The notes beneath the pieces are model-generated. The model was not told the origin of the DNA, searched no databases, and was given only the letters and a program-made list of their open reading frames with translations. The position numbers and the translations under genes were made by a program. A DNA stretch of 53,224 nt from a virus. Location: the IMG/VR virus record IMGVR_UViG_3300036791_000129, positions 1 through 53,224 of that record; one strand, written 5' to 3'. The first letter of the stretch is position 1, and each line of letters starts with the position of its first letter. Below, piece after piece: positions 1-53,224 of this stretch.

Positions 1-505
1 GTTTAAGTATTCCACTATTAACTGCATCAATTAAATTTGGTCGTTTACAATCCAATATAGCAATTGCACGTTCAACAGAACGAAAACCAATATTGAATAT
101 TTCAGCCGCAGCCTTATCAGATTTTTGTTTTTTAAGATATTTACTATCGACTCGTGATAATCTAGCTGCGGACATTGCGCGTCCAGTTTCATCTAAATGC
201 CGACGATGTACATTATGCGAAATAACTAAATCTAACGCTTCTTCATCATTACCTTTAAAATCTTCATAATTCAATTCAATTTCAGGATGACTCAAATATA
301 CACGATAACGATTCCTACCTTCCAATATTTGTTGTTGATAAATAACAATTGGTATTCGCATACCATGTTGTAAAATATCATTTGCTAACTGTTGAAATTC
401 TTCACTATCTGCTGATAGTAATGGAAACACTTCAGCGTATTCATGAAATTCATAAGTATCTTTCTGATCTTTCCATGCATCCCATTTAGGATCATACACT
501 AACAC
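1..505 (-). CDS. N-terminal ParB-like nuclease domain of a ParB/MT-A70 methyltransferase fusion. The gene starts at GTG 505 and continues across the circular junction into 53097..52250.
   Basis: My translation of the minus strand from GTG 505 (GGGAGA Shine-Dalgarno 5 nt upstream) gives VLVYDPKWDAWKD...PIVIYQQQILEGRNRYRV...HNVHRRHLDETGRAMSAARL...AIAILDCKRPNLIDAV. It runs in frame into the start of the 52250..53152 ORF. ILEGRNRY matches the ParB/Srx-type (D/E)GxxR box. Confidence 0.6.
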   Translation of the reverse strand, partial: MLVYDPKWDAWKDQKDTYEFHEYAEVFPLLSADSEEFQQLANDILQHGMRIPIVIYQQQILEGRNRYRVYLSHPEIELNYEDFKGNDEEALDLVISHNVHRRHLDETGRAMSAARLSRVDSKYLKKQKSDKAAAEIFNIGFRSVERAIAILDCKRPNLIDAVNSGILK

Positions 506-528
506 GTTATTCTCCCTTTCCCAAGAGT

Positions 529-563
529 CGCGCCAGAAGCCTATACGAAAGGCTCCTGGCGCG
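529..563 (-). promoter_or_regulatory. Intergenic hairpin built from the genome-wide GCGCCAG(G/A)AG motif
   Basis: cgcgccagaagcc-tatacgaaa-ggctcctggcgcg: 13-bp stem with one mismatch and a 9-nt loop. It lies between the stop of the 671..1447 gene and the ParB-methylase start. No U-tract follows on the transcribed strand. Confidence 0.4.
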
Positions 564-592
564 TCAAGCTGAATCGTGCTGTTAGTATAATT

Positions 593-626
593 CTAAACTT
601 TTCCGCCAATTGGCGGAAAAGTTTAG
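593..626. repeat. Perfect 34-bp palindrome CTAAACTTTTCCGCCAATTGGCGGAAAAGTTTAG (copy 1 of 2)
   Basis: Self-complementary over all 34 nt. An identical copy lies at 37687..37720. Confidence 0.9.
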
Positions 627-670
627 CAAACCACTAACAACACATTCCCCACATTACAGATTCCCCGGAC

Positions 671-1447
671 CTACCCCTCCATCCCGGATTCGGCCATTTC
701 TTCGTTTTCGTCATCTTCAATGATTCGTGAAACTGTTAGGCTATCCACTGATACTTTGTAATTAGGATCAGACTCAGGCAAACTTGAATCTACCAACGCA
801 ATGTTACCTGCAATCATATCCTGGCGCACAAACATAGCGTTCGGACCATTGAAGTAAACCTTGCGCCCGCGCTTATTGGTAACAATGATATTCCGCGGAT
901 AATCCAGATTATACAAGTACTGTGCGGTTGACATACCATCACTATAGCAATGTTCCCAATTATGCCAACCTAACGTTGCTTCACGCTTTGGATTCTTAGG
1001 CTTTGCTACCAACAATTTGATTTTGTATTTTTCATCGGACCAGATGGGATGATTCGTGGGCCGCCGCACATAATTAGGTTTAACTGGAGTCGTCACTACT
1101 AAATCTGATTCGTTAGCTTCCCATACTTCAGGATCAATACGAATAGATTTCAACAAACCATGTTCTTCGTCATAGTCACATTCCACTAATTCTTTATCTA
1201 CAAGATGAAGTTTAGCGAATGGCAATACTGCTTTGCGAACTTCACTAGGTAATGCTGAATACGCTATTGATTCACCTAATGGCGCAAGATTCTTGATGGT
1301 ATGCGCCATTTCAATTTCGGCAGGATTGAAGCGGGCGCGCTTTTTGCGCTTCCGCTTAGTGGTTTCTTCCTCATTGGTTGTAGCTTCATCAACTGGTGCG
1401 GAATCAGTAGCTTCCGCATTGTCCGGCATAGTTTGCACATCCGACAA
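671..1447 (-). CDS. Hypothetical protein (258 aa) with an acidic N-terminus followed by a KRKRKKRAR basic patch
   Basis: Long ORF with protein-like composition, the last gene before the large non-coding region. I recognised no family motif. Confidence 0.6.
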   Translation of the reverse strand: MSDVQTMPDNAEATDSAPVDEATTNEEETTKRKRKKRARFNPAEIEMAHTIKNLAPLGESIAYSALPSEVRKAVLPFAKLHLVDKELVECDYDEEHGLLKSIRIDPEVWEANESDLVVTTPVKPNYVRRPTNHPIWSDEKYKIKLLVAKPKNPKREATLGWHNWEHCYSDGMSTAQYLYNLDYPRNIIVTNKRGRKVYFNGPNAMFVRQDMIAGNIALVDSSLPESDPNYKVSVDSLTVSRIIEDDENEEMAESGMEG

Positions 1448-2588
1448 TTTTATTCCCCTTTCACAACTAATATTATTGCGCGATTTCGCGCGCCAGTAGC
1501 GTGCGCTTCTGGCGGTTGAATCGCAACTAGAATCTGCGCCTCACATGCACTTTTCATTTGACCGCCCTAGTTGCTTGGCGCACGCTATTGGCCAAGGGGA
1601 AAGCACATGTTGCACGATACTAGTTGAATCGCGCCAGTAGCGCACACCTTGCATAGTTATTGACGCCTTAACCTTGTGCATTGCTTGCAATGCGCCAGGG
1701 TTTAGTTGCGTCTAGTCAACTTCATCCTGGCGGCTGCCAGGATCGTAGGTGTGCGCCACTTTATATAGTTACGTTGTTATGTAACGCTGAATAGGCGTTA
1801 CGTAGTAACGTGATTATGTAAAGCTTACTCTTGGCGCGCCAGGAAGTAGGTCAGTTTCGCTGTCCTATTCCTGGTGCTAAATAATGAGACTAACCCGCTA
1901 GGCAGTTATGCCCTAGCGGGCCGTCCTGGCCCGTGACTGGTCCCCTGGCCCTATATACGGGCCAGGGTGCAGCTTAGGCCCGCTGTAAGCCCGTCCTAGG
2001 CCCGTTCCGGGCCATCCTGGCATCGTGACTCCCCTGTTGCCTGACCCACTAGCCCAGCACAACCACGGTGCTAGTCAAGTCAACCGTGGTCACATGCTCG
2101 CGAGCCAGGGGCCAACCATAGGTTGTAGAAAAATATCTTGCACACCTACCCAGGGTAGGCTATGGTTCCATTTACTACGTTGACTACACGAAATGATCTT
2201 TGACATTCGAATCTGACCAGGGAAGCAATCACGCGATGGTTGCCACTCTGCTGTTTGGTGCCGGTCTGCAAGTAGCCTTGCCATGTTGGGATGCGTTCCT
2301 CTTGTGCAATTAGATGATGCGAAAGCGATTGGATAGCCTGACAGCTTATGCGCGCCACACTGGCGCGCCCAATGGGCCGCACAAGCGGTCTTGCTTCGCG
2401 ATTTGGTTCCTTGGTTGGCATTCACACTCATTGAAGCTTTGAATCTGGTTTGCATCGGTAGAGCGTAGCGCAAGCTACATACTCGCCGATGATTCCGTTG
2501 TTTCCTTTCAATCTAGGGATTCGCGCTCATAGTAGGCTTGACCCGAACTGGCGCGATGTAATGCAACTAGTATGTTAACAACATACTA
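1448..2588. other. Gene-free divergent control region: candidate origin, operator array or structured RNA
   Basis: No credible ORF; the 2090..2473 and 2146..2421 ORFs have non-protein-like composition. Perfect hairpins lie at 1894..1920, 1918..1932, 1943..1967, 2062..2090, 2114..2167, 2350..2368 and 2568..2588. The 60-nt lines starting at 1921, 1981 and 2041 count 68%, 67% and 58% G+C, in a visibly AT-richer genome. Confidence 0.6.
1975..2020. repeat. Four tandem degenerate 11-12-bp units: taggcccgctg / taagcccgtcc / taggcccgttcc / gggccatcctgg
   Basis: Read directly from the sequence. The period is about one helical turn. A related tggcccgtgac lies at 1927. Confidence 0.6.
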
Positions 2589-2619
2589 ACTGTGACAAGT
2601 CAGTACCAATGCAGAGTTA
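2589..2619 (+). promoter_or_regulatory. Early promoter-like element 1: hairpin actg-TGACAAGT-cagt plus a GAGTTA box
   Basis: Member of a six-copy family. The loop hexamer TGACAA resembles -35 TTGACA. The box lies 15 nt downstream, and the ATG at 2648 follows 28 nt after the box. Confidence 0.5.
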
Positions 2620-2647
2620 AACCTTAATGAAACAAGGAAACTTAAAC

Positions 2648-2821
2648 ATGCGCAAATCACTGATGAAAATGCACGCGCAACTTGAAACCATGTTGTCGCG
2701 CGCACAGGAACTTACTGACAGCGAGAATGAAGATACTGCTAGCAAATACGATGATGTGGCAGGAGAACTTGATACAGCATTAGATGCTATCACTAATGCA
2801 ATGGATATTCTGAACGACTAA
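2648..2821 (+). CDS. Small acidic helical early protein (57 aa)
   Basis: The ORF track starts at 2627. I prefer ATG 2648 because caAGGAAActtaaacATG matches the leader of the other early genes. The protein is rich in D/E. Confidence 0.55.
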   Translation: MRKSLMKMHAQLETMLSRAQELTDSENEDTASKYDDVAGELDTALDAITNAMDILND

Positions 2822-2832
2822 ATGCAGAGTGG

Positions 2833-2852
2833 CGCGCCAGAAGCCTGGCGCG
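2833..2852 (+). terminator. GC-rich hairpin cgcgccag-aagc-ctggcgcg after the first early gene
   Basis: 8-bp perfect stem, followed only by TT, so the U-tract is weak. Confidence 0.4.
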
Positions 2853-2876
2853 TTAATGCACCCAACATAATGTTGG

Positions 2877-2909
2877 CCAGTCACAAGTCTGGATATTGTG
2901 CATTAGTCA
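2877..2909 (+). promoter_or_regulatory. Early promoter-like element 2: hairpin ccag-TCACAAGT-ctgg plus a TAGTCA box
   Basis: 17-nt spacer between the loop hexamer and the box. Enclosed by the inverted repeat TTAATGCAC (2853..2861) / GTGCATTA (2898..2905). Confidence 0.5.
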
Positions 2910-2936
2910 AACCTAGTAAATGAATGGAAATTGAAA

Positions 2937-3632
2937 ATGTTAAGCAACGGAAACAATGGCGTTCTGGTTACTCTGTGTAAGCAGAATCCGGCCGAAATCA
3001 TTCGCAGTGGTGGTATTATCATGCCATCGCCGCGCGTCAATCGCCAGCGCGTAGAGACAATGATCAAATACATTGTTTGTTGTACCGAAGCGCATGGCAA
3101 TGCATTCCTAATCGGAACGGTTGACAAGGTGATTTGGGTTAATGATGAATGCGTAATCAAAATCAACAGTTACGCAAGCATCAACCGCTTACAGGTTTGG
3201 GCTGATGTGGGCACCAAGATTGGCTTTGCCTACTTACAAAGCCCGAGTCAGATTCACATGCATGTTGGTCGTTTGAAGTTCACCAACATCAATGGGAATG
3301 GCAAGTATGGCGATTCCAATAGCTATACTGACGATTATCTGGCCAAGCGTGAGGCGGAAAATTCAACTGCCAAAGCGCAAGCTTCGGTAATCGAGCCCAC
3401 AGAAACCAAGAAAAGCGCCATTGTAGTTTACCCAAAGCCTAAGCAGGAACTTGTTTCACATGTTGACCGCATCGCCACTTTGCGTAAGCAGCTTGCGGAA
3501 CTGGAATCCAATCGCAACGCGATTGCGAAGGAACTAATCGCAAAGTTACATGATCGCGTGACTCAAATGGACGATACTCAAGTTGAGCGCGTGATTGCGT
3601 TTTGCGAAAGGATGCTTGACGAAACCGCCTAA
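2937..3632 (+). CDS. Hypothetical early protein (about 231 aa) with a C-terminal coiled-coil-like segment
   Basis: ORF track 2931..3632 (TTG start). ATG 2937 lies 27 nt after the promoter-like box. Confidence 0.6.
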   Translation: MLSNGNNGVLVTLCKQNPAEIIRSGGIIMPSPRVNRQRVETMIKYIVCCTEAHGNAFLIGTVDKVIWVNDECVIKINSYASINRLQVWADVGTKIGFAYLQSPSQIHMHVGRLKFTNINGNGKYGDSNSYTDDYLAKREAENSTAKAQASVIEPTETKKSAIVVYPKPKQELVSHVDRIATLRKQLAELESNRNAIAKELIAKLHDRVTQMDDTQVERVIAFCERMLDETA

Positions 3633-3643
3633 TTGCAGAAGGG

Positions 3644-3671
3644 AACGCGCGCAATAATATGCGCGCGTTTT
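3644..3671 (+). terminator. Rho-independent terminator aacgcgcgc-aataatat-gcgcgcgtt followed by TTTT
   Basis: 9-bp GC-rich stem followed by a T-run. It lies immediately after the stop at 3632. Confidence 0.7.
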
Positions 3672-3694
3672 AATGCATCATTGCACAAGCGATG

Positions 3695-3727
3695 GCCGTC
3701 CTAAATCGGCATGTTATGCATTAGCTA
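3695..3727 (+). promoter_or_regulatory. Early promoter-like element 3: hairpin gccg-TCCTAAAT-cggc plus a TAGCTA box
   Basis: 17-nt spacer. The outer inverted repeat TAATGCAT (3671..3678) / ATGCATTA (3716..3723) carries a compensatory C:G to T:A change relative to copies 2 and 5. Confidence 0.5.
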
Positions 3728-3756
3728 ACCTAGTGAAGCAAAGGAAAATTGAAACA

Positions 3757-4011
3757 ATGGCACATCCTGAAAACTGGAGTCATATGACTACAGTGGAGAA
3801 ACGCGAGAATGCTAAGAAGCTTTTCAATTCTCCACGCGGTCATTTGATCATTGGTCAAGCTTTGGCGCGTGCAATCCTAATCATGCGTACCGCGGAACAT
3901 CCTGAACGTTCCAACATCGAAGATATGGAATGTTTGGGCATGTTGTTTGAACCGTGGTTTACGATTCACATGAAGCCGATTCCGCCAAACTTGACGAAAG
4001 TGAAGGGATAA
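3757..4011 (+). CDS. Hypothetical early protein (84 aa)
   Basis: The track ORF starts at 3673, but 3673..3756 is the conserved terminator/promoter cassette. aaAGGAAAattgaaacaATG at 3757 fits the early-gene leader. Confidence 0.55.
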   Translation: MAHPENWSHMTTVEKRENAKKLFNSPRGHLIIGQALARAILIMRTAEHPERSNIEDMECLGMLFEPWFTIHMKPIPPNLTKVKG

Positions 4012-4014
4012 CAA

Positions 4015-4221
4015 ATGGCATACGTTTCGCCGAATGCTAAAAGCAAGAAGCAACTCAAAGATTGGCTTGCAGCGGGTAAGTCAATTGAAGTGTTTCAACC
4101 GGGAATGGGAACCATTCCCCTTACTGGCAAGGTTTACCTTGAAGGCCCGCACTATCCTGCGCCACATACTTGGTACGCAGAAGGGATGATGCAGGATGGT
4201 AAACTGGTCAAGGTGAAATAG
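4015..4221 (+). CDS. Hypothetical early protein (68 aa), GPHYPAPHTWYAEG motif
   Basis: ORF tightly packed behind the previous gene (3-nt gap). Confidence 0.6.
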   Translation: MAYVSPNAKSKKQLKDWLAAGKSIEVFQPGMGTIPLTGKVYLEGPHYPAPHTWYAEGMMQDGKLVKVK

Positions 4222-4223
4222 CC

Positions 4224-4493
4224 ATGCTCAAGTTTGACCGCAGTGAGTTCCGCAATGTTGCGCGTGCGATACTAGCGCACAACAAATATGCGAAAGGTGA
4301 TACGATAGACAATATCGTAAGCAGAATGGAAAGCCTAGCCCATTACTATGATCCTAACGCGCCGCATAGTGGGCAGGGGAATGCATGGCATAGCTTTGTT
4401 GCAACTTACGGATTCCTCTTGCTAGGCTATATTGATCAAGAAGGGAATCATTGCATTAAAGCTGCTGTGAGTGACCACTTGTTCGCAATATGA
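4224..4493 (+). CDS. Hypothetical early protein (89 aa)
   Basis: ORF 2 nt after the previous stop, followed by a terminator. Confidence 0.6.
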   Translation: MLKFDRSEFRNVARAILAHNKYAKGDTIDNIVSRMESLAHYYDPNAPHSGQGNAWHSFVATYGFLLLGYIDQEGNHCIKAAVSDHLFAI

Positions 4494-4500
4494 CTACCAA

Positions 4501-4530
4501 GCTTCTGGCCCGTGCAAGCGGGCCAGAAGC
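4501..4530 (+). terminator. Hairpin gcttctggcccg-tgcaag-cgggccagaagc
   Basis: 12-bp perfect stem directly after the stop at 4493, followed by acgTTTaa. Confidence 0.55.
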
Positions 4531-4549
4531 ACGTTTAATGTGGCCAATG

Positions 4550-4583
4550 CCCGTGACAAGCCGGGATGCAAAACACAGAGTCA
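4550..4583 (+). promoter_or_regulatory. Early promoter-like element 4: hairpin cccg-TGACAAGC-cggg plus a GAGTCA box
   Basis: 18-nt spacer. ATG 4614 lies 30 nt after the box. Confidence 0.5.
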
Positions 4584-4613
4584 AACGTGCAACTAATACT
4601 AACAGGAAACAAC

Positions 4614-4850
4614 ATGACGCAAAAAGATTACGTTGTGATTTCACAAGCAATCAAAAACGTTTTGCTTGCGTATCCTAGCAATGAACGAGTCGCAGCGAAA
4701 ATAGCTTTCGCCATTGCTAACGCAATGAAGCGTGACAATCCAAACTTTCGATATGGATTGTTTATGAAAGCTTGCGGCATCAGAATTGATGCCGATGCTC
4801 CGCCAGTTAGCCCGGCAATGGGCGCGTTCAGTGTGATAAAGGAAAGCTAA
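4614..4850 (+). CDS. Hypothetical early protein (78 aa)
   Basis: The track ORF starts at 4566, inside the promoter cassette. acAGGAAAcaacATG at 4614 fits the shared leader. Confidence 0.55.
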   Translation: MTQKDYVVISQAIKNVLLAYPSNERVAAKIAFAIANAMKRDNPNFRYGLFMKACGIRIDADAPPVSPAMGAFSVIKES

Positions 4851-4851
4851 C

Positions 4852-5070
4852 ATGACAGAAGTGTTCTGGATTGGCGATCCACCAGACCAGTGCAACATTT
4901 GTGGTAGTGAAATAACTACCACTTTTGTTGATGGGCGCACGCGCGCGCATGGTTCATGGGCGTGCATGTGCCTTGCCTGTCACCAAGGCTATGGCGTTGG
5001 TCTCGGTACTGGTAATGGTCAAGTGTTCACTAAGCAAGATGATGGCCAGTGGTTAAAAGTAGAAGGTTAA
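4852..5070 (+). CDS. Small Cys-rich (zinc-ribbon-like) early protein (72 aa)
   Basis: CNICG...CMCLAC gives two Cys pairs. The start is adjacent to the previous stop. Confidence 0.6.
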   Translation: MTEVFWIGDPPDQCNICGSEITTTFVDGRTRAHGSWACMCLACHQGYGVGLGTGNGQVFTKQDDGQWLKVEG

Positions 5071-5093
5071 CTAACAAACGGAATGCAGAAGGG

Positions 5094-5121
5094 AACGCGC
5101 GCCAGTAATGGCGCGCGTTTT
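5094..5121 (+). terminator. Rho-independent terminator aacgcgcgcc-agtaat-ggcgcgcgtt followed by TTTT
   Basis: 10-bp GC stem plus a T-run. It is a paralogue of the 3644 terminator and shares the upstream AATGCAGAAGGGA. Confidence 0.7.
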
Positions 5122-5139
5122 AATGCACTGGCATTGCCA

Positions 5140-5174
5140 GCGAGTCCTAAGTCTCGCATGTTGTGCATTAACTA
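5140..5174 (+). promoter_or_regulatory. Early promoter-like element 5: hairpin gcgag-TCCTAAGT-ctcgc plus a TAACTA box
   Basis: 18-nt spacer. Outer inverted repeat TTAATGCAC (5120..5128) / GTGCATTAA (5163..5171). Confidence 0.5.
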
Positions 5175-5202
5175 ACCCTAGTAAATGAAAGTGAAAAGTA
5201 AA

Positions 5203-5577
5203 ATGAATCTCTCGCTTGATGGTGTCACTATTGTTCTGAGTGACACAATGCTGGATCAATTAGCCGAAGTGGTAAAGCGCAAGCTTTGTCTTGATGCTTT
5301 TGAAGCCAAGGTAACTGCTGATATCGAGGATATTGAATCCAGGCTTGATGGCAGTGATTTGGAATCCAAAACTGAGGAACTTGATTCTAAAGTTGATGAT
5401 TTTGAATCCAAAGTTGAGGAACTTGATTCTAAAGTTGATGATTTTGAATCCAAACTTGATGATTTGGAATCCAAAATCAATGCTGCGGAATCCAGCACAG
5501 ATGGCGTGCGCAAGCTAGTGCGCGCGTTGCGTAATGCTTTGACGGTTTATGAAGATAATCAAATCGAAACGGAATAA
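5203..5577 (+). CDS. Highly acidic tandem-repeat coiled-coil early protein (about 124 aa)
   Basis: The track starts at 5185; ATG 5203 lies 28 nt after the box. It contains ESK(T/V)EELDSKVDDF repeats. Confidence 0.6.
   Translation: MNLSLDGVTIVLSDTMLDQLAEVVKRKLCLDAFEAKVTADIEDIESRLDGSDLESKTEELDSKVDDFESKVEELDSKVDDFESKLDDLESKINAAESSTDGVRKLVRALRNALTVYEDNQIETE
5362..5445 (+). repeat. Two 42-bp tandem repeats with degenerate flanking copies, inside the acidic early gene
   Basis: gaatccaaa(ac/gt)tgaggaacttgattctaaagttgatgatttt at 5362..5403 and 5404..5445. Confidence 0.85.
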
Positions 5578-5584
5578 CTACTAC

Positions 5585-5616
5585 ACTCCTGGCGCTTGCG
5601 CGCCAGGAGTATTTTT
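5585..5616 (+). terminator. Rho-independent terminator actcctggcgc-ttgc-gcgccaggagt followed by ATTTTT
   Basis: 11-bp perfect stem made of both orientations of the over-represented motif, followed by a T-run. It lies directly after the stop at 5577. Confidence 0.75.
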
Positions 5617-5634
5617 GCTTTTAAACAGCCTATG

Positions 5635-5667
5635 TCCGTGACAAGCCGGAATGAAAAATGTGAGTCA
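5635..5667 (+). promoter_or_regulatory. Early promoter-like element 6: hairpin tccg-TGACAAGC-cgga plus a GAGTCA box
   Basis: 17-nt spacer. The stem differs from element 4 by a compensatory pair (C:G to T:A). Confidence 0.5.
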
Positions 5668-5703
5668 AAAGCAAACCTAAATTGACAAGGAAAGTGAAAC
5701 AAC

Positions 5704-5937
5704 ATGATAAAGCCAAAAGCCTCGCATGGTGACTATGAAGGAATGCATCCATTCAAAAATGGCCATGGCCATTTTGAAGTGTTCTGGATTAGTAACAATA
5801 CTGAAGGCTTTGAAAGTTGCGAGCCAGGATGGTACTGGTGGACTTGCGAGCCAGGATGCTTGCCTGACTCCGAGCCTAACGGACCATTCAACACTAGCTA
5901 CATGGCATGGCGCGATGCGAAAGGGTTAGACCAATGA
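5704..5937 (+). CDS. Hypothetical early protein (77 aa), GWYWWTCEPGCLPD motif
   Basis: ORF with an aAGGAAAgtgaaacaacATG leader. Confidence 0.6.
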   Translation: MIKPKASHGDYEGMHPFKNGHGHFEVFWISNNTEGFESCEPGWYWWTCEPGCLPDSEPNGPFNTSYMAWRDAKGLDQ

Positions 5938-6161
5938 CTCGGCATTATAAATATCAAGTGCAAGTTAGAGATGGCAACAACTCTAAAGTTACACTTGATG
6001 GCGTTGTCGAGTGTGAATTTGTCAACGTTTTTGATCGCGTTATATCCGAAACGTTTGGCATTTTGACTCATGGTGAAGCTTTGTATGGACACCCTGGACA
6101 TGGTTGCGTTGGTCCATATAAAGTGATTCGCGTTCTTATAACCAGTGTAGGCTCGCAATGA
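5934..6161 (+). CDS. Hypothetical early protein (75 aa)
   Basis: The track starts at 5907. ATG 5934 forms an ATGA overlap with the previous stop, suggesting translational coupling. Confidence 0.5.
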   Translation: MTRHYKYQVQVRDGNNSKVTLDGVVECEFVNVFDRVISETFGILTHGEALYGHPGHGCVGPYKVIRVLITSVGSQ

Positions 6162-6421
6162 AACATCATCAAGTATTGTGGTTAGCAATTGCTGTCATAG
6201 TGGCGTTGCTACTAATTGGTATGGTTACGGCGCACAGTGAAACCACATGCAAGCGCGATAGCTTTGGTGTGGTGCATTGCACCGCGCCAGAAGCTAACGG
6301 AACTATCCAGCGTGATAGTTTCGGAACCACGCATGAAACCTGGCAAGATAATCGTGACAACGTTCAACATTGCACTAGCTACGTTGACAGTTTCCACACT
6401 CTGCATCGCCAGTGTAACTAA
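6158..6421 (+). CDS. Small secreted or membrane-anchored protein (87 aa)
   Basis: Hydrophobic N-terminus LWLAIAVIVALLLIGMV, an internal RDSFG..H duplication and four Cys. ATGA overlap with the previous gene. Confidence 0.55.
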   Translation: MKHHQVLWLAIAVIVALLLIGMVTAHSETTCKRDSFGVVHCTAPEANGTIQRDSFGTTHETWQDNRDNVQHCTSYVDSFHTLHRQCN

Positions 6422-6508
6422 CGCAACACTTACGAAATGAACGCCAAGGGAAACTTTGGCGATTCATTTCGCCAGCGTTGTGCTGGATACTGAAAGGAAA
6501 ATGAAACA

Positions 6509-6862
6509 ATGGAAACAGTCGAAATGGTGGTGTACTTCATTGACTCTGTGAATCAAGTAATCGAACGACGAGTCATTGATGTGCCAAGTGATATGCGCAA
6601 GTTGATTGGTGGTTATATTGAGTTAGCATATAGCTATCCAAATGGTGATGTGTTGTATGTTGACGAGGAAGGTTTGTTGAAAAATAACCCAACCGGATTC
6701 CTATTTGCATATCGCCAGGATCAACCACTAGTCGGCAATGGCGTGGTATGTGGTAAGGAACTTGAAGGAAATTTTCCTGAAGGTTTCATCACATTAGAAC
6801 CAGAAACAAAACTTGAAAAGTTGCGAAAAGAAGTGAAATTCTTTCGGGTATTAGGTCAATGA
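6509..6862 (+). CDS. Hypothetical early protein (117 aa), DUF3846-like pattern
   Basis: The pattern LIGGYIELAY...LYVDEEGLLKNNP...GNGVVCG recalls the DUF3846 family common in phage and plasmid early regions. This is from memory only. Confidence 0.5.
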   Translation: METVEMVVYFIDSVNQVIERRVIDVPSDMRKLIGGYIELAYSYPNGDVLYVDEEGLLKNNPTGFLFAYRQDQPLVGNGVVCGKELEGNFPEGFITLEPETKLEKLRKEVKFFRVLGQ

Positions 6863-7047
6863 TAGAAACTCAAATCATTGATTTCAAATTGCTACGTATG
6901 GAATGCTGCGGTCATTTACTTTGTTGGATAAATCCGCGCTTTCCTACTTACTGTCCTGAATGTGGCAAAGGTTGCTATCCAGCTTGTAAAGGCTGGATAA
7001 CACTGCATCCAACTTATGCAAGACTAACTTATGAAATAATAAGATAA
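6859..7047 (+). CDS. Small zinc-ribbon protein (62 aa)
   Basis: CCGH...CPECGKGC cluster. ATGA overlap with the previous gene. Confidence 0.5.
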   Translation: MIETQIIDFKLLRMECCGHLLCWINPRFPTYCPECGKGCYPACKGWITLHPTYARLTYEIIR

Positions 7048-7051
7048 AACG

Positions 7052-7079
7052 GAAGCTACTGGCGCGGGCCAGTAGCTTC
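7052..7079 (+). terminator. Hairpin gaagctactggc-gcgg-gccagtagcttc
   Basis: 12-bp perfect stem 5 nt after the stop at 7047. No T-run; its 3' arm is shared with the 42-bp palindrome. Confidence 0.45.
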
Positions 7080-7114
7080 TATAACGTAACCAATTGGTTA
7101 CGTTATAGAAGCTA
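7073..7114. repeat. Perfect 42-bp palindrome tagcttctataacgtaaccaattggttacgttatagaagcta
   Basis: Checked base by base. The centre is CCAATTGG and it contains ACGTAAC/GTTACGT half-sites. It overlaps the expected -35 position of the promoter for the 7149 gene. Confidence 0.9.
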
Positions 7115-7148
7115 ATGCTTCATCCCCTAGTAAATGAAAGGAAAGCAA

Positions 7149-8276
7149 ATGAAACTAACGGAAAAACGCAAGCCTAGTTTGGCTGATATATTTGTCAATC
7201 AACGATTCGATAATCTCTCGCGAGCGCGAGTGCCATTGAAAACGATTGCAGATATACAAGTCAAAGTTAGGCGCGCAAAAAAGTATCTGTTTGATGATGC
7301 CGCAAGTATTCGCGTTGCTGAAGTTGTGCGCGATATTCCCGAATTACTAATCAGGGAAAGTAAATTCGCGCGCGCACCCTACGAACTAACTTGGATTGAA
7401 TTTAATTCAAGTTTGTTCTGGCAAACCTTGCATGATGATGTAGGACATGAAGATCATGCTAGAAATATTGGCATCTTGATTGATGGCGATATGGTGATCA
7501 CTATAACAGGTGGTTATCCATCTGATCCATTGACCACCATGCTTACACCTTTCGCCTACGGTTTGAATACTGACCCTGATCAATGGCGTATGCTTGGTGC
7601 GCCAGAATCAAACTTGAAAACAAGTTTGACAGTGAAACAAATACCCATTGACCAGTTTATGCAAACCGTAAATCGTTTCTATTGGGGATCAACTGCTGCA
7701 AGCATACCTGATGAAATCTTAAACCCCATCAGTAAAAACTTCAGTAGTTGGGCAATAATCGAACGAGTACTTCATTTGTCCGAAAAAAAGTTGTTATTCG
7801 TAATGAAGGAATGCCAAGGCGATTTGCGCAACATCATTGCGTTACTGTTGATGTTGAATCGTCCTAGCATAACCCGCTATGTGCAAGACTTGCCAAACCG
7901 TCGCGGTTTCTTGCGCAACAAGTTGATCGCCTATCAAGCGCATACATCAGTCACAGTATCGCTTGATCCTAAGCCAATCTTGAAATTGATTGGCACACCG
8001 CAAGGTGAGTCAGTTGAACGTCGCTGGCATGAAGTGGAGGGTCACTATTGCCACGATAGAACATCACGCGATTACGCAAGAATCGCAGGTTGCTTGCATG
8101 ATTGGCAAGATACAGATGATGAATGGACGCTACTGCGCCAGGGTCACGCACATTCAAAAGTTGAACACTGGATTTGCAAGGCATGTGGTGGCAAGCGTTG
8201 GTGGCGTGATTCACATTCACGCGGCAATCCGCTTATTGGCATGGTGAAAAGAGATCAATACAATGTCGTGCCATAG
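7149..8276 (+). CDS. Hypothetical protein (about 375 aa) with a C-terminal Cys/His cluster
   Basis: The track starts at 7134; aAAGGAAAgcaaATG favours 7149. C-terminus: HYCHD...CLHDW...HWICKACGGKRWW. Confidence 0.65.
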   Translation: MKLTEKRKPSLADIFVNQRFDNLSRARVPLKTIADIQVKVRRAKKYLFDDAASIRVAEVVRDIPELLIRESKFARAPYELTWIEFNSSLFWQTLHDDVGHEDHARNIGILIDGDMVITITGGYPSDPLTTMLTPFAYGLNTDPDQWRMLGAPESNLKTSLTVKQIPIDQFMQTVNRFYWGSTAASIPDEILNPISKNFSSWAIIERVLHLSEKKLLFVMKECQGDLRNIIALLLMLNRPSITRYVQDLPNRRGFLRNKLIAYQAHTSVTVSLDPKPILKLIGTPQGESVERRWHEVEGHYCHDRTSRDYARIAGCLHDWQDTDDEWTLLRQGHAHSKVEHWICKACGGKRWWRDSHSRGNPLIGMVKRDQYNVVP

Positions 8277-8311
8277 GAAATAACGGAATCAAGCAAACCA
8301 GATTTAAAGCC

Positions 8312-8346
8312 AATGCTCCTGGCCCGCGCCAGGAGCATTTCTTTTG
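8312..8346 (+). terminator. Rho-independent terminator aatgctcctggc-ccgc-gccaggagcatt followed by TCTTTTGTTTG
   Basis: 12-bp perfect stem plus a T-rich tail, at the convergent junction of the plus and minus transcription units. Confidence 0.75.
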
Positions 8347-8369
8347 TTTGTTGCTGTTAGATATTCTAT

Positions 8370-8597
8370 CTACTTATGAATCAAATTATGCACGGCATCA
8401 CAATCTTCTTTTACAGGAATGAATGTGCCATTGACCATGCCAATAACGCAATGTGTGCCACGCGCAAAATGCTTTAAGTCATTGCCTAATGGTTCGCGCA
8501 AACTAGTTACTTCATGCGGATTGACAAACACACGTTGGCCATTTGGCCCGTGCAATAATACAAGATCAATAAAGGTTGCAAAAATAAGTGCAATCAC
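8370..8597 (-). CDS. Hypothetical small protein (75 aa, GTG start)
   Basis: ORF overlapping the upstream small ORF by GTGA. The hydrophobic N-terminus and the NG..V.VNPHEV...NG.FIPVKEDCD pattern are weakly reminiscent of FlbD-type proteins. Not relied on. Confidence 0.45.
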   Translation of the reverse strand: MIALIFATFIDLVLLHGPNGQRVFVNPHEVTSLREPLGNDLKHFARGTHCVIGMVNGTFIPVKEDCDAVHNLIHK

Positions 8598-8761
8598 GTT
8601 GCTTTAGCATTAGCTTCTGCTAGAAATGCCGCCAAGTTTTCATCAATCGGTTGGCAACTTTTCACTAACTCTATCAAATCAACTTTAGGAACATCAATCA
8701 TCTTTTGTATAGCCAACAATGACTCTTTAGTTTCAGCATCAGATTGTTTAATATCAGTCAT
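8594..8761 (-). CDS. Hypothetical small acidic protein (55 aa), not in the ORF track
   Basis: My translation: MTDIKQSDAETKESLLAIQKMIDVPKVDLIELVKSCQPIDENLAAFLAEANAKAT. A GGAGA Shine-Dalgarno lies 6 nt upstream of ATG 8761. Confidence 0.4.
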   Translation of the reverse strand: MTDIKQSDAETKESLLAIQKMIDVPKVDLIELVKSCQPIDENLAAFLAEANAKAT

Positions 8762-8771
8762 ATTGTTTCTC

Positions 8772-9818
8772 CTAGATAAAGAGTCCGCCAGCAGTAGCAG
8801 TTGATGCTACGTTACCTGGGAATAACGTATCTGGATTTACACCAGATAGAACCATAACTGAATTTGAATCTACAGCAGCATGTTTACCAGTAGTGGTGCC
8901 AGTAAATGTAAATGAAAATACTTGCAATGTTGCTGCCGCTAATGCGATAGCAAATCCTTGCGCATAAGTTGGCGTTCCTGTTATCGTTACTGCAACAGAA
9001 GTAATATTTACCATACTATTTGCAGATGAAAAAGCGTGGATTGGTGCCGAACCATAGATGCTATAAGTAGTGCCAGTATTAGCAATAACACTATTATTGA
9101 CCGAAGCTATTTGGGCACCAGCACATGGTCCGAATGCACAGTTAGTAAAATTAATCAATCCACCATAAGCAGCACCTAAACCATAAGCTGTAGAGCCGCC
9201 ACCAGTAGTTTCTAACGAAACCCCAACTACATTTATTACTCCCCTGCCAGTAGCAGCAACCGCCGTTCCGTTAGAGTTTCTAATAATGTAATTGCGTGGA
9301 TTTGCCGGATCACCATTAATAATAACTGCGCCATTGATTGGTTGCGTGGCTGAAACCGGAGCGTATGTTCCTGTTGATTTCAATTGGATAGTTGCAGTAT
9401 AGCCAGCCAAATTGAAATTGGCCATCAGCCAATTATATGCTTTTTGAATTGTTGCCCATGGACTCGTTGACGAACCAGTGCCAGTAGAATCATTGCCACC
9501 AATATCAACATAAACAGTTGTATTAGCAGTTAGCAAAATTTGCCGCTTATGCTGCAATGCAGTTAGCAATTGATTTATGTTAGCAGGATCAGGAGTCAAC
9601 CCTGCATCTAATAGCACTTGTGCTATTTGATTGTATAACCAATTATCTTTGTTATCATTCCACTGCAATACGCTATTGAACAATTCAACAGTAGGTGGCG
9701 CTTGCCCAATGAAAGCAAAGCCACTGTTAGCTTGTGCGCCAGTTGGATCATTCAGTGTTCCGCTACTGGCCCAACTTTGATTGAAGCGGCCAAACCAAGC
9801 TGTGCCTGACATTATCAA
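8772..9818 (-). CDS. Distal tail-fibre or tailspike protein with a parallel beta-helix-like (depolymerase-like) C-terminal part
   Basis: TTVYVDIGGNDSTGTGSSTSPWATIQKAY matches the N-terminal signature of pectin-lyase-fold / DUF1565-type beta-helix proteins. It is followed by G/N/T/A-rich repeats. This is the last gene of the fibre operon. Confidence 0.55.
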   Translation of the reverse strand: MIMSGTAWFGRFNQSWASSGTLNDPTGAQANSGFAFIGQAPPTVELFNSVLQWNDNKDNWLYNQIAQVLLDAGLTPDPANINQLLTALQHKRQILLTANTTVYVDIGGNDSTGTGSSTSPWATIQKAYNWLMANFNLAGYTATIQLKSTGTYAPVSATQPINGAVIINGDPANPRNYIIRNSNGTAVAATGRGVINVVGVSLETTGGGSTAYGLGAAYGGLINFTNCAFGPCAGAQIASVNNSVIANTGTTYSIYGSAPIHAFSSANSMVNITSVAVTITGTPTYAQGFAIALAAATLQVFSFTFTGTTTGKHAAVDSNSVMVLSGVNPDTLFPGNVASTATAGGLFI

Positions 9819-12800
9819 TGACTCCTATCAGTTTCAAGTTGTTCTATTCTGGCAGACAATTCCTGAACTGCTTTCCATAGCACCGGCACAAGTTCACTAA
9901 CAGCGAGTCCCTTTGGCCCCTCGCCTTCATATACTCCGCCAAACTCAATATTGGATTTTTCCATCACATCCTTTATTTCCGCAGCATCAAATCCGCAATG
10001 AACTCGTTTCTGATCCGGTCCATCTTTCCAACGGAAAATAATCGGCTCAATATCTTGAATAGCTTTCAGACAAGATGGAAGTGGTTTGATATCTTGTTTC
10101 TGTGTTATATCAGAAGTTTGAATAACATTATTAATTGCCCATACAGAAGCCCAACGAATCACGCCATTACCTAACGGAATGCTGTTATCAGTAACAGCAG
10201 TCAATCCAGTGTTTATAGTTACAACACCAGTGTTGCGCACGATATTAAATGGAGCATCAATCGCCGTTCCACCAGCATCATGATAACGATAAATAGAAAA
10301 GTTAGCGCCAGTATCCGAGCCTGTTTCAGCATCAGTATTCATCAATGCAATTTGCCAACGATTAGCACCAGCGCGTTGGCCAACTATAGTAACAACCTGA
10401 CCAGCCGGAGCACTAAAAGCATGTTGCGATGATGTAGCTGCTGGCGCGGTATGGATCATCCCGCCAGGAGCAACTAACCAAGTTGACGCGCCATTAATAA
10501 AAACATTGAAGCTGCTGCTAGCACCGCCAATAACAGCATTGAGCGCATTAGAAGTAACACTAAATCCAAAATTGGTGGCGTAAAGCGCAATATGGCGTGA
10601 AAGATCAGTGGCACCACTTGGCGCTACAGCGCTACCAAAATTAACTCCACCATTAAATGTTGATGTAGTATTAACGATCAAATTTTGAGCACAAGTAGCA
10701 ACTGCATATATGCCTGCACCATCAGTCCAACATTCTATTGCGTAGTTCTGTGGCACTAGTAGAGTTCCACCACTAGTGCCAGCAATTGTTACTGTAAAGG
10801 CACCACTAGTAGAATTGAAAACTGACCAACGAGTAACAGTAGCAGTTGCTACTGGAAATGTAATAATAAGGTTAGCAGTAATAGCGCCATTAAGATAAAT
10901 CAGTTCAGTGCTGCATTGAGCAACCGTTAGTGTGATGTTAGTGCCACCTGCAATACTTACCATTGTGCGTGTAAGTAATCTATTTACAAAGTTTGTGGTT
11001 GCTATTTGTGTTGTATTAGTTCCTACTGCTGCCAATATTGAAAGTGGAACGCCAGTCAATGATGGTGATGCTAACGGCGCAGCACCTAACAAAGTCATTG
11101 TTTGCGCTGCTGTCATATCAATAGGTGCAGCCGCAGCACCAGTATTATTTCCCTTTATAGTATTCGCTGCCATTGTAGTTAGCATAGCATTACTAACGGC
11201 AGCATTAGTTATTGAGGCTACTACTGCGCCTGTTGTTGGACTTACAGTTAATCCTTGTCCTGCCGTAACACTAGATACACCAGCAGTTCCAGCCGTTACT
11301 GCCGCAGTAACGAAAGCAGTTGTTGCCAATTGTGTTGTATTGGTTCCTGGCGCTGCTGTTGGACCACTAACTATACCAGTTACGCCAAGTGTGCCAGGAA
11401 TTGTTACTCCTGTATTGCCGAACGTTAGTGAAACCACACCATTAGACACTGCATTCATTGTATTGGCGGCACTAACATTGAATCCATAAGTGGTGCTATA
11501 AAGCGCAATGTGATCTGAAATATCAATTGCAGTAGATGAAAATCCTGTGCCGCATGAAAAACCAGTTGTATTTGATAACGTTACTGTATTAGCATTAACC
11601 GTTAGTGTATTATTCGCGCCACTTTGTAGAATAATATTACTATTCGCAGCTCCATTACTAATCAACAATTGCTGATATGGAGTCCAAGTTTGATTGACAG
11701 TAAAGCCAGTTCCGGCTGATGGCGATACCGCAGTTAGCGTTACTGGATTAGTTGGTGCTGCTTGCACTGATGTAATGGAATTGTCTTGTGTAAATGTAGT
11801 TACTGCGCCTGCACTAATTGCCGTTACAGTATAGAAAAGACCAGAAGCATCATAAGCGCGATCGTTAACTGCCCAACCACTACCACCAGCAACTAACGTT
11901 GCAGGAGTAGTAGAAACATTGAATATCGCAGTAGATGGTAAAGTAATTTGTTGATCATTACCTGAACGATTAAATTGGAATCCAGATATACGATGTGTGC
12001 CAGGCGGCCAAGCTATAAAGTTGCCATTAACTGTAGTGGCACCAGTTCGCGTATTGACAGTAAAACAATAAAGACTGTTAGGAATAGTGCCAACATTAGT
12101 ATTGGTTCCGAAACCAATACCCTGATAAGACAACAATGCAAGGTTAGCAAGTGCGCTTGATGCACCATCTTGGCCCGGTCCATAAATCCAACCACCTGTT
12201 GCTCCTGGCCCGAACAACAAATGTTGTGGCGAGTTAATTGTTAACTGGCCAGTCATTGCGCCGCCAGTTAGAGAAAGTTTTGTTGCATCACTAGGATGCA
12301 CATGATCCTGGCGAGCGAATAATAATGATGTGCCTACAGTAGCAACACTATCAACAATTGGAGCAACAGTTGCAGCTTGTCCGCAATAATATGCAGTAGT
12401 TGCAACGTTAGTTGAATTATTATTTACTGCTGGCGTGGTTGCCGTAGTTGCTGCAAGTGAAGTGGTGCCCGTAGCAGTAATTGCGTTAGCACCATTAAAA
12501 GTCGCCGTATTAAGAAATGTTGAAGCGCCACTAACACTAATTCCACCAGTAAATGATGGCGATACTAACGGAGCATAACTAGAAAGTAAATTGGTAAATC
12601 CAGTGCCGCTAACTGCACCAGTTACAATTAAATTGCCAGGAATAGAAACACTAGTATTACTAACGGTTAGTGAAGCAACATTATTAGAAACAATGTTTAG
12701 TGTATTAGCTGCACTAACGTTAAATCCATAGCCGCTGCTTCCATAGAGCGAAATGCCACGAGTAAGATCGGTAGCGTTAGCTGCATAAACAGCACCAAAG

Positions 12801-14632
12801 TATAATTGACCAGTAGGAATTGAATTACTGCTACCATTGAAAATAGCAATTCCAGTAAATGTGCTTGTTCCTGTTACTGATAATGTTGGAGTAGTTACAG
12901 TTCCAGTAAATGTTGGCGATGCTAACGGAGCATAACCACCAAGCAATGCAGTAAATCCTGCGCCACTAACTGTACCTGCTACCGATAATGTGCCAGGAAT
13001 AGTTACGCCAGTATTACTCCAAGTTACTGCTACTGTGCCATTAACAACAGCACCCATTTGATTCGCAGCAGGAACGTTGAATCCATATGTAGAACCATAA
13101 AGCGCAATGCCTGCTGTTAGTGATGTGGTTGTTGAAGCAAATGTATTACCTAACGACAAATAACCATTAGGAACTGAAAGCACACTTCCATTAACTGTTG
13201 CTGTTCCAGTAAAAGTAGAATTGCCTGTGACGCCAAGAGTGGTGCTTATAGTTACAGCACCAGTTATAGCAGCACCACCAAGAGAAATAGTTAGCTGATT
13301 ACCAAGTGTGGTTGTACCAGTGACTCCTAACGTTCCGCCAATAGTTGCATTATTCGTTACTGCAAGTGCTGTGCCTGCCGAACTAAATGTGCTGGCAGCG
13401 GAAAATGTAAATCCGCCCGTTCCTCCCGCGCCCATCCCAAATGTAATTGGATTTGTTTGAGCAGCACCAGGAGTAATAATCAAGAAATTATTCTTGGCTG
13501 GAACACCTAACGCTAACGCGCCTAAACCGGTATTGCCACGCAATTCCATAAACAAATTATATGGACCACTAGGACCACTAGTAGCATATTGATAATTCCA
13601 AGTAACAGTTCCATCAACAATACCAGTGCCAACTCCTGTTGGTCCACCTGACGCTGCGCTAGTTCCTGCTACAGTGCAAATATATGAATTGCCGTTAGTA
13701 TTTTGGACAGTGGCATTAACCGCATACGCTGTATTTCCTACCCACATCGGGGCGGCGCCCCCAGCTAAAACAGATTGATACCAACGAAAACCACCATTAT
13801 TTTGATAGCTATTAACAAAATCAAATTCACCTTGTCCATTAGCTAAATTCCAATGCATAGAAACAAGTGGAGCATTAGCTATTGGATAACGATTGCCTGA
13901 ATTGCCACTAATGCCGATAGGAGGGGCATTATTGCTACCGAATACTGCCGCAGCAATATTACCAATAAAGTTAGATGTGCCATTAACAGTTAAATTGCCT
14001 GGAGCCGTAACGTTAGCACTACTTAAACTAAGCGCAGTGTTAGCATTAGAAATAATATTTAACGTCCCAGAAGTAACATTGAATCCATAAGTGGTGCCAA
14101 AAAGCGCAATGTGCCGTGTAATATCAACAGAATTTGCAATTTGTGCAACGCTACCAAAGCCAAGCCCACTCGACATTGTTGTAGTGCCAGTAACAGCAAG
14201 CGTGCCAGTAACAGCAAGCGTGCCAGGAATACTAGCGCCAGTATTAGTAACAGTTAGTGAAGCTACTCCACCAACTACCGCATTCATAATGTTCGCATTA
14301 GAAACGTTTAAACCATAAGTTGTTCCATAAATAGCGATATGCTGTGAAAGATCAGTTGGACTATTACTAGCAGAATATACAGAACCAAGTTGAAGGTTGC
14401 CAGGATTAATCGTTAGCGGTCCAGTTAGCGTTCCGCCAGTTAGTTTTAGAAATGCTCCTGGCCCAGCTATCGGTAAAACGCCAGTCGCTTGACCAGCATT
14501 ATTTCCTGTGCCGTAATAAAGTGTTTGATCTTGTTCATTGAATGCTAATTCAGCAGCAGCAATATTGCCGATAGTTGGTCCACCAACAGCGCCACCAGAT
14601 GCGCGTCGTTTGATTCTTAGAGTGTCTGTCAT
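9815..14632 (-). CDS. Large tail-fibre protein (1605 aa) with a C-terminal S74-type intramolecular chaperone domain
   Basis: Six copies of a D(L/I)(S/T)RHIALYGTTYGFNV... module and an ARQDHVHPSD motif. C-terminus: SDITQKQDIKPL...GFDAAEI...LVPVLWKAVQELSARIEQLE, typical of the auto-cleaving endosialidase-type chaperone. Confidence 0.8.
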   Translation of the reverse strand: MTDTLRIKRRASGGAVGGPTIGNIAAAELAFNEQDQTLYYGTGNNAGQATGVLPIAGPGAFLKLTGGTLTGPLTINPGNLQLGSVYSASNSPTDLSQHIAIYGTTYGLNVSNANIMNAVVGGVASLTVTNTGASIPGTLAVTGTLAVTGTTTMSSGLGFGSVAQIANSVDITRHIALFGTTYGFNVTSGTLNIISNANTALSLSSANVTAPGNLTVNGTSNFIGNIAAAVFGSNNAPPIGISGNSGNRYPIANAPLVSMHWNLANGQGEFDFVNSYQNNGGFRWYQSVLAGGAAPMWVGNTAYAVNATVQNTNGNSYICTVAGTSAASGGPTGVGTGIVDGTVTWNYQYATSGPSGPYNLFMELRGNTGLGALALGVPAKNNFLIITPGAAQTNPITFGMGAGGTGGFTFSAASTFSSAGTALAVTNNATIGGTLGVTGTTTLGNQLTISLGGAAITGAVTISTTLGVTGNSTFTGTATVNGSVLSVPNGYLSLGNTFASTTTSLTAGIALYGSTYGFNVPAANQMGAVVNGTVAVTWSNTGVTIPGTLSVAGTVSGAGFTALLGGYAPLASPTFTGTVTTPTLSVTGTSTFTGIAIFNGSSNSIPTGQLYFGAVYAANATDLTRGISLYGSSGYGFNVSAANTLNIVSNNVASLTVSNTSVSIPGNLIVTGAVSGTGFTNLLSSYAPLVSPSFTGGISVSGASTFLNTATFNGANAITATGTTSLAATTATTPAVNNNSTNVATTAYYCGQAATVAPIVDSVATVGTSLLFARQDHVHPSDATKLSLTGGAMTGQLTINSPQHLLFGPGATGGWIYGPGQDGASSALANLALLSYQGIGFGTNTNVGTIPNSLYCFTVNTRTGATTVNGNFIAWPPGTHRISGFQFNRSGNDQQITLPSTAIFNVSTTPATLVAGGSGWAVNDRAYDASGLFYTVTAISAGAVTTFTQDNSITSVQAAPTNPVTLTAVSPSAGTGFTVNQTWTPYQQLLISNGAANSNIILQSGANNTLTVNANTVTLSNTTGFSCGTGFSSTAIDISDHIALYSTTYGFNVSAANTMNAVSNGVVSLTFGNTGVTIPGTLGVTGIVSGPTAAPGTNTTQLATTAFVTAAVTAGTAGVSSVTAGQGLTVSPTTGAVVASITNAAVSNAMLTTMAANTIKGNNTGAAAAPIDMTAAQTMTLLGAAPLASPSLTGVPLSILAAVGTNTTQIATTNFVNRLLTRTMVSIAGGTNITLTVAQCSTELIYLNGAITANLIITFPVATATVTRWSVFNSTSGAFTVTIAGTSGGTLLVPQNYAIECWTDGAGIYAVATCAQNLIVNTTSTFNGGVNFGSAVAPSGATDLSRHIALYATNFGFSVTSNALNAVIGGASSSFNVFINGASTWLVAPGGMIHTAPAATSSQHAFSAPAGQVVTIVGQRAGANRWQIALMNTDAETGSDTGANFSIYRYHDAGGTAIDAPFNIVRNTGVVTINTGLTAVTDNSIPLGNGVIRWASVWAINNVIQTSDITQKQDIKPLPSCLKAIQDIEPIIFRWKDGPDQKRVHCGFDAAEIKDVMEKSNIEFGGVYEGEGPKGLAVSELVPVLWKAVQELSARIEQLETDRSH
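14184..14219 (-). repeat. Exact 18-bp tandem duplication gtgccagtaacagcaagc x2 within the fibre gene
   Basis: Read directly from the sequence. It encodes the LAVTGT LAVTGT duplication. Confidence 0.85.
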
Positions 14633-16741
14633 TTAGAATGTTCCTCCATCGAAAACAATACCGTCAATGGAGCCGCCTGTTATGAGAACGTTATTTGCAT
14701 TCTGTGTTGCCATCGTTCCTAACCCAGTTATTGAAGTATTAGGAATAGTTGTTGAGGCAGTAAAGGCGTTAGTTCCACTAGCACTAACGAAACCAGTCAA
14801 TGTAGTTGCGCCGGTGCCGCCACGATTAACAGGAATAGTTGTTGCGGCCCACGCGCCAGATGTAACAGTTCCAAGATTTACAATTGAACTTTGACCAGCA
14901 TAGTTAGCATCAATATCTACACCAGTTGAACTAACATAAATTCGATTGGTCGTTCCTTTTACATAAAGTGCATTGCCTACTTTATAAAGACCATCACCAG
15001 GAGTAACAACACCCGCACTTGAAAATTGAATCCAACTAATGCCCGTAGTGCCTAATGTTCCGCCAGGATCAACGGTGCAAAGCCATCCAGTATCAGCGTT
15101 AGTTGTTCCTTCTTCAACAAATACATAAGCTGAAACTAACTCAGTCCAACTGTCTGTATCTGTAGGACGTGCCCACGCGCCAGCAGCAACAACATAAATA
15201 CCGTTAGCTGATGCTGTTGTTTGGTCTTTAACTAATACGCGATTACCAACAACTAACACTATACCATCTATTGTTTGCGTTCCAGAAAGTGTTATATTAG
15301 TTCCAGTAGTAGCAACCAAACATGCGGGTTTGCCACTTAATCCTTGCGCAGTCAAATCGACATAGTTACGAGTGGCAGCATCTTGTGGATTGACGGGATC
15401 AAGCAGATTTATAATATTATGAGAATTAAGATTTACATTGCCGCCAAACGATGCAGTGCCGGTCGCAGTTACGTTAGTAAAAGTGCCAATATTCGCTGTT
15501 GTCGAACCAATAGGCGGAGGCGAAGCAAACAACGTTGTAAAACCAGCACCACTAACTACACCGGGCACATTAAGCGTAACAGTAGCAGCAAGATTAACTG
15601 TCCCAAGTCCAATCGTCATTATACTCGCGCCAGCAACTACAAATTCATGCAGCGCGCCACTTGGAACAATATAATCTAAATTGTTATTAAAAACATTAAA
15701 ACCATATGTCGTGCTATAAAGTGCGATATGCCGCGATAGATCACTAATGCCGCCCGGAGCATTGATGCTGCCGAATGATTCTCCTGCATTGAACGTTACA
15801 AGTCCAGAAGCATTAGCTATAGGCAAACTAACGGTGCCAGTAAAAATTGGACTCGCAAGCGGCGCATATGGAGCCATAAGGTTAGTGAAGCCAGTTCCAC
15901 TAACTGCGCCACCAACACTAAAGTTGCCAACAACGTTTACGCCAGCAGCACCAGCAAAAGAATATCCGCCACTACCTGTTTCTGAAAAAACAACTGCGTT
16001 CGTTGCCGCAGCGCCAGGAGTAATAGTTAGTGCGTCGTTAGCAGCAGTTCCTACTGTCATTGCGCCAGTAAATGTAGAATTACCTGACGATCTTAAAATG
16101 GTTACAACAGCAGGTTGAAGCGTGCCTCCATCATTAAGCGGAACTAACGCAAAATCAGATCCAGTATTAGAACCACCTTCTGGTGTTGCGTTAGCTTGTA
16201 TTTGCCAACGACCAGCACTAGCAGTTTGCATACTAAAGGTGCGAACTGAACCTGCCGGGCCATTTACATTGCAATTAACTGGAGATGTATCAGTTCCGAT
16301 TGCAACATGACCAGTAAACTGAAAATTGGCAGTAGTAAGCGTGCCAGTCTGGGAAAATACGAATGCATTGGATCGTGTTGCCCCTGGCGTAACTGTCATT
16401 GCGTTGTTAGTCGAAGTACCAATAGTCAATGCGCCGGTTAATGTTCCGCCTGTAGTTGCTAATCTAGATGCATCACTAGGATGTACATGATCGCCACGCG
16501 ACCAAAAAGTTAAAGTGCCAGCATTGCCAACAGTTCCGCTATTACTAACGGGCGCGGTAGTGCTGGCCAAACCAGGACCAGCAATTGGCAGCACACCCGC
16601 TGCAAGTGTTCCACTAACTCCAGTTCCATAATATAAAATGTTTTCGCCTTCGTTAAAAGCTAACTCAGCATTCAACATTGTTGATGGGCCACCGGAACCA
16701 ATACCGGAAGCGCGCCGCTTAATTCTAACAGTGTCAACCAT
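14633..16741 (-). CDS. Tail-fibre protein (702 aa)
   Basis: Its N-terminus, MVDTVRIKRRASG...AELAFNE...LYYGTG...VLPIAGPG, is paralogous to that of the 1605-aa fibre. It has an RGDHVHPSD motif, one DLSRHIALYSTTYGFNV module and ends ...DGGTF. Confidence 0.75.
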   Translation of the reverse strand: MVDTVRIKRRASGIGSGGPSTMLNAELAFNEGENILYYGTGVSGTLAAGVLPIAGPGLASTTAPVSNSGTVGNAGTLTFWSRGDHVHPSDASRLATTGGTLTGALTIGTSTNNAMTVTPGATRSNAFVFSQTGTLTTANFQFTGHVAIGTDTSPVNCNVNGPAGSVRTFSMQTASAGRWQIQANATPEGGSNTGSDFALVPLNDGGTLQPAVVTILRSSGNSTFTGAMTVGTAANDALTITPGAAATNAVVFSETGSGGYSFAGAAGVNVVGNFSVGGAVSGTGFTNLMAPYAPLASPIFTGTVSLPIANASGLVTFNAGESFGSINAPGGISDLSRHIALYSTTYGFNVFNNNLDYIVPSGALHEFVVAGASIMTIGLGTVNLAATVTLNVPGVVSGAGFTTLFASPPPIGSTTANIGTFTNVTATGTASFGGNVNLNSHNIINLLDPVNPQDAATRNYVDLTAQGLSGKPACLVATTGTNITLSGTQTIDGIVLVVGNRVLVKDQTTASANGIYVVAAGAWARPTDTDSWTELVSAYVFVEEGTTNADTGWLCTVDPGGTLGTTGISWIQFSSAGVVTPGDGLYKVGNALYVKGTTNRIYVSSTGVDIDANYAGQSSIVNLGTVTSGAWAATTIPVNRGGTGATTLTGFVSASGTNAFTASTTIPNTSITGLGTMATQNANNVLITGGSIDGIVFDGGTF

Positions 16742-17355
16742 TAGAAACTGCCTCCATCATACAACGTTCTAGATGGATGAATATGATCTTGTCGCGCATA
16801 GTTCAATGAAGTTCCAACAGTTCCGGCCACACCTGTTGCTGCTTCTACTGTTGGAACTACGTTAGCAGGTTGTGGCATCGCTTGATTGTTTATCAATACT
16901 TGCCCACTGGCACGATTGATAGTAATTGGAAAATCAATTTCAGTAGTGCCGGCATCATTGAATCTTGATATTTTGAAATTTGTTCCAGCATTGCCTGTTG
17001 ATTCCGGACTATCATCTCCAAGATATAAAATCCAACGCGCCTTCAAATTACGGTTAGTGCGAACAAATGCGCCACCGTTAGTATCATTAATATCAAAAAC
17101 CACCCCTGGCCATTGCGTAACAGAAGCGATATGAATGGCACCATCACTATTGGAACCATTAAATGTTACTGGCGCACTATTCACAGTAAAAGTTGCATTT
17201 AAAGTTAGTGGACCACTAACCGTTCCACCCGTAACATCAAGTTTGCCGGATTGTAAATTTGATATTTCAGTATTGGCAATCTGAAAATTATCACGTACGC
17301 TTTGCGTTGTTGGATTGCCAAATACTGGTTTACTAAAGTCAATTTGTGAAGTCAT
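16741..17355 (-). CDS. Short tail-fibre or fibre-proximal protein (204 aa)
   Basis: ARQDHIHPS motif and a ...DGGSF ending shared with the following fibre genes. TAATG stop/start overlap. Confidence 0.6.
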   Translation of the reverse strand: MTSQIDFSKPVFGNPTTQSVRDNFQIANTEISNLQSGKLDVTGGTVSGPLTLNATFTVNSAPVTFNGSNSDGAIHIASVTQWPGVVFDINDTNGGAFVRTNRNLKARWILYLGDDSPESTGNAGTNFKISRFNDAGTTEIDFPITINRASGQVLINNQAMPQPANVVPTVEAATGVAGTVGTSLNYARQDHIHPSRTLYDGGSF

Positions 17356-17358
17356 GGA

Positions 17359-17529
17359 TTACTCTCCACTTCTCCGCGAATCTAACATTTCAACATTAGA
17401 TTTTTGCTGTTGTTCTTGAACGGTAGTGACTATCTTTTGAATAAGTGCAGCAGAGAATTTATAAGGTTGTTCAGCTAACAATTGAACAACCACATTCCAT
17501 TCATCAGCAGTCAAGTAAACAGGAATCAT
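17359..17529 (-). CDS. Hypothetical small protein (56 aa), not in the ORF track
   Basis: My translation: MIPVYLTADEWNVVVQLLAEQPYKFSAALIQKIVTTVQEQQQKSNVEMLDSRRSGE. An AGGAG Shine-Dalgarno lies 7 nt upstream of ATG 17529. Confidence 0.4.
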   Translation of the reverse strand: MIPVYLTADEWNVVVQLLAEQPYKFSAALIQKIVTTVQEQQQKSNVEMLDSRRSGE

Positions 17530-17544
17530 AACCACTCTCCTTTG

Positions 17545-18255
17545 TTATTGAGGTAACACAGATTCAACAGACATAGTTAGTACGCCTTGACCAAAACCTA
17601 CATAGCCCATATTTTGATTTGAGAAACCAAACGTAGCATTCAAATTCCAAAAGTTAATAAATAACTTTACACCGCCAGCTTTTGGAATCAAATAAGTTAA
17701 CATCTGTGAACGTGGATCATTTGATGCAATGAAATCATTGATATAAACATTTGCTTTACCGTTACCAATATCCATAATTCTAGTTTGAGTTACACCAAGC
17801 GAATAATTAAAAGCATTCATCAATTCTTCAGCAGTGCCGTGGCCATTATTCAAAAATATCTTAAACGAAATAAGTGTTCTAAGATCAGTATCACCTAATA
17901 CAGTTGACGTTGACCATGGTTCGTTTACATGTCGTAATCTAGATTGATTAAATCCAGTGCCAGATATTTGTGTAACAAAACCAAAGAAACTAACATAAAC
18001 ACTATGCGGAACAGTTCTTGATGTTCCTACAATTGACGCAATGCCATCTAACTGCGCGCCTTCTGCTGTTTCTAACCAACGATCAACATACATATCATTC
18101 AATGTTTGATCCAATATATTCAATGGATCATAAAATGCCCTAACAAAATTTTCAGTATTTGGTTTTCCTATATGTTGCGCAAGCCAGTGGCTCCATGCAA
18201 TATCAGCATGATCATGCAAAAAACCTAAAACGTCAGTTGTGTTAGTATCGCTCAT
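17545..18255 (-). CDS. Baseplate / fibre-adaptor protein (DUF2612-like pattern)
   Basis: It sits after the baseplate-J-like gene. The ...ETAEGAQLDGIASIVG..R pattern is recalled for this family. Confidence 0.5.
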   Translation of the reverse strand: MSDTNTTDVLGFLHDHADIAWSHWLAQHIGKPNTENFVRAFYDPLNILDQTLNDMYVDRWLETAEGAQLDGIASIVGTSRTVPHSVYVSFFGFVTQISGTGFNQSRLRHVNEPWSTSTVLGDTDLRTLISFKIFLNNGHGTAEELMNAFNYSLGVTQTRIMDIGNGKANVYINDFIASNDPRSQMLTYLIPKAGGVKLFINFWNLNATFGFSNQNMGYVGFGQGVLTMSVESVLPQ

Positions 18256-19733
18256 CTTCTTTTGCGACGTGAATTTAGAATATTTACATTCACACGAGTA
18301 ACATCAAACATTGATAATTCTCTTGCAGCAATTGGAAGATTTGATGAAGTATAAGCTCCTGGCGCGGGCGCAGAAATTGGGTCAGTGCCTCTTGCAACAG
18401 TAATAGTCATATTGCCAATACCAGATATAGCAGCATAAATCGGCCCGAGAAATCTTTGTATAATTATATCTTTACCAATGCCAAACGAATTTCCTGTTTG
18501 GGCAATTACAGTTTCAATTTGTTCTGCGCCAGTATCAGGGAAAGCTTCTTCGCTATACAGCGTCACACTTACATTGACCCAAATATAAACTAATGTTGGT
18601 CTGTTAAAGTTTATAGTGTGAGTAAATGCCGCACTATCAACAACAGTAAGTGTTGTGCTGCCAAACGTATCAATACCAGCCGCTTTCAACAGGAAAATTT
18701 GGTTAGCAATATCTTGGGGATTGCCACCGTCAACAATTACTTCAATGCTGTGTGGTGGTCTGCCGTCGGCATCTGGCGTATCTTCTACATTTTCAAAAAC
18801 TTCTAACGTATTCACACCAGCAATATTCTGTTGAAGATTTGCTTTAATGGATTCAATAGTTGCTGCACCAAGACGAAATACTCCTGTATCATAACGCAAA
18901 CGTAATTCATCATCAGTTTCTAGATTACGACCAGTAGCACCATCAGCTAAATTGTTAACCGCATTCCATCCACTTAATGTAGAAACTATTTGTGTTAGTT
19001 CGCCAGCAGTAACATCAACCGCACCAAAACTTTCCGCAGTAAAATTTCCTGGTGAACCAATAGTTACGAAAGTCATATATGAAGAAGTGCTGGCTACAAA
19101 TGGCACATCATCAATACCATAAACTCTAATTTGATTCCCATTCAATACAACTTCTTTACCAGAATTTTGCAATACCAAATACAAACCATTGGCAATTGAA
19201 GCTACAGTATCGCCTGATTGTGCAACATAACTATAATGTGTAGAGCCAATACCAACATAATAACCAAATCCCAATACAACAGTATTAACTTGAACTGTAA
19301 AATCAATAACACTATTGCGTGTAATAGTTATTGTAGTATCTAACAAATAATTATCTTGGGTAGTAGCATTGCTAATAATACTGCCAGAAGATATAACGGT
19401 GCCCTCAACACCATAACAAGCGGCCCATGCTGATGATTGTTGAGCAAATAAACGTCTAACGCCAGCGAAAGAAACAGCATGATCTAAGTTAATACCTGTT
19501 GCGGATATCGGATACATTGCATGATAGACAGCTTCAACTAATTCCCATAATGCAGCTTCACGTTCCGCAAAGGTATCTATAAATTGGCCAGTAATTGAAT
19601 CAGTTCTGGATTCAAAATTGATTCCAATTGTTGAATTTAAAGCAGCCAAGATTGATTGCCTAATTTCAGGCAATCGCATTCTGTTAAATCCAGTACTTAA
19701 CATTCCATATTGAGTAGTGGTTGAACTAGACAC
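18252..19733 (-). CDS. Baseplate J-like wedge protein (493 aa)
   Basis: Its size and position fit, and GATGRNLETDDELRLRY resembles the conserved baseplate-J segment. Confidence 0.6.
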   Translation of the reverse strand: MSSSTTTQYGMLSTGFNRMRLPEIRQSILAALNSTIGINFESRTDSITGQFIDTFAEREAALWELVEAVYHAMYPISATGINLDHAVSFAGVRRLFAQQSSAWAACYGVEGTVISSGSIISNATTQDNYLLDTTITITRNSVIDFTVQVNTVVLGFGYYVGIGSTHYSYVAQSGDTVASIANGLYLVLQNSGKEVVLNGNQIRVYGIDDVPFVASTSSYMTFVTIGSPGNFTAESFGAVDVTAGELTQIVSTLSGWNAVNNLADGATGRNLETDDELRLRYDTGVFRLGAATIESIKANLQQNIAGVNTLEVFENVEDTPDADGRPPHSIEVIVDGGNPQDIANQIFLLKAAGIDTFGSTTLTVVDSAAFTHTINFNRPTLVYIWVNVSVTLYSEEAFPDTGAEQIETVIAQTGNSFGIGKDIIIQRFLGPIYAAISGIGNMTITVARGTDPISAPAPGAYTSSNLPIAARELSMFDVTRVNVNILNSRRKRR

Positions 19734-20205
19734 GAGGCAGCATCCCTAACATTACACTGTCCGCAATAGGACCGAGATTAGTTGTGCAGGAAAATTCCAC
19801 AACCAACGTACGCTTCTGCCGATTCCAGTCAACAGCCAAACTGTCAACGCGAATAACGTCAGGAACACTAGCAATATGCTGCCGAAAAATAGTTTCGGCA
19901 ACTGCCATGCGCGGATTTTTGATAAGAATATCTTCAAGATACGGCACTCCATAAGTTGTATCTAGAAACCACTCGCCAAGAAACGAAAGCAAATTGATTT
20001 TGATTTGTTGTGCTACTCTATCTTGACCCTCAATTGCCCAGATAGAATACTTAGGTGCAATGTTTTGATTTGAGTCCCAAATGGATTGGTTATTATCCCA
20101 AGTGGATTGGCCACCGTCCCAAATAGAAGGATTGGCTGCCGTAACAACTATTTCTTCAAATTCTAAATCATGGGTTATTCTATTTAACGCAAGATCATAT
20201 GCCAT
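19726..20205 (-). CDS. Baseplate wedge protein (gp25 / XkdS-like)
   Basis: It lies between the spike and the J-like gene. LGEWFLDTTYGVPY pattern. Confidence 0.45.
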   Translation of the reverse strand: MAYDLALNRITHDLEFEEIVVTAANPSIWDGGQSTWDNNQSIWDSNQNIAPKYSIWAIEGQDRVAQQIKINLLSFLGEWFLDTTYGVPYLEDILIKNPRMAVAETIFRQHIASVPDVIRVDSLAVDWNRQKRTLVVEFSCTTNLGPIADSVMLGMLPRV

Positions 20206-20207
20206 AA

Positions 20208-20849
20208 CTAACTCCCCAATAACGGTTGATTAGTAGGCTGTTCAGTATCGCCATGACTATCTTGTGGCTGCGTATGCTTATGCGTTTCTAAAGTAAAATG
20301 ATTACTTGCTGTGCTAATATAAATTGTTTTGGCACTAATAGTCATACTACCATCACTGTCAATATAAATACTTGCGTTAGCGTTGCCGATTGTTATTTGA
20401 TTATCTGGTGTAATGATAACATTCGCATCGTTAAATTTAACAACCATATTATCAGGATGCCCGACAGTATCGGCAACATTAAGCCCAGGAAGGGCCACAC
20501 AATCTGAGAGATCGAACTGTCTAGGGTCACTAGGTTTCGATTCATTTCCATTTAACCAATCTTCAATTGATCGTTGTTGAAACGATAACATAACTCCATC
20601 GCCAGGTTTAATTGGCATCGTTATGCTACTAGCGCCATTTCCTGATGTTGGCCACATAACTGGCACTTCAACAATTGATGGTGCTTCTAACGAATCATCA
20701 TTTGATAATGACTTTGGCATTACTGGTTTAACTACAGCGCGATTACGCGCAGCATCATAAGAAACAATTTTTCCTGGCATAGATGTATTGATATCACTAA
20801 GCGATGATTCAACAAGCAATTGCAAAGCTTCTGTTAGGTTAGTTATCAC
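20208..20849 (-). CDS. Baseplate central spike (gpV / gp138 N-domain-like)
   Basis: PGKIVSYDAARNRAVVKP...VPVMWP...IKPGDGVMLSFQQRSIEDW matches the OB-fold spike N-domain pattern. The C-terminal tip is His-rich (HKHTQPQDSHGD). Confidence 0.6.
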   Translation of the reverse strand: MITNLTEALQLLVESSLSDINTSMPGKIVSYDAARNRAVVKPVMPKSLSNDDSLEAPSIVEVPVMWPTSGNGASSITMPIKPGDGVMLSFQQRSIEDWLNGNESKPSDPRQFDLSDCVALPGLNVADTVGHPDNMVVKFNDANVIITPDNQITIGNANASIYIDSDGSMTISAKTIYISTASNHFTLETHKHTQPQDSHGDTEQPTNQPLLGS

Positions 20850-21802
20850 GGCTCAACATCCTCAACAGCAAATTCATCATCAGCACCTTCAACACTACTA
20901 CCACGACTAGCAATGCCACCTTTATTTGTAGATTGACTAATTGGTTTCGATGGATCTACGAGTTTCATTTCACTCATCCAATCACCATCGAAATTATCTC
21001 CACGATGTGTTATTTGATCACAACGAAATACACCTTGCACATCGCGTGTATTCAACTTAACTCTATCGCCAGGGTTTATAGTTGGCATCAATAACGTTTT
21101 GACTCTCCAACCATCAAATTCTTTTAGTGGATCATTTGTTTTCTTTCGTTTAGTGTTTCCTTCATAAGCCTTACGCTCACGTTCAGGACTACCAACCATA
21201 CCGGAATTAGAACCAATTTCAATTCCTTGGCGTGTAGTCACCATGCCATTTGGTATCACTTGAATATTTCCATTTTGAATTGACCATTCCAACCCCGATC
21301 CTTTAGTTACTTTATCTAATAATGTTCTTGATGGACCAAAGAATGACATTCCATTTTGCCATATTCTATCAATAAAATTACTAGGCACAGTCAACGGTAA
21401 ACCCATACTTTTCGCAGCGTCATTAAGTATTTGCGATGCTTTAATGTTCTTGTTATAGCCAACTGATATTGTTGAATCGCGAATTTCTTGCGCACCATCA
21501 CTAATTTCAAATTCTGTAATAACATCTGGCGGCTCATATCTTGACCAAGCAATGGTTACTCCACCAGAAAAAATAAGTATTGGCCCAGCATCTTGTCCAT
21601 AGCCAGCATATAACAAACATTTAGTATCAGGTTTTTCAACTAACGCCCGACTCGATTTTTGCAAATTCCATATTTGTACTCGATTCTTATTTGGATTTTT
21701 CTTTGCAGTTTTTTCAATTTCAAAACTAATGCGCAATTGAGTAATCTCAATTCCGTTAGTTCCCTTACCAACTAACAAACGATATACTCGATCAAACAGC
21801 AA
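20846..21802 (-). CDS. Baseplate hub protein (gpD / Mu gp44-like by position)
   Basis: 318-aa ORF directly upstream of the spike gene. Start ...LRISFEIEKT...NRVQIWNL. Confidence 0.45.
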   Translation of the reverse strand: MLFDRVYRLLVGKGTNGIEITQLRISFEIEKTAKKNPNKNRVQIWNLQKSSRALVEKPDTKCLLYAGYGQDAGPILIFSGGVTIAWSRYEPPDVITEFEISDGAQEIRDSTISVGYNKNIKASQILNDAAKSMGLPLTVPSNFIDRIWQNGMSFFGPSRTLLDKVTKGSGLEWSIQNGNIQVIPNGMVTTRQGIEIGSNSGMVGSPERERKAYEGNTKRKKTNDPLKEFDGWRVKTLLMPTINPGDRVKLNTRDVQGVFRCDQITHRGDNFDGDWMSEMKLVDPSKPISQSTNKGGIASRGSSVEGADDEFAVEDVEP

Positions 21803-22163
21803 TGTTTACATTCCTATATAATGGCCAAGTTCCTATACTCATTAAATCTTGTATTGTAAAATAAATCATTTCATATTTACCTGATGAAAATCCATCACGC
21901 GGCACCGGACCATTTCTAAAATCAGCAGAACAAACTTGAATCTCCCCTGGTGGCATATCTTGATATCTAAACTGAAAAGTTAAAGGGTAGTTAGCAGATA
22001 CCGAAATCCCATCAATCAAAGTTACATAATCAGCATTCCGAATCCCCATTATCCAATACTGTCCACTGTCATTCCAATCTAACACTATATAAAACAAAAT
22101 GCCATCAAGTACTGCTTCAACAGCTTGGCTATTTTCATCAGCAATTGGAATAATAAAACTCAT
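21792..22163 (-). CDS. Hypothetical tail/baseplate protein (123 aa)
   Basis: ORF in the operon between the tape measure and the hub. Confidence 0.45.
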   Translation of the reverse strand: MSFIIPIADENSQAVEAVLDGILFYIVLDWNDSGQYWIMGIRNADYVTLIDGISVSANYPLTFQFRYQDMPPGEIQVCSADFRNGPVPRDGFSSGKYEMIYFTIQDLMSIGTWPLYRNVNIAV

Positions 22164-22819
22164 GGCAATGTTGCCGGTCTAACTGGTGCTTGTGGTCCTA
22201 ACGGATCAAGACCGTATTGACCACCTTTTATTCCATTTGCTTTAAAGCCATTAGCTAACGGACTCCTACTAGCAGAATCATCAGGATTTGCTTGACCAGT
22301 CGGTTTCTTAGTGTCTCCTGCCTTACCCTTTGCTGATGGTGCCGCTTTATCTGGTGGTAACGTTGCTTGTTTAAGCGAAACCAATTTTATTTTACGTAGC
22401 GTAGCATTTACTTGCAACCATTGACCGCCAGGATTAGTGTTTGAACGACTAACGGTTAATGTAGTAAATCCCATGTTATCATATTTACCTAATCCAGTAA
22501 CAACTGAAAACATAGCTCTACTAGCTTGCATTGTTCTCAATTGATCTATAGCATTTACTAACTTTGAATAACACAACGGACCAAACTCAAATCCCCAAGT
22601 TGTGGTTGCGGATATCGCACCATTGATAGTTAGTTCTTCATTATTTGCAGTAATGTGATCAGTAATATCCCCATCGCCTGTTTCAATTGGATATTGCGTT
22701 ACTTTAGTTGGTAAATTGATTTGTTCATTTGTCAACACATCTAGAAACAACAGCCCGAGTTGGCTTTGATTGTTCTGATAAAACAGACTGAATACTTGAT
22801 TGAGTACCGACCCACTCAC
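22160..22819 (-). CDS. Tail-tip / baseplate protein (219 aa, GTG start)
   Basis: VTQYPIETGDGDITDHI pattern, as in distal-tail / DNA-circulation-type N-domains. AAGGAA lies 9 nt upstream of GTG 22819. Confidence 0.45.
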   Translation of the reverse strand: MSGSVLNQVFSLFYQNNQSQLGLLFLDVLTNEQINLPTKVTQYPIETGDGDITDHITANNEELTINGAISATTTWGFEFGPLCYSKLVNAIDQLRTMQASRAMFSVVTGLGKYDNMGFTTLTVSRSNTNPGGQWLQVNATLRKIKLVSLKQATLPPDKAAPSAKGKAGDTKKPTGQANPDDSASRSPLANGFKANGIKGGQYGLDPLGPQAPVRPATLP

Positions 22820-22896
22820 AGATTATAGTTCCTTCTTGAATACAATACATACAATTTCCATCAACATAATACATTCCATATCCATGACGAATACAA

Positions 22897-24717
22897 TCAA
22901 TGCGTCGCTGACTCAGTTCGTGGGGTTGAAGTAACGATTGTATTGGCAATTGTATCTCCTGTGCGTTTTAACACATCAGAAATTTTAGCCTGTAGTTGAT
23001 CAGTAGTTAAGTTATCAAGATTACCATTCACAGTTATATTGCTTTCAACAATAGTTGGTGCATTTACTGTAGTGTTGCCTGCTCCTGGCGTTGGAGTAGC
23101 TACCGCGCCAGGAGTTACTAACGGTAATGGTTGCCCAAATTCATCTTTTCCACCACCAATAGTTAGCATATCTCTTAATGAAGTCCAAAAATCTTTACTG
23201 AATACACCCCATGGTTTAGCTTCTGGTTCTTTAGTAATATCAGGAATTACTAATGATGAATTTGCAGGATCATGCATTGATTGATATATATTAGCTAATT
23301 GTTCTGTTAAGAAAAGAACGCGATTGACCATAGGTATTTTTTGAATTAGTAGTAATGATTCTTTGGTGGCTGCTAACGCTGTATTTACGCCTTCAACTGC
23401 ACCCTGAACTTTTTGAATGCTGCCAACTAAACCCAAAAATTGAAGTGTTCGCCAAATTTGAAAAGCGGCAGAAATGCCAATAACTAACGCTGATACTTCT
23501 GCGATGATTGCTTTCGGATCGGTAAATGCCAGATAAATATCTTTACCTAATTTTGCCCAGTCACCATGGAATAAATCTTCAAAAACTCTGAAACCGGCAA
23601 ACAAATCTAATTGTTCAAAACTCTCTTTGAGTTTACTAAACGGACCAACGAAAGAACCAATGACTGACCCTTTACCTTGTATCCAATATACAATGTCTGA
23701 AATTGCAAGTCCAACTGCGCCAATTGCTGCGGCTAACAATAACCATGGCAAATTTGCAGCAAACGTTGCGGCAGCCCATCGTAGCATCCAATAAGTAGCT
23801 AATGTTAATTGTGCAATCAACCAAGGACCAAGTACAGCAGCTAATATAGTTCCCAATATGTCAAGAGTATTTTTCAAACCACCTAATGAACTAATCCAAT
23901 ATGTTAACCATTCTTTTGTTTTATCTGTTAACCATACAATAATACCACCAAGTTTTTGCGATACCGCTGTTATTTCCAAAAACTTTGCCATAGCTTTAGA
24001 CATGGCACTATAAGCATAAACAAATGCAGCGCCAAGTTTAGTTGGCACTTCTTCAAATTGTCGTTGCCTCTCCGGAGTAATTTGTTGTAATGCTTTAACC
24101 AATACTTCTGTAGTAATTTTATGTGCTTTGGCTAACGCGCGTAGATCGCCTCCTTTCCCTTCTGCAATAAAGTAATCCTGCAACATACGATATAAAGTAG
24201 GTGACAAACGTTCAACGCGCCCAATAGTCATCGGACGCGCGGAGCCTAATGCAAAAATTCTATTGATTGTTGAAAATAATGCTTGTGCTTGTTCAGTAGT
24301 TGCGCGATCAATGCGTAATGCTTTATAAATATTTTCTGTTGAACTCAATAGTTGATCTTGCGAAATATTCATTTCGCTAGATACATTCAACAGTTCTTTA
24401 TACGTATCCAATACGTCAGTATATGATTGTCTGGTTTCTTGCGCAATTTCAAAGGTGCGCTCCATCACATCATTTACATCATCACCACTGCGCGCAATGT
24501 TAGTTATCTGCGCACGTATTTTATTTATTTCGTTTCCACTCTCAATAAGCCCATCAACAAATTCATAAATTTTTTCAGCAGAAAATGCCAAGCCCATAGC
24601 ACCAGCCAAACCAAGTGCCATTTGCTTTATGCGCGCGAAACCTACTTCATATTGTTTTAAACCAGCTTCATCTACTTTGTAAGCAAGTAGAGTTACTAGT
24701 TCACGAACAACTGCCAC
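22897..24717 (-). CDS. Tape measure protein (606 aa, GTG start)
   Basis: Long helical protein with a central hydrophobic block (LGPWLIAQLTLATYWMLRWAAATFAANLPWLLLAAAIGAVGLAI), located downstream of the tube and chaperone genes. Confidence 0.75.
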   Translation of the reverse strand: MAVVRELVTLLAYKVDEAGLKQYEVGFARIKQMALGLAGAMGLAFSAEKIYEFVDGLIESGNEINKIRAQITNIARSGDDVNDVMERTFEIAQETRQSYTDVLDTYKELLNVSSEMNISQDQLLSSTENIYKALRIDRATTEQAQALFSTINRIFALGSARPMTIGRVERLSPTLYRMLQDYFIAEGKGGDLRALAKAHKITTEVLVKALQQITPERQRQFEEVPTKLGAAFVYAYSAMSKAMAKFLEITAVSQKLGGIIVWLTDKTKEWLTYWISSLGGLKNTLDILGTILAAVLGPWLIAQLTLATYWMLRWAAATFAANLPWLLLAAAIGAVGLAISDIVYWIQGKGSVIGSFVGPFSKLKESFEQLDLFAGFRVFEDLFHGDWAKLGKDIYLAFTDPKAIIAEVSALVIGISAAFQIWRTLQFLGLVGSIQKVQGAVEGVNTALAATKESLLLIQKIPMVNRVLFLTEQLANIYQSMHDPANSSLVIPDITKEPEAKPWGVFSKDFWTSLRDMLTIGGGKDEFGQPLPLVTPGAVATPTPGAGNTTVNAPTIVESNITVNGNLDNLTTDQLQAKISDVLKRTGDTIANTIVTSTPRTESATH

Positions 24718-24720
24718 AGA

Positions 24721-24894
24721 TTATAGCCTTCCAGCCAACACTAAAATAAGTAAGATAATTAGAATCAAACCAACGCCACTAAAACCATAATAATATGGAT
24801 ATGGATTAGGACCATACCAATTAGAATAATGGCCAGCGCCACCAAACAAAACCAAAACAATTAACAACACTATTAGTAAAGTTAGTAAGTTCAT
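24721..24894 (-). CDS. Small two-helix membrane protein (57 aa), DUF3309-like; not in the ORF track
   Basis: My translation: MNLLTLLIVLLIVLVLFGGAGHYSNWYGPNPYPYYYGFSGVGLILIILLILVLAGRL. ATGA overlap with the upstream frame. Confidence 0.5.
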   Translation of the reverse strand: MNLLTLLIVLLIVLVLFGGAGHYSNWYGPNPYPYYYGFSGVGLILIILLILVLAGRL

Positions 24895-25129
24895 TTCTTT
24901 TCCTCCGTGGCCCGTCTTTCCATTGCCGCGCGCATATCCATTAGCGCATTCAATTTTAGTAAATCAATGATATCAACATATCCTTCTTTAACTTCTTTAA
25001 CAGATATCAAACCCTCAAGTATTGGTCGCCAAATAACTAACTCTTGAATAAAATCCTCGCGCAAAACACCTAATGGACTACCGTATCCGCTTGGACCACT
25101 CCAATAAGGGTTTTGCCTCGCGTAAAAAG
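24891..25129 (-). CDS. Putative -1 frameshift extension of the tail assembly chaperone
   Basis: The -1 frame is open from about 25137 to TGA 24891..24893 (about 78 codons; I checked for stops) and has no plausible own start. CTT TTT A lies at 25129..25123 inside the overlap window. Confidence 0.35.
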
Positions 25130-25510
25130 TTCTGTATAATTATACCTCAATACTTCAATAATCAATGATACCACATCGAAAACATTATCAGTAGCTCGAT
25201 TCAAAGCCGACTCTTCAAGTTTCTCTGGTTGTTGATTCTCAATTATCACAGAAATATATTCTGGATTTAGCACTCGTTTTGCTAAATCAACAAGCGAATC
25301 ACCATCCAAAGATTTTGAAATTCGTTCTACAGCAGAACTAAAAGCCTCAGTATTATCCTTTTGTTCCCTAGCTTCCATGATCGCAGTGAATGGAGCCAAG
25401 AAACGTTTCTGCACTTCACCTAATATCTTCAATGAAAGGAAAGCATCATATCTTCTAATGAAGAATTTGTTGCCATTATCCAATTGAAATTCGTGTCTGC
25501 TAGGTGCCAT
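25070..25510 (-). CDS. Tail assembly chaperone (146 aa)
   Basis: It lies between the tube and tape measure genes and has an overlapping -1 ORF downstream. Confidence 0.55.
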   Translation of the reverse strand: MAPSRHEFQLDNGNKFFIRRYDAFLSLKILGEVQKRFLAPFTAIMEAREQKDNTEAFSSAVERISKSLDGDSLVDLAKRVLNPEYISVIIENQQPEKLEESALNRATDNVFDVVSLIIEVLRYNYTELFTRGKTLIGVVQADTVVH

Positions 25511-25513
25511 TTA

Positions 25514-25960
25514 TTATGCTGCCGAAGCAAATGTATTTCCACCAATCAAATAAACTGCTGGCGCACCAGTATGAATTGCCCATGCCCTAGTTAGAATTTC
25601 TTTACCAAATTCTGCATCAGCAGGTTTTACAATCCAAGCTTGCGAGGCAGCAAAGATTGTTTCGCCACACAAATCTTGAACTAGAATTGGCAAGATTTTA
25701 CCACCACAAGTCAAGGTGTCTAACTCAAAACAAGCAGATAAGAAATCATTTGCTGGTGATGTTTGTTGCAAAGTAACTGTGACGGTGCATCTACGATCTG
25801 AATTAATAGCGCGGGCAATTTCACCATCAGCACCAACTTGTGTTGTAACGCCATCATTTTGCATGACAATGCCAACAAAAGTACCATCAGCAAAACCACT
25901 AATAGGAAAGCCACCAAAAATAACCAATACTTTAGCGGCATTATAAGTGCGAGTCGCCAT
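25514..25960 (-). CDS. Tail tube protein
   Basis: 148 aa, directly after the sheath gene. The YNAAKVLVIFGGFPISGFADGTFV...VTLQQTSPANDFLS pattern is typical of the DUF3277-type tube. Confidence 0.65.
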   Translation of the reverse strand: MATRTYNAAKVLVIFGGFPISGFADGTFVGIVMQNDGVTTQVGADGEIARAINSDRRCTVTVTLQQTSPANDFLSACFELDTLTCGGKILPILVQDLCGETIFAASQAWIVKPADAEFGKEILTRAWAIHTGAPAVYLIGGNTFASAA

Positions 25961-25974
25961 CTAACATTCTCCCT

Positions 25975-27069
25975 TTATGCTGCCGAAGCCACTGGCAAGT
26001 TTTCATAAGTTAGTGTGCCCATGATAGTAACCACATGAATTGCGCCAGCTAACCGCGCAGTGAAATACACATCTTGCAATATGCGCGATGCTTTAATGTT
26101 AGAAGGAATATTTGCTGACAATGGAACTTGAATTGTATAACTTGGCATTAGATTACCGTTAGAGTCAACTTCTTTTGGCGCAAGACCACCACGCGCAACA
26201 CCCATATCCAAAGCTTGTTGCAATCGCGAACGAATAATTGCAATGCCGGGATCAGTGTATGGAATCCTGTTATTAACCATCTGTTGAAAAATTGTTACTT
26301 TAATTTCTTCACACAACCAATCGCGAAAACGAATTACATCAATCCACTCGCCACCAGCAACTTGTCCGTTTTGCGTAATAGAAATGTTGCGGAATGGTTC
26401 AAATGTATTGCCATTTTTGGCAAAGACATTTTGTGCATTACCCTCAATCATATTCAAAGAATTAACACCAGCTAACTGTTGGTTAGCCCAAGTTTCTTGA
26501 CCAGGGTTTTTAGTGAAACTAACCGCAGCAATTCCAACATCAGGGAATTGCAATGGATCAGTATTATACCACCAAGCAGTGCGGAAATAATTACCATTCA
26601 TCAAATGATAGGCTGTTGAAGTGGTATCAGTGCCAGGAGCATTTGTATTATTAGGATTTGACAATACAGTAACGAATAATTTTTCTTGCGCTTCTACCCA
26701 AGCAGCAATTGATACGGCGCGCGATTCATCATGCTTTACATCACAGATGCCATACCAATTATTATTTTGGTTAATGATATTAACTAGATCAGTAGGAATA
26801 GAGCCTTTATCTAACCCAATATACAATTGTGGTGGATGTGGAATTTGTGAAAAGAATGTTTGTGCTGCCAAATAAATTTGACTAGTAGGTAGGCAACCAT
26901 AAATATTTATCAAATCATCTGGATCAGTAATAATAAAAACAACGTTAGTGCCTGAACCAGAAGGCGGAGTAAATACACCAAACAATAGCAAATCACTAAA
27001 TGTTTCTTGGGTTATCCCAACAGTTTGCAGTGAGATAGTTACATTAACAATGCGATCAATATTAGCCAT
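25975..27069 (-). CDS. Tail sheath protein
   Basis: 364 aa, upstream of the tube gene. The MANIDRIVNVTISLQT... start is typical of DUF3383-type sheath proteins. Confidence 0.65.
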   Translation of the reverse strand: MANIDRIVNVTISLQTVGITQETFSDLLLFGVFTPPSGSGTNVVFIITDPDDLINIYGCLPTSQIYLAAQTFFSQIPHPPQLYIGLDKGSIPTDLVNIINQNNNWYGICDVKHDESRAVSIAAWVEAQEKLFVTVLSNPNNTNAPGTDTTSTAYHLMNGNYFRTAWWYNTDPLQFPDVGIAAVSFTKNPGQETWANQQLAGVNSLNMIEGNAQNVFAKNGNTFEPFRNISITQNGQVAGGEWIDVIRFRDWLCEEIKVTIFQQMVNNRIPYTDPGIAIIRSRLQQALDMGVARGGLAPKEVDSNGNLMPSYTIQVPLSANIPSNIKASRILQDVYFTARLAGAIHVVTIMGTLTYENLPVASAA

Positions 27070-27637
27070 TGCTGTTTACTCCATGTGGATCAACATAAGG
27101 AATCTCAATAGTGCAAGTTTCAGTTAGTTCTGACGAATTTGAATTTGATGTTTGGCCATATGTACCTTCAACAATAACAGTGACAATAAAGCCAACATTC
27201 TCTGTCAATCGTTCTGTGTAATAAAAATCAAATTGATAAATTGCCCGATCTTCCCATTGCGATTCATTCAACAATGCTGGCACCCGCTGTAAAAACAATC
27301 GAGTGCCAATCGAAACGTCTAATTCATTTTGTTTATCCAGACTAGAATCAAATGCTAATGCAGTAGCTAACTGACTAGCAATATTTATTGAATCTGGTCC
27401 ACAGAAGAATTGCAAACTAATAGTAGCACGGCGCCAGGAACTAACGCCACGATTACCTTGATAATCAACTAACGAATCAATATAATCAAAATCAGGCACA
27501 TCATTACTTGTAAAATCAATCATCACATATGATTTAGCAATGCGCGATGAATTTTGACTAGACCAAATAACAGGGATATTCAATCCCAATGTTGTATTCA
27601 ACACAAAATCTAACAATTCCCAGATGCCAGGAATCAA
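27062..27637 (-). CDS. Neck / tail-completion protein (191 aa)
   Basis: Assigned from its position between the head-tail joining genes and the sheath. Confidence 0.4.
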   Translation of the reverse strand: MIPGIWELLDFVLNTTLGLNIPVIWSSQNSSRIAKSYVMIDFTSNDVPDFDYIDSLVDYQGNRGVSSWRRATISLQFFCGPDSINIASQLATALAFDSSLDKQNELDVSIGTRLFLQRVPALLNESQWEDRAIYQFDFYYTERLTENVGFIVTVIVEGTYGQTSNSNSSELTETCTIEIPYVDPHGVNSNG

Positions 27638-28038
27638 GCTACGTTCTCCATTTTATAACCTTCAATTAATTCGCAAGCCCAATAACGCCAATGCGAAACT
27701 ACAGAGGAACGTAAATGTTGAAAGTTCGATTCACCAAACAACAGATATTGAGAATTATCGAACAAAAATATATCTCCTGGATATGCACCATGAAACCCTT
27801 CAATTGCTTGGTTCACACATTGCAATCTAGTGTCAGTATAAATCTTGATATAACCACTAACACGACCGCCATATGGAGTCATCGCAATTTTATTCATGTC
27901 TCCTGTTGATGGTTCCTGCACCGTGGCCATGATAATTAGCTCCTGGCCCGCAGCATCATCAACAATATACACGCCATTTGACCAATAGCCTATATTCCTA
28001 CGAATGACTGTAAATGGTTTACGAAACGAAGTTGTCAT
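27634..28038 (-). CDS. Neck / head-tail joining protein (134 aa)
   Basis: Assigned by position only. Confidence 0.4.
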   Translation of the reverse strand: MTTSFRKPFTVIRRNIGYWSNGVYIVDDAAGQELIIMATVQEPSTGDMNKIAMTPYGGRVSGYIKIYTDTRLQCVNQAIEGFHGAYPGDIFLFDNSQYLLFGESNFQHLRSSVVSHWRYWACELIEGYKMENVA

Positions 28039-28535
28039 GATTCAGTTTCTCTAGTTATTCTTAGTCCATTTCCACTAATAATTTCATAGTTAACAGCATT
28101 AACCATTCTGCCAGTATCTATCAAAGGTGAACTTGACCCTTTCGCTTTTATAGTTGCTGGCGCATCTGGCACTGCCCATTGTTTAGCTTGACGAATAGTT
28201 ATTCGCACTTTAGATTGATACCACATGCCAATATAAGTCAATACATTATTGACTCTATATTTTCCATCAATTAATCCGCCAATCAACCGCTCAGTATAAG
28301 CATATACGCCATCTCTATAACGATCTGCTGTGGTGGCCATGAATGGACGCGCAGGAATATGTCTGGTTCCAAATTCATTCCAATATGCATAGTCAATTAC
28401 TGATGTGCCTTCATAATCTACACTACCCATCAAACCAACTTTGACTCCTCTACCTTTCAATTGTTCAAAATCAAGTTTGATTCGTTGCCAGCCCATATCT
28501 TTTTCAATTACATTACTTACCATATCGGTCGCCAT
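28035..28535 (-). CDS. Head-tail joining protein, HK97 gp10-like
   Basis: WNEFGTRHIPARPFM matches the gp10-family signature. Confidence 0.6.
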   Translation of the reverse strand: MATDMVSNVIEKDMGWQRIKLDFEQLKGRGVKVGLMGSVDYEGTSVIDYAYWNEFGTRHIPARPFMATTADRYRDGVYAYTERLIGGLIDGKYRVNNVLTYIGMWYQSKVRITIRQAKQWAVPDAPATIKAKGSSSPLIDTGRMVNAVNYEIISGNGLRITRETES

Positions 28536-29050
28536 ATGTTTAACGCTATTGGGATAACTTCAAAAGTTAATTGCGTTGCGCTTTTACATGGATCGCCAAA
28601 TCGAGTCGTTATTGCCCCGACACCACATCTAACCCAAAATCTATTCCATACATCCCAAGGATCAGATGGTGGCCGATTCGATAGATTTGATAACCCTTTA
28701 GCATTAGTGCTTTGTGCATACGTTACTTGAATATCTCCTTCTCTTTCAGAAACAATAGGACCGGCTACTGGTGGCGTATAACCACCAGCCATTGTTTCGT
28801 TACGCAAAGAAACTAGATATGCAGTAAAGTATGCTTGCGCTAAATCTTGTTGACCAGTAGGTAAACACCATGGCCGTGATTCTTCTGCTAACGCAATCAA
28901 TTGCGTTAGCGTATCTGGATCAACATATTGCGGGCTTTGTGGATCAAACAATTGTGGAAAAAATAACTGTAGCACCGTCACTACATTATCGTAGTTTGGC
29001 GACGGTGCTACAGTTTTGACAGTTGGATTGTCCAACGTTATTTCCACCAA
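28517..29050 (-). CDS. Head-tail connector / head completion protein (DUF4054-like by position)
   Basis: 177-aa ORF downstream of the capsid genes. Confidence 0.4.
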   Translation of the reverse strand: MVEITLDNPTVKTVAPSPNYDNVVTVLQLFFPQLFDPQSPQYVDPDTLTQLIALAEESRPWCLPTGQQDLAQAYFTAYLVSLRNETMAGGYTPPVAGPIVSEREGDIQVTYAQSTNAKGLSNLSNRPPSDPWDVWNRFWVRCGVGAITTRFGDPCKSATQLTFEVIPIALNIWRPIW

Positions 29051-29054
29051 CTAA

Positions 29055-29447
29055 CTATGCTGGCGATGGATGCGGCATATCTGGTTTCACTATACCAACA
29101 ATTTGCCAACCATCGGTTGGATTCCACGTTGTATGCCATTCAACAATACCAGGTTTATTTGCCCCTGGTGGAATAACAATAGGATGGGAAGGCAAATCAA
29201 TACCAGGACCAGGGGGCCAAACTGTAGGTGGAGGTAGTTGTGGTGGCAGAACAATTGGATGTGTTGGCATGTCAATACCGCTACCAGGGGGCCAAATTCC
29301 AGGTTTATTACCACTACCCGGAGGCATAGGACCACCACCTACACCAACGCCAGTTAGTGAAGCTTCACCAATCAAAACCACATTTTGCGTAGTACGATTA
29401 TACTTATCGAAAAGTACACCACTAAACGTTAGTTCAACGGCTGCCAT
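29055..29447 (-). CDS. Proline-rich repeat protein (130 aa)
   Basis: Repeats WPPGSGIDMPTHPIVLPP / WPPGPGIDLPSHPIVIPP. Located in the head module. Confidence 0.55.
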   Translation of the reverse strand: MAAVELTFSGVLFDKYNRTTQNVVLIGEASLTGVGVGGGPMPPGSGNKPGIWPPGSGIDMPTHPIVLPPQLPPPTVWPPGPGIDLPSHPIVIPPGANKPGIVEWHTTWNPTDGWQIVGIVKPDMPHPSPA

Positions 29448-29476
29448 AACAATACTCCTTTACGATGTTAAAACAA

Positions 29477-29713
29477 TTACTTCTTAGGCTGTTGTTGTTC
29501 CCCTTGTGCATGTTGTGGGTGTGATGGTTGTGCTGGCGGCGCATCAACTTTCTTTAGTATTGTTTGATCACTGCCAGGAACATGTTCTTTAAACATGTTT
29601 TCAACTTGCTCATTCTTTAGTGCATCATCATGCACTTCTGCTGGCAAGCCAGGAGTTAGTATTACGCCACCAACATGAATGACGCGCGCAGAGTTATTAA
29701 CTACCCAAGCCAT
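29477..29713 (-). CDS. Hypothetical head-module protein (78 aa)
   Basis: ORF directly after the major capsid gene, with a Q/P-rich basic tail. Confidence 0.5.
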   Translation of the reverse strand: MAWVVNNSARVIHVGGVILTPGLPAEVHDDALKNEQVENMFKEHVPGSDQTILKKVDAPPAQPSHPQHAQGEQQQPKK

Positions 29714-29723
29714 ATTGTTTCTC

Positions 29724-30713
29724 CTAAGTAGTCAACGCAGTTAGCAACGCCAACGGATAGTAAACCTGCACACCAGCAGTTCGTGCCATACAGTTAGTCT
29801 TAATTTCCAAGTTCTCTGCTTCTGGCGGGAGTTGCGTAAACGGCATCACGTATTCATGCGCAAGATTGTCTTGCGAACGTTCATACAGCAATGCCAAATC
29901 TTTAGTGCCGTTAGTAGCAGCGTTTTGCAATTCCCAAATGTTCTCTACAGTAACGCCAGGATAGTTAGATGAAAATAGTCCCAATGCAGTAATTGGCAAA
30001 CCGCCCGGACCAGTCACAAAGTTAGAAGATGCAGCGGCATACGCTTTTGGTGCCAATTCAAGAAAATTAGCAACGTGAATACCATTATTTTGCAATTGAT
30101 ATTGCGTCGCCAAATACACCATGTTAGCGTAAATTTGCGCACCAGTTAGAGTCTGCCAATCACCAACATTCGGCAATACTGCAAGTGGAAGGTTAGGAGA
30201 ATTAAACAAACCAAACAAACCGAAGTTTGCATCACCATTCAACTTGATAGATGCAATTTTCAATTCCATTGCACGCCGCGCCATATCTGCTTTGCGTTGA
30301 TCAAGACCAACGCCAGTAGCACGGCTCGCGCGCAATTCATTGACATTGAAACCATAACTATCGCCAAGTGTTTTGACAGTTACAGTTTTCTCTGCGCCAC
30401 GAATATCAACGCGCGGTAGATCATCGGCATAGTTGGAAATTACTTTCGCCATGCCAACAGGATCAAACATTCTGATGGTTATCGTTTCTACCCACTCGGG
30501 AACACTAGTATCGTCTGGCACCAGACGATTAGCATTCATCATGGGGAACAAACGATCATAAGTCTTAGCTTTAATAACATCAAGCTGACGCATCAACCAC
30601 ATGCCAGCCAGTGGTACGTCAGCTACCGCAATATCTTCACGAAAATTCTTCGCAACAAATTCTTCTGTTACTGCCAGATCGCGTGGATTGTATTGTGAAT
30701 TATCAAGAGGCAT
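29724..30713 (-). CDS. Major capsid protein
   Basis: 329 aa, positioned after the scaffold and decoration-like genes. DUF2184-type pattern, recalled from memory. Confidence 0.65.
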   Translation of the reverse strand: MPLDNSQYNPRDLAVTEEFVAKNFREDIAVADVPLAGMWLMRQLDVIKAKTYDRLFPMMNANRLVPDDTSVPEWVETITIRMFDPVGMAKVISNYADDLPRVDIRGAEKTVTVKTLGDSYGFNVNELRASRATGVGLDQRKADMARRAMELKIASIKLNGDANFGLFGLFNSPNLPLAVLPNVGDWQTLTGAQIYANMVYLATQYQLQNNGIHVANFLELAPKAYAAASSNFVTGPGGLPITALGLFSSNYPGVTVENIWELQNAATNGTKDLALLYERSQDNLAHEYVMPFTQLPPEAENLEIKTNCMARTAGVQVYYPLALLTALTT

Positions 30714-30736
30714 TGAAGTAACTCCCTATACCAATA

Positions 30737-31237
30737 TTATGCTGCTAACGGATAGTGCATTTCAACAAGCGCAACGTTAACTGCTGTACCACCAAGCAAA
30801 TCAAACACTGATGCTGAAGCAGTTCTAAAGATAGAATGCAAAAGCAAAGTATTACCAGTTGAAATTGCCGATACTTGACCGTTAGCTAAAACATAAACTG
30901 GCGCACCATCAAGCAGACCAGTAGTTGCGCCACCAACTACACACCATGCGCGCCCGCGCGTTAGTGTTGATACCGCATCATATTGAGTATAACCACCACG
31001 CGATGCAATCAAATGATCATGCAACGAAATGCCAACAAAGTTAGTAGTGCCGCCAGGAGCAATGATAATTGAATTAGCGGCGGTTCTAGACGCAATGAGT
31101 CCGAAACCAATTGCCACGGCTCCACAAGCAAAGGTTTCAACATTATCTTCCATAGAATCACCTTTCATGCCCGGCATCGCTTGAGCATAAAAGTATGGTG
31201 CATTATATGGAGGCGAACCACTAATTGTTTGTGACAT
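30737..31237 (-). CDS. Capsid-associated (decoration-like) protein, 166 aa
   Basis: Beta-rich, G/A-rich ORF immediately upstream of the major capsid gene. Confidence 0.4.
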   Translation of the reverse strand: MSQTISGSPPYNAPYFYAQAMPGMKGDSMEDNVETFACGAVAIGFGLIASRTAANSIIIAPGGTTNFVGISLHDHLIASRGGYTQYDAVSTLTRGRAWCVVGGATTGLLDGAPVYVLANGQVSAISTGNTLLLHSIFRTASASVFDLLGGTAVNVALVEMHYPLAA

Positions 31238-31248
31238 GTTATTGATCC

Positions 31249-31914
31249 TTAACCAAACAGATTTTTACAACGAATGAGTCCAAGCGTTAGCAAACCAAAC
31301 GCTAGTATTGCAATACTAGCGGGCTCCGGATTATTTACTACTGCATTAGCTGATATTGTACCAGCAACAGATGCATCAAATGAGCAAAGTGTATTGCCAC
31401 AAATTGACAAACCGGGCGGAGTTGAAATGTTACTAAAACCAAGATTGAATGAACTAGGCGGAATCAAATCTACTGCCGGAATCACATCAGATGCCAACGT
31501 TAATGAATCTGGCGGGTTATTTACATTAACCACCAAGCCAGGACCACCAAGCGCACCCACCGCAGCATCAGTAAATGTTCCGGAAAGAAAATCAACGCCA
31601 GTGCAACCCGGACCACTAGTAAAACAAAATGATCCACTAAAATGTTGCACTGCCAAACCAAGTGCAGTTTGTGCAGAATCAGTACTGTTAGCAGTCAAAT
31701 CAAAATCAGCAATAATAGGCGTAGGATTCATAAACAACTGACTAATAGTAACTGCTGCATCTACAATACTCAAACTAGTTGCAGTATCAGTTCCATTAGC
31801 AGTTGCCGTTAGTGTATTACTTGCTGAGTTTTGACCGAATGCACTAATTTGAATCGCGTTAGCTACTACGGGCGCGCAACATGCAAGTACAGTAGCAAGT
31901 AGGAATTTACGCAT
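31249..31914 (-). CDS. Secreted PEP-CTERM domain protein (221 aa)
   Basis: N-terminal signal peptide MRKFLLATVLACCAPVVANA. C-terminus NNPEPASIAILAFGLLTLGLIRCKNLFG, i.e. a PEP motif, a hydrophobic helix and basic residues. Confidence 0.65.
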   Translation of the reverse strand: MRKFLLATVLACCAPVVANAIQISAFGQNSASNTLTATANGTDTATSLSIVDAAVTISQLFMNPTPIIADFDLTANSTDSAQTALGLAVQHFSGSFCFTSGPGCTGVDFLSGTFTDAAVGALGGPGLVVNVNNPPDSLTLASDVIPAVDLIPPSSFNLGFSNISTPPGLSICGNTLCSFDASVAGTISANAVVNNPEPASIAILAFGLLTLGLIRCKNLFG

Positions 31915-31916
31915 AG

Positions 31917-32078
31917 TTATTTTCCTTTCCTAGCCGGAAGATGTTTAGTGCCACGCTTCTTATCTGCTTTCGCAAAGTCTTTAGCTACTGTTTGCGGAAT
32001 CCCGGCTTTCTTAGCAAAGGATTTACTATGCGCAGCAGCACGCATAAAGTTAGCTTGTGCTTTACTTTTACTTGGCAT
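31917..32078 (-). CDS. Small basic protein (53 aa), DUF3008-like pattern
   Basis: MPSKSKAQANFMRAAAH...GIPQTVAKDF. The track offers a GTG start at 32102, but AGGA lies 8 nt upstream of ATG 32078. Confidence 0.45.
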   Translation of the reverse strand: MPSKSKAQANFMRAAAHSKSFAKKAGIPQTVAKDFAKADKKRGTKHLPARKGK

Positions 32079-32083
32079 TTTCG

Positions 32084-32272
32084 TTATCCTGTCAATAACC
32101 ACCCATGTTTAGCTAAACGAAACAAAACTATCAACAAACACAACAACACTACTATAAGTTTCAAGACCGGATCAATTAAAAGTGGGCCACGCGCCACTAA
32201 CACAATCAAGTCAATAGTCCAGGCTGCAAGGTATGCAACTACGAAATAAACAATTGCAATTTCTTGCATCAT
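32084..32272 (-). CDS. Small membrane protein (62 aa, two predicted transmembrane helices)
   Basis: IAIVYFVVAYLAAWTIDLIVLV and LKLIVVLLCLLIVLF hydrophobic segments. Confidence 0.5.
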   Translation of the reverse strand: MMQEIAIVYFVVAYLAAWTIDLIVLVARGPLLIDPVLKLIVVLLCLLIVLFRLAKHGWLLTG

Positions 32273-32275
32273 ATT

Positions 32276-32476
32276 TTACTTTTGTTCGGCATCTGCAATT
32301 TCCAAGTATGTGCCGTTAGCTATTACTTGTTTAGCATCAGACAAACAAGTATTGCATGGTTCCGCGCAAGAAACCTTATTTCTACCTAAGCACATAAAGA
32401 CAGCTAGTTGCCACTCTAGATTATAGGCAACATCGCCATCATTATGCTGCGGTTTCTGCTTTAACTTCTTCACCAC
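32276..32476 (-). CDS. Hypothetical Cys-containing small protein (66 aa, GTG start)
   Basis: ORF overlapping the scaffold gene end by 35 nt. The start is uncertain. Confidence 0.4.
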   Translation of the reverse strand: MVKKLKQKPQHNDGDVAYNLEWQLAVFMCLGRNKVSCAEPCNTCLSDAKQVIANGTYLEIADAEQK

Positions 32477-33518
32477 GAATCCGTTTCAACATTCTTTCTC
32501 TAGCTGCAACAGAAGATGGAACTTGTTCCGTATGGCTAGTGTTATTTCCACTATCCATGCGCTTAATCTGATTAGAAACTTTCTTGCTACGTTCAGATTG
32601 CATGGTCAAATCAAATGCACTGTCAACGTAATCATCTGATTTGCCATCAAGCTTTAGTTCAGGATTCAATTTGTTGATGACACTAACTTTCAGATCACGA
32701 TCCGAAAGTCCATCAAACTTAACTGCATGGGTTTCAGCAATAGATTCCAAAGCAATACGTTCTTTCAATTCGCTCCTGGCGGACTCACGCACCGCTTTGA
32801 TTTCTTTCTCATGGTTAGAAATCTTAGTGGTTAGTGAATCGCGTTCCGCTTCAATAGTGTCAAATCGTTTCTTCAATTCAACAAACTCATTCTTGGATTT
32901 AGTGAATGCATTAATAACTTCTGGTGAAGCAACATATTCAATTTCGTCAATTCTAACGGGAGAAAATTTGGGTTCGGTAGGCATAACATTATCCTCCAAT
33001 TCAAAAAGACCATTAACTGCATCAGTAGAATCAAGTCGCAACTTAGCATTACCAGCGCGACCCTTACTAACCGTTGCTAAGTGGTTATACAAAATATTTA
33101 TTTGCTTACAATCATATTGCTTTCCTTCTATTTCACCAGGGGTTTCGTCAACATCGCATGAATAACCAAGTGACAGATCCCGATTACGACCTAATGCAGA
33201 AGGGTTATGGATAACAATTTCAGCTAAAACATTAGAATCTTGGCGTTCACCACAAGTTACCACAGTTCCAATAATGTTAGAAGTATTACTTGAACTAACC
33301 AATCCATTATGCCCATTGGTAATGGGAATACCACGCAAACTTGCTAGACTATCAGTTTTGAATACTTCTTCATCCGAACGAAATTCTTTCGTTATTTTTC
33401 CATCAGATTTACGATACTCAAATATACCAGATCGCGTAACGATTGGCTTATCTCTAATCCAACCTTCACGAGTAACAGTTGCTTTCATGTCTATCAGATC
33501 ATATCTAACAACACTCAT
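32442..33518 (-). CDS. Scaffold / prohead-maturation protein (DUF2213-like N-domain, coiled-coil C-terminal half)
   Basis: VTRSGIFEYRKSDGKITKEFRSDEEVF...LRGIPITNGH pattern, followed by a long helical K/E-rich region. It lies between the Mu-F-like and capsid genes. Confidence 0.5.
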   Translation of the reverse strand: MSVVRYDLIDMKATVTREGWIRDKPIVTRSGIFEYRKSDGKITKEFRSDEEVFKTDSLASLRGIPITNGHNGLVSSSNTSNIIGTVVTCGERQDSNVLAEIVIHNPSALGRNRDLSLGYSCDVDETPGEIEGKQYDCKQINILYNHLATVSKGRAGNAKLRLDSTDAVNGLFELEDNVMPTEPKFSPVRIDEIEYVASPEVINAFTKSKNEFVELKKRFDTIEAERDSLTTKISNHEKEIKAVRESARSELKERIALESIAETHAVKFDGLSDRDLKVSVINKLNPELKLDGKSDDYVDSAFDLTMQSERSKKVSNQIKRMDSGNNTSHTEQVPSSVAARERMLKRIRGEEVKAETAA

Positions 33519-33991
33519 TGCAATTTACTTTCAGCATGTTTATTACCAATCAAATGACCATATATTGACTGACCAACTGCCTTTTCAACAGACCAATTAT
33601 ATAGTTGTAAACGATTCCACAATGTATAATAATTCATTCCAATAGCCTCAGCTAATGCTGCTATTGAAATTTCTTCGCCATTAACAATAACAGTTATTGT
33701 ATTTCTTCTATTTCTATTTTGAATTTTCCAATCAGACCAACTACAATTTTCTGGTGTATAATCACCAGAATTATTTTTACGTTCTAATGTGGATTTAGGA
33801 TTAGGTTTCATTCCCATATCATTTAGGAAATTTTCAAATCCGTTAGAAATATTCCATTCATCACATACTTTAATTCCTCTACCGCCATAACGAGAATATG
33901 CAGGATGATTAACGTTATTGCAACGCGCTTTCATTGCATTATAAGCTGCATATTCAGAAGTCTTTACCATACCATGTTTAGGAAAAGCCAT
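33515..33991 (-). CDS. Free-standing homing-endonuclease-like DNA-binding protein (usually annotated as HNH endonuclease)
   Basis: YAAYNAMKARCNNVNHPAYSRYGGRGIKVCDEW..FENFLNDMG...ERKNNSGDYTPENCSW matches a motif block very common in phage HNH-annotated genes. Confidence 0.5.
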   Translation of the reverse strand: MAFPKHGMVKTSEYAAYNAMKARCNNVNHPAYSRYGGRGIKVCDEWNISNGFENFLNDMGMKPNPKSTLERKNNSGDYTPENCSWSDWKIQNRNRRNTITVIVNGEEISIAALAEAIGMNYYTLWNRLQLYNWSVEKAVGQSIYGHLIGNKHAESKLQ

Positions 33992-34863
33992 TATGCATCT
34001 TCCAATTCTACATCGGATTCATCTAACAAATCGGCAGATACATCTATTGAATCTGGCAAAACTGGTTCTGCCCAACAACGACATTGATAATCTTCACCCG
34101 GTTCATTACCATCAGTTTCATCTGGTGGTTGACCCCATTGGAAAGTTTGCCCATCTACTGCATCGTGAGTTTCCCTAACTCGTTCATCTCCAACAGTTCG
34201 CCACACATAACTGTCAATACCAGCGTCAGTTTGTCTTTCCCTAGTTAATGCACCATTCAATTTGGCAACTTGATCACGCGCAATCAATCGAGCGCGACTT
34301 TCACTAACGTCAACTCTACTAGACATAATTTCATAAATATCGTTAGTTAAGTCATCAACAGTTTTACCAGACATAAGCGCATCTATAGTTTGCTCTTGAA
34401 TTTCCATCATTGTTTTGTTTGGAATATCATTGATCAATGCCGCGTTAGTATGTGCCCAATCTTTCAAAATAGGAATATAAGTAGTTGGATCTTCTCTAGT
34501 TGGATTAACTCCATACTGGGATCGAATTAAAGAACGCCATTCTTCACGGTTATAATCATTAACCTGTAACGGAACTTTAGTTGCACGAGCAAACGTTAGT
34601 TTCTTCGGATCAACCATATCCTTTGCTATCTTTTGAAAAACTTCATACAAATCATCGCGCCAAGCATCAACACGTACCACACTACCTGTAGGTAAGTGAT
34701 GAATGTTAGCGGCTTCCGCAACCATATTTGGGATAGCAGGAATCATATGCCTTTTTAGTGAAAGTCTTAGCTGATGTGTTAGCCATAGCAAATTTTTCCG
34801 GTAGGAATATTCTATGCCTACTGGATATTTCATTGGCTTAATTGGTTTTCGTTTGCGTGGCAT
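33991..34863 (-). CDS. Head morphogenesis protein (Mu F / SPP1 gp7 family)
   Basis: RTVGDERVRETHDAVDGQTF...GEDYQCRCW signature. Directly downstream of the portal gene. Confidence 0.7.
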   Translation of the reverse strand: MPRKRKPIKPMKYPVGIEYSYRKNLLWLTHQLRLSLKRHMIPAIPNMVAEAANIHHLPTGSVVRVDAWRDDLYEVFQKIAKDMVDPKKLTFARATKVPLQVNDYNREEWRSLIRSQYGVNPTREDPTTYIPILKDWAHTNAALINDIPNKTMMEIQEQTIDALMSGKTVDDLTNDIYEIMSSRVDVSESRARLIARDQVAKLNGALTRERQTDAGIDSYVWRTVGDERVRETHDAVDGQTFQWGQPPDETDGNEPGEDYQCRCWAEPVLPDSIDVSADLLDESDVELEDA

Positions 34864-36304
34864 TATTAGTTGGCTTTTGATTTTTGTTAGTTGGCTTTTG
34901 ATTTGCGGTTTTCTGTGCTACTCCTGGCGCATCCATCAGTGATGTGTCAACGTCATTAGCATAACCAACGTCATCACCAAATACTGGCATGTCGGTATCG
35001 AAATCAAATTCGGAATATTTGTTGACAACAATAGTTCTAACTTCTTCTGGAGTCAAAATTTGATTCGTCAATAAACTAACTAATGCAGTTACTTCTGCTG
35101 TATTCGCTTGTTGCTTTGCAAAATCAGTTTGCGCTTGTTCTAGTTCTGTTGGCAACCACAAAGGATTAAATTCAATATGCCAATCCTCCGGTGCTTTGCC
35201 ACGCAACGCAGATTGAGTCCACAATATTGAAGTTAGTTTTTCTAATGCTGGTCTAGCAATAACATTTTGAATATGTGAAATCACGCCATAGTAAGATTCA
35301 AGATCGCCACTGCCAGTTTGATTAAGTCCGCGCGTTGATTTACCAAACAAAATAGTTATTGGAATACTTGATGATGCTGCTAACGCAGTTTGAAATTCAT
35401 CTAACATTGCTTGAACGCCTTCCATACTGGCGTTCATTACTGTATAGCTATCAGTTTTATCAACTACAACTGAGTTCAAATTGCCTCTAACCAAATCAAC
35501 TAAATTAATTCGTTTCTGAACTAAATGATCATCGCCTTGAGCAAACATGTTGCCCAAGCCTTCCATTTGATATACACCTTGTTGTTTGCGTTCTAACAAA
35601 CGTAATGCCCAATCCAAACCTTGCAAGTAACGCGAAATGTCAACATAAACCGCATCAAGTATTGAACGGCCCGCCCATGGAATACGATTATAGTTTAAAA
35701 TTCCTGCTGGCAATGGATCGCCGCCAACTGGAATCAATCTGCTTTCGTGTACTTGAAACGCCGCCATGTTTTGCGGCGCAATAGTGTAAACTTCAATTTT
35801 ACCAAACGTTGTTGGGTCTATAATGTTATTATAAATAATGTCAGTTGCATGTACACAAGTCAAATCATAAACTCTAATTTCCTCAATTGAATCAATGTTA
35901 TTCAAATTCAGCGGATCAATTAGATCGCCACCATCTTTAGCGATTAACAATAAAACTGCGCCACCATACAATCGTGCCCATCGAATCACATCAGCCATTC
36001 TTGTTAACACTTGCAAACGATCATATTCGTTTGCCATCAGTTCTTCTTCATCTTCCTCAATTTCAACCCCACGCTGAAACGAATCATCAGCCGGTCGATC
36101 AACTATCTTTTGCGCTAATCCATTATTCAAATATAAATTGGTTAGATGATAGTTAGTAAATCTGAACTGTTGATTCCAGTTACTATAAAATGGTTGCTGT
36201 TGAAATGTTGACTGCGTGCGATCTAACCCTGGCGTATTCAAGCCAGATAGTAAATTCATAAACGAATCACTACGAATATCATTCATGATGACAACGCTAC
36301 CCAA
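34838..36304 (-). CDS. Portal protein
   Basis: 488 aa, located between terL and the Mu-F-like gene. Confidence 0.7.
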   Translation of the reverse strand: MGSVVIMNDIRSDSFMNLLSGLNTPGLDRTQSTFQQQPFYSNWNQQFRFTNYHLTNLYLNNGLAQKIVDRPADDSFQRGVEIEEDEEELMANEYDRLQVLTRMADVIRWARLYGGAVLLLIAKDGGDLIDPLNLNNIDSIEEIRVYDLTCVHATDIIYNNIIDPTTFGKIEVYTIAPQNMAAFQVHESRLIPVGGDPLPAGILNYNRIPWAGRSILDAVYVDISRYLQGLDWALRLLERKQQGVYQMEGLGNMFAQGDDHLVQKRINLVDLVRGNLNSVVVDKTDSYTVMNASMEGVQAMLDEFQTALAASSSIPITILFGKSTRGLNQTGSGDLESYYGVISHIQNVIARPALEKLTSILWTQSALRGKAPEDWHIEFNPLWLPTELEQAQTDFAKQQANTAEVTALVSLLTNQILTPEEVRTIVVNKYSEFDFDTDMPVFGDDVGYANDVDTSLMDAPGVAQKTANQKPTNKNQKPTNNATQTKTN

Positions 36305-37671
36305 CGATCATAATTAGAAACTGTGTTAGTTAGTTCAAGGAATGCACCGCTACTGGCGTCAACATAATCATCATGGTCCGATGATGGAAATGATTCCATT
36401 TCGCGTAAGTAATCACGATTCCACTCACCAGCTACAATATCCACATTGCCAGCTTGCCATTGGGCTGACAATGGTTCCGCGCGCGTTTTCTTTGGCCCGG
36501 TTTCTCTAATTGACTTAACTATAAACCCTGCCAAATAGTTAGTTAGTGAAACCACTTGATCTTTGCCAGCTTGGCCAGGGTCTTGCGGAATTATTGTGGT
36601 AACTCTGTTATAATTTGTACGATCTTGGCCAGCAATATTACGAATAACATCACGCACAATATTAGCAGGCTTCCGCAAACTAACACCATCAGCAATAACA
36701 AATCTCCCGTTTTCCCGTCTACCCATCAATATTGATGCCGTTGCGCTAGGTGACGGATTATCTTCACTTGGTTCTGTAGCTGCTAAATCCCAGCGTCTAA
36801 CCCAATGCCTAACATCAGTAGGCGCAGCTTCAACAGTTTGAGTTTTCAACGATGGAAAATACGAGCCTTTTTGCGGTTTGATTTTCCAGTTACCATTTAA
36901 CAAACGTTCGCGTTCCACGCGATTCAATGCTGTTAGATTGGCTTTATAACCCGGATCAGCATTCAACAGAATTTGGTTATCATCTAACGTTGCAGGAATG
37001 AAGGTAAATGACTTGGATTCCAAATTCGGAAAATCTAACAACAACTCCTGGCGCGAGCGCGCCCATATTAGTTTTGAATCCAAGCGTACAAAATATCTAA
37101 CTATCCCTGAACGTTCGGAAATTGGATAACCAGTCTCTTGGTCAATATACCAATCAACTAACTCAGCAACCCAACTATCAGCATCAGGATTACAGGTGGC
37201 ACGGATATAGGGAATAACTCCACAAGTAGAACGATTGCGCGATAACATATACCAAAACTGATGCGCAGTAAAATGTGTTAGTTCATCATAACCAATTAAC
37301 GGAATCTGCGAGCCTTGCCAATCGTTGACTGCTAACAACGTATGCAAGTGTGAAAATGTTATGGTAGCGCCAGATTCAAACGTCCATTGATGTTGTGGTG
37401 AGAACTTTGGCAATCCACCAATTTCACTATAAATCTGTGCGCTAGTATCAAACAAACCACCTTCATTGGTGATTTGCACTGCTTCACGGCGAAAAATCAC
37501 TGCACCATATTCAGGGTTATCAATATGCCGCGCCGCTTCTAACAGTAACGCATAAGTTTTACCGCCACCAGCAGCGCCACCATAAATAGCAATATCGGCC
37601 GCAGTCCCAATGAATTGGGATTGCGGGCCAGGCTGCGCCCGAAATGGTTCTAGCTGTTGGCCATCATACAT
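36283..37671 (-). CDS. terL: Terminase large subunit
   Basis: Walker A YGGAAGGGKTY, GYDELTHF (Walker B-like) and a C-terminal nuclease-type region with acidic residues. Upstream of the portal gene. Confidence 0.85.
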   Translation of the reverse strand: MYDGQQLEPFRAQPGPQSQFIGTAADIAIYGGAAGGGKTYALLLEAARHIDNPEYGAVIFRREAVQITNEGGLFDTSAQIYSEIGGLPKFSPQHQWTFESGATITFSHLHTLLAVNDWQGSQIPLIGYDELTHFTAHQFWYMLSRNRSTCGVIPYIRATCNPDADSWVAELVDWYIDQETGYPISERSGIVRYFVRLDSKLIWARSRQELLLDFPNLESKSFTFIPATLDDNQILLNADPGYKANLTALNRVERERLLNGNWKIKPQKGSYFPSLKTQTVEAAPTDVRHWVRRWDLAATEPSEDNPSPSATASILMGRRENGRFVIADGVSLRKPANIVRDVIRNIAGQDRTNYNRVTTIIPQDPGQAGKDQVVSLTNYLAGFIVKSIRETGPKKTRAEPLSAQWQAGNVDIVAGEWNRDYLREMESFPSSDHDDYVDASSGAFLELTNTVSNYDRWVALSS

Positions 37672-37686
37672 CTTGTTAGTCCAAAA

Positions 37687-37720
37687 CTAAACTTTTCCGC
37701 CAATTGGCGGAAAAGTTTAG
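37687..37720. repeat. Perfect 34-bp palindrome, copy 2; identical to 593..626
   Basis: Exact match. It extends to 36 bp (37686..37721) and lies 15 nt upstream of the terL ATG. Confidence 0.9.
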
Positions 37721-37745
37721 TATTATGCTAACGCTTAGAATGCCT

Positions 37746-38060
37746 CTAACCACCCGAATCCACATCAATAACCGGCCCGCGATGTTGCACTTGCCGATTA
37801 TTATTTTCCAATATCACTACTCGTTTGCTTGTATTGCTTTCACTATTATCAATAGATACGTTAACTTGTCGCATCGGTTTACCATAACCACGATCTAAAC
37901 AAATCTGTGCAGCATGGAGTCGAATCATTATATCTTCATCTTCAAGTGCATCATCTAACACTTGCATGATTTTTGGCGCACGCTCGCGGCACCCTTGCAT
38001 CATGTCGCGCAAGGTGGTCAGTCGCGCAAGCTGCTGGCGAGGCTCGAATCCATCGGGCAT
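37746..38060 (-). CDS. Possible terminase small subunit (104 aa)
   Basis: Directly upstream of terL. LHAAQICLDRGYGKP resembles the conserved helix of P27-type small terminases. Confidence 0.4.
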   Translation of the reverse strand: MPDGFEPRQQLARLTTLRDMMQGCRERAPKIMQVLDDALEDEDIMIRLHAAQICLDRGYGKPMRQVNVSIDNSESNTSKRVVILENNNRQVQHRGPVIDVDSGG

Positions 38061-38105
38061 GTTAGAATCCTTCTTGCCACGGAAATCATTCCGAAGTCAA
38101 GCCTG

Positions 38106-38552
38106 TCAAGCCGCACTGACCATCACGTTGCTGTGAAGCATCCATTTGCGCATGTCCGCATACAACTTTGCATCGTTAGTATATAATCGCATTTTTTCCA
38201 TATAGAAAGTTTGCTTGTTTAACTGCAACCAATTACGCCAATCATTGAATACTATAAAACCATAACCAACAAAATCATCACTATGATTCAATAACCCATA
38301 AAACAAACAACACAAACCACCATTCATTTGCCACTTAGCAAACCACGCTGCCTGCGCAGCAGTAAATGTTGCAAATGAAAATTGATTCTTTTTTCCCATT
38401 GTTATTAGCTTCAATTCAACAGCTACAACTTTACTGTTAGGCAATTGAAGCAAACGATCTGGAGACCCAGCGCGATTGCCTTGACTAATTGACCAGATTT
38501 GATAGTCAGAAAACAACGTCCCAAAAAAGTTTCCTACATGCACTTCACGCAT
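38106..38552 (-). CDS. VRR-NUC / PD-(D/E)xK nuclease
   Basis: GSPDRLL...VVAVELK...TAAQAAW matches the G-PD...ExK...Q motif order. ATG 38552 has an AGGAG Shine-Dalgarno 8 nt upstream; the track uses GTG 38561. Confidence 0.55.
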   Translation of the reverse strand: MREVHVGNFFGTLFSDYQIWSISQGNRAGSPDRLLQLPNSKVVAVELKLITMGKKNQFSFATFTAAQAAWFAKWQMNGGLCCLFYGLLNHSDDFVGYGFIVFNDWRNWLQLNKQTFYMEKMRLYTNDAKLYADMRKWMLHSNVMVSAA

Positions 38553-38885
38553 GGTTAGCACTCCTGGCGCGCGCCCCGCGCATTAGATGTTCTACCATTG
38601 TTCACGCTCCTGGCGAGTCTTACACTCGACCTTTGTAAGGAGAATTTTTACCCACCATAAGTCATTGATAACATAGCCAAAAAAAACCTTACACTCTTAC
38701 ACGAAATTCGGTACCCTTCTTCTTACTATATAATATATTTTAAAAAACCCCTCTTTTTTCTATATTGAAGTTTCTATCTATATAAACAATGTAATAGTGT
38801 AAGATAGAACAATTTTCTAAGCGATTTCAATGGGTTAGCGTCCTTACATCCCTCAAATTCTGAGATGTTTGTTTCGGTATCAATG

Positions 38886-38912
38886 TAATAAATGAACGCG
38901 CCAGGAGCGCGT
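38886..38912 (-). terminator. Hairpin acgcgc-tcctg-gcgcgt followed by UUCAUUUAUU, after the replication module
   Basis: 6-bp GC stem 4 nt downstream of the stop at 38916. T-rich on both sides. Confidence 0.45.
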
Positions 38913-38915
38913 ATT

Positions 38916-40577
38916 TTATTGTTCATCGTCGCGTTCCAGTTTGGTTAGCAATTCTTCAAACTTTAATTTACCAACGTAATAATATTTTCTAACAGTATCA
39001 ACACCATCTTTTTGTAAATGCTTAGGAACATATCGCACAACATTATCAAACTGAAAATATTTCTTCAATACATGAATAATATCCTTCTTATAAATATGCA
39101 ATTTTTCAGGGTTAAACCACCGTGCGCTTTCAATCCATTCTAAACACTGCGGAATAATAAATCCATCATCAACTTCATTCTGCCGTAGTTTCAATTCTGT
39201 TAGTAATGTATGGAACATTAGTGGTTTCGTTTCTCTTGGCTCAACTTCTGTTCTTCGTAAATTACGTTCTGCTTCTGTTAGTCGTGGTGACACTCCCATT
39301 TCCCACAAATATTTCGCTTGTGCATATAACTGTGGGATTTCAAGTTCTAATGCGTCTAAATCAATTTCTCTAGCAGCTAAGTAAATTGGATTGAACCTAG
39401 TATTACTTGGTTCATTGCTGTTAGATGATGGTAAATAATTGCCAGTTTCATTGGTAGTTATAATCAAAATGCCTACTCGCGCTGTATATTCAACTTCATT
39501 CTGATGCATCGCGCGATTAGCATCATGGGTGTTAGTTATCCATGCTTTCAGTACATCGCGATCACGGGATTTGATATTACCACCTTCTGGCATTTCAACA
39601 ATTGGTTTACCCGCAATTTGTCGAGTGATTTCATAACCCTCAGTATTTCTGTTGAATTGAAATTGAATATAGAAACTTGGGTGCAGCGCCAGAAGCCTAC
39701 ATAATCTTGATTTGCCACTTTCTTCTGGACCCTCTAACACTACTACGCCACGATAATCATAACCCGGATCAAAACAACGCGCCATTAAGCCAAGGAATAG
39801 TGAATGGCCAACTACGTTAGCCCATTGCTTATCTCTTGCGCCAGCAAAACGATAGAGAAAATCCATGCGATCTACATGGTCCCATTCTGGCAATCCATTT
39901 GTTAGAAAATCTTGGTATAAGTTAATAACATTTTTTCGCGCAGCAACAAGCATTGCATCTTTTAATGCCTGCCATCTAGTTTCACCACGGAAAAAATTAG
40001 AGAGATAGTCTTTCAATTCCGCCAATTGATAAGTAGTGTTTGCATTATAATATCTAACAAACTTAGTTTGCTTAATGGCATGATCATCATAATATTTTAT
40101 TTCGAAATAATCTCCTTTGAGATGGTGATTCCACGGTAATTCCATACCATTATAAATTTCATAATAACACTTGCCAGAAAATTCGTCATACACTAACGGC
40201 ACCTTTTTACTCTGTAGTAATACCATTTGAATATTACGTTGCGTAGGTAATGGAACGCCATTGTTATCAACTTCAAAATTGATTTTGAAACTAGGATCAA
40301 AATGGTCATGAAATTTTTCGTGTAGTTTCCTGTCATTTTCAATTTTGATATCAGCTTTAATTGATTCGCGAATAAAACTTTTACTTCTACCATTGCATAC
40401 GTTCAAAATGTCTTTGACCGCTAACCTATATTGTGGCGGATTGTTCTCTAACAATTCTAATAGAAGTCTGATAATTATTTTTTGCTTTGAACGATACCAA
40501 TTGATAATATCTTGCGCATTTGTTTGCTCTTGAATGTTAGTAATAATTTCTTCAAAAGTAATAGTATCTTCACTCAT
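38916..40577 (-). CDS. VirE-like / P4-type replicative helicase (553 aa)
   Basis: Walker A VVLEGPEESGKS, followed by ...ILIITTNE (Walker B-like). Its size and its position next to a primase-like gene fit. Confidence 0.6.
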   Translation of the reverse strand: MSEDTITFEEIITNIQEQTNAQDIINWYRSKQKIIIRLLLELLENNPPQYRLAVKDILNVCNGRSKSFIRESIKADIKIENDRKLHEKFHDHFDPSFKINFEVDNNGVPLPTQRNIQMVLLQSKKVPLVYDEFSGKCYYEIYNGMELPWNHHLKGDYFEIKYYDDHAIKQTKFVRYYNANTTYQLAELKDYLSNFFRGETRWQALKDAMLVAARKNVINLYQDFLTNGLPEWDHVDRMDFLYRFAGARDKQWANVVGHSLFLGLMARCFDPGYDYRGVVVLEGPEESGKSRLCRLLALHPSFYIQFQFNRNTEGYEITRQIAGKPIVEMPEGGNIKSRDRDVLKAWITNTHDANRAMHQNEVEYTARVGILIITTNETGNYLPSSNSNEPSNTRFNPIYLAAREIDLDALELEIPQLYAQAKYLWEMGVSPRLTEAERNLRRTEVEPRETKPLMFHTLLTELKLRQNEVDDGFIIPQCLEWIESARWFNPEKLHIYKKDIIHVLKKYFQFDNVVRYVPKHLQKDGVDTVRKYYYVGKLKFEELLTKLERDDEQ

Positions 40578-41623
40578 TTTACATTCTCCCGATATATTGC
40601 TTGTTTTCCCATCTTGATACCATCTAAGATGGTTTGCATATCTTTCTTGAAATTACGCTGGCCACTCCAATCATTGCAAGAGTCATAAGCCGATTCAATC
40701 GCTTCAATTTCATCTAACACATTTTGACCAATTAGTTTACCTAACAAAATACAATAGCCAAACAGCATGTTGTGACGTTCACCAGTACCAAGTCTACCAA
40801 TTTTGAAATATAAGCTTTCAGAAATTCGCTTGGCACTTTGCTTGGTATATCTAACTTCTTCATCAATAATGCGGCGTGGTGGCGGCATAGTAACCGAAAC
40901 ACCTTTCGATTCACCACCATACCACAAAATACGTTGCTTTACCGGGTCAGTTATACCAACAAATATAGGTGCCGCAGTATAAATTGGTTGTATTGGATTG
41001 AACAACGTTAGATCAATAGCTGCGCCAGGAGCATCAGCTTTTAACCAAGTTTTCAATTCATAATTACTGACCGGACGATCGGCCCAAAAGAAAACGCGCA
41101 TTCTAATATCGGGCTTAATGCTATAACTAGCTGATGCAACAGCGAAACATTCAGCCACACTAAATGGCAACGGTAATTTCATTAATACATTATTCAAATG
41201 TGCTTGTAGATTCCATTTCCAATCTTCGTGATAACCCTCCATATCACCTAATTGATCATCATCAAATTTGGTAGATAATCCATCAATATCTAACGCAAAC
41301 CAGTTTTGATCTTCTAGAACTAACGTAGCTTCATCACCAACATATTTTCTAACTACATGTTTTCTATTATTCATATCTTTAACCCGCGCACGTAAGAAAC
41401 AGCAGCGCGGTTTAGCTAACATCCTTTGGCTTAGTAAAAACAGATCATGTAAATTCCATATTTCAACTTCATAAAAGTTGAAATATTTAACGCGATCATA
41501 TGCAACTTGATGGTCAGGAAAATTGCGTTTGGTCAACACCAAGTTCGGCGAGGCAGCTTGCGCGACTGTGACCATATTGGGCTTGACACTGGCGAAATTG
41601 TCACTATAAAGGGAGTCAGACAT
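40574..41623 (-). CDS. Replication initiation / primase-polymerase-like protein (tentative)
   Basis: NWFALDIDG resembles AEP motif I. It is translationally coupled to the helicase gene. The other AEP motifs are not clear. Confidence 0.3.
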   Translation of the reverse strand: MSDSLYSDNFASVKPNMVTVAQAASPNLVLTKRNFPDHQVAYDRVKYFNFYEVEIWNLHDLFLLSQRMLAKPRCCFLRARVKDMNNRKHVVRKYVGDEATLVLEDQNWFALDIDGLSTKFDDDQLGDMEGYHEDWKWNLQAHLNNVLMKLPLPFSVAECFAVASASYSIKPDIRMRVFFWADRPVSNYELKTWLKADAPGAAIDLTLFNPIQPIYTAAPIFVGITDPVKQRILWYGGESKGVSVTMPPPRRIIDEEVRYTKQSAKRISESLYFKIGRLGTGERHNMLFGYCILLGKLIGQNVLDEIEAIESAYDSCNDWSGQRNFKKDMQTILDGIKMGKQAIYRENVK

Positions 41624-41645
41624 GGTGGCGTCCTTTCGTTGCTAT

Positions 41646-41693
41646 GTTAGACATTGCGGGTGTATCCTCGTAGTGTGGCGTTAGACATTGCGG
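41646..41693. repeat. Two exact 14-bp direct repeats GTTAGACATTGCGG (41646..41659 and 41680..41693)
   Basis: Read directly from the sequence, 34 bp apart, just upstream of the minus-strand replication operon start. Confidence 0.85.
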
Positions 41694-41797
41694 CTTCCTT
41701 CGCTGGGTATGACGTGATGTTCGTTGCGTTCCTGTTGTATGCTCTTTCATGCTTTGTTCCATGGGCATGTTAGGGATTTGCTTACTACCCTTAACTG

Positions 41798-41835
41798 CGC
41801 TCCTGGCGGTCTTTCCCTCGCCAGGAGCGATTTTT
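41798..41835 (+). terminator. Hairpin cgctcctggcg-gtctttccct-cgccaggagcg followed by ATTTTT
   Basis: 11-bp perfect stem made of the over-represented motif. The T-run is on the plus strand, but no plus-strand gene lies upstream. Confidence 0.4.
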
Positions 41836-41905
41836 AGGGGAATTGCAAGCCTAACATAACAACACTGTCACAGGCAAGCCATAATCGTGAATCGTAATAA
41901 CTACG

Positions 41906-42196
41906 ATGACGAAATCTGTTATCTATCCCAAATCACCAATTGATAGTTTGATAATACTATGGGCTTGTTGTGTTATTGACTATTACAAAGATAACCGTAA
42001 ATTATTAGCGCCACTTTATATGCGCCAAGAATTAGGTGAGGAAGCGCAACAGTTGTTCGCTGATGCCTGTTATCTTGCTGATGGTGTTTTCCTTGACACC
42101 TACAAAATGCAGCTAACCAAACGCGGGCAATTTATCTGTGATAACTGGCAAGTTATCAGTGACAGGATATTTAGAGTCAATGCTAACCCGCATTAA
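41906..42196 (+). CDS. Hypothetical protein (96 aa), a lone plus-strand gene inside the minus-strand block
   Basis: ORF convergent with the GcrA-like gene, with only a 5-nt gap. Confidence 0.5.
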   Translation: MTKSVIYPKSPIDSLIILWACCVIDYYKDNRKLLAPLYMRQELGEEAQQLFADACYLADGVFLDTYKMQLTKRGQFICDNWQVISDRIFRVNANPH

Positions 42197-42201
42197 CTTT
42201 A

Positions 42202-42423
42202 CTAACGACTATATTTACCGCCGCGTTGTTTAGTTGATTTTTCCAGCGGAATGATTGGTTCGCGCCGTGGAAACAATTCACGATGCCTGCGAATTAGTCC
42301 AGCTAACGCGCCAGGAGTTAGCAATAATTGCTTGGCAATTTTTGGCGTGGTAATGCCATTATTCCAAAGTTGAATTGCTACTTTCAATTTGGCTTCCGAA
42401 TGCACTATCCTCTTGTCTGTCAT
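42202..42423 (-). CDS. GcrA-like HTH protein (73 aa)
   Basis: KLKVAIQLWNNGITTPKIAKQLLLTPGALAGLIRRH resembles the GcrA N-terminal pattern LW..G.S...IA..LG.T.NAV.G...R. Confidence 0.5.
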   Translation of the reverse strand: MTDKRIVHSEAKLKVAIQLWNNGITTPKIAKQLLLTPGALAGLIRRHRELFPRREPIIPLEKSTKQRGGKYSR

Positions 42424-42649
42424 CGTAATAACACTCCGTACAGAGAAATATATACTGACACTCGCCTGGACACTCTAACTCTGGAAATTGCCAACATCGC
42501 GGCAATTGTTGTGGTTTAGCAGCAAACATATTGGGATGCCGATGCACCCAAATATCAAACCGATTAAGGGTAACTCCAAGTTTGTTAGCAATTACTCGTT
42601 TGCTAACTCCATTAGTCCATAGCTTGGCAGCATATTCTATTCGAGTCAT
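42359..42649 (-). CDS. GcrA-like HTH protein, second paralogue (96 aa)
   Basis: EYAAKLWTNGVSKRVIANKLGVTLNRFDIWVHRH. The Cys-rich C-terminal tail overlaps the next gene by 65 nt. Confidence 0.45.
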   Translation of the reverse strand: MTRIEYAAKLWTNGVSKRVIANKLGVTLNRFDIWVHRHPNMFAAKPQQLPRCWQFPELECPGECQYIFLCTECYYDDRQEDSAFGSQIESSNSTLE

Positions 42650-44010
42650 GGCGCAATCTTTACTAACCGAACTGTATTTTCAAGTCGGCAAATCAGTGCC
42701 TCACGTCCACTTTGCAACATTTCTCCTGAAATCAAATCATATTCAGTAAGGAATTTATTGTCAGTAGTGATCAACACATCTACAGCATAGTTTTGTGCCT
42801 TCCACAAGAATACAAAGAAATCACCTTCACTGTTAGCATACACATCATAATATTCAGGATCGTAATCAACGACTAGACTAACGATATCACCAGCAAAGTT
42901 GCGATTTGATTCTGGACATAGTTGGCAGAGATTGCGCAACACATCGGCAATCGGGCGCGGATTCGTATCGTTAGTTTCAAACATTCCACACTTATAAACG
43001 CTACCGTAATCAAACAATGCATACCACCACAAGCCACGCACATTGCACTTCACGCACCGTAACAACGTCATCAAAGTATAATAAGCATCCCGGTGTCCGT
43101 TCCATCCTGCGTCGCCAGGAGCATTGCTTTCATTGTTATACAATGTAGGATGAAATTCAGTTAGCATAACTTCATGATTAATATATGCAGTCCACAAGCC
43201 ACCAATATAATCAGTTACGCTAGTGCCGTTACCTATAATATCAGGATTCCCTGGCGGATAATAATGTCCGTTTGCATATTGAATAATACCAGTAACTTCA
43301 ATCATGCGTGAGTCAAAATAACCAGTAATCCAGCCTTCGGGATGCGGCATTCCTGCCACCACACTAGGACTCATTGCTTGGTTATTATAGCCAAAGATTT
43401 GATGTTGAATTTCCATAGTCTGATCTACAGGAATCATTCCTTGCCCGAAATCAGTGTTTGGTTCATTGATTCCTTCTAGATAGCTAACATAACCACGGCG
43501 CCATAACTCAATCATTGTTGGCACATCGCCAACAGTGCCGTTAGCACCAATGCACATAGTTATATCAATGTGCGGAAATGCAGTGCGAATTTGTCCTAGC
43601 CAATTGGTCTGCATTTCAATTTTATTGGCGTAATGATATTCACGAATGCCAATGTGATAGGCATTATCGCCAACAATATAGCGCAAAGCTTTAATAACAG
43701 TTTCGGGACGATAATCTGCGGGCCAGGAGCCCCATGTATTGTGTTCGTCCAAACTTGAAAATGTGTTGACGCCTAACGTTTCAATCAACGTTGCAATTGG
43801 CTTGGCATCAACTAACGGTAAATCATTGTCTCCTTCATCAGTGTCCTCATTAAACACTTCTTGTTCAAGTTCAGTGGTTCGTTCTTCAAGTTTAGTAACT
43901 CGTTGTTCAATAGCACCAAATTCTTCTTCAAGTTCAGTGGTTCGTTCCTCAACTTGAACAACTCGTTGTTCAAGTGCATCAAATTCTTCGCGCGTGACTT
44001 TATCACTCAT
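42646..44010 (-). CDS. Coiled-coil protein with a clan GH-A-like glycoside hydrolase domain (454 aa)
   Basis: The N-terminus has a 21-aa tandem repeat (EERTTELEEEF...). YLEGINEPN is a candidate acid/base NEP motif and VMLTEFHP a candidate nucleophile Glu, in the order expected for a (beta/alpha)8 GH-A fold. Confidence 0.45.
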   Translation of the reverse strand: MSDKVTREEFDALEQRVVQVEERTTELEEEFGAIEQRVTKLEERTTELEQEVFNEDTDEGDNDLPLVDAKPIATLIETLGVNTFSSLDEHNTWGSWPADYRPETVIKALRYIVGDNAYHIGIREYHYANKIEMQTNWLGQIRTAFPHIDITMCIGANGTVGDVPTMIELWRRGYVSYLEGINEPNTDFGQGMIPVDQTMEIQHQIFGYNNQAMSPSVVAGMPHPEGWITGYFDSRMIEVTGIIQYANGHYYPPGNPDIIGNGTSVTDYIGGLWTAYINHEVMLTEFHPTLYNNESNAPGDAGWNGHRDAYYTLMTLLRCVKCNVRGLWWYALFDYGSVYKCGMFETNDTNPRPIADVLRNLCQLCPESNRNFAGDIVSLVVDYDPEYYDVYANSEGDFFVFLWKAQNYAVDVLITTDNKFLTEYDLISGEMLQSGREALICRLENTVRLVKIAP

Positions 44011-44560
44011 AGCTAATCTCCCCTATCCAGTTCCGTTTCACCATTTCAACAAAACAACGTCGGGTTATTTCGCAGTCAACATCTGCGGAGTGGGCGCCAA
44101 CAAAATTTTCCATAAACATATAGAAGTATAAATCTTGCAAGTTGTAACGTTCACCAAACTGTTGCAATGACACTTCAATGGTGCAAACCGCGCCAGGAGC
44201 AAACGGAAAACTCATATGTTTTCCGACTCTAACTAACTCCCAGTACAACACTGACTTGTCAAACATCAAGTTTTGGCCAACCAAAAATTTGCTACCGATA
44301 AAGAAATGATTGATTTTGCCGAGTGACTGAATGAACGGACTACAACCACTAACCATGCTGTCAGTGATGCCGTGAATTTTGGTGGCTTCTGGCGGGATTT
44401 TGATTGGCGGTTTGAATCGCATGTGTAACTTGTCAATTTCGTTAAGCTTCATATCTAACTTGATTGCTGACAATTCTAACAGATATGGCATCTGCTCCAC
44501 ACCCGCCGCTTCCGGCATTAGCAAACCTGACGTTTCAGTATCGAACACAATGATGGTCAT
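44003..44560 (-). CDS. DEDDh 3'-5' exonuclease (DnaQ/epsilon-like)
   Basis: ExoI IVFDTETSGL, ExoII GQNLMFDKSVL, ExoIII HSADVDCEI. Confidence 0.75.
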   Translation of the reverse strand: MTIIVFDTETSGLLMPEAAGVEQMPYLLELSAIKLDMKLNEIDKLHMRFKPPIKIPPEATKIHGITDSMVSGCSPFIQSLGKINHFFIGSKFLVGQNLMFDKSVLYWELVRVGKHMSFPFAPGAVCTIEVSLQQFGERYNLQDLYFYMFMENFVGAHSADVDCEITRRCFVEMVKRNWIGEISYE

Positions 44561-44940
44561 GTTGATTTACCAATATCTTTAATTTCAATACCCAAATTAC
44601 TTTCAACATTAGCCATTCTAATATTAAAGTTAGCTATGTCACTTTTGATTTCAAATAGTACCTGCATAATCAATTTGAATCTTACTTCCCAATTATATTC
44701 TTCTGATGTTTCACATGGTTTGTGTAGCTTGTTTTTTTCAATAAGCTTTTGATTAGCAATTTTCCATTTTTCAATATCTTCGCGAAAGTAAATTGCTCTA
44801 CTTCGCTTTCCATTTTTATTTAATTTAACGAATGGTGGTCCGTTAATAGTAGATTGCCAATAGTAAAGTGTTTTAGAGTTAATATCCAGGTATTGTGCAA
44901 CTTCATTTAGAGTCATCATATCTAACTGCTTTTCTGACAT
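44557..44940 (-). CDS. Excisionase/MerR-type HTH DNA-binding protein
   Basis: MMTLNEVAQYLDINSKTLYYWQS fits the HTH_17-type pattern. Confidence 0.55.
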   Translation of the reverse strand: MSEKQLDMMTLNEVAQYLDINSKTLYYWQSTINGPPFVKLNKNGKRSRAIYFREDIEKWKIANQKLIEKNKLHKPCETSEEYNWEVRFKLIMQVLFEIKSDIANFNIRMANVESNLGIEIKDIGKST

Positions 44941-44941
44941 T

Positions 44942-45220
44942 TCATTCCTCCTTTATAAACGTTGCATACAGATCAACCAATGCATCCAGCATTCGTTCTA
45001 TTTTCATCAGCTTGGTTAGTGCATCAAGCGACTCTTTTTTTACTGCCCGAATTACGTCCATATCATTAGTCTCCCAATGTTGTTCACTACACGCAACAAT
45101 TAAGTTTTGCATTCCCCTAATCGCTTGGTTAATATCTAACCCAAGTTTGCGATTTCGCATTCGCAACCGATATTCAAGTTGTTTCTGCGCTGTATCATCT
45201 TTGTTAGTCAGTGGTGCCAT
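44942..45220 (-). CDS. Hypothetical protein (about 92 aa)
   Basis: The track ORF extends to 45343 but would overlap the upstream gene by 140 nt. Internal ATG 45220 reduces the overlap to 17 nt. Confidence 0.4.
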   Translation of the reverse strand: MAPLTNKDDTAQKQLEYRLRMRNRKLGLDINQAIRGMQNLIVACSEQHWETNDMDVIRAVKKESLDALTKLMKIERMLDALVDLYATFIKEE

Positions 45221-45719
45221 CTTCCCACTGCCATGTTTTTTGCTCTTCAAACTTGAACATGTAACCACGCTTGAATTGCAAATCCCATGGTTTGCTAAAT
45301 GCACGCTGATATGCAGTGCCAAGGATTCGCCTGCTGTTGTCACTTATTCTAATGTCACCAAAATTCTTGTCAGCATAACCAGCAAACTCAAATTCTTTAG
45401 CTGAGAATTTATCCTCATGCAAACGAATGTAGGCAAGAAATTCTTTGAGTTTACGAACTTGTTCTCTGCCTTCAAGTTTATTATAAGGAATTTTTTGACC
45501 CTGCTTACGAATTTCTTCATCTGAAATGAACGTGTCAATCTGCACTACATTTTCAGTTTTGCCAAACTCACGTTCCGGCGCATCGTTACTGGCCGGTTCA
45601 TCATAGTCATCAAGCAAATCATCAAGTTTCCTATCCATGGCAATTAGTTTTTCATCAATCCTAGTCAACCGGCTTTCCATTACTGCCAGTCGATCGTACG
45701 TTGTGTCAGTTTTATTCAT
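45204..45719 (-). CDS. Hypothetical protein (171 aa) with an N-terminal coiled coil
   Basis: ORF preceded by a motif hairpin. Confidence 0.5.
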   Translation of the reverse strand: MNKTDTTYDRLAVMESRLTRIDEKLIAMDRKLDDLLDDYDEPASNDAPEREFGKTENVVQIDTFISDEEIRKQGQKIPYNKLEGREQVRKLKEFLAYIRLHEDKFSAKEFEFAGYADKNFGDIRISDNSRRILGTAYQRAFSKPWDLQFKRGYMFKFEEQKTWQWEDGTTD

Positions 45720-45743
45720 CGTAGTTTCCTTTTACAAAGTGGT

Positions 45744-45768
45744 GCGCCAGGAGCAATATTCCTGGCGC
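45744..45768 (-). promoter_or_regulatory. Intergenic hairpin gcgccagga-gcaatat-tcctggcgc
   Basis: 9-bp perfect stem between the stop at 45781 and the start at 45719. Confidence 0.5.
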
Positions 45769-45780
45769 GTGGTCCACTAA

Positions 45781-46587
45781 CTAAAACGTTTCTTCACTCG
45801 TGGTATCTTGCGATTCAGCTTTGATATCGCCAGACTTATAGTTATCGCGGAACTTGATTGCCTGCTCCCAAATTTCTTTGCCATTAACATGTTCCATGAT
45901 GGAAACAGCTTTTCCATCTTTGCTAACCAAATCAACATGCGGCAGAAACCAATGTCCCTTAGCGTTCTTTTCTTCTACTACAGTAACTTTATACTGATAG
46001 TAGAAATATGCTGGCGTTAGCATACCTTGTGAAGTTTTGAGTTTGGGCGCATTCTGCAACATGTTAGTCCATTGCCGCGCTACTTTAAGTGCAGTGCCAG
46101 CGAAGGGAAAAATACTTGATTCAACATTGCCATCTTCTTTCAATTGAAGAATAGCAAAGTGTCGCGCTTTGAGAATCGAGTGCCCATCTTTCGTTACTGG
46201 TTGATAAGCATAGTGTTGATCAACATTGCACAATGCCTGCCAACTAGCTTCATCAGCACCATGATTCTTGATAAAGCCGCCACCTTCATTGCGTGGTGTC
46301 CACTCAGTATAATTCCACTCACTCAAAACACAGATGCACTTGAAACCAGTCTTGCCATCAATCAACGTTCCACTGGCGAAATTATACATCATGCCAGCAG
46401 TTGCACCTTCTATGCTGCGCAATTGCGGACTCAAAGGTTGCAAAATTCGCGTGAATGGAATCACGCTTTCATCAACTTTGAATCCTTCATTAAGTTTTGC
46501 CTGCTTAATGAAATCTTCTTCGCCTATAACTGACGGTAAATTTTCACTGTCAGAGTCAAAGCGAATTTGCTTCTTTTTCGTTGCCAT
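45781..46587 (-). CDS. Hypothetical protein (268 aa), possible ssDNA-binding protein
   Basis: The acidic C-terminal tail ends in an aromatic residue (ESQDTTSEETF), as in T7 gp2.5 and bacterial SSB tails. It lies in the replication module. The fold is not established. Confidence 0.4.
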   Translation of the reverse strand: MATKKKQIRFDSDSENLPSVIGEEDFIKQAKLNEGFKVDESVIPFTRILQPLSPQLRSIEGATAGMMYNFASGTLIDGKTGFKCICVLSEWNYTEWTPRNEGGGFIKNHGADEASWQALCNVDQHYAYQPVTKDGHSILKARHFAILQLKEDGNVESSIFPFAGTALKVARQWTNMLQNAPKLKTSQGMLTPAYFYYQYKVTVVEEKNAKGHWFLPHVDLVSKDGKAVSIMEHVNGKEIWEQAIKFRDNYKSGDIKAESQDTTSEETF

Positions 46588-46591
46588 TAGC

Positions 46592-47140
46592 TTATTCCTC
46601 TATGTTAGTTTTGTAGGTACGGAACACTTCAAACAGTTCTGTTGGTATTGTCTCCCCATTTTCTTCCATCTCACGCGCCCACCTGTTTAGAGTTTGTGGA
46701 TGGATAGTTTTACTATCCACATATGCAAACCCCATTTCCTTGATCCGCGCCAGTAGCGCGCGTCTTTTCTCTTGCGTAGCAAACCTGCCGACTTCAATTT
46801 CTACTTTGCATTTCATCAAGCCTTGATGACCGTTAGTATTCAACCATTCATCAGTATCATCGGCCCGATGCTTTAGCATACGGCAAAAGATAACTGGCTT
46901 GACTTGTATTTTAGTGCCATTCACTAACCGAAATTCCGACATGCCGATGTTGTGCATCAACTGCGGAATTTCAACTTCGGACAAATAGACAAATTGTTTC
47001 TTAGCAGCATCAAGTTGTTGTTCAAGTTGGTCAATAAGATGTTTGTTATTGACCAATACCGCAGCAACTTCTGCAATTTTAGTTAAAGCAGCATCACTAG
47101 GAATTGGTGTCTCTACGTATTGATCGTTATCACTATTCAT
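46592..47140 (-). CDS. Hypothetical replication/recombination-module protein (182 aa)
   Basis: N-terminal coiled coil. No motif recognised. Confidence 0.5.
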   Translation of the reverse strand: MNSDNDQYVETPIPSDAALTKIAEVAAVLVNNKHLIDQLEQQLDAAKKQFVYLSEVEIPQLMHNIGMSEFRLVNGTKIQVKPVIFCRMLKHRADDTDEWLNTNGHQGLMKCKVEIEVGRFATQEKRRALLARIKEMGFAYVDSKTIHPQTLNRWAREMEENGETIPTELFEVFRTYKTNIEE

Positions 47141-47484
47141 CTGTTGTTCTCCATGTTATATTCCACACCACACTTGTTGCAGATTCGTTTGAAAACCACT
47201 TCTTGTTTGTCAGATAATTTGTCTCTGGTTTTAGTTATTATGCTAGTTAGAAATTCAATTTCCCACTCAGTAAGAAACTTGTCATTGATGCATTCCTTAG
47301 CAGCGTCGCGCCAGGAGTAGATGAATGACGCCACGCCTACAATATCAGCCCATCTAACTGCGCCTTTATCCATAATATCCTTGGCTCGATTCAACGCGGC
47401 TAGTCGTTCACCATCGAATGTAGCACGAGTCGCTAACTCTAGGATCACGACTAGCTTTCGTTTCTGACTAGTATCAAGTGGCAT
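47137..47484 (-). CDS. Hypothetical protein (115 aa)
   Basis: ORF with an ATGA overlap to the next gene. Confidence 0.5.
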   Translation of the reverse strand: MPLDTSQKRKLVVILELATRATFDGERLAALNRAKDIMDKGAVRWADIVGVASFIYSWRDAAKECINDKFLTEWEIEFLTSIITKTRDKLSDKQEVVFKRICNKCGVEYNMENNR

Positions 47485-47485
47485 T

Positions 47486-47683
47486 TCATTCGCTTTTGGC
47501 TTCTTTCATTGCATGATGCCATAATGCATGGGCCGCTTTACATGCTGTCTGCATTGCTAACGTATTTAGTTCTGGTGGTGGCACCATACTCTTACCTGAT
47601 TCGGTAGCGTCAAATTGATATTGAAGTGCCCAGTTAGCATATATTGGTGCTGCCATCAGCGCAATCATTTCATTCAGTTCCAT
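47486..47683 (-). CDS. Hypothetical protein (65 aa)
   Basis: ORF tightly packed after the SNF2 gene. Confidence 0.45.
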   Translation of the reverse strand: MELNEMIALMAAPIYANWALQYQFDATESGKSMVPPPELNTLAMQTACKAAHALWHHAMKEAKSE

Positions 47684-47685
47684 TG

Positions 47686-49143
47686 TTATTCTCCTGCATC
47701 TTCATACAACCAATCATGAATTGTTTTTGCTTTTCCGATTGTTAGTAGTTCACGAAACTGATCCGCTAAACTTTCCTTTGAGTTTAGCGCCCGCAAAATC
47801 CTACTGTCAATCTTTCCTCTAGTAATAATGTCGTGATAAGTAACTTTGTTAGTTTGTCCGATTCTATGGTTGCGATCTTCCGCTTGCAGTCTATCGGTAC
47901 TGCTCCAGCCATTACTATAAAATATCGTAGTGTTAGCTTCGTTCAAAGTTAATCCAGTGCCACCAGTCTGCACCGTTATAACTAACGCTTTGATGTTAGG
48001 ATCGCCACGCCAGGAGTTGATTTGTTCAAGTCTGTTTTCAATTGCGCCAGTAATACCAACGGATTGCATTCCATTTCTAGTTAGTTCTTCAACTACTAAC
48101 CAAACATCGCGAATGAAACGACAGAATACGATTACCTTGCCACTTGTTGATTCCGCCAACTCACTAACCAATGCAGCGCGATTGCTTGGGATATCTTTCT
48201 TCACATCTTCGGCAGAAAGATGCCCACACAATACTTGCTGTAATCGCATCAACTTGGTTAATGCCATGGTAGTATCTACCAACACACCTTTTTCAATTTC
48301 ATATAACATTTCTTCTTCAAGTATATTATAAATAGTTTCTTGTTCTCTGGTCATTTCAACATGATGTTGAACATAAACTTTATCTGGTAAGTCTAAGCAT
48401 TCATGCTTGCGCTTTTGATACGCATACGGTGCAATTTTAGCGGCTAACATTGCTTGATTTTGATAACCAATAATCTTGCGATTTTCAAAACCGCCCATAC
48501 GACAATACATACCTTTGAATGACGTGACACCACGATGACCAATAATAACCCAATTCAAAAACTTGAATTGCGCGTATAGATTCTCTAACCCTTCTTGCGC
48601 TTCCGTGCCAGTAGCAATCCGCCTAAACTTAGCATATTGACCATAAGAAATTGCATATTTAGTTCTGATAGCAGACCAAGATTTGATTTTATGACTTTCA
48701 TCAATAGCAAAGTATATTTTGCTCCTGGCGCGCAGGAGTCGGTATAAATAACTTTGACCCTTCTTGCTGCTCAAAGCTTCAATGTTCATCAGGAACACTA
48801 ACACTTTGCCAGATGCAATAATATCGCGCGTGTGCTGCTCTTGTCTGGCTTCATCGTTACGGGATTTGTAAACTTGAATTTGCCAACGTTGATAGTTAGG
48901 CGGACCATGTAATTCAAACTGCTCTTGCCAATTTTCATGCACTTGGTTTGGTGCCAAAATAACTGCGCAATTGATCAAGTCACGTTCGATTAAGTTAGTG
49001 ATTTCATCAACAATGATCTTTGACTTACCAGTGCCTTGTTCTAGAAAAAATGCAAACTCAGAACAACCCCACGCGCGTTCTAACGCTTCGCGTTGGTGTT
49101 CATAGGGATGCGTTGTATATACTAACTCTACTGTGGTTCGCAT
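47686..49143 (-). CDS. SNF2-family DNA helicase/translocase
   Basis: Motif I LEQGTGKSK, motif II DESHKIK, motif VI QAEDRNHRIGQ. Confidence 0.8.
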   Translation of the reverse strand: MRTTVELVYTTHPYEHQREALERAWGCSEFAFFLEQGTGKSKIIVDEITNLIERDLINCAVILAPNQVHENWQEQFELHGPPNYQRWQIQVYKSRNDEARQEQHTRDIIASGKVLVFLMNIEALSSKKGQSYLYRLLRARSKIYFAIDESHKIKSWSAIRTKYAISYGQYAKFRRIATGTEAQEGLENLYAQFKFLNWVIIGHRGVTSFKGMYCRMGGFENRKIIGYQNQAMLAAKIAPYAYQKRKHECLDLPDKVYVQHHVEMTREQETIYNILEEEMLYEIEKGVLVDTTMALTKLMRLQQVLCGHLSAEDVKKDIPSNRAALVSELAESTSGKVIVFCRFIRDVWLVVEELTRNGMQSVGITGAIENRLEQINSWRGDPNIKALVITVQTGGTGLTLNEANTTIFYSNGWSSTDRLQAEDRNHRIGQTNKVTYHDIITRGKIDSRILRALNSKESLADQFRELLTIGKAKTIHDWLYEDAGE

Positions 49144-49313
49144 ATTATTTCCTTTTCCCTGCTATTGTTTCCACTTACTCTACCTGAATTTATGTGTAGT
49201 AGTGGAGAGTTATCGGATACCTATGAGCTTGGCTAGTCCAAGTATCCATAAAATTCCCAGCCCCATTGATGCCTGTCCAAGAAAGTACGGAAGCCAGAAG
49301 CAGGTCCACTCGT

Positions 49314-52115
49314 TCATAGCTGTTTCCACTTCTCTATGTATAACCTACGTTTACCATTAGACATTGCGCCACGCAACAGGAACCAATCATTGGCATTCTG
49401 TTTAGTTAGTGGTTCACCTAATCGAGCATAGTATTTGCGTGGCACCGTGGCCGCGATTACGTCAGTATCATCTTCTAACATCAATGTTAACCACTTATCG
49501 TCAGCAACGCGCATATTGCCGCGCTCAATTAGAAATTGAGTTTCGTTCAAGGAACGAATTTTCCAGCTAATGACTCTACCTAATATTGTATAGCTACCTT
49601 CAATATCATCAATATCAGCAATATTCCACAACTTGTTATAAATACCATACTTCTTAGGATCAATGTATAGATCAGCGAATCGACGCCGCGCTTCAAATAC
49701 GTTATCGTAAGGTGTGGTTCCTTCCGCCAGCAGCTTGCATTGACGTTCTGTAAATCCAATGTTTTGTTCTCGACGTTGCAATATAGCTTTAGCTAACACA
49801 TCGCCAACACCTTTGATGTTAGTCAAGCCACCAATTAGTTTGTTATCCTTAACTGACCAACTGTATTCGCTTAACTGCGGATCATATGGCACAAATTCAA
49901 TACCGATACGATCTAATTCACGCAAATATTGTTTGATTGATAATGCGTCTTGCACATGCTTTAACGTAGCTAACGCAAACTGCAATGGATAGTGTGCTTT
50001 TAGAACCATGCACCAATAACTAACCGTGGCATAGGCAACAGAGTGTGATAAATTGAAAGCGTAATCGCCAGCAGAATTAACAGTTTCCCATATGCTCCTG
50101 GCGGTCAGTTCGTCAATGTTGTTCGCTAACGCACCAGTCTTGAATTTATCCCAAAACTGCGCATCAAAATATTCCATCCCAAGTTTCTTGTTGATGCCAC
50201 GCCGAAACAACGTCACATCTTCCCAATTCATCAAACCAATATCGCGCAGAATCCGCAACATCTGCTCTTGAAATACAATCAACCCATAAGTGTCGCGTGT
50301 GATATCAGCTAACATATCATGCAGCAATTCAACTGGCTTCTGCTGCATTCTCCTGGCGCACCACTCATAAGCCGCACCACTAATCAATGGTCCGGGTCTA
50401 GCTAATGCAGTTAGTGCTGCTAAATCAGTAAACCGATCTACTGCTACTTTGCGCGTTAAACCTTGTAATGCTTGACCCTCAAACTGGAACACTCCACAAT
50501 ATAGTTTGTCGCGTAATACTTTGAATGCTGCCGCATCATCTAACTGGTGCGCCAGGAGCGTGCTATGATTCCAACCAATTTGTTGCAAACAATCCGCAAT
50601 GATAGTTAGTGTGCGCAAACCTAAACAATCAACTTTCATTAAGTTGATGTGTTCAGCATCATATTTGTCAACATGCACTGTATTGTTGCGCACATCTCTA
50701 GCGACATAATGGTTAATAGGATCGTTAGTAATAACAACGCCAGCAGCATGGGTACTATGATGCCGTGCATGGGCTTCTAACCTTTCTGCTACTTTGATTG
50801 CCGGAAATTTCTTTATAAACGCTTGACCAATTTCAGTATCACTAAAAGTATCGGCAACGCAATTATCAGCGCGGTAGTCACCTTCCGCGCGCTTGATAAT
50901 TGAATTTGCAATTTGTTCGGCATCCCAACGTGGAATCCTAACAACTTTGGCGGTTTCTGCAATTGCTGACCTACCTTTGTACCTGGTTACAGTACCTAAC
51001 CGCGCCACTTTGTCCGCACCATATTTGTCAATCAAATAACGAAATACTAAATCTCTCTTATTGTCTTGAAAATCAATATCAATATCAGGCAAGTCACTAC
51101 GAGTAACATCAATAAACCGTTCGAATATGAGATGATGCGGAATAGGGTCAATATCGGTAATGCCCAACAGATAACATACAAGACTGCCACAACTAGAACC
51201 ACGCGCTGGGCCAACCAACATTTGCTGTTTGGCATACTGCACCATATCCGCAATAACTTTGAAGTAGTCAGCAAATCCCTTGTGTTCAATCAAAGTTAGT
51301 TCGTGTTGCATACGCTCTAAGTAAATGCCTTCAAGTTTGATTCCACGAATTGTTGCGCCAATAGTGCATAGTTCAAGCAAACTACGTTGCTCAAACGATT
51401 TGATGTTAGTTGCTTGCGCCAGTGTGGCGTTGCATTCTTCTGCTAGTTGATCTGCCAACGCAAAGTTTGCGTTAGTCAGATATCGGCAATCATGCATTAG
51501 TTGAAATCTATCCATGATGTGCATGGCACTAGGACGATTGAATGCATTCCTACCTAACAACACTTCATAAATATAACGATTTTCTGGCCGAATCATAAAA
51601 TTATCCGATACTGGAATCGCAGGACGATTCAACAATACTGGATTCGTTGCTGGATGCGCTTCTATTATTACTTTGCTTGGTAACTGCGCATTGTATTGGC
51701 CAATGCCGCTATTGCCTGACAAGATCAATACGTCAGCAGACAATGATTCAAGTTTGCTAATTGGTAGTCGCGGCACATAATGCGCGTTAGCAGTAGCTTC
51801 TTCAACTGCGCTATAAATCTCACGCAAACCGGCATCACTCCTGGCCAGGAGTGCTAACCAATAAAATTGTGGTCGTTTTGGTTTATCTGCAATATCACTA
51901 ACGAATGCTAATTCAACACCAAATATTGGTTTGATAGCAGCCGTATTGCAATGTTGATTCCACTGGATATGACCAAAAGTGGAACTACGATCTGTTAGTG
52001 CCGCACACTTACAACCTTGCGATTGTAAGTGTGCGACTACTTGTTCAATTGGTCCGTAAACCGCACGAAAACTGTATTCACTACGTATCTTTAGTTGTGT
52101 TAGCATTGCTGTCAC
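49314..52115 (-). CDS. dnaE: DNA polymerase III alpha subunit (DnaE-type, 933 aa)
   Basis: N-terminal PHP-type start LKIRSEYSFRAVYGP...ALTDRSSTFGH. Catalytic block GPARGSSCGSLVCYLLGITDIDPIPHHLIFERFIDVTRSDLPDIDIDF. Confidence 0.85.
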   Translation of the reverse strand: MTAMLTQLKIRSEYSFRAVYGPIEQVVAHLQSQGCKCAALTDRSSTFGHIQWNQHCNTAAIKPIFGVELAFVSDIADKPKRPQFYWLALLARSDAGLREIYSAVEEATANAHYVPRLPISKLESLSADVLILSGNSGIGQYNAQLPSKVIIEAHPATNPVLLNRPAIPVSDNFMIRPENRYIYEVLLGRNAFNRPSAMHIMDRFQLMHDCRYLTNANFALADQLAEECNATLAQATNIKSFEQRSLLELCTIGATIRGIKLEGIYLERMQHELTLIEHKGFADYFKVIADMVQYAKQQMLVGPARGSSCGSLVCYLLGITDIDPIPHHLIFERFIDVTRSDLPDIDIDFQDNKRDLVFRYLIDKYGADKVARLGTVTRYKGRSAIAETAKVVRIPRWDAEQIANSIIKRAEGDYRADNCVADTFSDTEIGQAFIKKFPAIKVAERLEAHARHHSTHAAGVVITNDPINHYVARDVRNNTVHVDKYDAEHINLMKVDCLGLRTLTIIADCLQQIGWNHSTLLAHQLDDAAAFKVLRDKLYCGVFQFEGQALQGLTRKVAVDRFTDLAALTALARPGPLISGAAYEWCARRMQQKPVELLHDMLADITRDTYGLIVFQEQMLRILRDIGLMNWEDVTLFRRGINKKLGMEYFDAQFWDKFKTGALANNIDELTARSIWETVNSAGDYAFNLSHSVAYATVSYWCMVLKAHYPLQFALATLKHVQDALSIKQYLRELDRIGIEFVPYDPQLSEYSWSVKDNKLIGGLTNIKGVGDVLAKAILQRREQNIGFTERQCKLLAEGTTPYDNVFEARRRFADLYIDPKKYGIYNKLWNIADIDDIEGSYTILGRVISWKIRSLNETQFLIERGNMRVADDKWLTLMLEDDTDVIAATVPRKYYARLGEPLTKQNANDWFLLRGAMSNGKRRLYIEKWKQL

Positions 52116-52272
52116 TCATGTATTCTATTTTTCCGCTGTCACTTATTTTTAGTAGGCTATAATACATACCGCGTTTATCTTTAACGGCCCACTCAATTAA
52201 ACTATTCTCTAACAGAGAGTCAACTTCACTACAATACAGTTGATGCCAACTAATCGGCCCGGTCATTAGCAT
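52081..52272 (-). CDS. Hypothetical small protein (about 63 aa)
   Basis: The track ORF reaches 52464 but lies inside the methylase gene. Internal ATG 52272 gives a short overlap with the methylase stop. Its 3' end overlaps the dnaE start. Confidence 0.35.
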   Translation of the reverse strand: MLMTGPISWHQLYCSEVDSLLENSLIEWAVKDKRGMYYSLLKISDSGKIEYMSDSNANTTKDT

Positions 52273-53224
52273 TTTCAGAATCCACCGTTCCTTGTTGTTC
52301 AACTGGCGTGGATTCACTAACTTCTTTTTTCTTGCCGTTACCTTTTCCGTTTTTTCCGTTCCGCTTTGCTTTTGCAGGAACGTTACTTTCGACGCTGATT
52401 TCTTTGCCAACTTCATTACCCCAATAGTACCAATAATTTCCCTCGTGGTTAGTGCGCCGTGCAAACATTTCTAACTTTGGCACATCAGGATACATCTTGG
52501 TAATTGCTTCGGCAAAAACTTCGGGCTTAGTACTATGTTCGCCTTTAGTTGATGTGGTTAGTTGGTCAAGTTGTTCGCCTAATTCTGGACCATGTGTTTT
52601 ACTACCTTTGCGCCCAACTAACAGCACTTCAATAGTATTACGACTCCAGTATCCAGTGCCAGGATTCATTTTATTCCAAAAGTAAGCTGATGAATACTCG
52701 AATCCCCAGCCATCAAGTATTTCAATTGCTGCTGATAATTTAGCTACTGTTGTCCACAAGAAACAAACGCAATTTTCAGCCGCCGGTAATTCAATACCGC
52801 GGATATCATCATCACTCATAACTGGATAATGATTCTCGGCTGATTTATCTTTGCCCGCTTCTGACCGCACTACATATTCCCATGGCGGGTCAATGTATAA
52901 TATGCCGTAAGTTAAATCCTCACCTTTGTCTTGATGCTTTCTATTTTCAGCAATTGTTGCGCGACTAAAAGCAGTTTGCTTTTCGCGATGCTTTAAACTC
53001 CGCGCATGTTCCTTGGCAATTTGTTCTGGTTTATCAGAATCAAGTATCTGTTGAATAATTTCAATTGGTAATAATCTGATTTCATCGGCAGCGCCTAGTT
53101 TAAGTATTCCACTATTAACTGCATCAATTAAATTTGGTCGTTTACAATCCAATATAGCAATTGCACGTTCAACAGAACGAAAACCAATATTGAATATTTC
53201 AGCCGCAGCCTTATCAGATTTTTG
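52250..53224 (-). CDS. MT-A70-type DNA adenine methyltransferase domain of the ParB/MTase fusion; the frame stays open to the window end and continues at 505..128
   Basis: ILYIDPPWEY...NHYPVMSDDDI is the DPPW catalytic motif of the MT-A70 family. The frame has no stop upstream of the M at 53152. Confidence 0.75.
   Translation of the reverse strand, partial: QKSDKAAAEIFNIGFRSVERAIAILDCKRPNLIDAVNSGILKLGAADEIRLLPIEIIQQILDSDKPEQIAKEHARSLKHREKQTAFSRATIAENRKHQDKGEDLTYGILYIDPPWEYVVRSEAGKDKSAENHYPVMSDDDIRGIELPAAENCVCFLWTTVAKLSAAIEILDGWGFEYSSAYFWNKMNPGTGYWSRNTIEVLLVGRKGSKTHGPELGEQLDQLTTSTKGEHSTKPEVFAEAITKMYPDVPKLEMFARRTNHEGNYWYYWGNEVGKEISVESNVPAKAKRNGKNGKGNGKKKEVSESTPVEQQGTVDSENANDRAD

Follow-up and report, generated by a model that had tools for sequence, protein, structure and literature searches.

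A clade-restricted nine-base word polar about one point of a phage genome

Introduction

In the phages LLS, MD8, and P1, the host Chi sequence is the commonest octamer, with one copy per 1.2-1.9 kb, and its copies share an orientation (20:3 or 32:0) and gather at the RecBCD entry end, top-strand Chi being active when the enzyme comes in from the right end (PMC12315714). The Chi sequence of Pseudomonas syringae is GCTGGCGC (PMC5959072). Here, we describe a short word in an IMG/VR virus record (IMGVR_UViG_3300036791_000129; the window hereafter is the whole stretch analyzed, 53,224 nt) that has the same geometry as Chi in LLS, MD8, and P1 and that contains CTGGCGC, i.e., seven of the eight bases of the P. 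syringae site.

Results

Enrichment of the word

The original prediction, made from the sequence alone, held that a 9-mer, CTCCTGGCG/CGCCAGGAG, is massively over-represented in this genome. An exact count returned the same 29 copies, 13 reading CTCCTGGCG (+ below) and 16 reading CGCCAGGAG (- below) on the plus strand, at the positions originally given except for one, 50351, where the copy starts at 50350. This density (~0.55/kb, both strands being equal in total) compares with expectations of 0.07 copies in a dinucleotide shuffle and 0.49 copies under a Markov-3 background. Over the Markov-3 expectation, the 9-mer is enriched ~59-fold and CTNCTGGCG ~16-fold, and the word, ~9-11 nt in length, is the top over-represented oligomer of the genome.

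The over-representation is a property of the DNA and not of the encoded proteins, as had been proposed. There are 19 genic copies, compared with 1.26 in a synonymous-codon shuffle that keeps every protein (~15-fold) and 0.30 in a codon-order shuffle; neither shuffle therefore reproduces the count. All three reading frames are used, and the original prediction named the right peptides (RQE in terL, ARR in the DnaE gene, and PGA, as part of APGA, in the baseplate gene); 11 of the 19 lie in the xCCWGGx frame, reading [A/T]PG[A/G/V/D]. Although only 6.3% of the window is non-coding, 10 of the 29 exact copies lie there.

The true unit of the word is CT-N-CTGGCG. The wider family, spread over 532-51851, comprises 75 copies of GCCAG-N-AG and 53 of CGCCAG-N-AG, with 11 inverted pairs within 40 nt. 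In the 53 copies, N is G in 29, C in 11, A in 7, and T in 6; read as 5'-CT-N-CTGGCG-3', N is thus mostly C, and the consensus is about GCTCCTGGCGC. Because CCAGG is degenerate at its second G, CCWGG is not an invariant core, and the CCWGG and AGGAG to which attention had been drawn are incidental.

Hairpins and ribozyme stems

The word forms the arms of intergenic hairpins, and the four hairpins initially named are real. Two are terminator-like, with a T tail on the plus strand: the hairpin at 5585-5610, downstream of the gene at 5185-5577, has exact copies as its left (5586-5594, +) and right (5601-5609, -) arms, and that at 8312-8339, between convergent genes (7134-8276, +; 8370-8597, -), has one as its right arm (8327-8335, -). 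In the hairpin at 41797-41830, the right arm is 41819-41827 (-), and the left arm, 41800-41808 (+), is a wrong-way copy explained by this pairing; 45745-45753 (-) is an arm of an imperfect hairpin at 45744-45770. A further intergenic hairpin at 528-565 (GCGCCAGAAGCC...GGCTCCTGGCGC; -30.8 kcal/mol on the minus strand) has the copy at 553-561 (+) as an arm, and variants of the word pair in an intergenic hairpin at 1489-1515 (GCCAGTAG/CTTCTGGC) and a terminator-like one at 7052-7079 (CTACTGGC/GCCAGTAG). The plus-strand hairpin at 2830-2856 (CGCGCCAG-AAGC-CTGGCGCG) is a stem of a Twister-P5 ribozyme (2823-2892), and another hairpin, at 4501-4530 (GCTTCTGGCCCG...CGGGCCAGAAGC), lies directly 5' of a weak twister-P1 match (4532-4587). 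The best terminator-like matches in 1-10 kb are word-built hairpins.

Pairing also occurs within genes. The copies at 23082-23090 (+) and 23106-23114 (-) are the left and right arms of a hairpin in the gene at 22897-24717, and 10462-10470 (-), in the 1605-aa tail gene (APGG), is partnered by the variant CTGCTGGC at 10438. An 18-bp palindrome in the polymerase gene, CACTCCTGGCCAGGAGTG, exists as reported, at 51836-51853 rather than 51834-51851.

Polarity about one point

Single copies face one place in the genome, as 5'-CTNCTGGCG-3', from both sides and whatever the strand of the gene. This polarity switch, from rightward-pointing to leftward-pointing copies, occupies 38616-38898, an AT-rich and mostly non-coding stretch upstream of the putative terS gene (37746-38060; ~0.55-0.85 kb away) and of terL (~1.1 kb away). 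Within 6 kb, 5'-CTCCTGGCG-3' towards the switch is the dominant orientation on both sides; for the window together with four assembled relatives, single copies number 20:3 on the left and 0:16 on the right (p = 2.6e-8), pooled counts that draw on related contigs and lack full independence. For the total, the original prediction is right in seeing no obvious strand bias, but locally the word is strongly polar. Density is highest near the switch (1.2/kb at 38.9-50.5 kb and 0.83/kb at 32.7-38.6 kb, compared with 0.32/kb elsewhere), in agreement with the original placement of the densest region at 37-51 kb.

On the left, the copies at 32773-32781 (+; gene 32442-33518, SARS; kept in the relatives L001, L003, L005, and L007), 34921-34929 (+; portal gene, APGV), and 38561-38569 (+; start of gene 38106-38561) point towards the switch, and 38607-38615 (+) is the final copy before it. 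The copy at 37045-37053 (+) occupies terL codons 207-209 (CGC CAG GAG, RQE) and is retained in 14 of 17 relatives, with 9/9 bases held while the flanking codons vary. On the right, the first copy past the switch, 38899-38907 (-), faces back to it, and the copies at 41023-41031 (-; primase-like gene 40574-41623, APGA) and 42309-42317 (-; intergenic) also point towards it. Farther right lie 43113-43121 (-; gene 42646-44010, APGD), 44191-44199 (-; RNase_T-like exonuclease gene, APGA), 47309-47317 (-; gene 47137-47484, YSWR), two copies in the SNF2 helicase gene (48008-48016, -, NSWR; 48722-48730, +, RARS, the latter pointing away from the switch), and three in the DnaE-like polymerase gene (50095-50103, +, TARS; 50350-50358, +, CARR; 50550-50558, -, LLAH); the exonuclease copy and the last polymerase copy recur at the same aligned positions in L009. 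The remaining exact copies are at 16012-16020 (-; gene 14633-16741, TPGA), 18356-18364 (+; baseplate gene 18252-19733, APGA), and 31051-31059 (-; gene 30737-31237, APGG; L017 has a copy at the same aligned position). Many wrong-way copies near the switch serve as a hairpin's second arm; these hairpins include terminator-like stems and twister ribozyme stems.

The genes flanking the switch on both sides are all on one strand. On the left side, the DNA orientation of the word is kept in opposite-strand genes (21:11 vs 35:13), and codon usage in the two modules fails to account for it. Therefore, the polarity follows the DNA and not the transcript. The full word is needed: the ratio for CTNCTGGCG is 36:17 over all copies and 19:5 for those within 10 kb, compared with 29:33 for CTGGCG lacking the CTN prefix. 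Strict polarity is confined to ~6-12 kb around the switch, and at +6 to +18 kb it is weak; when the whole circle is considered, ~70-75% of single copies agree with a model of two replichores that places a second flip near window position 5.6 kb. No shift in GC skew was found at the switch. The 127-nt terminal repeat is an assembler overlap. The switch is a candidate site of the genome ends or of pac/cos or, alternatively, of a replication origin.

Distribution among relatives

In dozens of related IMG/VR contigs, whose terL is at least 71% identical, this word ranks first among 9-mers. It reaches 0.25-1.3 copies/kb in relatives where terL is at least 71% or DnaE at least 53% identical; in relatives farther away, with similar or lower GC content, copies are absent or nearly so. 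Individual sites come and go from one relative to the next, and their orientation is conserved; in the VapE helicase gene, sites occur at nine different aligned positions, all in a single orientation. Counted as distinct events, orientations are 13:1 in head/packaging genes and 1:13 in the VapE and primase genes (Fisher p = 1e-5). The sister phage L018 is without the CTNCTGGCG-type word and has an 8-mer, GGCAGTTG, 11 times in 21 kb (0.57 expected), of which 9 of 11 copies face the same place as the switch, i.e., the same geometry.

Word-dense loci recovered in the viral scan and among the matches listed from other collections all belong to one phage clade. No word-dense bacterial genome was found among the 120 genome stretches listed for an inverted-pair query, which a polar host Chi would rarely match, nor any word-dense bacterial contig among the 120 metagenome stretches listed. 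Scanning ~35 proteins, we recognized no recombinase, RecBCD inhibitor, FtsK/SpoIIIE-type domain, or candidate sequence-specific reader. An MT-A70 methyltransferase gene lies at 52250-53152.

Discussion

The secondary suggestion in the original prediction, a Chi-like or other recognition word, fits these observations best, and a true absence of strand bias would have argued against it. Our leading reading, taken tentatively and at somewhat less than even confidence, is a Chi-like control word for a host helicase-nuclease that acts on double-strand ends, of the RecBCD or AddAB type; as in the Chi-rich phages LLS, MD8, and P1, the enzyme would come in through the ends of the genome. Linear phage DNA, packaged or injected, would have its ends near the packaging genes, at about 38.6-38.9 kb of the window, and the enzyme would degrade inward from there until it met the word in its active orientation, with the word's 5'-to-3' direction facing the entry end. 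Degradation would then be attenuated and RecA-dependent recombination promoted, which could serve circularization through terminal redundancy or concatemer formation; selection would therefore retain many correctly oriented copies near both ends while individual sites come and go. Because the genome would be under pressure to carry the word, stems needing GC-rich inverted repeats anyway (terminator-like hairpins and twister helices) would be built from it, and wrong-way partner copies and intergenic enrichment would follow.

Several observations weigh against a Chi-like word. Strict polarity is lost beyond ~6-12 kb from the switch. Just 7 copies of the exact Pseudomonas Chi are present, with no polarity, and known Chi words, to none of which our word is identical, are not enriched (1.1-2.1-fold). 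Experimentally defined Chi sites are 5-8 nt long, and the word, with nine bases of which one position is free, is longer. A bidirectional origin at the switch would give the same polarity, and a phage-encoded reader or recombinase is possible, many phage ORFs being without an assigned function.

Such a reader is the basis of the next explanation, which we consider rather unlikely: a phage-encoded machine (the SNF2 or VapE helicase, the exonuclease, the terminase, or an unannotated protein) would use the copies as KOPS-like polar sites for guiding or loading, by which a translocase or nuclease is directed to the packaging region, word and reader co-evolving within the phage lineage. Word-dense DNA came from one phage clade in every collection scanned (in the non-viral ones, among the matches listed), and presence of the word sharply tracks phage phylogeny, but a host shared by the clade predicts this restriction equally well. 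Co-evolution of protein and site would also give the sister lineage its different word with the same geometry, and KOPS (GGGNAGGG) likewise has one free position. However, the proteins scanned offered no candidate reader, and we know of no phage system with KOPS-like polar guide sites.

Replication-linked polarity, with the switch as a bidirectional origin, appears improbable. The word would be either (i) a primase start site, as 5'-CGCCAGNAG-3' on the lagging-strand template (equivalently, in the leading-strand sense) or (ii) a replication-oriented Chi read in the opposite sense. Consistent with an origin, CGCCAGGAG diverges from one point adjoining the primase and helicase genes, most single copies fit two replichores, and the word spacing of 1-3 kb resembles that of Okazaki fragments. 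These points are set against the unchanged GC skew, a polarity and density that fall off with distance instead of being held across whole replichores, the ~3-nt length of known primase recognition sites, and the lack of resemblance to any known Chi in the CGCCAGNAG sense.

It is more doubtful still that the word is simply the preferred stem sequence of an RNA hairpin family (terminators, processing sites, and ribozyme helices) spread by duplication, with single genic copies as decayed half-sites or chance occurrences. The non-coding share of copies, the 11 inverted pairs, and the terminator-like and twister stems would be expected of such a family, but as a sole explanation it is largely refuted by the codon shuffle with proteins kept, by the constancy of the terL site between variable flanks, and by partnerless single copies that are nevertheless polar and keep their orientation from relative to relative; as a symmetric element, a hairpin could not confer polarity on the DNA.

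We regard as very unlikely a modification or restriction target, for instance of the phage MT-A70 methyltransferase, or a word whose orientation has evolved to escape restriction enzymes requiring head-to-head sites. Site orientation does matter to Type III and Type ISP enzymes, and the variant CGCCAGCAG includes CAGCAG; nevertheless, restriction targets are normally depleted and this word is enriched 16-59-fold, no link joins the methyltransferase to the word, and methylation leaves the polarity unexplained. Least probable of all is the DNA uptake sequence of a naturally competent host first proposed, which would account for the length, density, use of all frames, strand parity in total, and terminator-forming inverted pairs, but uptake sequences are not known to be polar about a fixed point, whereas this word clusters with strong polarity about a phage landmark, resembles no DUS or USS dialect, has no dense bacterial locus among the matches listed, and is replaced in the sister phage by another word of the same geometry.

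To return to the Chi-like reading, the reader of the word would be the host RecBCD/AddAB enzyme, and the benefit to the phage may be protection or recombination. What is new is a word that is restricted to one phage clade, whose sites turn over between relatives, and whose polarity about one point is a property of the DNA itself.

Excess and composition of the word

An exhaustive search of the window returned 29 exact copies of CTCCTGGCG or its reverse complement CGCCAGGAG (13 and 16, respectively, on the + strand), which are the copies listed in the original prediction apart from a single typographical error in one coordinate (50350 rather than 50351). No other 9-mer is as frequent in the window, and the word shows a 59-fold excess over a Markov-3 background (0.49 copies expected), a comparison that had been proposed as a check; dinucleotide shuffles lead to an expectation of only 0.07 copies. 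For the 19 copies located within genes, shuffling the order of codons predicts 0.30 copies, and shuffling synonymous codons gene by gene, so that all proteins are preserved, predicts 1.26; the shuffled codons that were named beforehand as the decisive null do not reproduce the count. Since the excess is far above all of these null models, including the protein-preserving shuffle, selection acts on the word at the DNA level, and the original general idea, a recognition word that works at the DNA level, is upheld. The other 10 of the 29 copies are found in non-coding DNA, which represents 6.3% of the window.

Alignment of the copies gave the consensus cg-CGCCAGGAG-[C/T]-a (consensus form cgCGCCAGGAGCa), and the counts of single-base neighbors indicated that all word positions are essentially fixed except the seventh. 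With this position left free, there are 53 copies of CGCCAG-N-AG (N = G 29, C 11, A 7, and T 6) and 75 of GCCAG-N-AG. CCWGG, which was originally noted within the word, is therefore not its core; the degenerate central G rules out this motif of Dcm or very-short-patch repair, and AGGAG is just a part of the word. The word is used in all reading frames, as had been claimed, though 11 of the 19 genic copies share the frame xCCWGGx and the remaining 8 fall in other frames; because the word is a near-palindrome, those 11 copies read [A/T]-P-G-[A/G/V/D] whichever their orientation. The word is not a perfect palindrome of the HIP1 kind: CGCCAGGAG differs from its own reverse complement, and the two orientations behave differently. 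Separately, ACTAAC, CGTTAG, and CCGTTAG are also over-represented across the window (e.g., CCGTTAG, 34 observed vs 8 expected), probably through a codon-pair effect of the − strand coding sequence.

Genome map of the phage

The window carries an exact terminal direct repeat of 127 nt (positions 1–127 and 53098–53224), which is the assembler overlap of a circular or permuted assembly. Therefore, the window represents the whole circular genome map, 53,097 bp in length, with an arbitrary start. Between 8.7 and 53 kb, the genes are nearly all carried on the − strand. The genes recognized encode a baseplate protein (18252–19733), the major head protein (29724–30713), the portal (34838–36304), the terminase large subunit terL (36283–37671), a weak terS candidate (37746–38060), a VapE-type helicase (38916–40577), a primase-like protein (40574–41623), an RNase_T-like exonuclease (44003–44560), an SNF2 helicase (47686–49143), a DnaE-like polymerase (49314–52115), and an MT-A70-family DNA methyltransferase (52250–53152, − strand; Pfam PF05063, PHROG 359). 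The tRNA scan found no tRNA genes.

Polarity of the word about a point upstream of terL

With the sequence oriented so that terL lies on the top strand, this strand carries CTCCTGGCG in the single copies located upstream of a point ~1.1 kb before terL and CGCCAGGAG in those downstream; that is, 5'-CTCCTGGCG-3' aims at this switch from either side. In the window, the switch falls between the copies at 38607 and 38899, and the identical flip was observed in 22 related loci as well. Counting each distinct aligned position once, the ratio of orientations was 13:1 in the head and packaging genes and 1:13 in the VapE and primase genes (Fisher p = 1e-5). When the window was pooled with four relatives reassembled from overlapping loci, the single copies at most 6 kb from the switch were oriented 20:3 to one side of it and 0:16 to the opposite side (p = 2.6e-8); because these contigs are mutually related, the test on distinct positions is more reliable. 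Near the switch, many copies of the wrong orientation belong to a hairpin pair, of which they form the second arm. Beside the switch, the density reaches 1.2 and 0.83 copies per kb, vs 0.32 copies per kb elsewhere, and the polarity fades with distance, the "leftward" domain extending over ~20 kb, to about position 5.6 kb of the window, before it flips. The lack of strand bias originally described holds for the total (13:16) but not locally, where orientation is polar about 38.6–38.9 kb.

The full word is needed for this polarity: CTNCTGGCG showed ratios of 36:17 overall and 19:5 within 10 kb, vs 29:33 for CTGGCG without the CTN prefix, and an unbiased scan for polar 8-mers recovered the word in the phage clade. 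The genes on either side of the flip are co-directional, and genes of the opposite strand on the left side keep the DNA orientation (21:11 vs 35:13); therefore, it is the DNA, rather than the transcript, that bears the polarity signal. In addition, the Pro, Gly, and Ala codon usage of the two modules showed no difference in the direction that the polarity requires. Together, the opposite-strand genes and the codon usage rule out an RNA-level or expression-module cause. The stoperators of Cluster A mycobacteriophages are likewise asymmetric, clade-specific sites present by the dozens across the genome, in genic and intergenic DNA; however, their orientation follows transcription, whereas the word flips between co-directional genes and ignores the gene strand. 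Aligning the switch region across relatives showed a shared AT-rich character only, with no clear conserved element.

Distribution in the clade and turnover of sites

Dozens of related contigs, ~52–55 kb each, are present in IMG/VR. In every relative with a terL identity of at least 71% or a DnaE identity of at least 53%, the word is the top or near-top 9-mer, at a density of 0.25–1.3 copies per kb, and more distant relatives have zero or near-zero copies regardless of their GC content (0.31–0.69). A scan of the viral collection for inverted word pairs returned 69 loci, among which all high-density ones share genes with the phage clade, the others being isolated chance pairs in GC-rich contigs. 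One site is deeply conserved: by orthologous codon mapping, 14 of 17 relatives have CGC CAG GAG at terL codons 207–209, whereas the neighboring codons show synonymous as well as non-synonymous changes, and outgroups that also have RQE at this place use AGA CAG GAA or CGA CAA GAA. Most of the remaining sites vary from one relative to another (nine distinct aligned positions of the VapE gene carry the word among the relatives and none in the window); therefore, the density is kept by continuing selection and not by the inheritance of fixed sites.

The nearest outgroup, a sister phage referred to as L018 (IMGVR_UViG_3300045242_000161, 2324–21128; terL identity 61%, GC content 0.52), is without CTCCTGGCG. 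The unbiased scan for polar 8-mers revealed another word in its sequence, GGCAGTTG, with 11 copies in 21 kb vs 0.57 expected, and 9 of these 11 are directed at the same location, ~1.1 kb upstream of terL. With GGCAGTTG, the same architecture is associated with a second polar word that differs from the first.

Hairpins and twister ribozymes

Inverted pairs of the word family with partners within 40 nt numbered 11. By folding, strong hairpins are formed from these pairs at 528–565, 1489–1515, 2830–2856, 4501–4530, 5585–5610, 7052–7079, 8312–8339, 23081–23115 (within a gene), 41797–41830, and 45744–45770. The four best terminator-like matches in the region of 1–10 kb are all word hairpins, among them 5585–5610, 7052–7079, and 8312–8339, and the four hairpins that the original prediction saw in the paired orientations were confirmed. 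A perfect 34-bp palindrome, CTAAACTTTTCCGCCAATTGGCGGAAAAGTTTAG, was also observed twice in the window, at 593–626, where it adjoins the hairpin at 528–565, and at 37687–37720, in the terS-terL gap, where it ends 16 nt before the terL start codon; this palindrome could be an operator or a stem-loop.

The hairpin at 2830–2856 is a helix of a match to the Twister-P5 self-cleaving ribozyme, one of up to four twister matches that lie between genes in the early + strand block. The Rfam gathering score of 37.6 is exceeded by two Twister-P5 matches (2823–2892, 53.7 bits, and 5084–5156, 40.2 bits; both + strand), and two twister-P1 matches on the same strand (2555–2622 and 4532–4587) are sub-threshold, with 42.1 and 32.1 bits vs 67.2. 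Twister-P5 matches were also found in three relatives: three in L242 (3809–3873, 5480–5540, and 6080–6154; − strand), two in L222 (2772–2846 and 3076–3142; + strand), and one in L236 (2108–2166; + strand). Several of the twister variable helices are made from the word and one from a second clade word, CGTATATAC, and the overall picture resembles the processing of an early polycistronic phage RNA by ribozymes. CGTATATAC is itself over-represented in contigs L010, L014, L016, and L017 (11–15 copies per 7–21 kb) and is not prominent in the window; it makes hairpin stems, also inside the twisters at L222 2772–2846 and L242 6080–6154.

Searches for the host and for other carriers of the word

GGAG or AGGA is found ahead of about half the start codons, and a Bacteroidota host, which would use no Shine-Dalgarno sequence, was ruled out on this ground. 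A megablast search of 23 kb against the INPHARED phages gave no match. There is no close relative among cultured phages; those that come nearest in their terL protein infect Rhizobium and share 52% identity, a value so low that no host can be inferred from it, and an exact-protein look-up matched one sequencing run only (SRR11833939). Searching the literature for the word brought up nothing but primers and unrelated genes. Among the 120 matches listed for the inverted-pair pattern in 185,579 species genomes, there were only isolated pairs, mostly in GC-rich genomes, and none were dense, this pattern being a poor choice for finding a polar host word. Among the 120 matches listed for a metagenome scan with longer arms, 116 were GC-rich chance pairs and four were low-GC ones; three of these four were dense, and all three were phage-clade members, while the fourth, contig L427, had the matched pair alone and no viral locus match. 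The search for dense carriers in genomes and metagenomes, suggested earlier as a route to the host, yielded dense loci only in the phage clade among the matches listed.

A Chi-like reading and its alternatives

An over-represented asymmetric word, turnover of its sites, the use of every reading frame, and clustering about and pointing at one place form the signature of phages rich in Chi, the recombination signal of host RecBCD/AddAB. For this reason, we tentatively favor the possibility that the word is Chi-like and serves a host RecBCD/AddAB-type enzyme, with the hairpin stems built opportunistically from it; the best-supported reading is that this uncultured phage clade carries a polar word that is Chi-like and new. 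In phages, pac or cos sites are usually located just upstream of terS/terL, and we infer, solely from its position there, that the switch is a physical genome end.

Chi is the commonest octamer in lambdoid phages without a recombination module and also in phage P1 (Zheng et al. 2025, PMC12315714), and Bobay et al. 2013 is also cited there on Chi-rich phages of this kind. In these phages, the density is one per 1.2–1.9 kb, and the copies are concentrated at the end that RecBCD enters; the orientation is 20:3 in Escherichia coli phage LLS and 32:0 in Pseudomonas aeruginosa phage MD8, whose word is the Pseudomonas Chi GCTGGCGC (PMC12315714). Top-strand Chi is active for right-end entry (PMC12315714); thus, Chi points at the entry end. 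As in LLS, MD8, and P1, the commonest oligomer here is a short asymmetric word at about one per 1–2 kb, all reading frames are used and codon usage is no explanation, the copies are clustered about and run 5' to 3' towards one point (here the presumed entry end), and sites are gained and lost between relatives. No recombinase or RecBCD inhibitor was recognized with Pfam and PHROGs among ~35 proteins, many open reading frames being without a family match. In contrast to these phages, (i) the word is new and has 9 nt with one free position, which is atypical for Chi, (ii) the polarity is two-sided about a point beside terS/terL instead of one-sided at a cos end, (iii) the copies are re-used as hairpin arms, and (iv) the genome is that of a ~53-kb myovirus-like phage with DnaE and is not lambdoid.

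In E. coli, Chi is 5'-GCTGGTGG-3'. That of Pseudomonas syringae is 5'-GCTGGCGC-3' (Pavankumar et al. 2018, PMC5959072), and the word, as GCT-C-CTGGCG-C, contains CTGGCGC, a contiguous 7 of its 8 bases. Like GCTGGCGC and GCTGGTGG, the word is asymmetric and pyrimidine-then-G-rich, and its N = G variant gives GCTGGCG; unlike in GCTGGCGC, the base before CTGGCG is preferably C and not G, and the word needs an additional CT, two bases upstream. There are only 7 exact copies of GCTGGCGC, which show no polarity, and no known Chi (E. coli, P. syringae, Haemophilus influenzae, Bacillus subtilis, Lactococcus lactis, or Staphylococcus aureus) is enriched (1.1–2.1-fold). Judged by sequence, the word is identical with no experimentally defined Chi, its overlap with GCTGGCGC being 7 nt.

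A phage-encoded reader of the word would give the same pattern. It is conceivable, though rather unlikely, that the word and GGCAGTTG are not borrowed host Chi but virus-encoded polar guidance, by which a phage translocase or nuclease that reads these words is steered to the packaging-initiation region from any position on the replicating DNA. Such guidance would be a viral analogue of KOPS/FtsK or Chi/RecBCD, in which word and reader co-evolve and switch between sister lineages. KOPS and SRS (GGGNAGGG; FtsK, SpoIIIE) are also over-represented polar words with one free position that converge on one site; however, the convergence here is beside viral packaging genes and not at a chromosomal dif, and Pfam and PHROG scans of the tested proteins found no FtsK/SpoIIIE-type sequence-reading domain. 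A replication origin at the flip would again produce the same pattern, but GC skew tracks the gene strand only, with no shift at the flip and no origin signal. Finally, the originally preferred reading, that the word is the DNA uptake sequence of a competent host, appears highly improbable: the word resembles the DUS of Neisseriaceae and the USS of Pasteurellaceae in length, density, use of all frames, and inverted pairs as terminators, but its consensus cgCGCCAGGAGCa matches neither DUS (GCCGTCTGAA dialects) nor USS (AAGTGCGGT / ACAAGCGGT), its orientations are not interspersed but strongly polar about a phage landmark and conserved across relatives, a replacement word in the sister phage L018 is not expected, and the 120 genome and 120 metagenome stretches listed include no dense locus outside this one phage clade.

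Significance

Computational searches for Chi fail for most Proteobacteria, and Chi has been experimentally defined in only a handful of bacteria (PMC8022716). If the Chi-like reading is true, the phage shows which word is recognized by its host's double-strand-break repair enzyme, and the polarized excess of CTNCTGGCG would be a probe for host prediction. The strategy of carrying no recombination module and many Chi sites, reportedly known until now from lambdoid phages and P1, would then reach unrelated ~53-kb tailed phages and gain a new two-sided form centered on the packaging region. The sister phage L018, with a different word in the same geometry, offers a natural experiment on the swapping of such words, and if the reader of the word is instead phage-encoded, the word would represent a new kind of viral genome-architecture signal.

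Follow-up and report, generated by a model that had tools for sequence, protein, structure and literature searches.

In the early region of phage T7, host RNase III cuts long interrupted duplexes between genes of the polycistronic early mRNA, and the upstream message carries a stable 3' hairpin. RiboJ-type insulators are engineered, hammerhead-based parts that standardise the 5' end. Other known phage hairpin or promoter modules are the N4 early hairpin promoters, lambda boxB and the T4-type PeSL cassettes; N4 early promoters consist of a 5-7 bp stem with a 3-nt loop and require a giant virion RNA polymerase. The twister ribozyme was reportedly described by Roth et al. in 2014. Its essential stems are P1, P2 and P4, P1 is dispensable for cleavage in vitro, and the active-site residues of the Oryza sativa twister are G45 and A7 (PMC5408937). 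Clustered hammerheads that flank single prophage genes cleave in vitro, and Perreault et al. (2011; PMC3088659) suggested that they cut long phage transcripts down to mRNAs the length of a gene.

Six cassettes (e1 to e6) in the window, the whole 53,224-nt stretch of viral DNA that was analysed, are with a probability of about 0.85 predicted twister ribozymes on the + strand, in the early mRNA of a tailed phage, where they would cut a long transcript between genes. Twister is a known catalytic RNA and the six copies are additional members of this family, e1, e4 and e6 being assigned from their sequence to permutation P1 and e2, e3 and e5 to permutation P5. Two Rfam covariance models of clan CL00120 were used, RF02684 (Twister-P5, gathering score 37.6) and RF03160 (twister-P1, gathering score 67.2). 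With Twister-P5, e2 (53.7 bits, E 1e-9) and e5 (40.2 bits, E 3.4e-6) exceeded the gathering score and e3 (36.6 bits, E 2.8e-5) fell 1 bit under it; with twister-P1, e1 (42.1 bits, E 3.5e-7), e4 (32.1 bits, E 2.7e-4) and e6 (25.2 bits, E 1.1e-3 in a 141-nt search) stayed under the gathering score. Membership of all six copies in the family rests on sequence and structure.

The first-pass annotation had marked the same sites as six hairpins with 8-nt loops, each followed by a NANNNA box, and this description was accurate. The loops start at 2593, 2881, 3699, 4554, 5145 and 5639, the stems comprise 4-5 Watson-Crick pairs in all six, the gaps between loop and box measure 15, 17, 17, 18, 18 and 17 nt, the boxes lie 27-36 nt from the ATG and every box ends in A. 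The loop pattern T(G/C)(A/C)(C/T)AA(G/A)(T/C) occurs 100 times on both strands of the window, and in seven of these cases it is flanked by a stem of 4 bp or more, where chance would give about 0.4. Six of the seven are the elements themselves, all intergenic, on the + strand and within 3.1 kb (2589-5650), and the seventh, inside a gene (4636-4653), is probably due to chance. The hairpin seen at first is P4 plus L4 of twister. The inference from loop conservation and stem covariation to a folded form, and against an ordinary linear promoter, was sound, and an RNA hairpin had been among the candidates.

Checked one by one, the pairs of P2 (3-4 bp) and P4 (4-5 bp) form in all six copies with compensatory changes, and P1 (7-11 bp) forms in five, the exception being e1; the sequences of P1, P3 and P4 vary in almost every copy. 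The pseudoknots T1 (2 bp) and T2 (3 bp) are present in 6/6, in three compensatory sequence states each and with one G.U in e1. Nucleotides 2-4 of L4 read GAC, CAC or CCU, with GUC or GUU, GUG and AGG as the respective T2 partners, and nucleotides 7-8 read GC, GU or AU, with GC, AC and AU as T1 partners; the covariance model gives pseudoknots no score, and both covary nonetheless. In alignments to the Rfam consensus, all six copies have the catalytic G immediately after P2' and an A on the 3' side of the scissile bond, together with the UAA, the G-A after P2' and the AA at L4 positions 5-6. Judged by sequence, the counterparts of this G and A in the O. sativa ribozyme would be G45 and A7. The P3 of e3 contains a G.U pair, which points to an element that acts as RNA.

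All features lie on the + strand, and each element was matched to the Rfam model of its type and its pairs were checked. Among the type P1 copies, e1 (2555-2622) has its predicted cleavage site at U2559^A2560 and its catalytic G at G2614; its P1 is not convincing. P2 is formed by 2562-2565/2610-2613, P3 by 2568-2576/2580-2588, P4 by 2589-2592/2601-2604, T1 by 2566-2567/2599-2600 and T2 by 2594-2596/2616-2618, with L4 (UGACAAGU) at 2593-2600. Element e4 (4530-4589), also supported by a fold and devoid of P3, is predicted to cleave at U4536^A4537 with G4578 as catalytic G; it comprises P1 (4530-4536/4583-4589), P2 (4539-4542/4574-4577), P4 (4550-4553/4562-4565), L4 (4554-4561), T1 (4543-4544/4560-4561) and T2 (4555-4557/4580-4582). 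Element e6 (5614-5675), likewise without P3, has a predicted cleavage site at U5622^A5623 and G5662 as catalytic G, with P1 at 5614-5622/5667-5675, P2 at 5625-5627/5659-5661, P4 at 5635-5638/5647-5650, L4 at 5639-5646, T1 at 5628-5629/5645-5646 and T2 at 5640-5642/5664-5666.

The type P5 copy e2 (2816-2908, Rfam core 2823-2892) is predicted to cleave at U2854^A2855, with G2827 as catalytic G, and its P5 (2816-2821/2903-2908) overlies the stop codon of the upstream gene. The P1 hairpin (2832-2853) is accompanied by P2' (2824-2826), P2 (2857-2859), P3 (2862-2876), P4 (2877-2880/2889-2892), L4 (2881-2888), T1 (2860-2861/2887-2888) and T2' (2829-2831); a further strand, ALT (GUGCAUUAG, 2898-2906), is complementary to 2853-2861 (UUAAUGCAC). 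In e3 (3629-3724, Rfam core 3634-3710) the predicted cleavage site is U3671^A3672, the catalytic G is G3638 and ALT spans 3716-3724; the P1 hairpin lies at 3643-3670, P2 at 3674-3676/3635-3637, P3 at 3679-3694, P4 at 3695-3698/3707-3710, L4 (UCCUAAAU) at 3699-3706, T1 (AU:AU) at 3677-3678/3705-3706 and T2 at 3700-3702/3640-3642. Element e5 (5084-5171, Rfam core 5084-5156), with predicted cleavage at U5121^A5122, catalytic G5088 and ALT at 5163-5171, has its P1 hairpin at 5093-5120, P2 at 5124-5126/5085-5087, P3 at 5129-5139, P4 at 5140-5144/5153-5157, L4 at 5145-5152, T1 at 5127-5128/5151-5152 and T2 at 5146-5148/5090-5092.

The copies share with twister the stems P1, P2 and P4 with P3 and P5 optional, the double pseudoknot T1 plus T2, the circular permutations P1 and P5, the U^A cleavage site, the GAG with the catalytic G after P2' and an L4 of 8 nt, which reads UNNNAARY in the phage and UCCCAAGC in the twister consensus. 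They differ in T1, which is AC:GU or AU:AU in four copies instead of GC:GC, in the T2 triplets GAC, CAC or CCU instead of CCC, in the absence of P3 from e4 and e6 and of P1 from e1, and in the additional downstream ALT strand of type P5, which lies outside the family model. The A-U or G-U found at several L4/T1 positions that are usually G-C could reduce activity.

It is very improbable that each cassette is a promoter, with a -35 in the hairpin loop (an N4-like DNA hairpin or an unusual sigma-dependent promoter) and the NANNNA box as -10. The distances of 15-18 nt from hexamer to box and 27-36 nt to the ATG would fit, as would the GTGACA of e1, e4 and e6, which equals TTGACA at 5/6 positions. 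The sigma70-type gap is real but follows from the ribozyme geometry, and in e1, e4 and e6 the '-35' (L4 nucleotides 2-4) and the '-10' (GAGTCA or GAGTTA) are complementary and covary because they are paired as T2, which is expected of a pseudoknot and not of two polymerase contacts. In e2, e3 and e5 the strand that actually pairs with the loop is found upstream of it and the box belongs to another strand (P5/ALT), so that the six boxes, first grouped together, are no single feature. Moreover, the TTGACA match is only 2/6 in e3 and e5, the final conserved T is missing from every box, no promoter was called at the cassettes, and the sigma70-type criterion (TTGACA and TATAAT separated by 16-18 nt, the -10 hexamer having A2 and T6) gave no match on the + strand from 1450 to 5703; internal promoters of types beyond sigma70 may occur. 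The proposal of an N4-like DNA hairpin falls with the twister model matches, for which the whole element reaches E 1e-9, and with the pairing of L4 and box as T2 in e1, e4 and e6. The loops have 8 nt, not 3, and the only ORF in the size class of the virion polymerase, the largest of the window (1605 aa), matches a tail-fibre family in this incomplete genome. It is also highly unlikely that a phage antiterminator or translational repressor binds the hairpin as a boxB- or operator-like RNA element. Such a role would suit the covarying stem and conserved loop and the sense-strand position just 3' of terminator-like hairpins and 5' of ribosome-binding sites, but the loop nucleotides are explained by covarying pairing with two distant strands (T1, T2), the conserved flanks UAA and GAG are the twister active site, and family searches found no N-like or coat-like protein; the matches to twister covariance models speak against this earlier suggestion. 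With N4 promoters, boxB and PeSL the cassettes share the layout of small hairpins or terminator-plus-promoter modules repeated between early genes, whereas loop size, pseudoknot partners, active-site nucleotides and the covariance-model match point to ribozymes and the promoter consensus is absent.

Twister-derived elements that are catalytically weak or dead and act as structured spacers, such as terminator or stability hairpins or recombination-prone cassette borders, are an unlikely explanation. Four of the six copies score under the Rfam gathering score, e1 has no P1, the stretch 7040-7134 looks like a core-replaced twister and relatives fill the same sites with a hairpin element that is not a ribozyme. 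Nevertheless, e2 and e5 exceed the gathering score, and all catalytic and pseudoknot positions are kept in six diverged copies through compensatory, not disruptive, changes, a retention that one would expect only under selection for the active fold.

Each of the predicted ribozymes is preceded by a stop codon (or the leader) and followed by the next Shine-Dalgarno sequence with its ATG, and type P5 twisters at 74 viral-contig loci occupy the same place, directly upstream of SD-ATG. The small genes served (ORFs and gene calls, + strand) are 2648-2821, 2937-3632, 3757-4011, 4015-4221, 4224-4493, 4614-4850, 4852-5070, 5185/5203-5577 and 5704-5937; family searches with these genes gave no informative match. 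By analogy with what was proposed for prophage hammerheads, the ribozymes likely process the polycistronic early mRNA. A long transcript beginning upstream of 2555 would cut itself at the six predicted U^A sites and leave mRNAs of one to three genes. The upstream product would end in a GC-rich hairpin (P1 in type P5, a separate hairpin at e4 and e6) and a 2',3'-cyclic phosphate, and the 5'-OH of the downstream product would be buried in structure, namely the retained ribozyme fold in type P1 and, in type P5, the ALT helix AAUGCAY/RUGCAUU starting at nucleotide 1. With both ends structured, each message would be insulated and protected. As with the prophage hammerheads, self-cleaving ribozymes a few hundred nucleotides apart bracket small phage genes without assigned function, but the ribozyme class is different, six copies fall within 3.1 kb and a single operon combines two permutations. 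As in T7, a polycistronic early mRNA would be cut between genes with a stable 3' hairpin on the upstream message, whereas the phage RNA would perform the cut by itself, yielding 5'-OH and 2',3'-cyclic phosphate, in place of a host protein enzyme. Like RiboJ, a self-cleaving ribozyme and a hairpin upstream of the ribosome-binding site would insulate expression from upstream sequence, the phage elements being a natural, twister-based counterpart of the engineered hammerhead.

The GC-rich terminator initially placed upstream of five elements exists as a separate hairpin at e4 and e6, but at e2, e3 and e5 it is the P1 of the ribozyme. Terminator-like calls were obtained for the hairpin upstream of e6 (5585-5610, strong; 11 pairs, 8 of them G-C, then AUUUUUGCUUUU) and for the P1 of e3. 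Four U's follow the P1 of e5, only two that of e2 and none the GC-rich hairpin predicted by folding at 4503-4528, which directly adjoins e4, has no strong T-run, was not flagged in the terminator search and may be the optional twister stem P0. At the intrinsic-terminator-like sites the U's pair inside P1, and the T-run of the 5585-5610 hairpin doubles as the P1 5' strand of e6; with a strong terminator upstream, the e6 ribozyme would be made only on read-through. Part of the transcription may also stop at the T-runs behind the e3 and e5 hairpins and the hairpin upstream of e6, at nearly the same 3' end.

The outer inverted repeat TTAATGCAY...RTGCATTAR, correctly recognised in e2, e3 and e5 with a compensatory C>T/G>A in e3, adds a strand that is peculiar to this phage. 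The segment complementary to ALT in e2 contains the cleavage site together with the strands of P2 and T1, and ALT itself overlaps the P5 3' strand. Active and ALT folds are less than about 4 kcal/mol apart, pseudoknots not counted, and in predicted folds of the 3' fragments that cleavage of e2, e3 and e5 would leave, the helix is flush at nucleotide 1. As modelled, ALT can clamp the new 5' end following cleavage. In such a product trap the type P5 strand AUrUUrUGCAUUAr would compete with P2, T1 and P5 and, after cleavage, zip to the new 5' end, freeing the upstream RNA and shielding the 5'-OH message.

In the related contig L080, a type P5 twister lies directly upstream of a homologue of gene 7134-8276. 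Twisters are absent from the equivalent positions of the relatives L023 and L024, so that the gene block can do without the ribozyme itself. At the same positions these two carry a conserved element composed of stop-CGGAAC, a covarying hairpin, UUGGGCUGUCU and an optional second hairpin, which had no Rfam match and could be a processing signal or a not yet recognised self-cleaving motif that does the same job. The cassette 7040-7134 of the present phage resembles a twister with its core swapped for a plain hairpin. A tentative and rather doubtful proposal is that exchangeable 'RNA punctuation cassettes' build the early operon, with a product-trapping P5 switch in this phage and a different element in its relatives. 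If true, the product-trapping switch and the replacement element of the relatives would both be new.

The first-pass annotation had described six terminator-promoter cassettes, each with a '-35' hexamer in the loop of a hairpin and a '-10' box NANNNA further downstream. A direct reading of positions 2300-6000 and a scan of both strands of the window for the loop pattern gave 100 loop matches, seven of them on a stem of 4 or more Watson-Crick pairs (expectation, about 0.4); six of these seven are the annotated elements, here called e1 to e6 (plus strand, intergenic, 2555-5675). The hairpins are thus real, and the sequence also bears out the described boxes and spacings as well as the outer inverted repeat and the compensatory change in it. 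The seventh hairpin (4636-4653, TGATT-TCACAAGC-AATCA) shares the loop pattern, lies within a gene (4614-4850), has neither twister flanks nor an Rfam match and probably arose by chance. RNA folding of the regions revealed more structure than had been listed: e2, e3 and e5 fold into a three-way junction composed of the outer repeat, a variable hairpin and the conserved-loop hairpin, and distinct outer stems occur in e4 (CACGUUU/AAACGUG) and e6 (UUUGCUUUU/AAAAGCAAA).

These folds correspond to the twister ribozyme in two circular permutations. Elements e2, e5 and e3 match the Rfam family Twister-P5 with 53.7, 40.2 and 36.6 bits at a gathering score of 37.6, e3 falling 1 bit short. Elements e1, e4 and e6 match twister-P1 with 42.1, 32.1 and 25.2 bits (the last value from a search of the short region, unlike those of e1 to e5); all three stay under the high cut-off of 67.2 bits, partly because e4 and e6 lack stem P3. 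The conserved-loop hairpin is twister stem P4 with its 8-nt loop L4 (family consensus CGG-UCCCAAGC-CCG), and the variable hairpin is the optional P3. Every helix was checked by coordinate against the defining features in a review (PMC5408937). Stems P2 and P4 and the pseudoknots T1 and T2 are paired in all six copies and P1 in five; e1 has no P1, a stem reported to be dispensable for twister cleavage (PMC5408937). The T2 strand of L4 reads GAC, CAC or CCU and is matched by GUC or GUU, GUG and AGG, respectively, and T1 occurs as GC:GC, AC:GU and AU:AU. Since neither pseudoknot belongs to the covariance models, their pairing is independent evidence. Each copy also has the scissile U^A step, the A after it, the catalytic G after P2' (the partner strand of P2) and the AA of L4. 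The sequences of P1, P3 and P4 differ in almost every copy, and the elements are therefore old duplicates whose shape selection has preserved; the G.U pair contained in P3 of e3 points to an RNA and not a DNA structure. We put the probability that e1 to e6 are twister ribozymes, with self-cleavage as a prediction from sequence, at roughly 0.9.

Several features take on another meaning in the twister fold. In the circularly permuted type-P5 copies (e2, e3 and e5), stem P1 had been taken for a GC terminator. In e1, e4 and e6 the box (GAGTCA or GAGTTA) comprises the conserved GAG, which opens with the catalytic guanine, and after it the T2 strand complementary to nucleotides 2-4 of L4. In e2, e3 and e5 the boxes are not equivalent to these; in these copies the T2 partner and the catalytic G lie upstream of P1, within UGCA-GAGUG or UGCA-GAAGG. 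The earlier idea that the folded form matters is retained, but the elements are very probably neither the promoters nor the protein-binding hairpins proposed along with it.

With 8 nt, the loops are unlike those of N4 hairpin promoters or boxB. A linear promoter could appeal to the sigma70-like spacing of loop and box, but the '-35' and '-10' of e1, e4 and e6 are mutually complementary and covary, which is the signature of a pseudoknot, and no sigma70-type match was found on the plus strand between 1450 and 5703. An ECF-sigma promoter, suggested by the likeness of GTCAAA to the RpoE -10, was dropped in view of the pairing between box and loop, and an RNase III site and a put-like antiterminator were dropped once the ribozyme match appeared. 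The related contigs L023 and L024 have equivalent intergenic gaps of 60-100 nt that contain just a hairpin and a ribosome-binding site, which leaves no room for a promoter; such small-gene blocks appear to be polycistronic.

All six predicted ribozymes lie on the coding strand between a stop codon (the leader in the case of e1) and the next SD-ATG. Cleavage is predicted at U2559^A2560, U2854^A2855, U3671^A3672, U4536^A4537, U5121^A5122 and U5622^A5623. According to folding of the predicted products, a GC-rich hairpin would form the 3' end of each upstream RNA; it is P1 itself in type P5 and a separate hairpin at e4 (4503-4528) and e6 (5585-5610). In type P1 the whole ribozyme fold would stay around the 5' end of the downstream RNA. 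In type P5, the upstream fragment would carry off P2' and T2' (the partner strand in T2), and refolding of the downstream RNA would pair AAUGCAY with RUGCAUU of the outer repeat in a 7-bp helix starting at nucleotide 1. The second strand of this helix, here called ALT, lies 3' of the P4 hairpin in e2, e3 and e5 (2898-2906, 3716-3724 and 5163-5171). Before cleavage, less than about 4 kcal/mol separates the active from the ALT fold (pseudoknots not counted); ALT pairing should therefore not block catalysis and can take over after the cut. In e3 a single compensatory change is common to three partners, namely the nucleotide after UGCA, position 7 of L4 (T1) and the ALT strand, which would fit selection on both folds in this sample of three copies. 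A strong U-run follows the hairpin at 5585-5610, and weak ones follow P1 in e3 and e5; these runs may also end part of transcription at nearly the same 3' end; given the strong terminator at 5585-5610, the e6 ribozyme would be made only on read-through. We consider it fairly probable that the six elements punctuate and stabilise a polycistronic early mRNA. A candidate 5' strand of P5 in e2, e3 and e5 includes the upstream stop codon (2816-2821, 3629-3633 and 5066-5070; in e2, GACUAA/UUAGUC). A ribosome terminating there would cover P5, P2' and T2', so translation could, speculatively, influence folding of the type-P5 ribozymes.

In IMG/VR, two narrow DNA patterns picked up type-P5 twisters at 74 loci, there too immediately preceding an SD-ATG. 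In the 11 loci scanned with Rfam, there was usually one twister at or above the gathering score per 10-14 kb, and six copies in 3.1 kb are therefore unusually dense; one of the 11 also carried a pistol ribozyme, and locus L034 had two pattern matches. Among 59 unique type-P5 twisters, a complement of at least 7 nt to the 5' end of the product was present only in the three copies of the window, and shorter complements barely exceeded the shuffled expectation. The ALT helix is thus lineage-specific and no family feature; a metagenome scan for twisters with an ALT strand gave no match.

The window (41% G+C) is a fragment of a tailed-phage genome. Terminase, portal, tape-measure and baseplate genes, two helicases and a DNA polymerase occupy the minus strand (8.8-53 kb), and about 15 small genes without assigned function the plus strand (2.6-8.3 kb). 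No GenBank phage showed DNA-level similarity to the window, and terminases of known phages share at most 53% identity with its terminase. A tRNA scan of the window found none, and Rfam gave nothing significant outside the elements. Upstream of the small genes, the divergent gene blocks are separated by about 1.1 kb of non-coding DNA (1450-2555), which is richer in G+C and crowded with the short repeats CCTGGC, GGCCCG and GCCAGTAGC; Rfam contains no family matching it, and L024 has a comparable gap of 910 nt. It probably holds the early promoter or promoters and perhaps also an origin or packaging site. The 20-mer ATTCCGTTGTTTCCTTTCAA, just upstream of the first cassette, is identical at 2492-2511 and in L024 (9220-9239), with non-coding, otherwise unalignable flanks; it is the reverse complement of the ribosome-binding-site consensus of this lineage, TTGAAAGGAAACAAC, plus GGAAT. 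A leader RNA that includes it would be an anti-RBS sequence, which cleavage at e1 would part from the mRNA. Elsewhere, two gene ends far apart (594-627 and 37687-37720) share a 30-nt palindrome (AAACTTTTCCGCCAATTGGCGGAAAAGTTT), which probably acts as a terminator in both directions. Tandem repeats of about 33 nt (GATTCTAAAGTTGATGATTTTGAATCCAAA..., 5330-5480) in gene 5185-5577 encode a coiled-coil-like repeat, and the family matches of this gene are weak and to coiled coils only.

An exact-protein look-up matched only an identical 4.8-kb contig, which offers no natural variation to compare, and three window proteins used as queries for related loci in IMG/VR returned no relatives. L023 and L024 were reached through homologues of the 231-aa protein encoded at 2937-3632. 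Their gene layout is that of the window, they contain no twister or other Rfam family, and nearly every gap holds a different repeated hairpin element. Its copies, at least 15 (L024, 9230-14880; L023, 1840-3500), show, in order, the stop codon, CGGAAC-CACA, a covarying hairpin (UAGCCAGA...UCUGGCUA, in many cases enclosing a GCAA-loop hairpin), UUGGGCUGUCU and, in many cases, a second small covarying hairpin (CUGCC-GUAU-GGCAG) ahead of the ribosome-binding site. The element matched no Rfam family at a permissive threshold, an IMG/VR pattern scan for CGGAAC...GGCTGT and an IMG/VR-wide look gave only two chance matches within coding sequence. The element may act as a signal for processing or for stability. 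The motif ACGGAA(C) directly follows plus-strand stop codons in the window (5078-5083, 7049-7054 and 8284-8289) and at most gene ends of L023 and L024. In the third relative, L080, the homologue of gene 7134-8276 is preceded by a type-P5 twister, the P1 of which (GCUACUGGCG/CGCCAGUAG) resembles a plain hairpin at 7052-7079 of the window. The cassette upstream of the window gene (7040-7134) comprises this hairpin and another at 7081-7108, a third GAAGCUA copy that makes an alternative pairing possible, and, as in e2 and e5, the leader CCTAGTAAATGAAAGG; a twister core is absent. Because of the likeness to P1 of L080, it looks like a ribozyme with replaced or decayed core, and cassettes seem interchangeable in this lineage.

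Twister is an established family whose association with phage genes has been published, its role in bacteria and phages being described as undetermined (PMC6765202). For hammerheads that occur in clusters around single prophage genes, cleavage in vitro has been shown and a role in processing long phage transcripts proposed (PMC3088659), so that the arrangement in the window is also of a known type. The six elements are therefore further members and no new kind of element; the local peculiarities are the two permutations in one operon, the rare T1 and T2 variants and the ALT strand. For annotation, the locus illustrates that a conserved loop and a 'box' can owe sigma70-like spacing to a pseudoknot and that an apparent terminator can be a ribozyme stem. 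With six diverged copies in two permutations, each exactly in the gap between stop codon and ribosome-binding site of an early operon, with flanking hairpins that would cap both cleavage products and with relatives that have a plain hairpin element in place of the ribozyme, it is a compact natural test case, which would permit a direct test of the hypothesis that ribozymes punctuate and stabilise phage polycistronic mRNAs.

Follow-up and report, generated by a model that had tools for sequence, protein, structure and literature searches.

What does a phage genome hold in more than a kilobase of DNA without genes? In the window, by which we mean the whole stretch of 53,224 nucleotides analysed here (IMG/VR record IMGVR_UViG_3300036791_000129), positions 1448 to 2588 separate the gene for a 258-aa protein and the leftward replication genes from the rightward early genes. 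A sequence-only reading of this region had offered several candidates: a replication origin with iterons, an array of partition or operator sites, or a large structured non-coding RNA of the GOLLD or ROOL kind. We find that the 1.1-kb region is composite and comprises a DNA-level element, a putative structured leader RNA and a predicted twister ribozyme. At a probability of roughly one half, we favour the reading that this sole divergent control region combines an origin or operator array in the DNA with an RNA leader that masks the ribosome site of the first early gene and a twister that cuts the leader off. The evidence consists of sequence features, conservation, covariation in one subgroup of relatives, ribozyme matches and complementarity; from it we infer the promoters, the transcription and in vivo cleavage of the RNA, the effect on regulation and the role as origin or operators.

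The locus and its relatives

The phage genome is circular (53.1 kb, with an overlap of 127 nt between the termini), and the gene-free 1.1 kb is its sole divergent junction. The only other apparent gap of 1 kb, at 41623-42646, contains small ORFs, and the region is therefore the longest non-coding stretch, as had been claimed. Comparison with related phages, a check proposed by the sequence-only reading, revealed the same layout in 12 related lineages, i.e. a homologue of the 258-aa protein, a gene-free spacer and divergent early genes, together with conserved blocks and a long-range stem common to all 12. The spacer mostly measures 1.0-1.45 kb in these relatives, and 0.44-0.52 kb in those with extra genes.

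The window's own lineage stands without a close relative. A blastn search of positions 1300-2750 against 50,697 phage records gave no match, viral contigs scanned with just the 258-aa protein returned nothing, and a search with the 57-aa first early protein yielded no candidates. Viral-contig scans with the DNA pattern of a conserved block (B5, see below) returned L004 and L005 only. Vibrio phage VA-RY-3 provided the best polymerase match (38% identity) but is not syntenic and was discarded as a relative. The scan of GTDB genomes produced chance matches only, none of them resembling the window; one match, L100, has the look of a diversity-generating retroelement. A search for tRNA genes was negative.

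The only long ORFs of the region lie on the minus strand (2090-2473 and 2146-2421). A homologous conserved element, compared in four pairs of relatives, carries stops in all six frames; its substitutions are spread evenly across codon phases, and its indels are not multiples of three. No gene is called across the spacer in most relatives, and small ORFs are called inside it in L091 and L097. The stops in all frames and the lack of codon periodicity in the four pairs exclude a missed or frameshifted protein gene, and the region was rightly described as non-coding.

Hairpins and repeats of the left part

Seven perfect hairpins had been listed for the region, and all proved exact when the sequence was read again:

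1894-1902/1912-1920: perfect hairpin, 9 bp
1918-1922/1928-1932: perfect hairpin, 5 bp
1943-1951/1959-1967: perfect hairpin, 9 bp
2062-2069/2083-2090: perfect hairpin, 8 bp
2114-2121/2160-2167: perfect hairpin, 8 bp, enclosing CCTACC/GGTAGG
2350-2357/2361-2368: perfect hairpin, 8 bp
2568-2576/2580-2588: perfect hairpin, 9 bp

The left part, from 1448 to about 2137, contains in addition the following larger elements:

1448..1660: zone adjoining the leftward operon, with nested long-range inverted repeats (1453-1460/1593-1600 and 1492-1506/1578-1592)
1636..1760: long-range inverted repeat of the minimum free energy (MFE) structure, arms 1636-1649/1747-1760, enclosing the hairpins 1672-1699 and 1693-1732
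1759..1823: A+T-rich palindrome with 29-nt arms (1759-1787/1795-1823) and four GTTAC/GTAAC half-sites
1834..2104: G+C-rich island with the hairpins 1894-1920, 1918-1932, 1943-1967 and 2062-2090 and recurring CCTGGC/GCCAGG words

The plus strand of 1448-2104 folds with −299 kcal/mol compared with −217.6±6.0 kcal/mol for dinucleotide shuffles (z = −13.5; none of 20 shuffles was as good), and the minus strand has a z-score of −10.4. Left parts of the relatives reach z-scores from −2 to −11 on both strands. The inverted repeats show neither a strand preference nor a G·U strand asymmetry.

The promoter and the 5′ untranslated region of the 258-aa gene are probably located in the zone adjoining the leftward operon. 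Promoter-like sites are found within about 60-190 nt of the homologous gene in relatives; the window itself offered none that is clear. The direct repeats reported from this part are exact (CGCGCCAGTAGCG at 1489 and 1630, GTTGAATCGC at 1515 and 1623). Also present are the GTTAC/GTAAC half-sites noted before. They lie within one palindrome, which by its sequence might serve as an operator or an unwinding element; CCAATTGG at 7073-7114 is flanked by this half-site too, and ACGTAAC/ACGTAGG repeats related to it occur in L090, L096 and L005. The local G+C richness was borne out with a peak of 0.58 in 1801-2100 against about 0.42 in the genome, and relatives carry equivalent G+C-rich islands with repeats. 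The T(A/G)GCCCG units at 1975-2020 had been described as four tandem copies. Four copies exist but not in tandem: three are direct at 11-nt spacing (1975-2004) and one is inverted. Tandem Repeats Finder reported nothing in this region of the window; relatives possess clearer arrays, i.e. short tandem repeats with periods of 8, 9 or 11 nt whose sequences differ between lineages.

Because the inverted repeats are strand-neutral, the tandem repeats lineage-specific and a replication module adjoins, the stretch from 1448 to about 2137 is most likely an array of protein-binding sites acting as origin or operators, and it is probably situated between divergent promoters. Its sites would serve a replication origin and/or the operators of an early/middle switch, placed between the leftward promoter of the 258-aa gene and the replication genes on one side and the rightward early promoter on the other. 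A candidate binder is the 258-aa protein, which may adopt a winged-helix-like fold; its structural model (pLDDT 68.8) gave consistent but weak Foldseek matches to MarR/PadR winged-helix domains (E about 0.1, probability up to 0.94). Cumulative GC skew, suggested previously as a check, turns at the region; the turn coincides with the switch in gene orientation and is inseparable from it. As direct marks of an origin, neither a skew signal separable from gene orientation nor initiator homology was found. A partition site for the neighbouring ParB-domain protein, one of the functions initially considered, is unlikely. This protein is a 450-aa fusion of a ParB-like N-terminus (PHROG matches) with an MT-A70 methyltransferase domain, which points to DNA methylation rather than segregation as its function. 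The homologous gene in relatives is annotated as MT-A70 only, and no dedicated ParB segregation protein was found next to the repeats.

The candidate early promoter

The left part ends at a putative rightward promoter:

2114..2167, plus strand: inverted repeat AACCATAG/CTATGGTT, surrounding the candidate early promoter
2138-2166, plus strand: candidate early promoter (−35 TTGCAC at 2138-2143, 17-nt spacer, −10 TATGGT at 2161-2166)

An early promoter next to 2588 had been assumed before. The position 2138-2166 is more likely, judging from a promoter-like motif conserved in relatives 50-100 nt upstream of a sequence block termed B1 (CTTG(A/T/C)(A/C)A, 16-17 nt and a YAYRTN-like hexamer). The motif is recovered by a strict pattern in 10 of 13 sequences, and by eye clear variants are seen in L094 and L098 and weaker ones in L005 and L096. 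The assignment is a consensus match only, and a generic sigma-70 scan returned no plus-strand promoter in the spacer. B1 and a further block, B5, are each single-copy in the window, have no copies elsewhere in the genome and are therefore not general phage promoters.

A probable structured leader RNA in the right third

The proposal of a large structured non-coding RNA holds for the right third of the region (about 2173-2559) and fails for the 1.1 kb as a whole as well as for GOLLD and ROOL. The leader probably extends over about 385 nt rather than the full 1.1 kb and has the following parts:

2173..2559, plus strand: conserved structured 5′ leader RNA of the early operon; putative 5′ end from the promoter, 3′ end at the predicted ribozyme cut
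2195..2213, plus strand: block B1, GATCTTTGACATTCGAATC, in all lineages
2208..2422, plus strand: long-range stem S1 (5′ strand about 2208-2229, 3′ strand about 2400-2422)
2420..2445, plus strand: block B3, ATTCACACTCATTGAAGCTTTGAATC, a second, diverged version of the B1 motif, in all lineages
2453..2491, plus strand: hairpin H4, variable in sequence and length in every lineage
2495..2518, plus strand: block B5, CCGTTGTTTCCTTTCAATCTAGGG, anti-Shine-Dalgarno and anti-leader, the most conserved block, in all lineages
2521..2556, plus strand: hairpin H5 (TCGCGC...GCGCGA) between B5 and the ribozyme, with equivalents in relatives

S1 closes a variable domain of several stems, among them the conserved hairpin 2350-2368. 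Its RNAduplex energy is −39.5 kcal/mol compared with −25.4±4.0 kcal/mol for a shuffled partner, a difference that is strand-ambiguous. The stem is also part of the MFE structure of the window, and 12 of 12 lineages have a stem, of unrelated sequence, whose end is no more than 2 nt away from B3. The right parts of L001 and L004 are 71% identical over 410 nt; the 258-aa homologues flanking them are only about 36-42% identical to the window's protein. By sequence matches, the leader has a promoter-like motif upstream and a same-strand ribozyme downstream.

Compensatory changes support the structure in the subgroup L095/L097/L091. For these three sequences, and with the structure predicted from the same alignment, we counted 19 compensatory pairs, compared with 6.6±2.0 in shuffles (none of 500 as high) and 0-1 with slid partners. 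In the consensus structure of this subgroup 96% of the cells are paired, and RNAalifold assigned −98.7 kcal/mol to the plus strand versus −83.5 kcal/mol to the minus strand. Structures in the other subgroups are weaker or unverified. Folding of 2105-2520 is unexceptional in the window (z = −1.4 on the plus and −2.4 on the minus strand) and likewise in several relatives. Neither z-scores nor internal G·U counts of single sequences told the strands apart, and global MAFFT alignments of 2, 4 or 12 spacer sequences were uninformative beyond B5.

The recommended Rfam scan with Infernal (cmscan of 1200-2900, both strands, 4227 families, E ≤ 10) returned only twisters and chance microRNA-like matches. 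GOLLD and ROOL are excluded, as there was no covariance-model match even at E = 10, and RNase P, tmRNA, group I or II introns, retron RNA and a CRISPR array were dismissed with neither Rfam matches nor associated genes. Judged by its sequence, the leader is a candidate for a new structured RNA family.

Might the whole 1.1 kb function as DNA only, with origin, promoters and operators, with B1, B3 and B5 as protein-binding sites and the stems as palindromic operators or cruciforms, so that RNA structure would be incidental? We regard this as unlikely. It would be in line with inverted repeats that fold equally on either strand, single-sequence folds without G·U asymmetry, weak folding z-scores in the right part, TTGACA-like hexamers within B1 and B3 and the operator-like overlap of the 2114-2167 inverted repeat with the promoter. 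However, S1 links sites 150-300 nt apart by sequences that are unrelated in each lineage, and the compensatory pairs of L095/L097/L091 fall into nested, multi-branch helices. Moreover, the invariant G·U pairs of this subgroup favour the plus strand, on which the energy is better by 15 kcal/mol. The strand-specific ribozyme directly downstream in most lineages and the complementarity of B5 to the ribosome site likewise argue for an RNA.

Predicted pairing of B5 with the ribosome site

The partner of B5 lies downstream of the ribozyme:

2623..2650, plus strand: leader of the first early gene, with its Shine-Dalgarno sequence AAGGAAAC and start codon (ATG at 2648)

B5 is able to pair with the Shine-Dalgarno sequence and the start region. 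In the MFE structure of the window it pairs with 2623-2642, forming a helix that encloses the twister, and pairing between B5 and the first-gene ribosome site is part of the MFE structure in 12 of 12 lineages. Between 16 and 27 such pairs are expected in 11 lineages, compared with 6-14 with shuffled B5, in a calculation in which the window's own run used a wrong start codon. RNAalifold found no column-wise consensus among the 12 segments from B5 to the start codon because bulges differ between lineages. B5 is complementary to early-gene ribosome sites generally (3-8 SD above shuffles in most lineages), and cognate pairs are slightly stronger than non-cognate ones (−20.6 vs −18.7 kcal/mol). As this difference is small, the complementarity of B5 could merely reflect a leader-like sequence on the other strand.

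A different role would fall to B5 if the ribozyme freed the leader as a trans-acting non-coding RNA, either with B5 as antisense repressor of all early genes or with the variable domain as decoy or effector. Complementarity to the shared leader of essentially all early genes and almost equal pairing with cognate and non-cognate ribosome sites would suit such an RNA; ribozyme cleavage would define its 3′ end, and a hairpin follows the predicted 5′ end in relatives. Nevertheless, one leader per transcript with about 13 ribosome sites makes for a poor repressor stoichiometry, and L001 and L095 have no releasing ribozyme, so that we consider this quite unlikely.

Very unlikely is a functional minus strand, on which the leftward transcript would begin at the right end of the spacer, the spacer would be the long 5′ UTR of the replication operon and the reverse complement of B5 a ribosome site plus ATG of a short upstream ORF. 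The reverse complement does read CCTAG..GAAAGGAACAATGG, which resembles early-gene leaders, an ATG is present in 11 of 12 lineages, and the two strands have similar folding z-scores. However, the ensuing ORFs comprise 5-27 codons of unrelated sequence, the window lineage has no start codon at this place, and the Shine-Dalgarno sequence is about 3 nt away from the ATG compared with 6-8 nt in real early genes. The consensus fold is 15 kcal/mol better on the plus strand, with G·U pairs turning into A·C mismatches on the minus strand, and the leftward promoter candidates are located close to the 258-aa gene.

A predicted twister ribozyme

The last element of the region reaches into the first early gene's leader:

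2555-2622, plus strand: predicted type-P1 twister ribozyme (Rfam RF03160, 42.1 bits)

The 2568-2588 hairpin is an exact 9-bp stem and, according to the Rfam match, the P3 stem of this twister. The match has an E-value of 6e-7 to 6e-6, but its 42.1 bits are below the gathering score of 67.2. Aligned to the family consensus, the core contains in order UAA, P2 (UGCA/UGCA), P3, the P4 loop GUGACAAGUC and GAG, with a predicted cut between U2559 and A2560. P2 and P4 pair in four aligned twister copies, and P1 of the 2555-2622 twister contains non-canonical pairs. A covariance model built here (R1) gave 57.3 bits for 2555-2622, a sequence in its training set.

This twister is the first of six between the early genes. 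Rfam models detected those at 2555-2622, 2823-2892, 3634-3710, 4532-4587 and 5084-5156, two of which (2823-2892 with 53.7 bits and 5084-5156 with 40.2 bits) exceed the type-P5 threshold of 37.6. The sixth, at 5618-5670, was found via R1 and lies outside its training set. Twisters occur at the same site as the first in L097, L096, L091 and L099 (R1, outside training) and in L004 (Rfam), and hammerhead cores can be read from the sequence there in L005 and L094. L001 and L095 keep B5 and have no recognisable ribozyme. A fixed site at which two unrelated ribozyme classes interchange argues that selection acts on cleavage itself.

It is scarcely credible that the leader works in cis as a processive antiterminator, in the manner of the put RNAs of phage HK022, for reading through early-operon terminators: it does directly follow the promoter of an operon with terminator-like hairpins (e.g. 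5580-5615), and in L001 B5 is immediately followed by a terminator-like hairpin and its U tract, but the leader has no likeness to known antiterminator RNAs in Rfam and is about five times the size of put, a ribozyme severing the RNA from the elongating polymerase fits a tethered antiterminator poorly, and the B5:ribosome-site complementarity would be left unexplained.

A model for the divergent control region

The favoured reading, an origin or operator array followed by a masking leader and a twister, can be extended to a mechanism. Transcription from the candidate early promoter (2138-2166) would produce a leader of about 385 nt, in which the long-range stem would close the variable multi-helix domain between two UCUUUGACAAU-like blocks. 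The 3′ block B5 (UUUCCUUUC...CUAGG) would base-pair with the first early gene at its leader, Shine-Dalgarno sequence and start codon region; this pairing would keep the gene untranslatable in the primary transcript. The B5:ribosome-site helix closes a loop in which the twister is predicted to lie. Self-cleavage of the twister would sever the leader from the message and turn a stable intramolecular clamp into a two-piece duplex, which may free or tune translation of the first early gene and leave a 5′-OH message. All six twisters together would cut the early transcript into single-gene units.

Only tentatively do we consider that the leader of about 385 nt represents a new class of cis-regulatory RNA, in which a sensor-like S1 domain between the UCUUUGACAAU blocks might control the B5 clamp and the ribozyme might provide an irreversible release. 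According to a review (PMC6765202), what twister, hammerhead and related ribozymes do in bacteria and phages is for the most part not yet understood. The present phage clade yields a testable hypothesis, namely that cleavage releases or tunes translation and parts a structured leader from the message. If the sensor-like reading of the leader were true, small self-cleaving ribozymes would gain a defined regulatory role in a phage early operon. At the DNA level, a likely origin or operator region has been located for a poorly known group of soil phages with a gene for a DNA polymerase III alpha subunit.

Comparison with known systems

Iteron-type origins are exemplified by RK2 oriV and lambda ori. 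The left part resembles them in having short direct repeats at approximately helical spacing and A+T-rich beside G+C-rich segments, in adjoining the first replication-module gene and in carrying repeats that differ between related replicons. Unlike these origins, the window has only three direct copies and one inverted copy, which could equally be operators.

Riboswitch expression platforms and RNA thermometers are 5′ leaders that sequester the Shine-Dalgarno sequence, and glmS is a ribozyme-riboswitch in a 5′ UTR. In a similar way, a pyrimidine-rich segment of the leader described here pairs with the Shine-Dalgarno sequence and start region of the downstream gene and, as in glmS, a predicted self-cleaving ribozyme of the 5′ UTR would be coupled to downstream gene expression. 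In contrast to riboswitches and glmS, masking segment and ribosome site are about 110-130 nt apart with the ribozyme between them, and the ribozyme is a constitutive-type twister or hammerhead rather than a metabolite-dependent one as in glmS. The window leader is without homology to any Rfam leader.

With GOLLD and ROOL the leader shares the features of a phage-borne, conserved multi-helix RNA of several hundred nucleotides without coding potential. In contrast to both, it is a 5′ leader attached to an operon rather than a free-standing gene, it is smaller (about 300-450 nt) and its inner domain is not conserved between subgroups.

The predicted ribozyme has the features of the twister family (clan CL00120; RF03160 type P1, RF02684 type P5), i.e. 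UAA, P2, GCC...GU..CAAG.. in the P4 loop, ..GAG and an optional P3; unlike accepted RF03160 members, 2555-2622 is below the type-P1 gathering score. Clustered self-cleaving ribozymes flank genes in prophages, and in the haloarchaeal virus HF2 a hammerhead is situated just upstream of the first ORF of the early polycistronic transcript, whose mapped 5′ end is the cleavage site (Perreault et al. 2011, PMC3088659). Like the prophage clusters, the window has small ribozymes that separate the individual genes of a long phage transcript, implying single-gene messages, and like HF2 it has a ribozyme upstream of the first early gene. Unlike the systems described in that paper, it has twisters, which belong to two permutation types, twister and hammerhead interchange at one site among relatives, a conserved leader of 300-450 nt precedes the ribozyme, and the first ribozyme lies in a loop closed by pairing between a conserved leader block and the ribosome site.

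Genomic context of the junction

The ends of the window overlap by 127 nt (1-127 = 53098-53224), which shows that the genome is complete and circular, with 53,097 bp; the gene running off the window start resumes at its end. Plus-strand genes occupy 2627-8276 and all others lie on the minus strand, from 1447 round the circle to 8772. Thus, the gene-free region 1448-2588 is the sole divergent junction. At 8300-8770 the early operon runs convergently into the long minus-strand operon; the strong hairpin there, which carries a T tract (8318-8350), probably acts as a terminator. No close isolate phage was found, the best identity of the DNA polymerase III alpha subunit being 38%.

Relatives were collected in two steps starting from the 258-aa protein encoded left of the spacer, first one homologue with its contig, then alignments and fetched contigs. 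Twelve lineages share the synteny of a 258-aa homologue, a ParB-like/MT-A70 gene, polymerase and helicase, with small early genes on the opposite side. Their gene-free spacers are mostly 1.0-1.45 kb long; those of contigs L091 and L097 measure 0.44-0.52 kb, with extra genes in both, and extra genes also occur in L001 (spacer ~1.2 kb).

The 258-aa protein (671-1447, minus strand) is basic in an N-terminal stretch and ends in an acidic tail. A family match was not found, and a search among 5.8 billion proteins found only 17 cluster representatives. Weak but consistent Foldseek matches of its AlphaFold model (pLDDT 68.8, core ~80-88) to MarR/PadR winged-helix DNA-binding domains (E ~0.1, probability up to 0.94) weakly suggest a winged-helix-like domain. 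The neighbouring "ParB-domain" gene (505..1 joined to 53097..~51748, minus strand) encodes a 450-aa fusion protein, ParB-like in its N-terminal domain and continuing into an MT-A70 DNA methyltransferase domain (Pfam, 75.6 bits). This fusion argues against a partition system and hence against the partition array that had been considered for the region.

Left two-thirds: repeat-rich, probably a DNA element

The region is real and composite, and its earlier interpretation is partly supported. On rereading the sequence, all hairpins listed by the sequence-only reading proved exact in coordinates and stem lengths, as did the direct repeats CGCGCCAGTAGCG (1489, 1630) and GTTGAATCGC (1515, 1623). The GTTAC/GTAAC half-sites are present as a palindrome at 1759-1823, and the local G+C richness is confirmed (peak 0.58 in 1801-2100 versus ~0.42 for the genome). 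Of four supposed tandem units, three are direct copies, but the fourth is inverted and Tandem Repeats Finder reports none.

The density of inverted repeats in 1448-2104 is far above chance. The predicted fold reaches -299 kcal/mol, where dinucleotide-shuffled sequences average -217.6±6.0 (z = -13.5), and the minus strand gives z = -10.4. Folding of 2105-2520 is ordinary (z = -1.4 on the plus and -2.4 on the minus strand). The homologous part of the relatives is likewise hairpin-rich with both strands alike (z between -2 and -11). The strands do not differ in their share of internal G·U pairs (113/1406 versus 121/1413), which is consistent with selection on palindromes in the DNA duplex and not on a single RNA strand. 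A G+C-rich island packed with CCTGGC/GCCAGG, CCTAGG and CCATGG words occurs in all lineages, and the short tandem repeats are lineage-specific.

Short repeats in the spacers of the window and of related contigs
Window: T(A/G)GCCCG, 11-nt spacing; plus GTTAC half-sites
L004: TAGCTGCTAGA, 11-nt spacing
L005: (A/G)CGTAGGA, 8 nt
L090: TGCCAGGGC, 9 nt
L095: CTAGNTGC, 8 nt
L096: ACGTAACGCC, 39 nt

In the relatives, promoter-like sites for the leftward operon lie ~60-190 nt from the 258-aa gene. Together with the early promoter candidate at 2138-2166, they probably place ~1650-2137 between divergent promoters. GC skew changes sign at the region, but gene orientation switches at the same place and the skew therefore does not locate an origin. 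We infer that the left part is an array of protein-binding sites, most likely an origin and/or operators.

Related elements occur elsewhere. Just before the 380-aa gene (7134), 7056-7125 holds a hairpin CTACTGGCGCGGGCCAGTAG and, after it, a perfect 42-bp palindrome in which GTTAC/GTAAC half-sites flank CCAATTGG; the same half-sites at 1759-1823 suggest that a single regulator binds both. Hairpins of the types GGCGCGCC and CTCCTGGCGC...GCGCCAGGAG recur between genes of this genome and its relatives. Some of these recurrent hairpins are ribozyme stems, others are terminator-like.

Recurrent hairpins of these types in the window
530-570
1486-1512
1834-1846
2350-2368
2830-2856
5580-5603
8318-8342

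Right third: a conserved structured element

The large structured RNA proposed as one candidate for the region is partly borne out: comparative sequence analysis indicates that the right third is conserved between lineages, does not code for protein and is structured. The left two-thirds show the behaviour of a DNA element. Over 410 nt of the right element, contigs L001 and L004 are 71% identical, and other pairs share 70-83%; the flanking 258-aa proteins are only ~36-42% identical to that of the window. In line with the presumed non-coding status, four pairwise alignments of the element lacked a coding signal, with substitutions equally frequent in the three phases, indels that are not multiples of three and several stops in each of the six frames. 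The suggested Rfam scan returned nothing in 1448-2554, even at E = 10. The order of parts is common to all lineages: a hairpin, block B1, a variable region of 150-300 nt, B3, a variable hairpin and B5.

Conserved blocks (window coordinates)
2195-2213: B1, GATCTTTGACAATCGAATCC
2420-2445: B3, ATTCACAYTCTTTGACAAT
2495-2518: B5, TCCATTGTTCCTTTC..TTCGAA.CTAGG; in the window CCGTTGTTTCCTTTCAATCTAGGG

B1 and B5 are single-copy in the window genome and so do not represent general promoters. A long-range stem, S1, links the sequence right after B1 to a sequence ending at most 2 nt from B3 in every lineage. The S1 sequences are unrelated between lineages, and in the window the stem reaches -39.5 kcal/mol versus -25.4±4.0 with a shuffled partner. 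Covariation was evaluated in the three-sequence subgroup L095/L097/L091, with the structure predicted from the same alignment. RNAalifold yielded 96 pairs, 19 of them with compensatory two-sided changes, and 96% of cells paired; shuffled controls gave 6.6±2.0 compensatory pairs (0/500 as high) and slid partners 0-1. Several invariant plus-strand G·U pairs would become A·C mismatches on the other strand. In other subgroups the structures are weaker or unverified, and the window's lineage is without a close relative.

A promoter-like motif, C(C)CTTG(A/T/C)(A/C)A followed after 16-17 nt by a YAYRTN-like hexamer, precedes B1 by 50-100 nt. The strict pattern matches 10 of 13 sequences; by eye, clear variants are seen in L094 and L098 and weaker ones in L005 and L096. 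The early promoter is probably ~400 nt to the left of the position assumed by the sequence-only reading.

Candidate early promoter of the window (consensus match only)
2138-2143, plus strand: TTGCAC
17-nt spacer
2161-2166, plus strand: TATGGT

As this motif lies inside the 2114-2167 inverted repeat, the repeat looks like an operator overlapping the candidate promoter. An exact 15-mer, CAACCATAGGTTGTA, is common to window 2114-2127 and L001 ~7969-7983, the rest of the spacers being unalignable; it is a near-palindrome (AACC ATA GGTT) and serves in the window as left arm of the repeat around the candidate promoter.

Read as its reverse complement, B5 is similar to the leader that the early genes have in common, CCTAG..GAAAGGAAA..ATG. 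When the stretch from B5 to the first start codon is folded, B5 pairs in 12/12 lineages with the first early gene's leader, Shine-Dalgarno sequence and AUG over a long helix with interruptions, which encloses a hairpin and the ribozyme. Expected pairs number 16-27 in 11 lineages other than the window's, versus 6-14 with shuffled B5. The window's helix joins 2500-2518 to 2623-2642 and includes the pairing of GUUUCCUU with AAGGAAAC. B5 is also complementary to other early ribosome sites (3-8 SD over shuffled B5 in most lineages), cognate B5 pairings being slightly better than non-cognate ones (-20.6 versus -18.7 kcal/mol).

Predicted ribozymes between the early genes

A predicted type-P1 twister, a self-cleaving ribozyme, marks the 3′ boundary of the right element. 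Its score lies below the Rfam gathering score of 67.2, but all core elements align, and the 9-bp hairpin at 2568-2588, present as described, is reassigned to its P3 stem. Four further copies between early genes were detected by Rfam, and a covariance model built from four Rfam-supported copies added a sixth.

Twisters in the window
2555-2622, plus strand: type P1, Rfam 42.1 bits, E = 6e-7
2823-2892, plus strand: above type-P5 threshold
3634-3710, plus strand: 36.6 bits
4532-4587, plus strand: Rfam
5084-5156, plus strand: above type-P5 threshold
5618-5670, plus strand: own covariance model

The five additional twisters (2823-5670) comprise three type-P5-like and two type-P1-like copies. Each is followed by the shared leader, so that the early operon looks cut into single-gene messages.

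At the site before the first early gene, the same model detects twisters outside its training set in L097 (49.9 bits), L096 (33.7), L091 (31.7) and L099 (23.3), and Rfam detects one in L004. Instead, L005 (~7360-7410) and L094 (~4960-5020) show type III hammerhead cores by reading (CUGAYGA..GAAAC; minus strand of the loci). L098 (~4700-4760, minus strand) has a variant core and L090/L093 an unscored twister-like sequence. A recognisable ribozyme is absent before the first early gene of L001 and L095; in L001 the place is taken by a hairpin that resembles a terminator and has a U tract. That two unrelated ribozyme classes occupy one syntenic site speaks for selection of cleavage there and for transcription of the plus strand through it. 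In L090 (300-1560) and L093 (minus strand), scored ribozymes are missing between early genes, each of which is preceded by a ~25 bp perfect hairpin and a small hairpin TTGCTTAGAAGCAATG; this pair may be a different processing signal.

A model for the right element and its alternatives

The sequence features and their conservation, the covariation, the matches to ribozymes and the complementarity are observed; the course of events proposed from them is as follows. Early transcription would start near 2173, and the ~385-nt leader would fold such that B5 covers the first ribosome site. Twisters cleave at a U-A step, and the cut would fall at U2559/A2560, a position taken from the family consensus alignment; it would remove the leader and leave a duplex of two pieces in place of an intramolecular clamp. 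The other twisters would divide the transcript into single-gene messages with 5′-OH ends.

A released RNA acting in trans is compatible with most of the data. A DNA-only reading fits the left part but leaves the nested compensatory helices, the strand preference, the helix between B5 and the ribosome site and the ribozymes unexplained. The notion of a minus-strand 5′ UTR with an upstream ORF draws on an "ATG" after a Shine-Dalgarno-like sequence, which the complementarity of B5 to ribosome sites explains. It is weakened by unrelated, non-conserved ORFs of 5-27 codons after the B5 complement (none in the window), by a short Shine-Dalgarno-to-ATG spacing and by a consensus fold that in L095/L097/L091 is 15 kcal/mol poorer on that strand (-83.5 versus -98.7). 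An antiterminator RNA is possible but unsupported.

Comparison with known systems

The left part probably represents an ordinary origin/operator region; more unusual is the right part, which forms with its ribozyme a testable regulatory arrangement. Within a limited search of the open-access literature, three features seem to be new: the long conserved leader, the clamp enclosing a ribozyme and the replacement of one ribozyme class by another at a single site. The review by Weinberg et al. (2019, PMC6765202) calls the functions of these ribozymes in phages and bacteria still largely elusive. Hammerhead clusters flanking single prophage genes and a hammerhead located 5′-terminally in the early transcript of virus HF2 have been described (Perreault et al. 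2011, PMC3088659). The twister array of the window resembles the prophage clusters and is a new example of a known arrangement.
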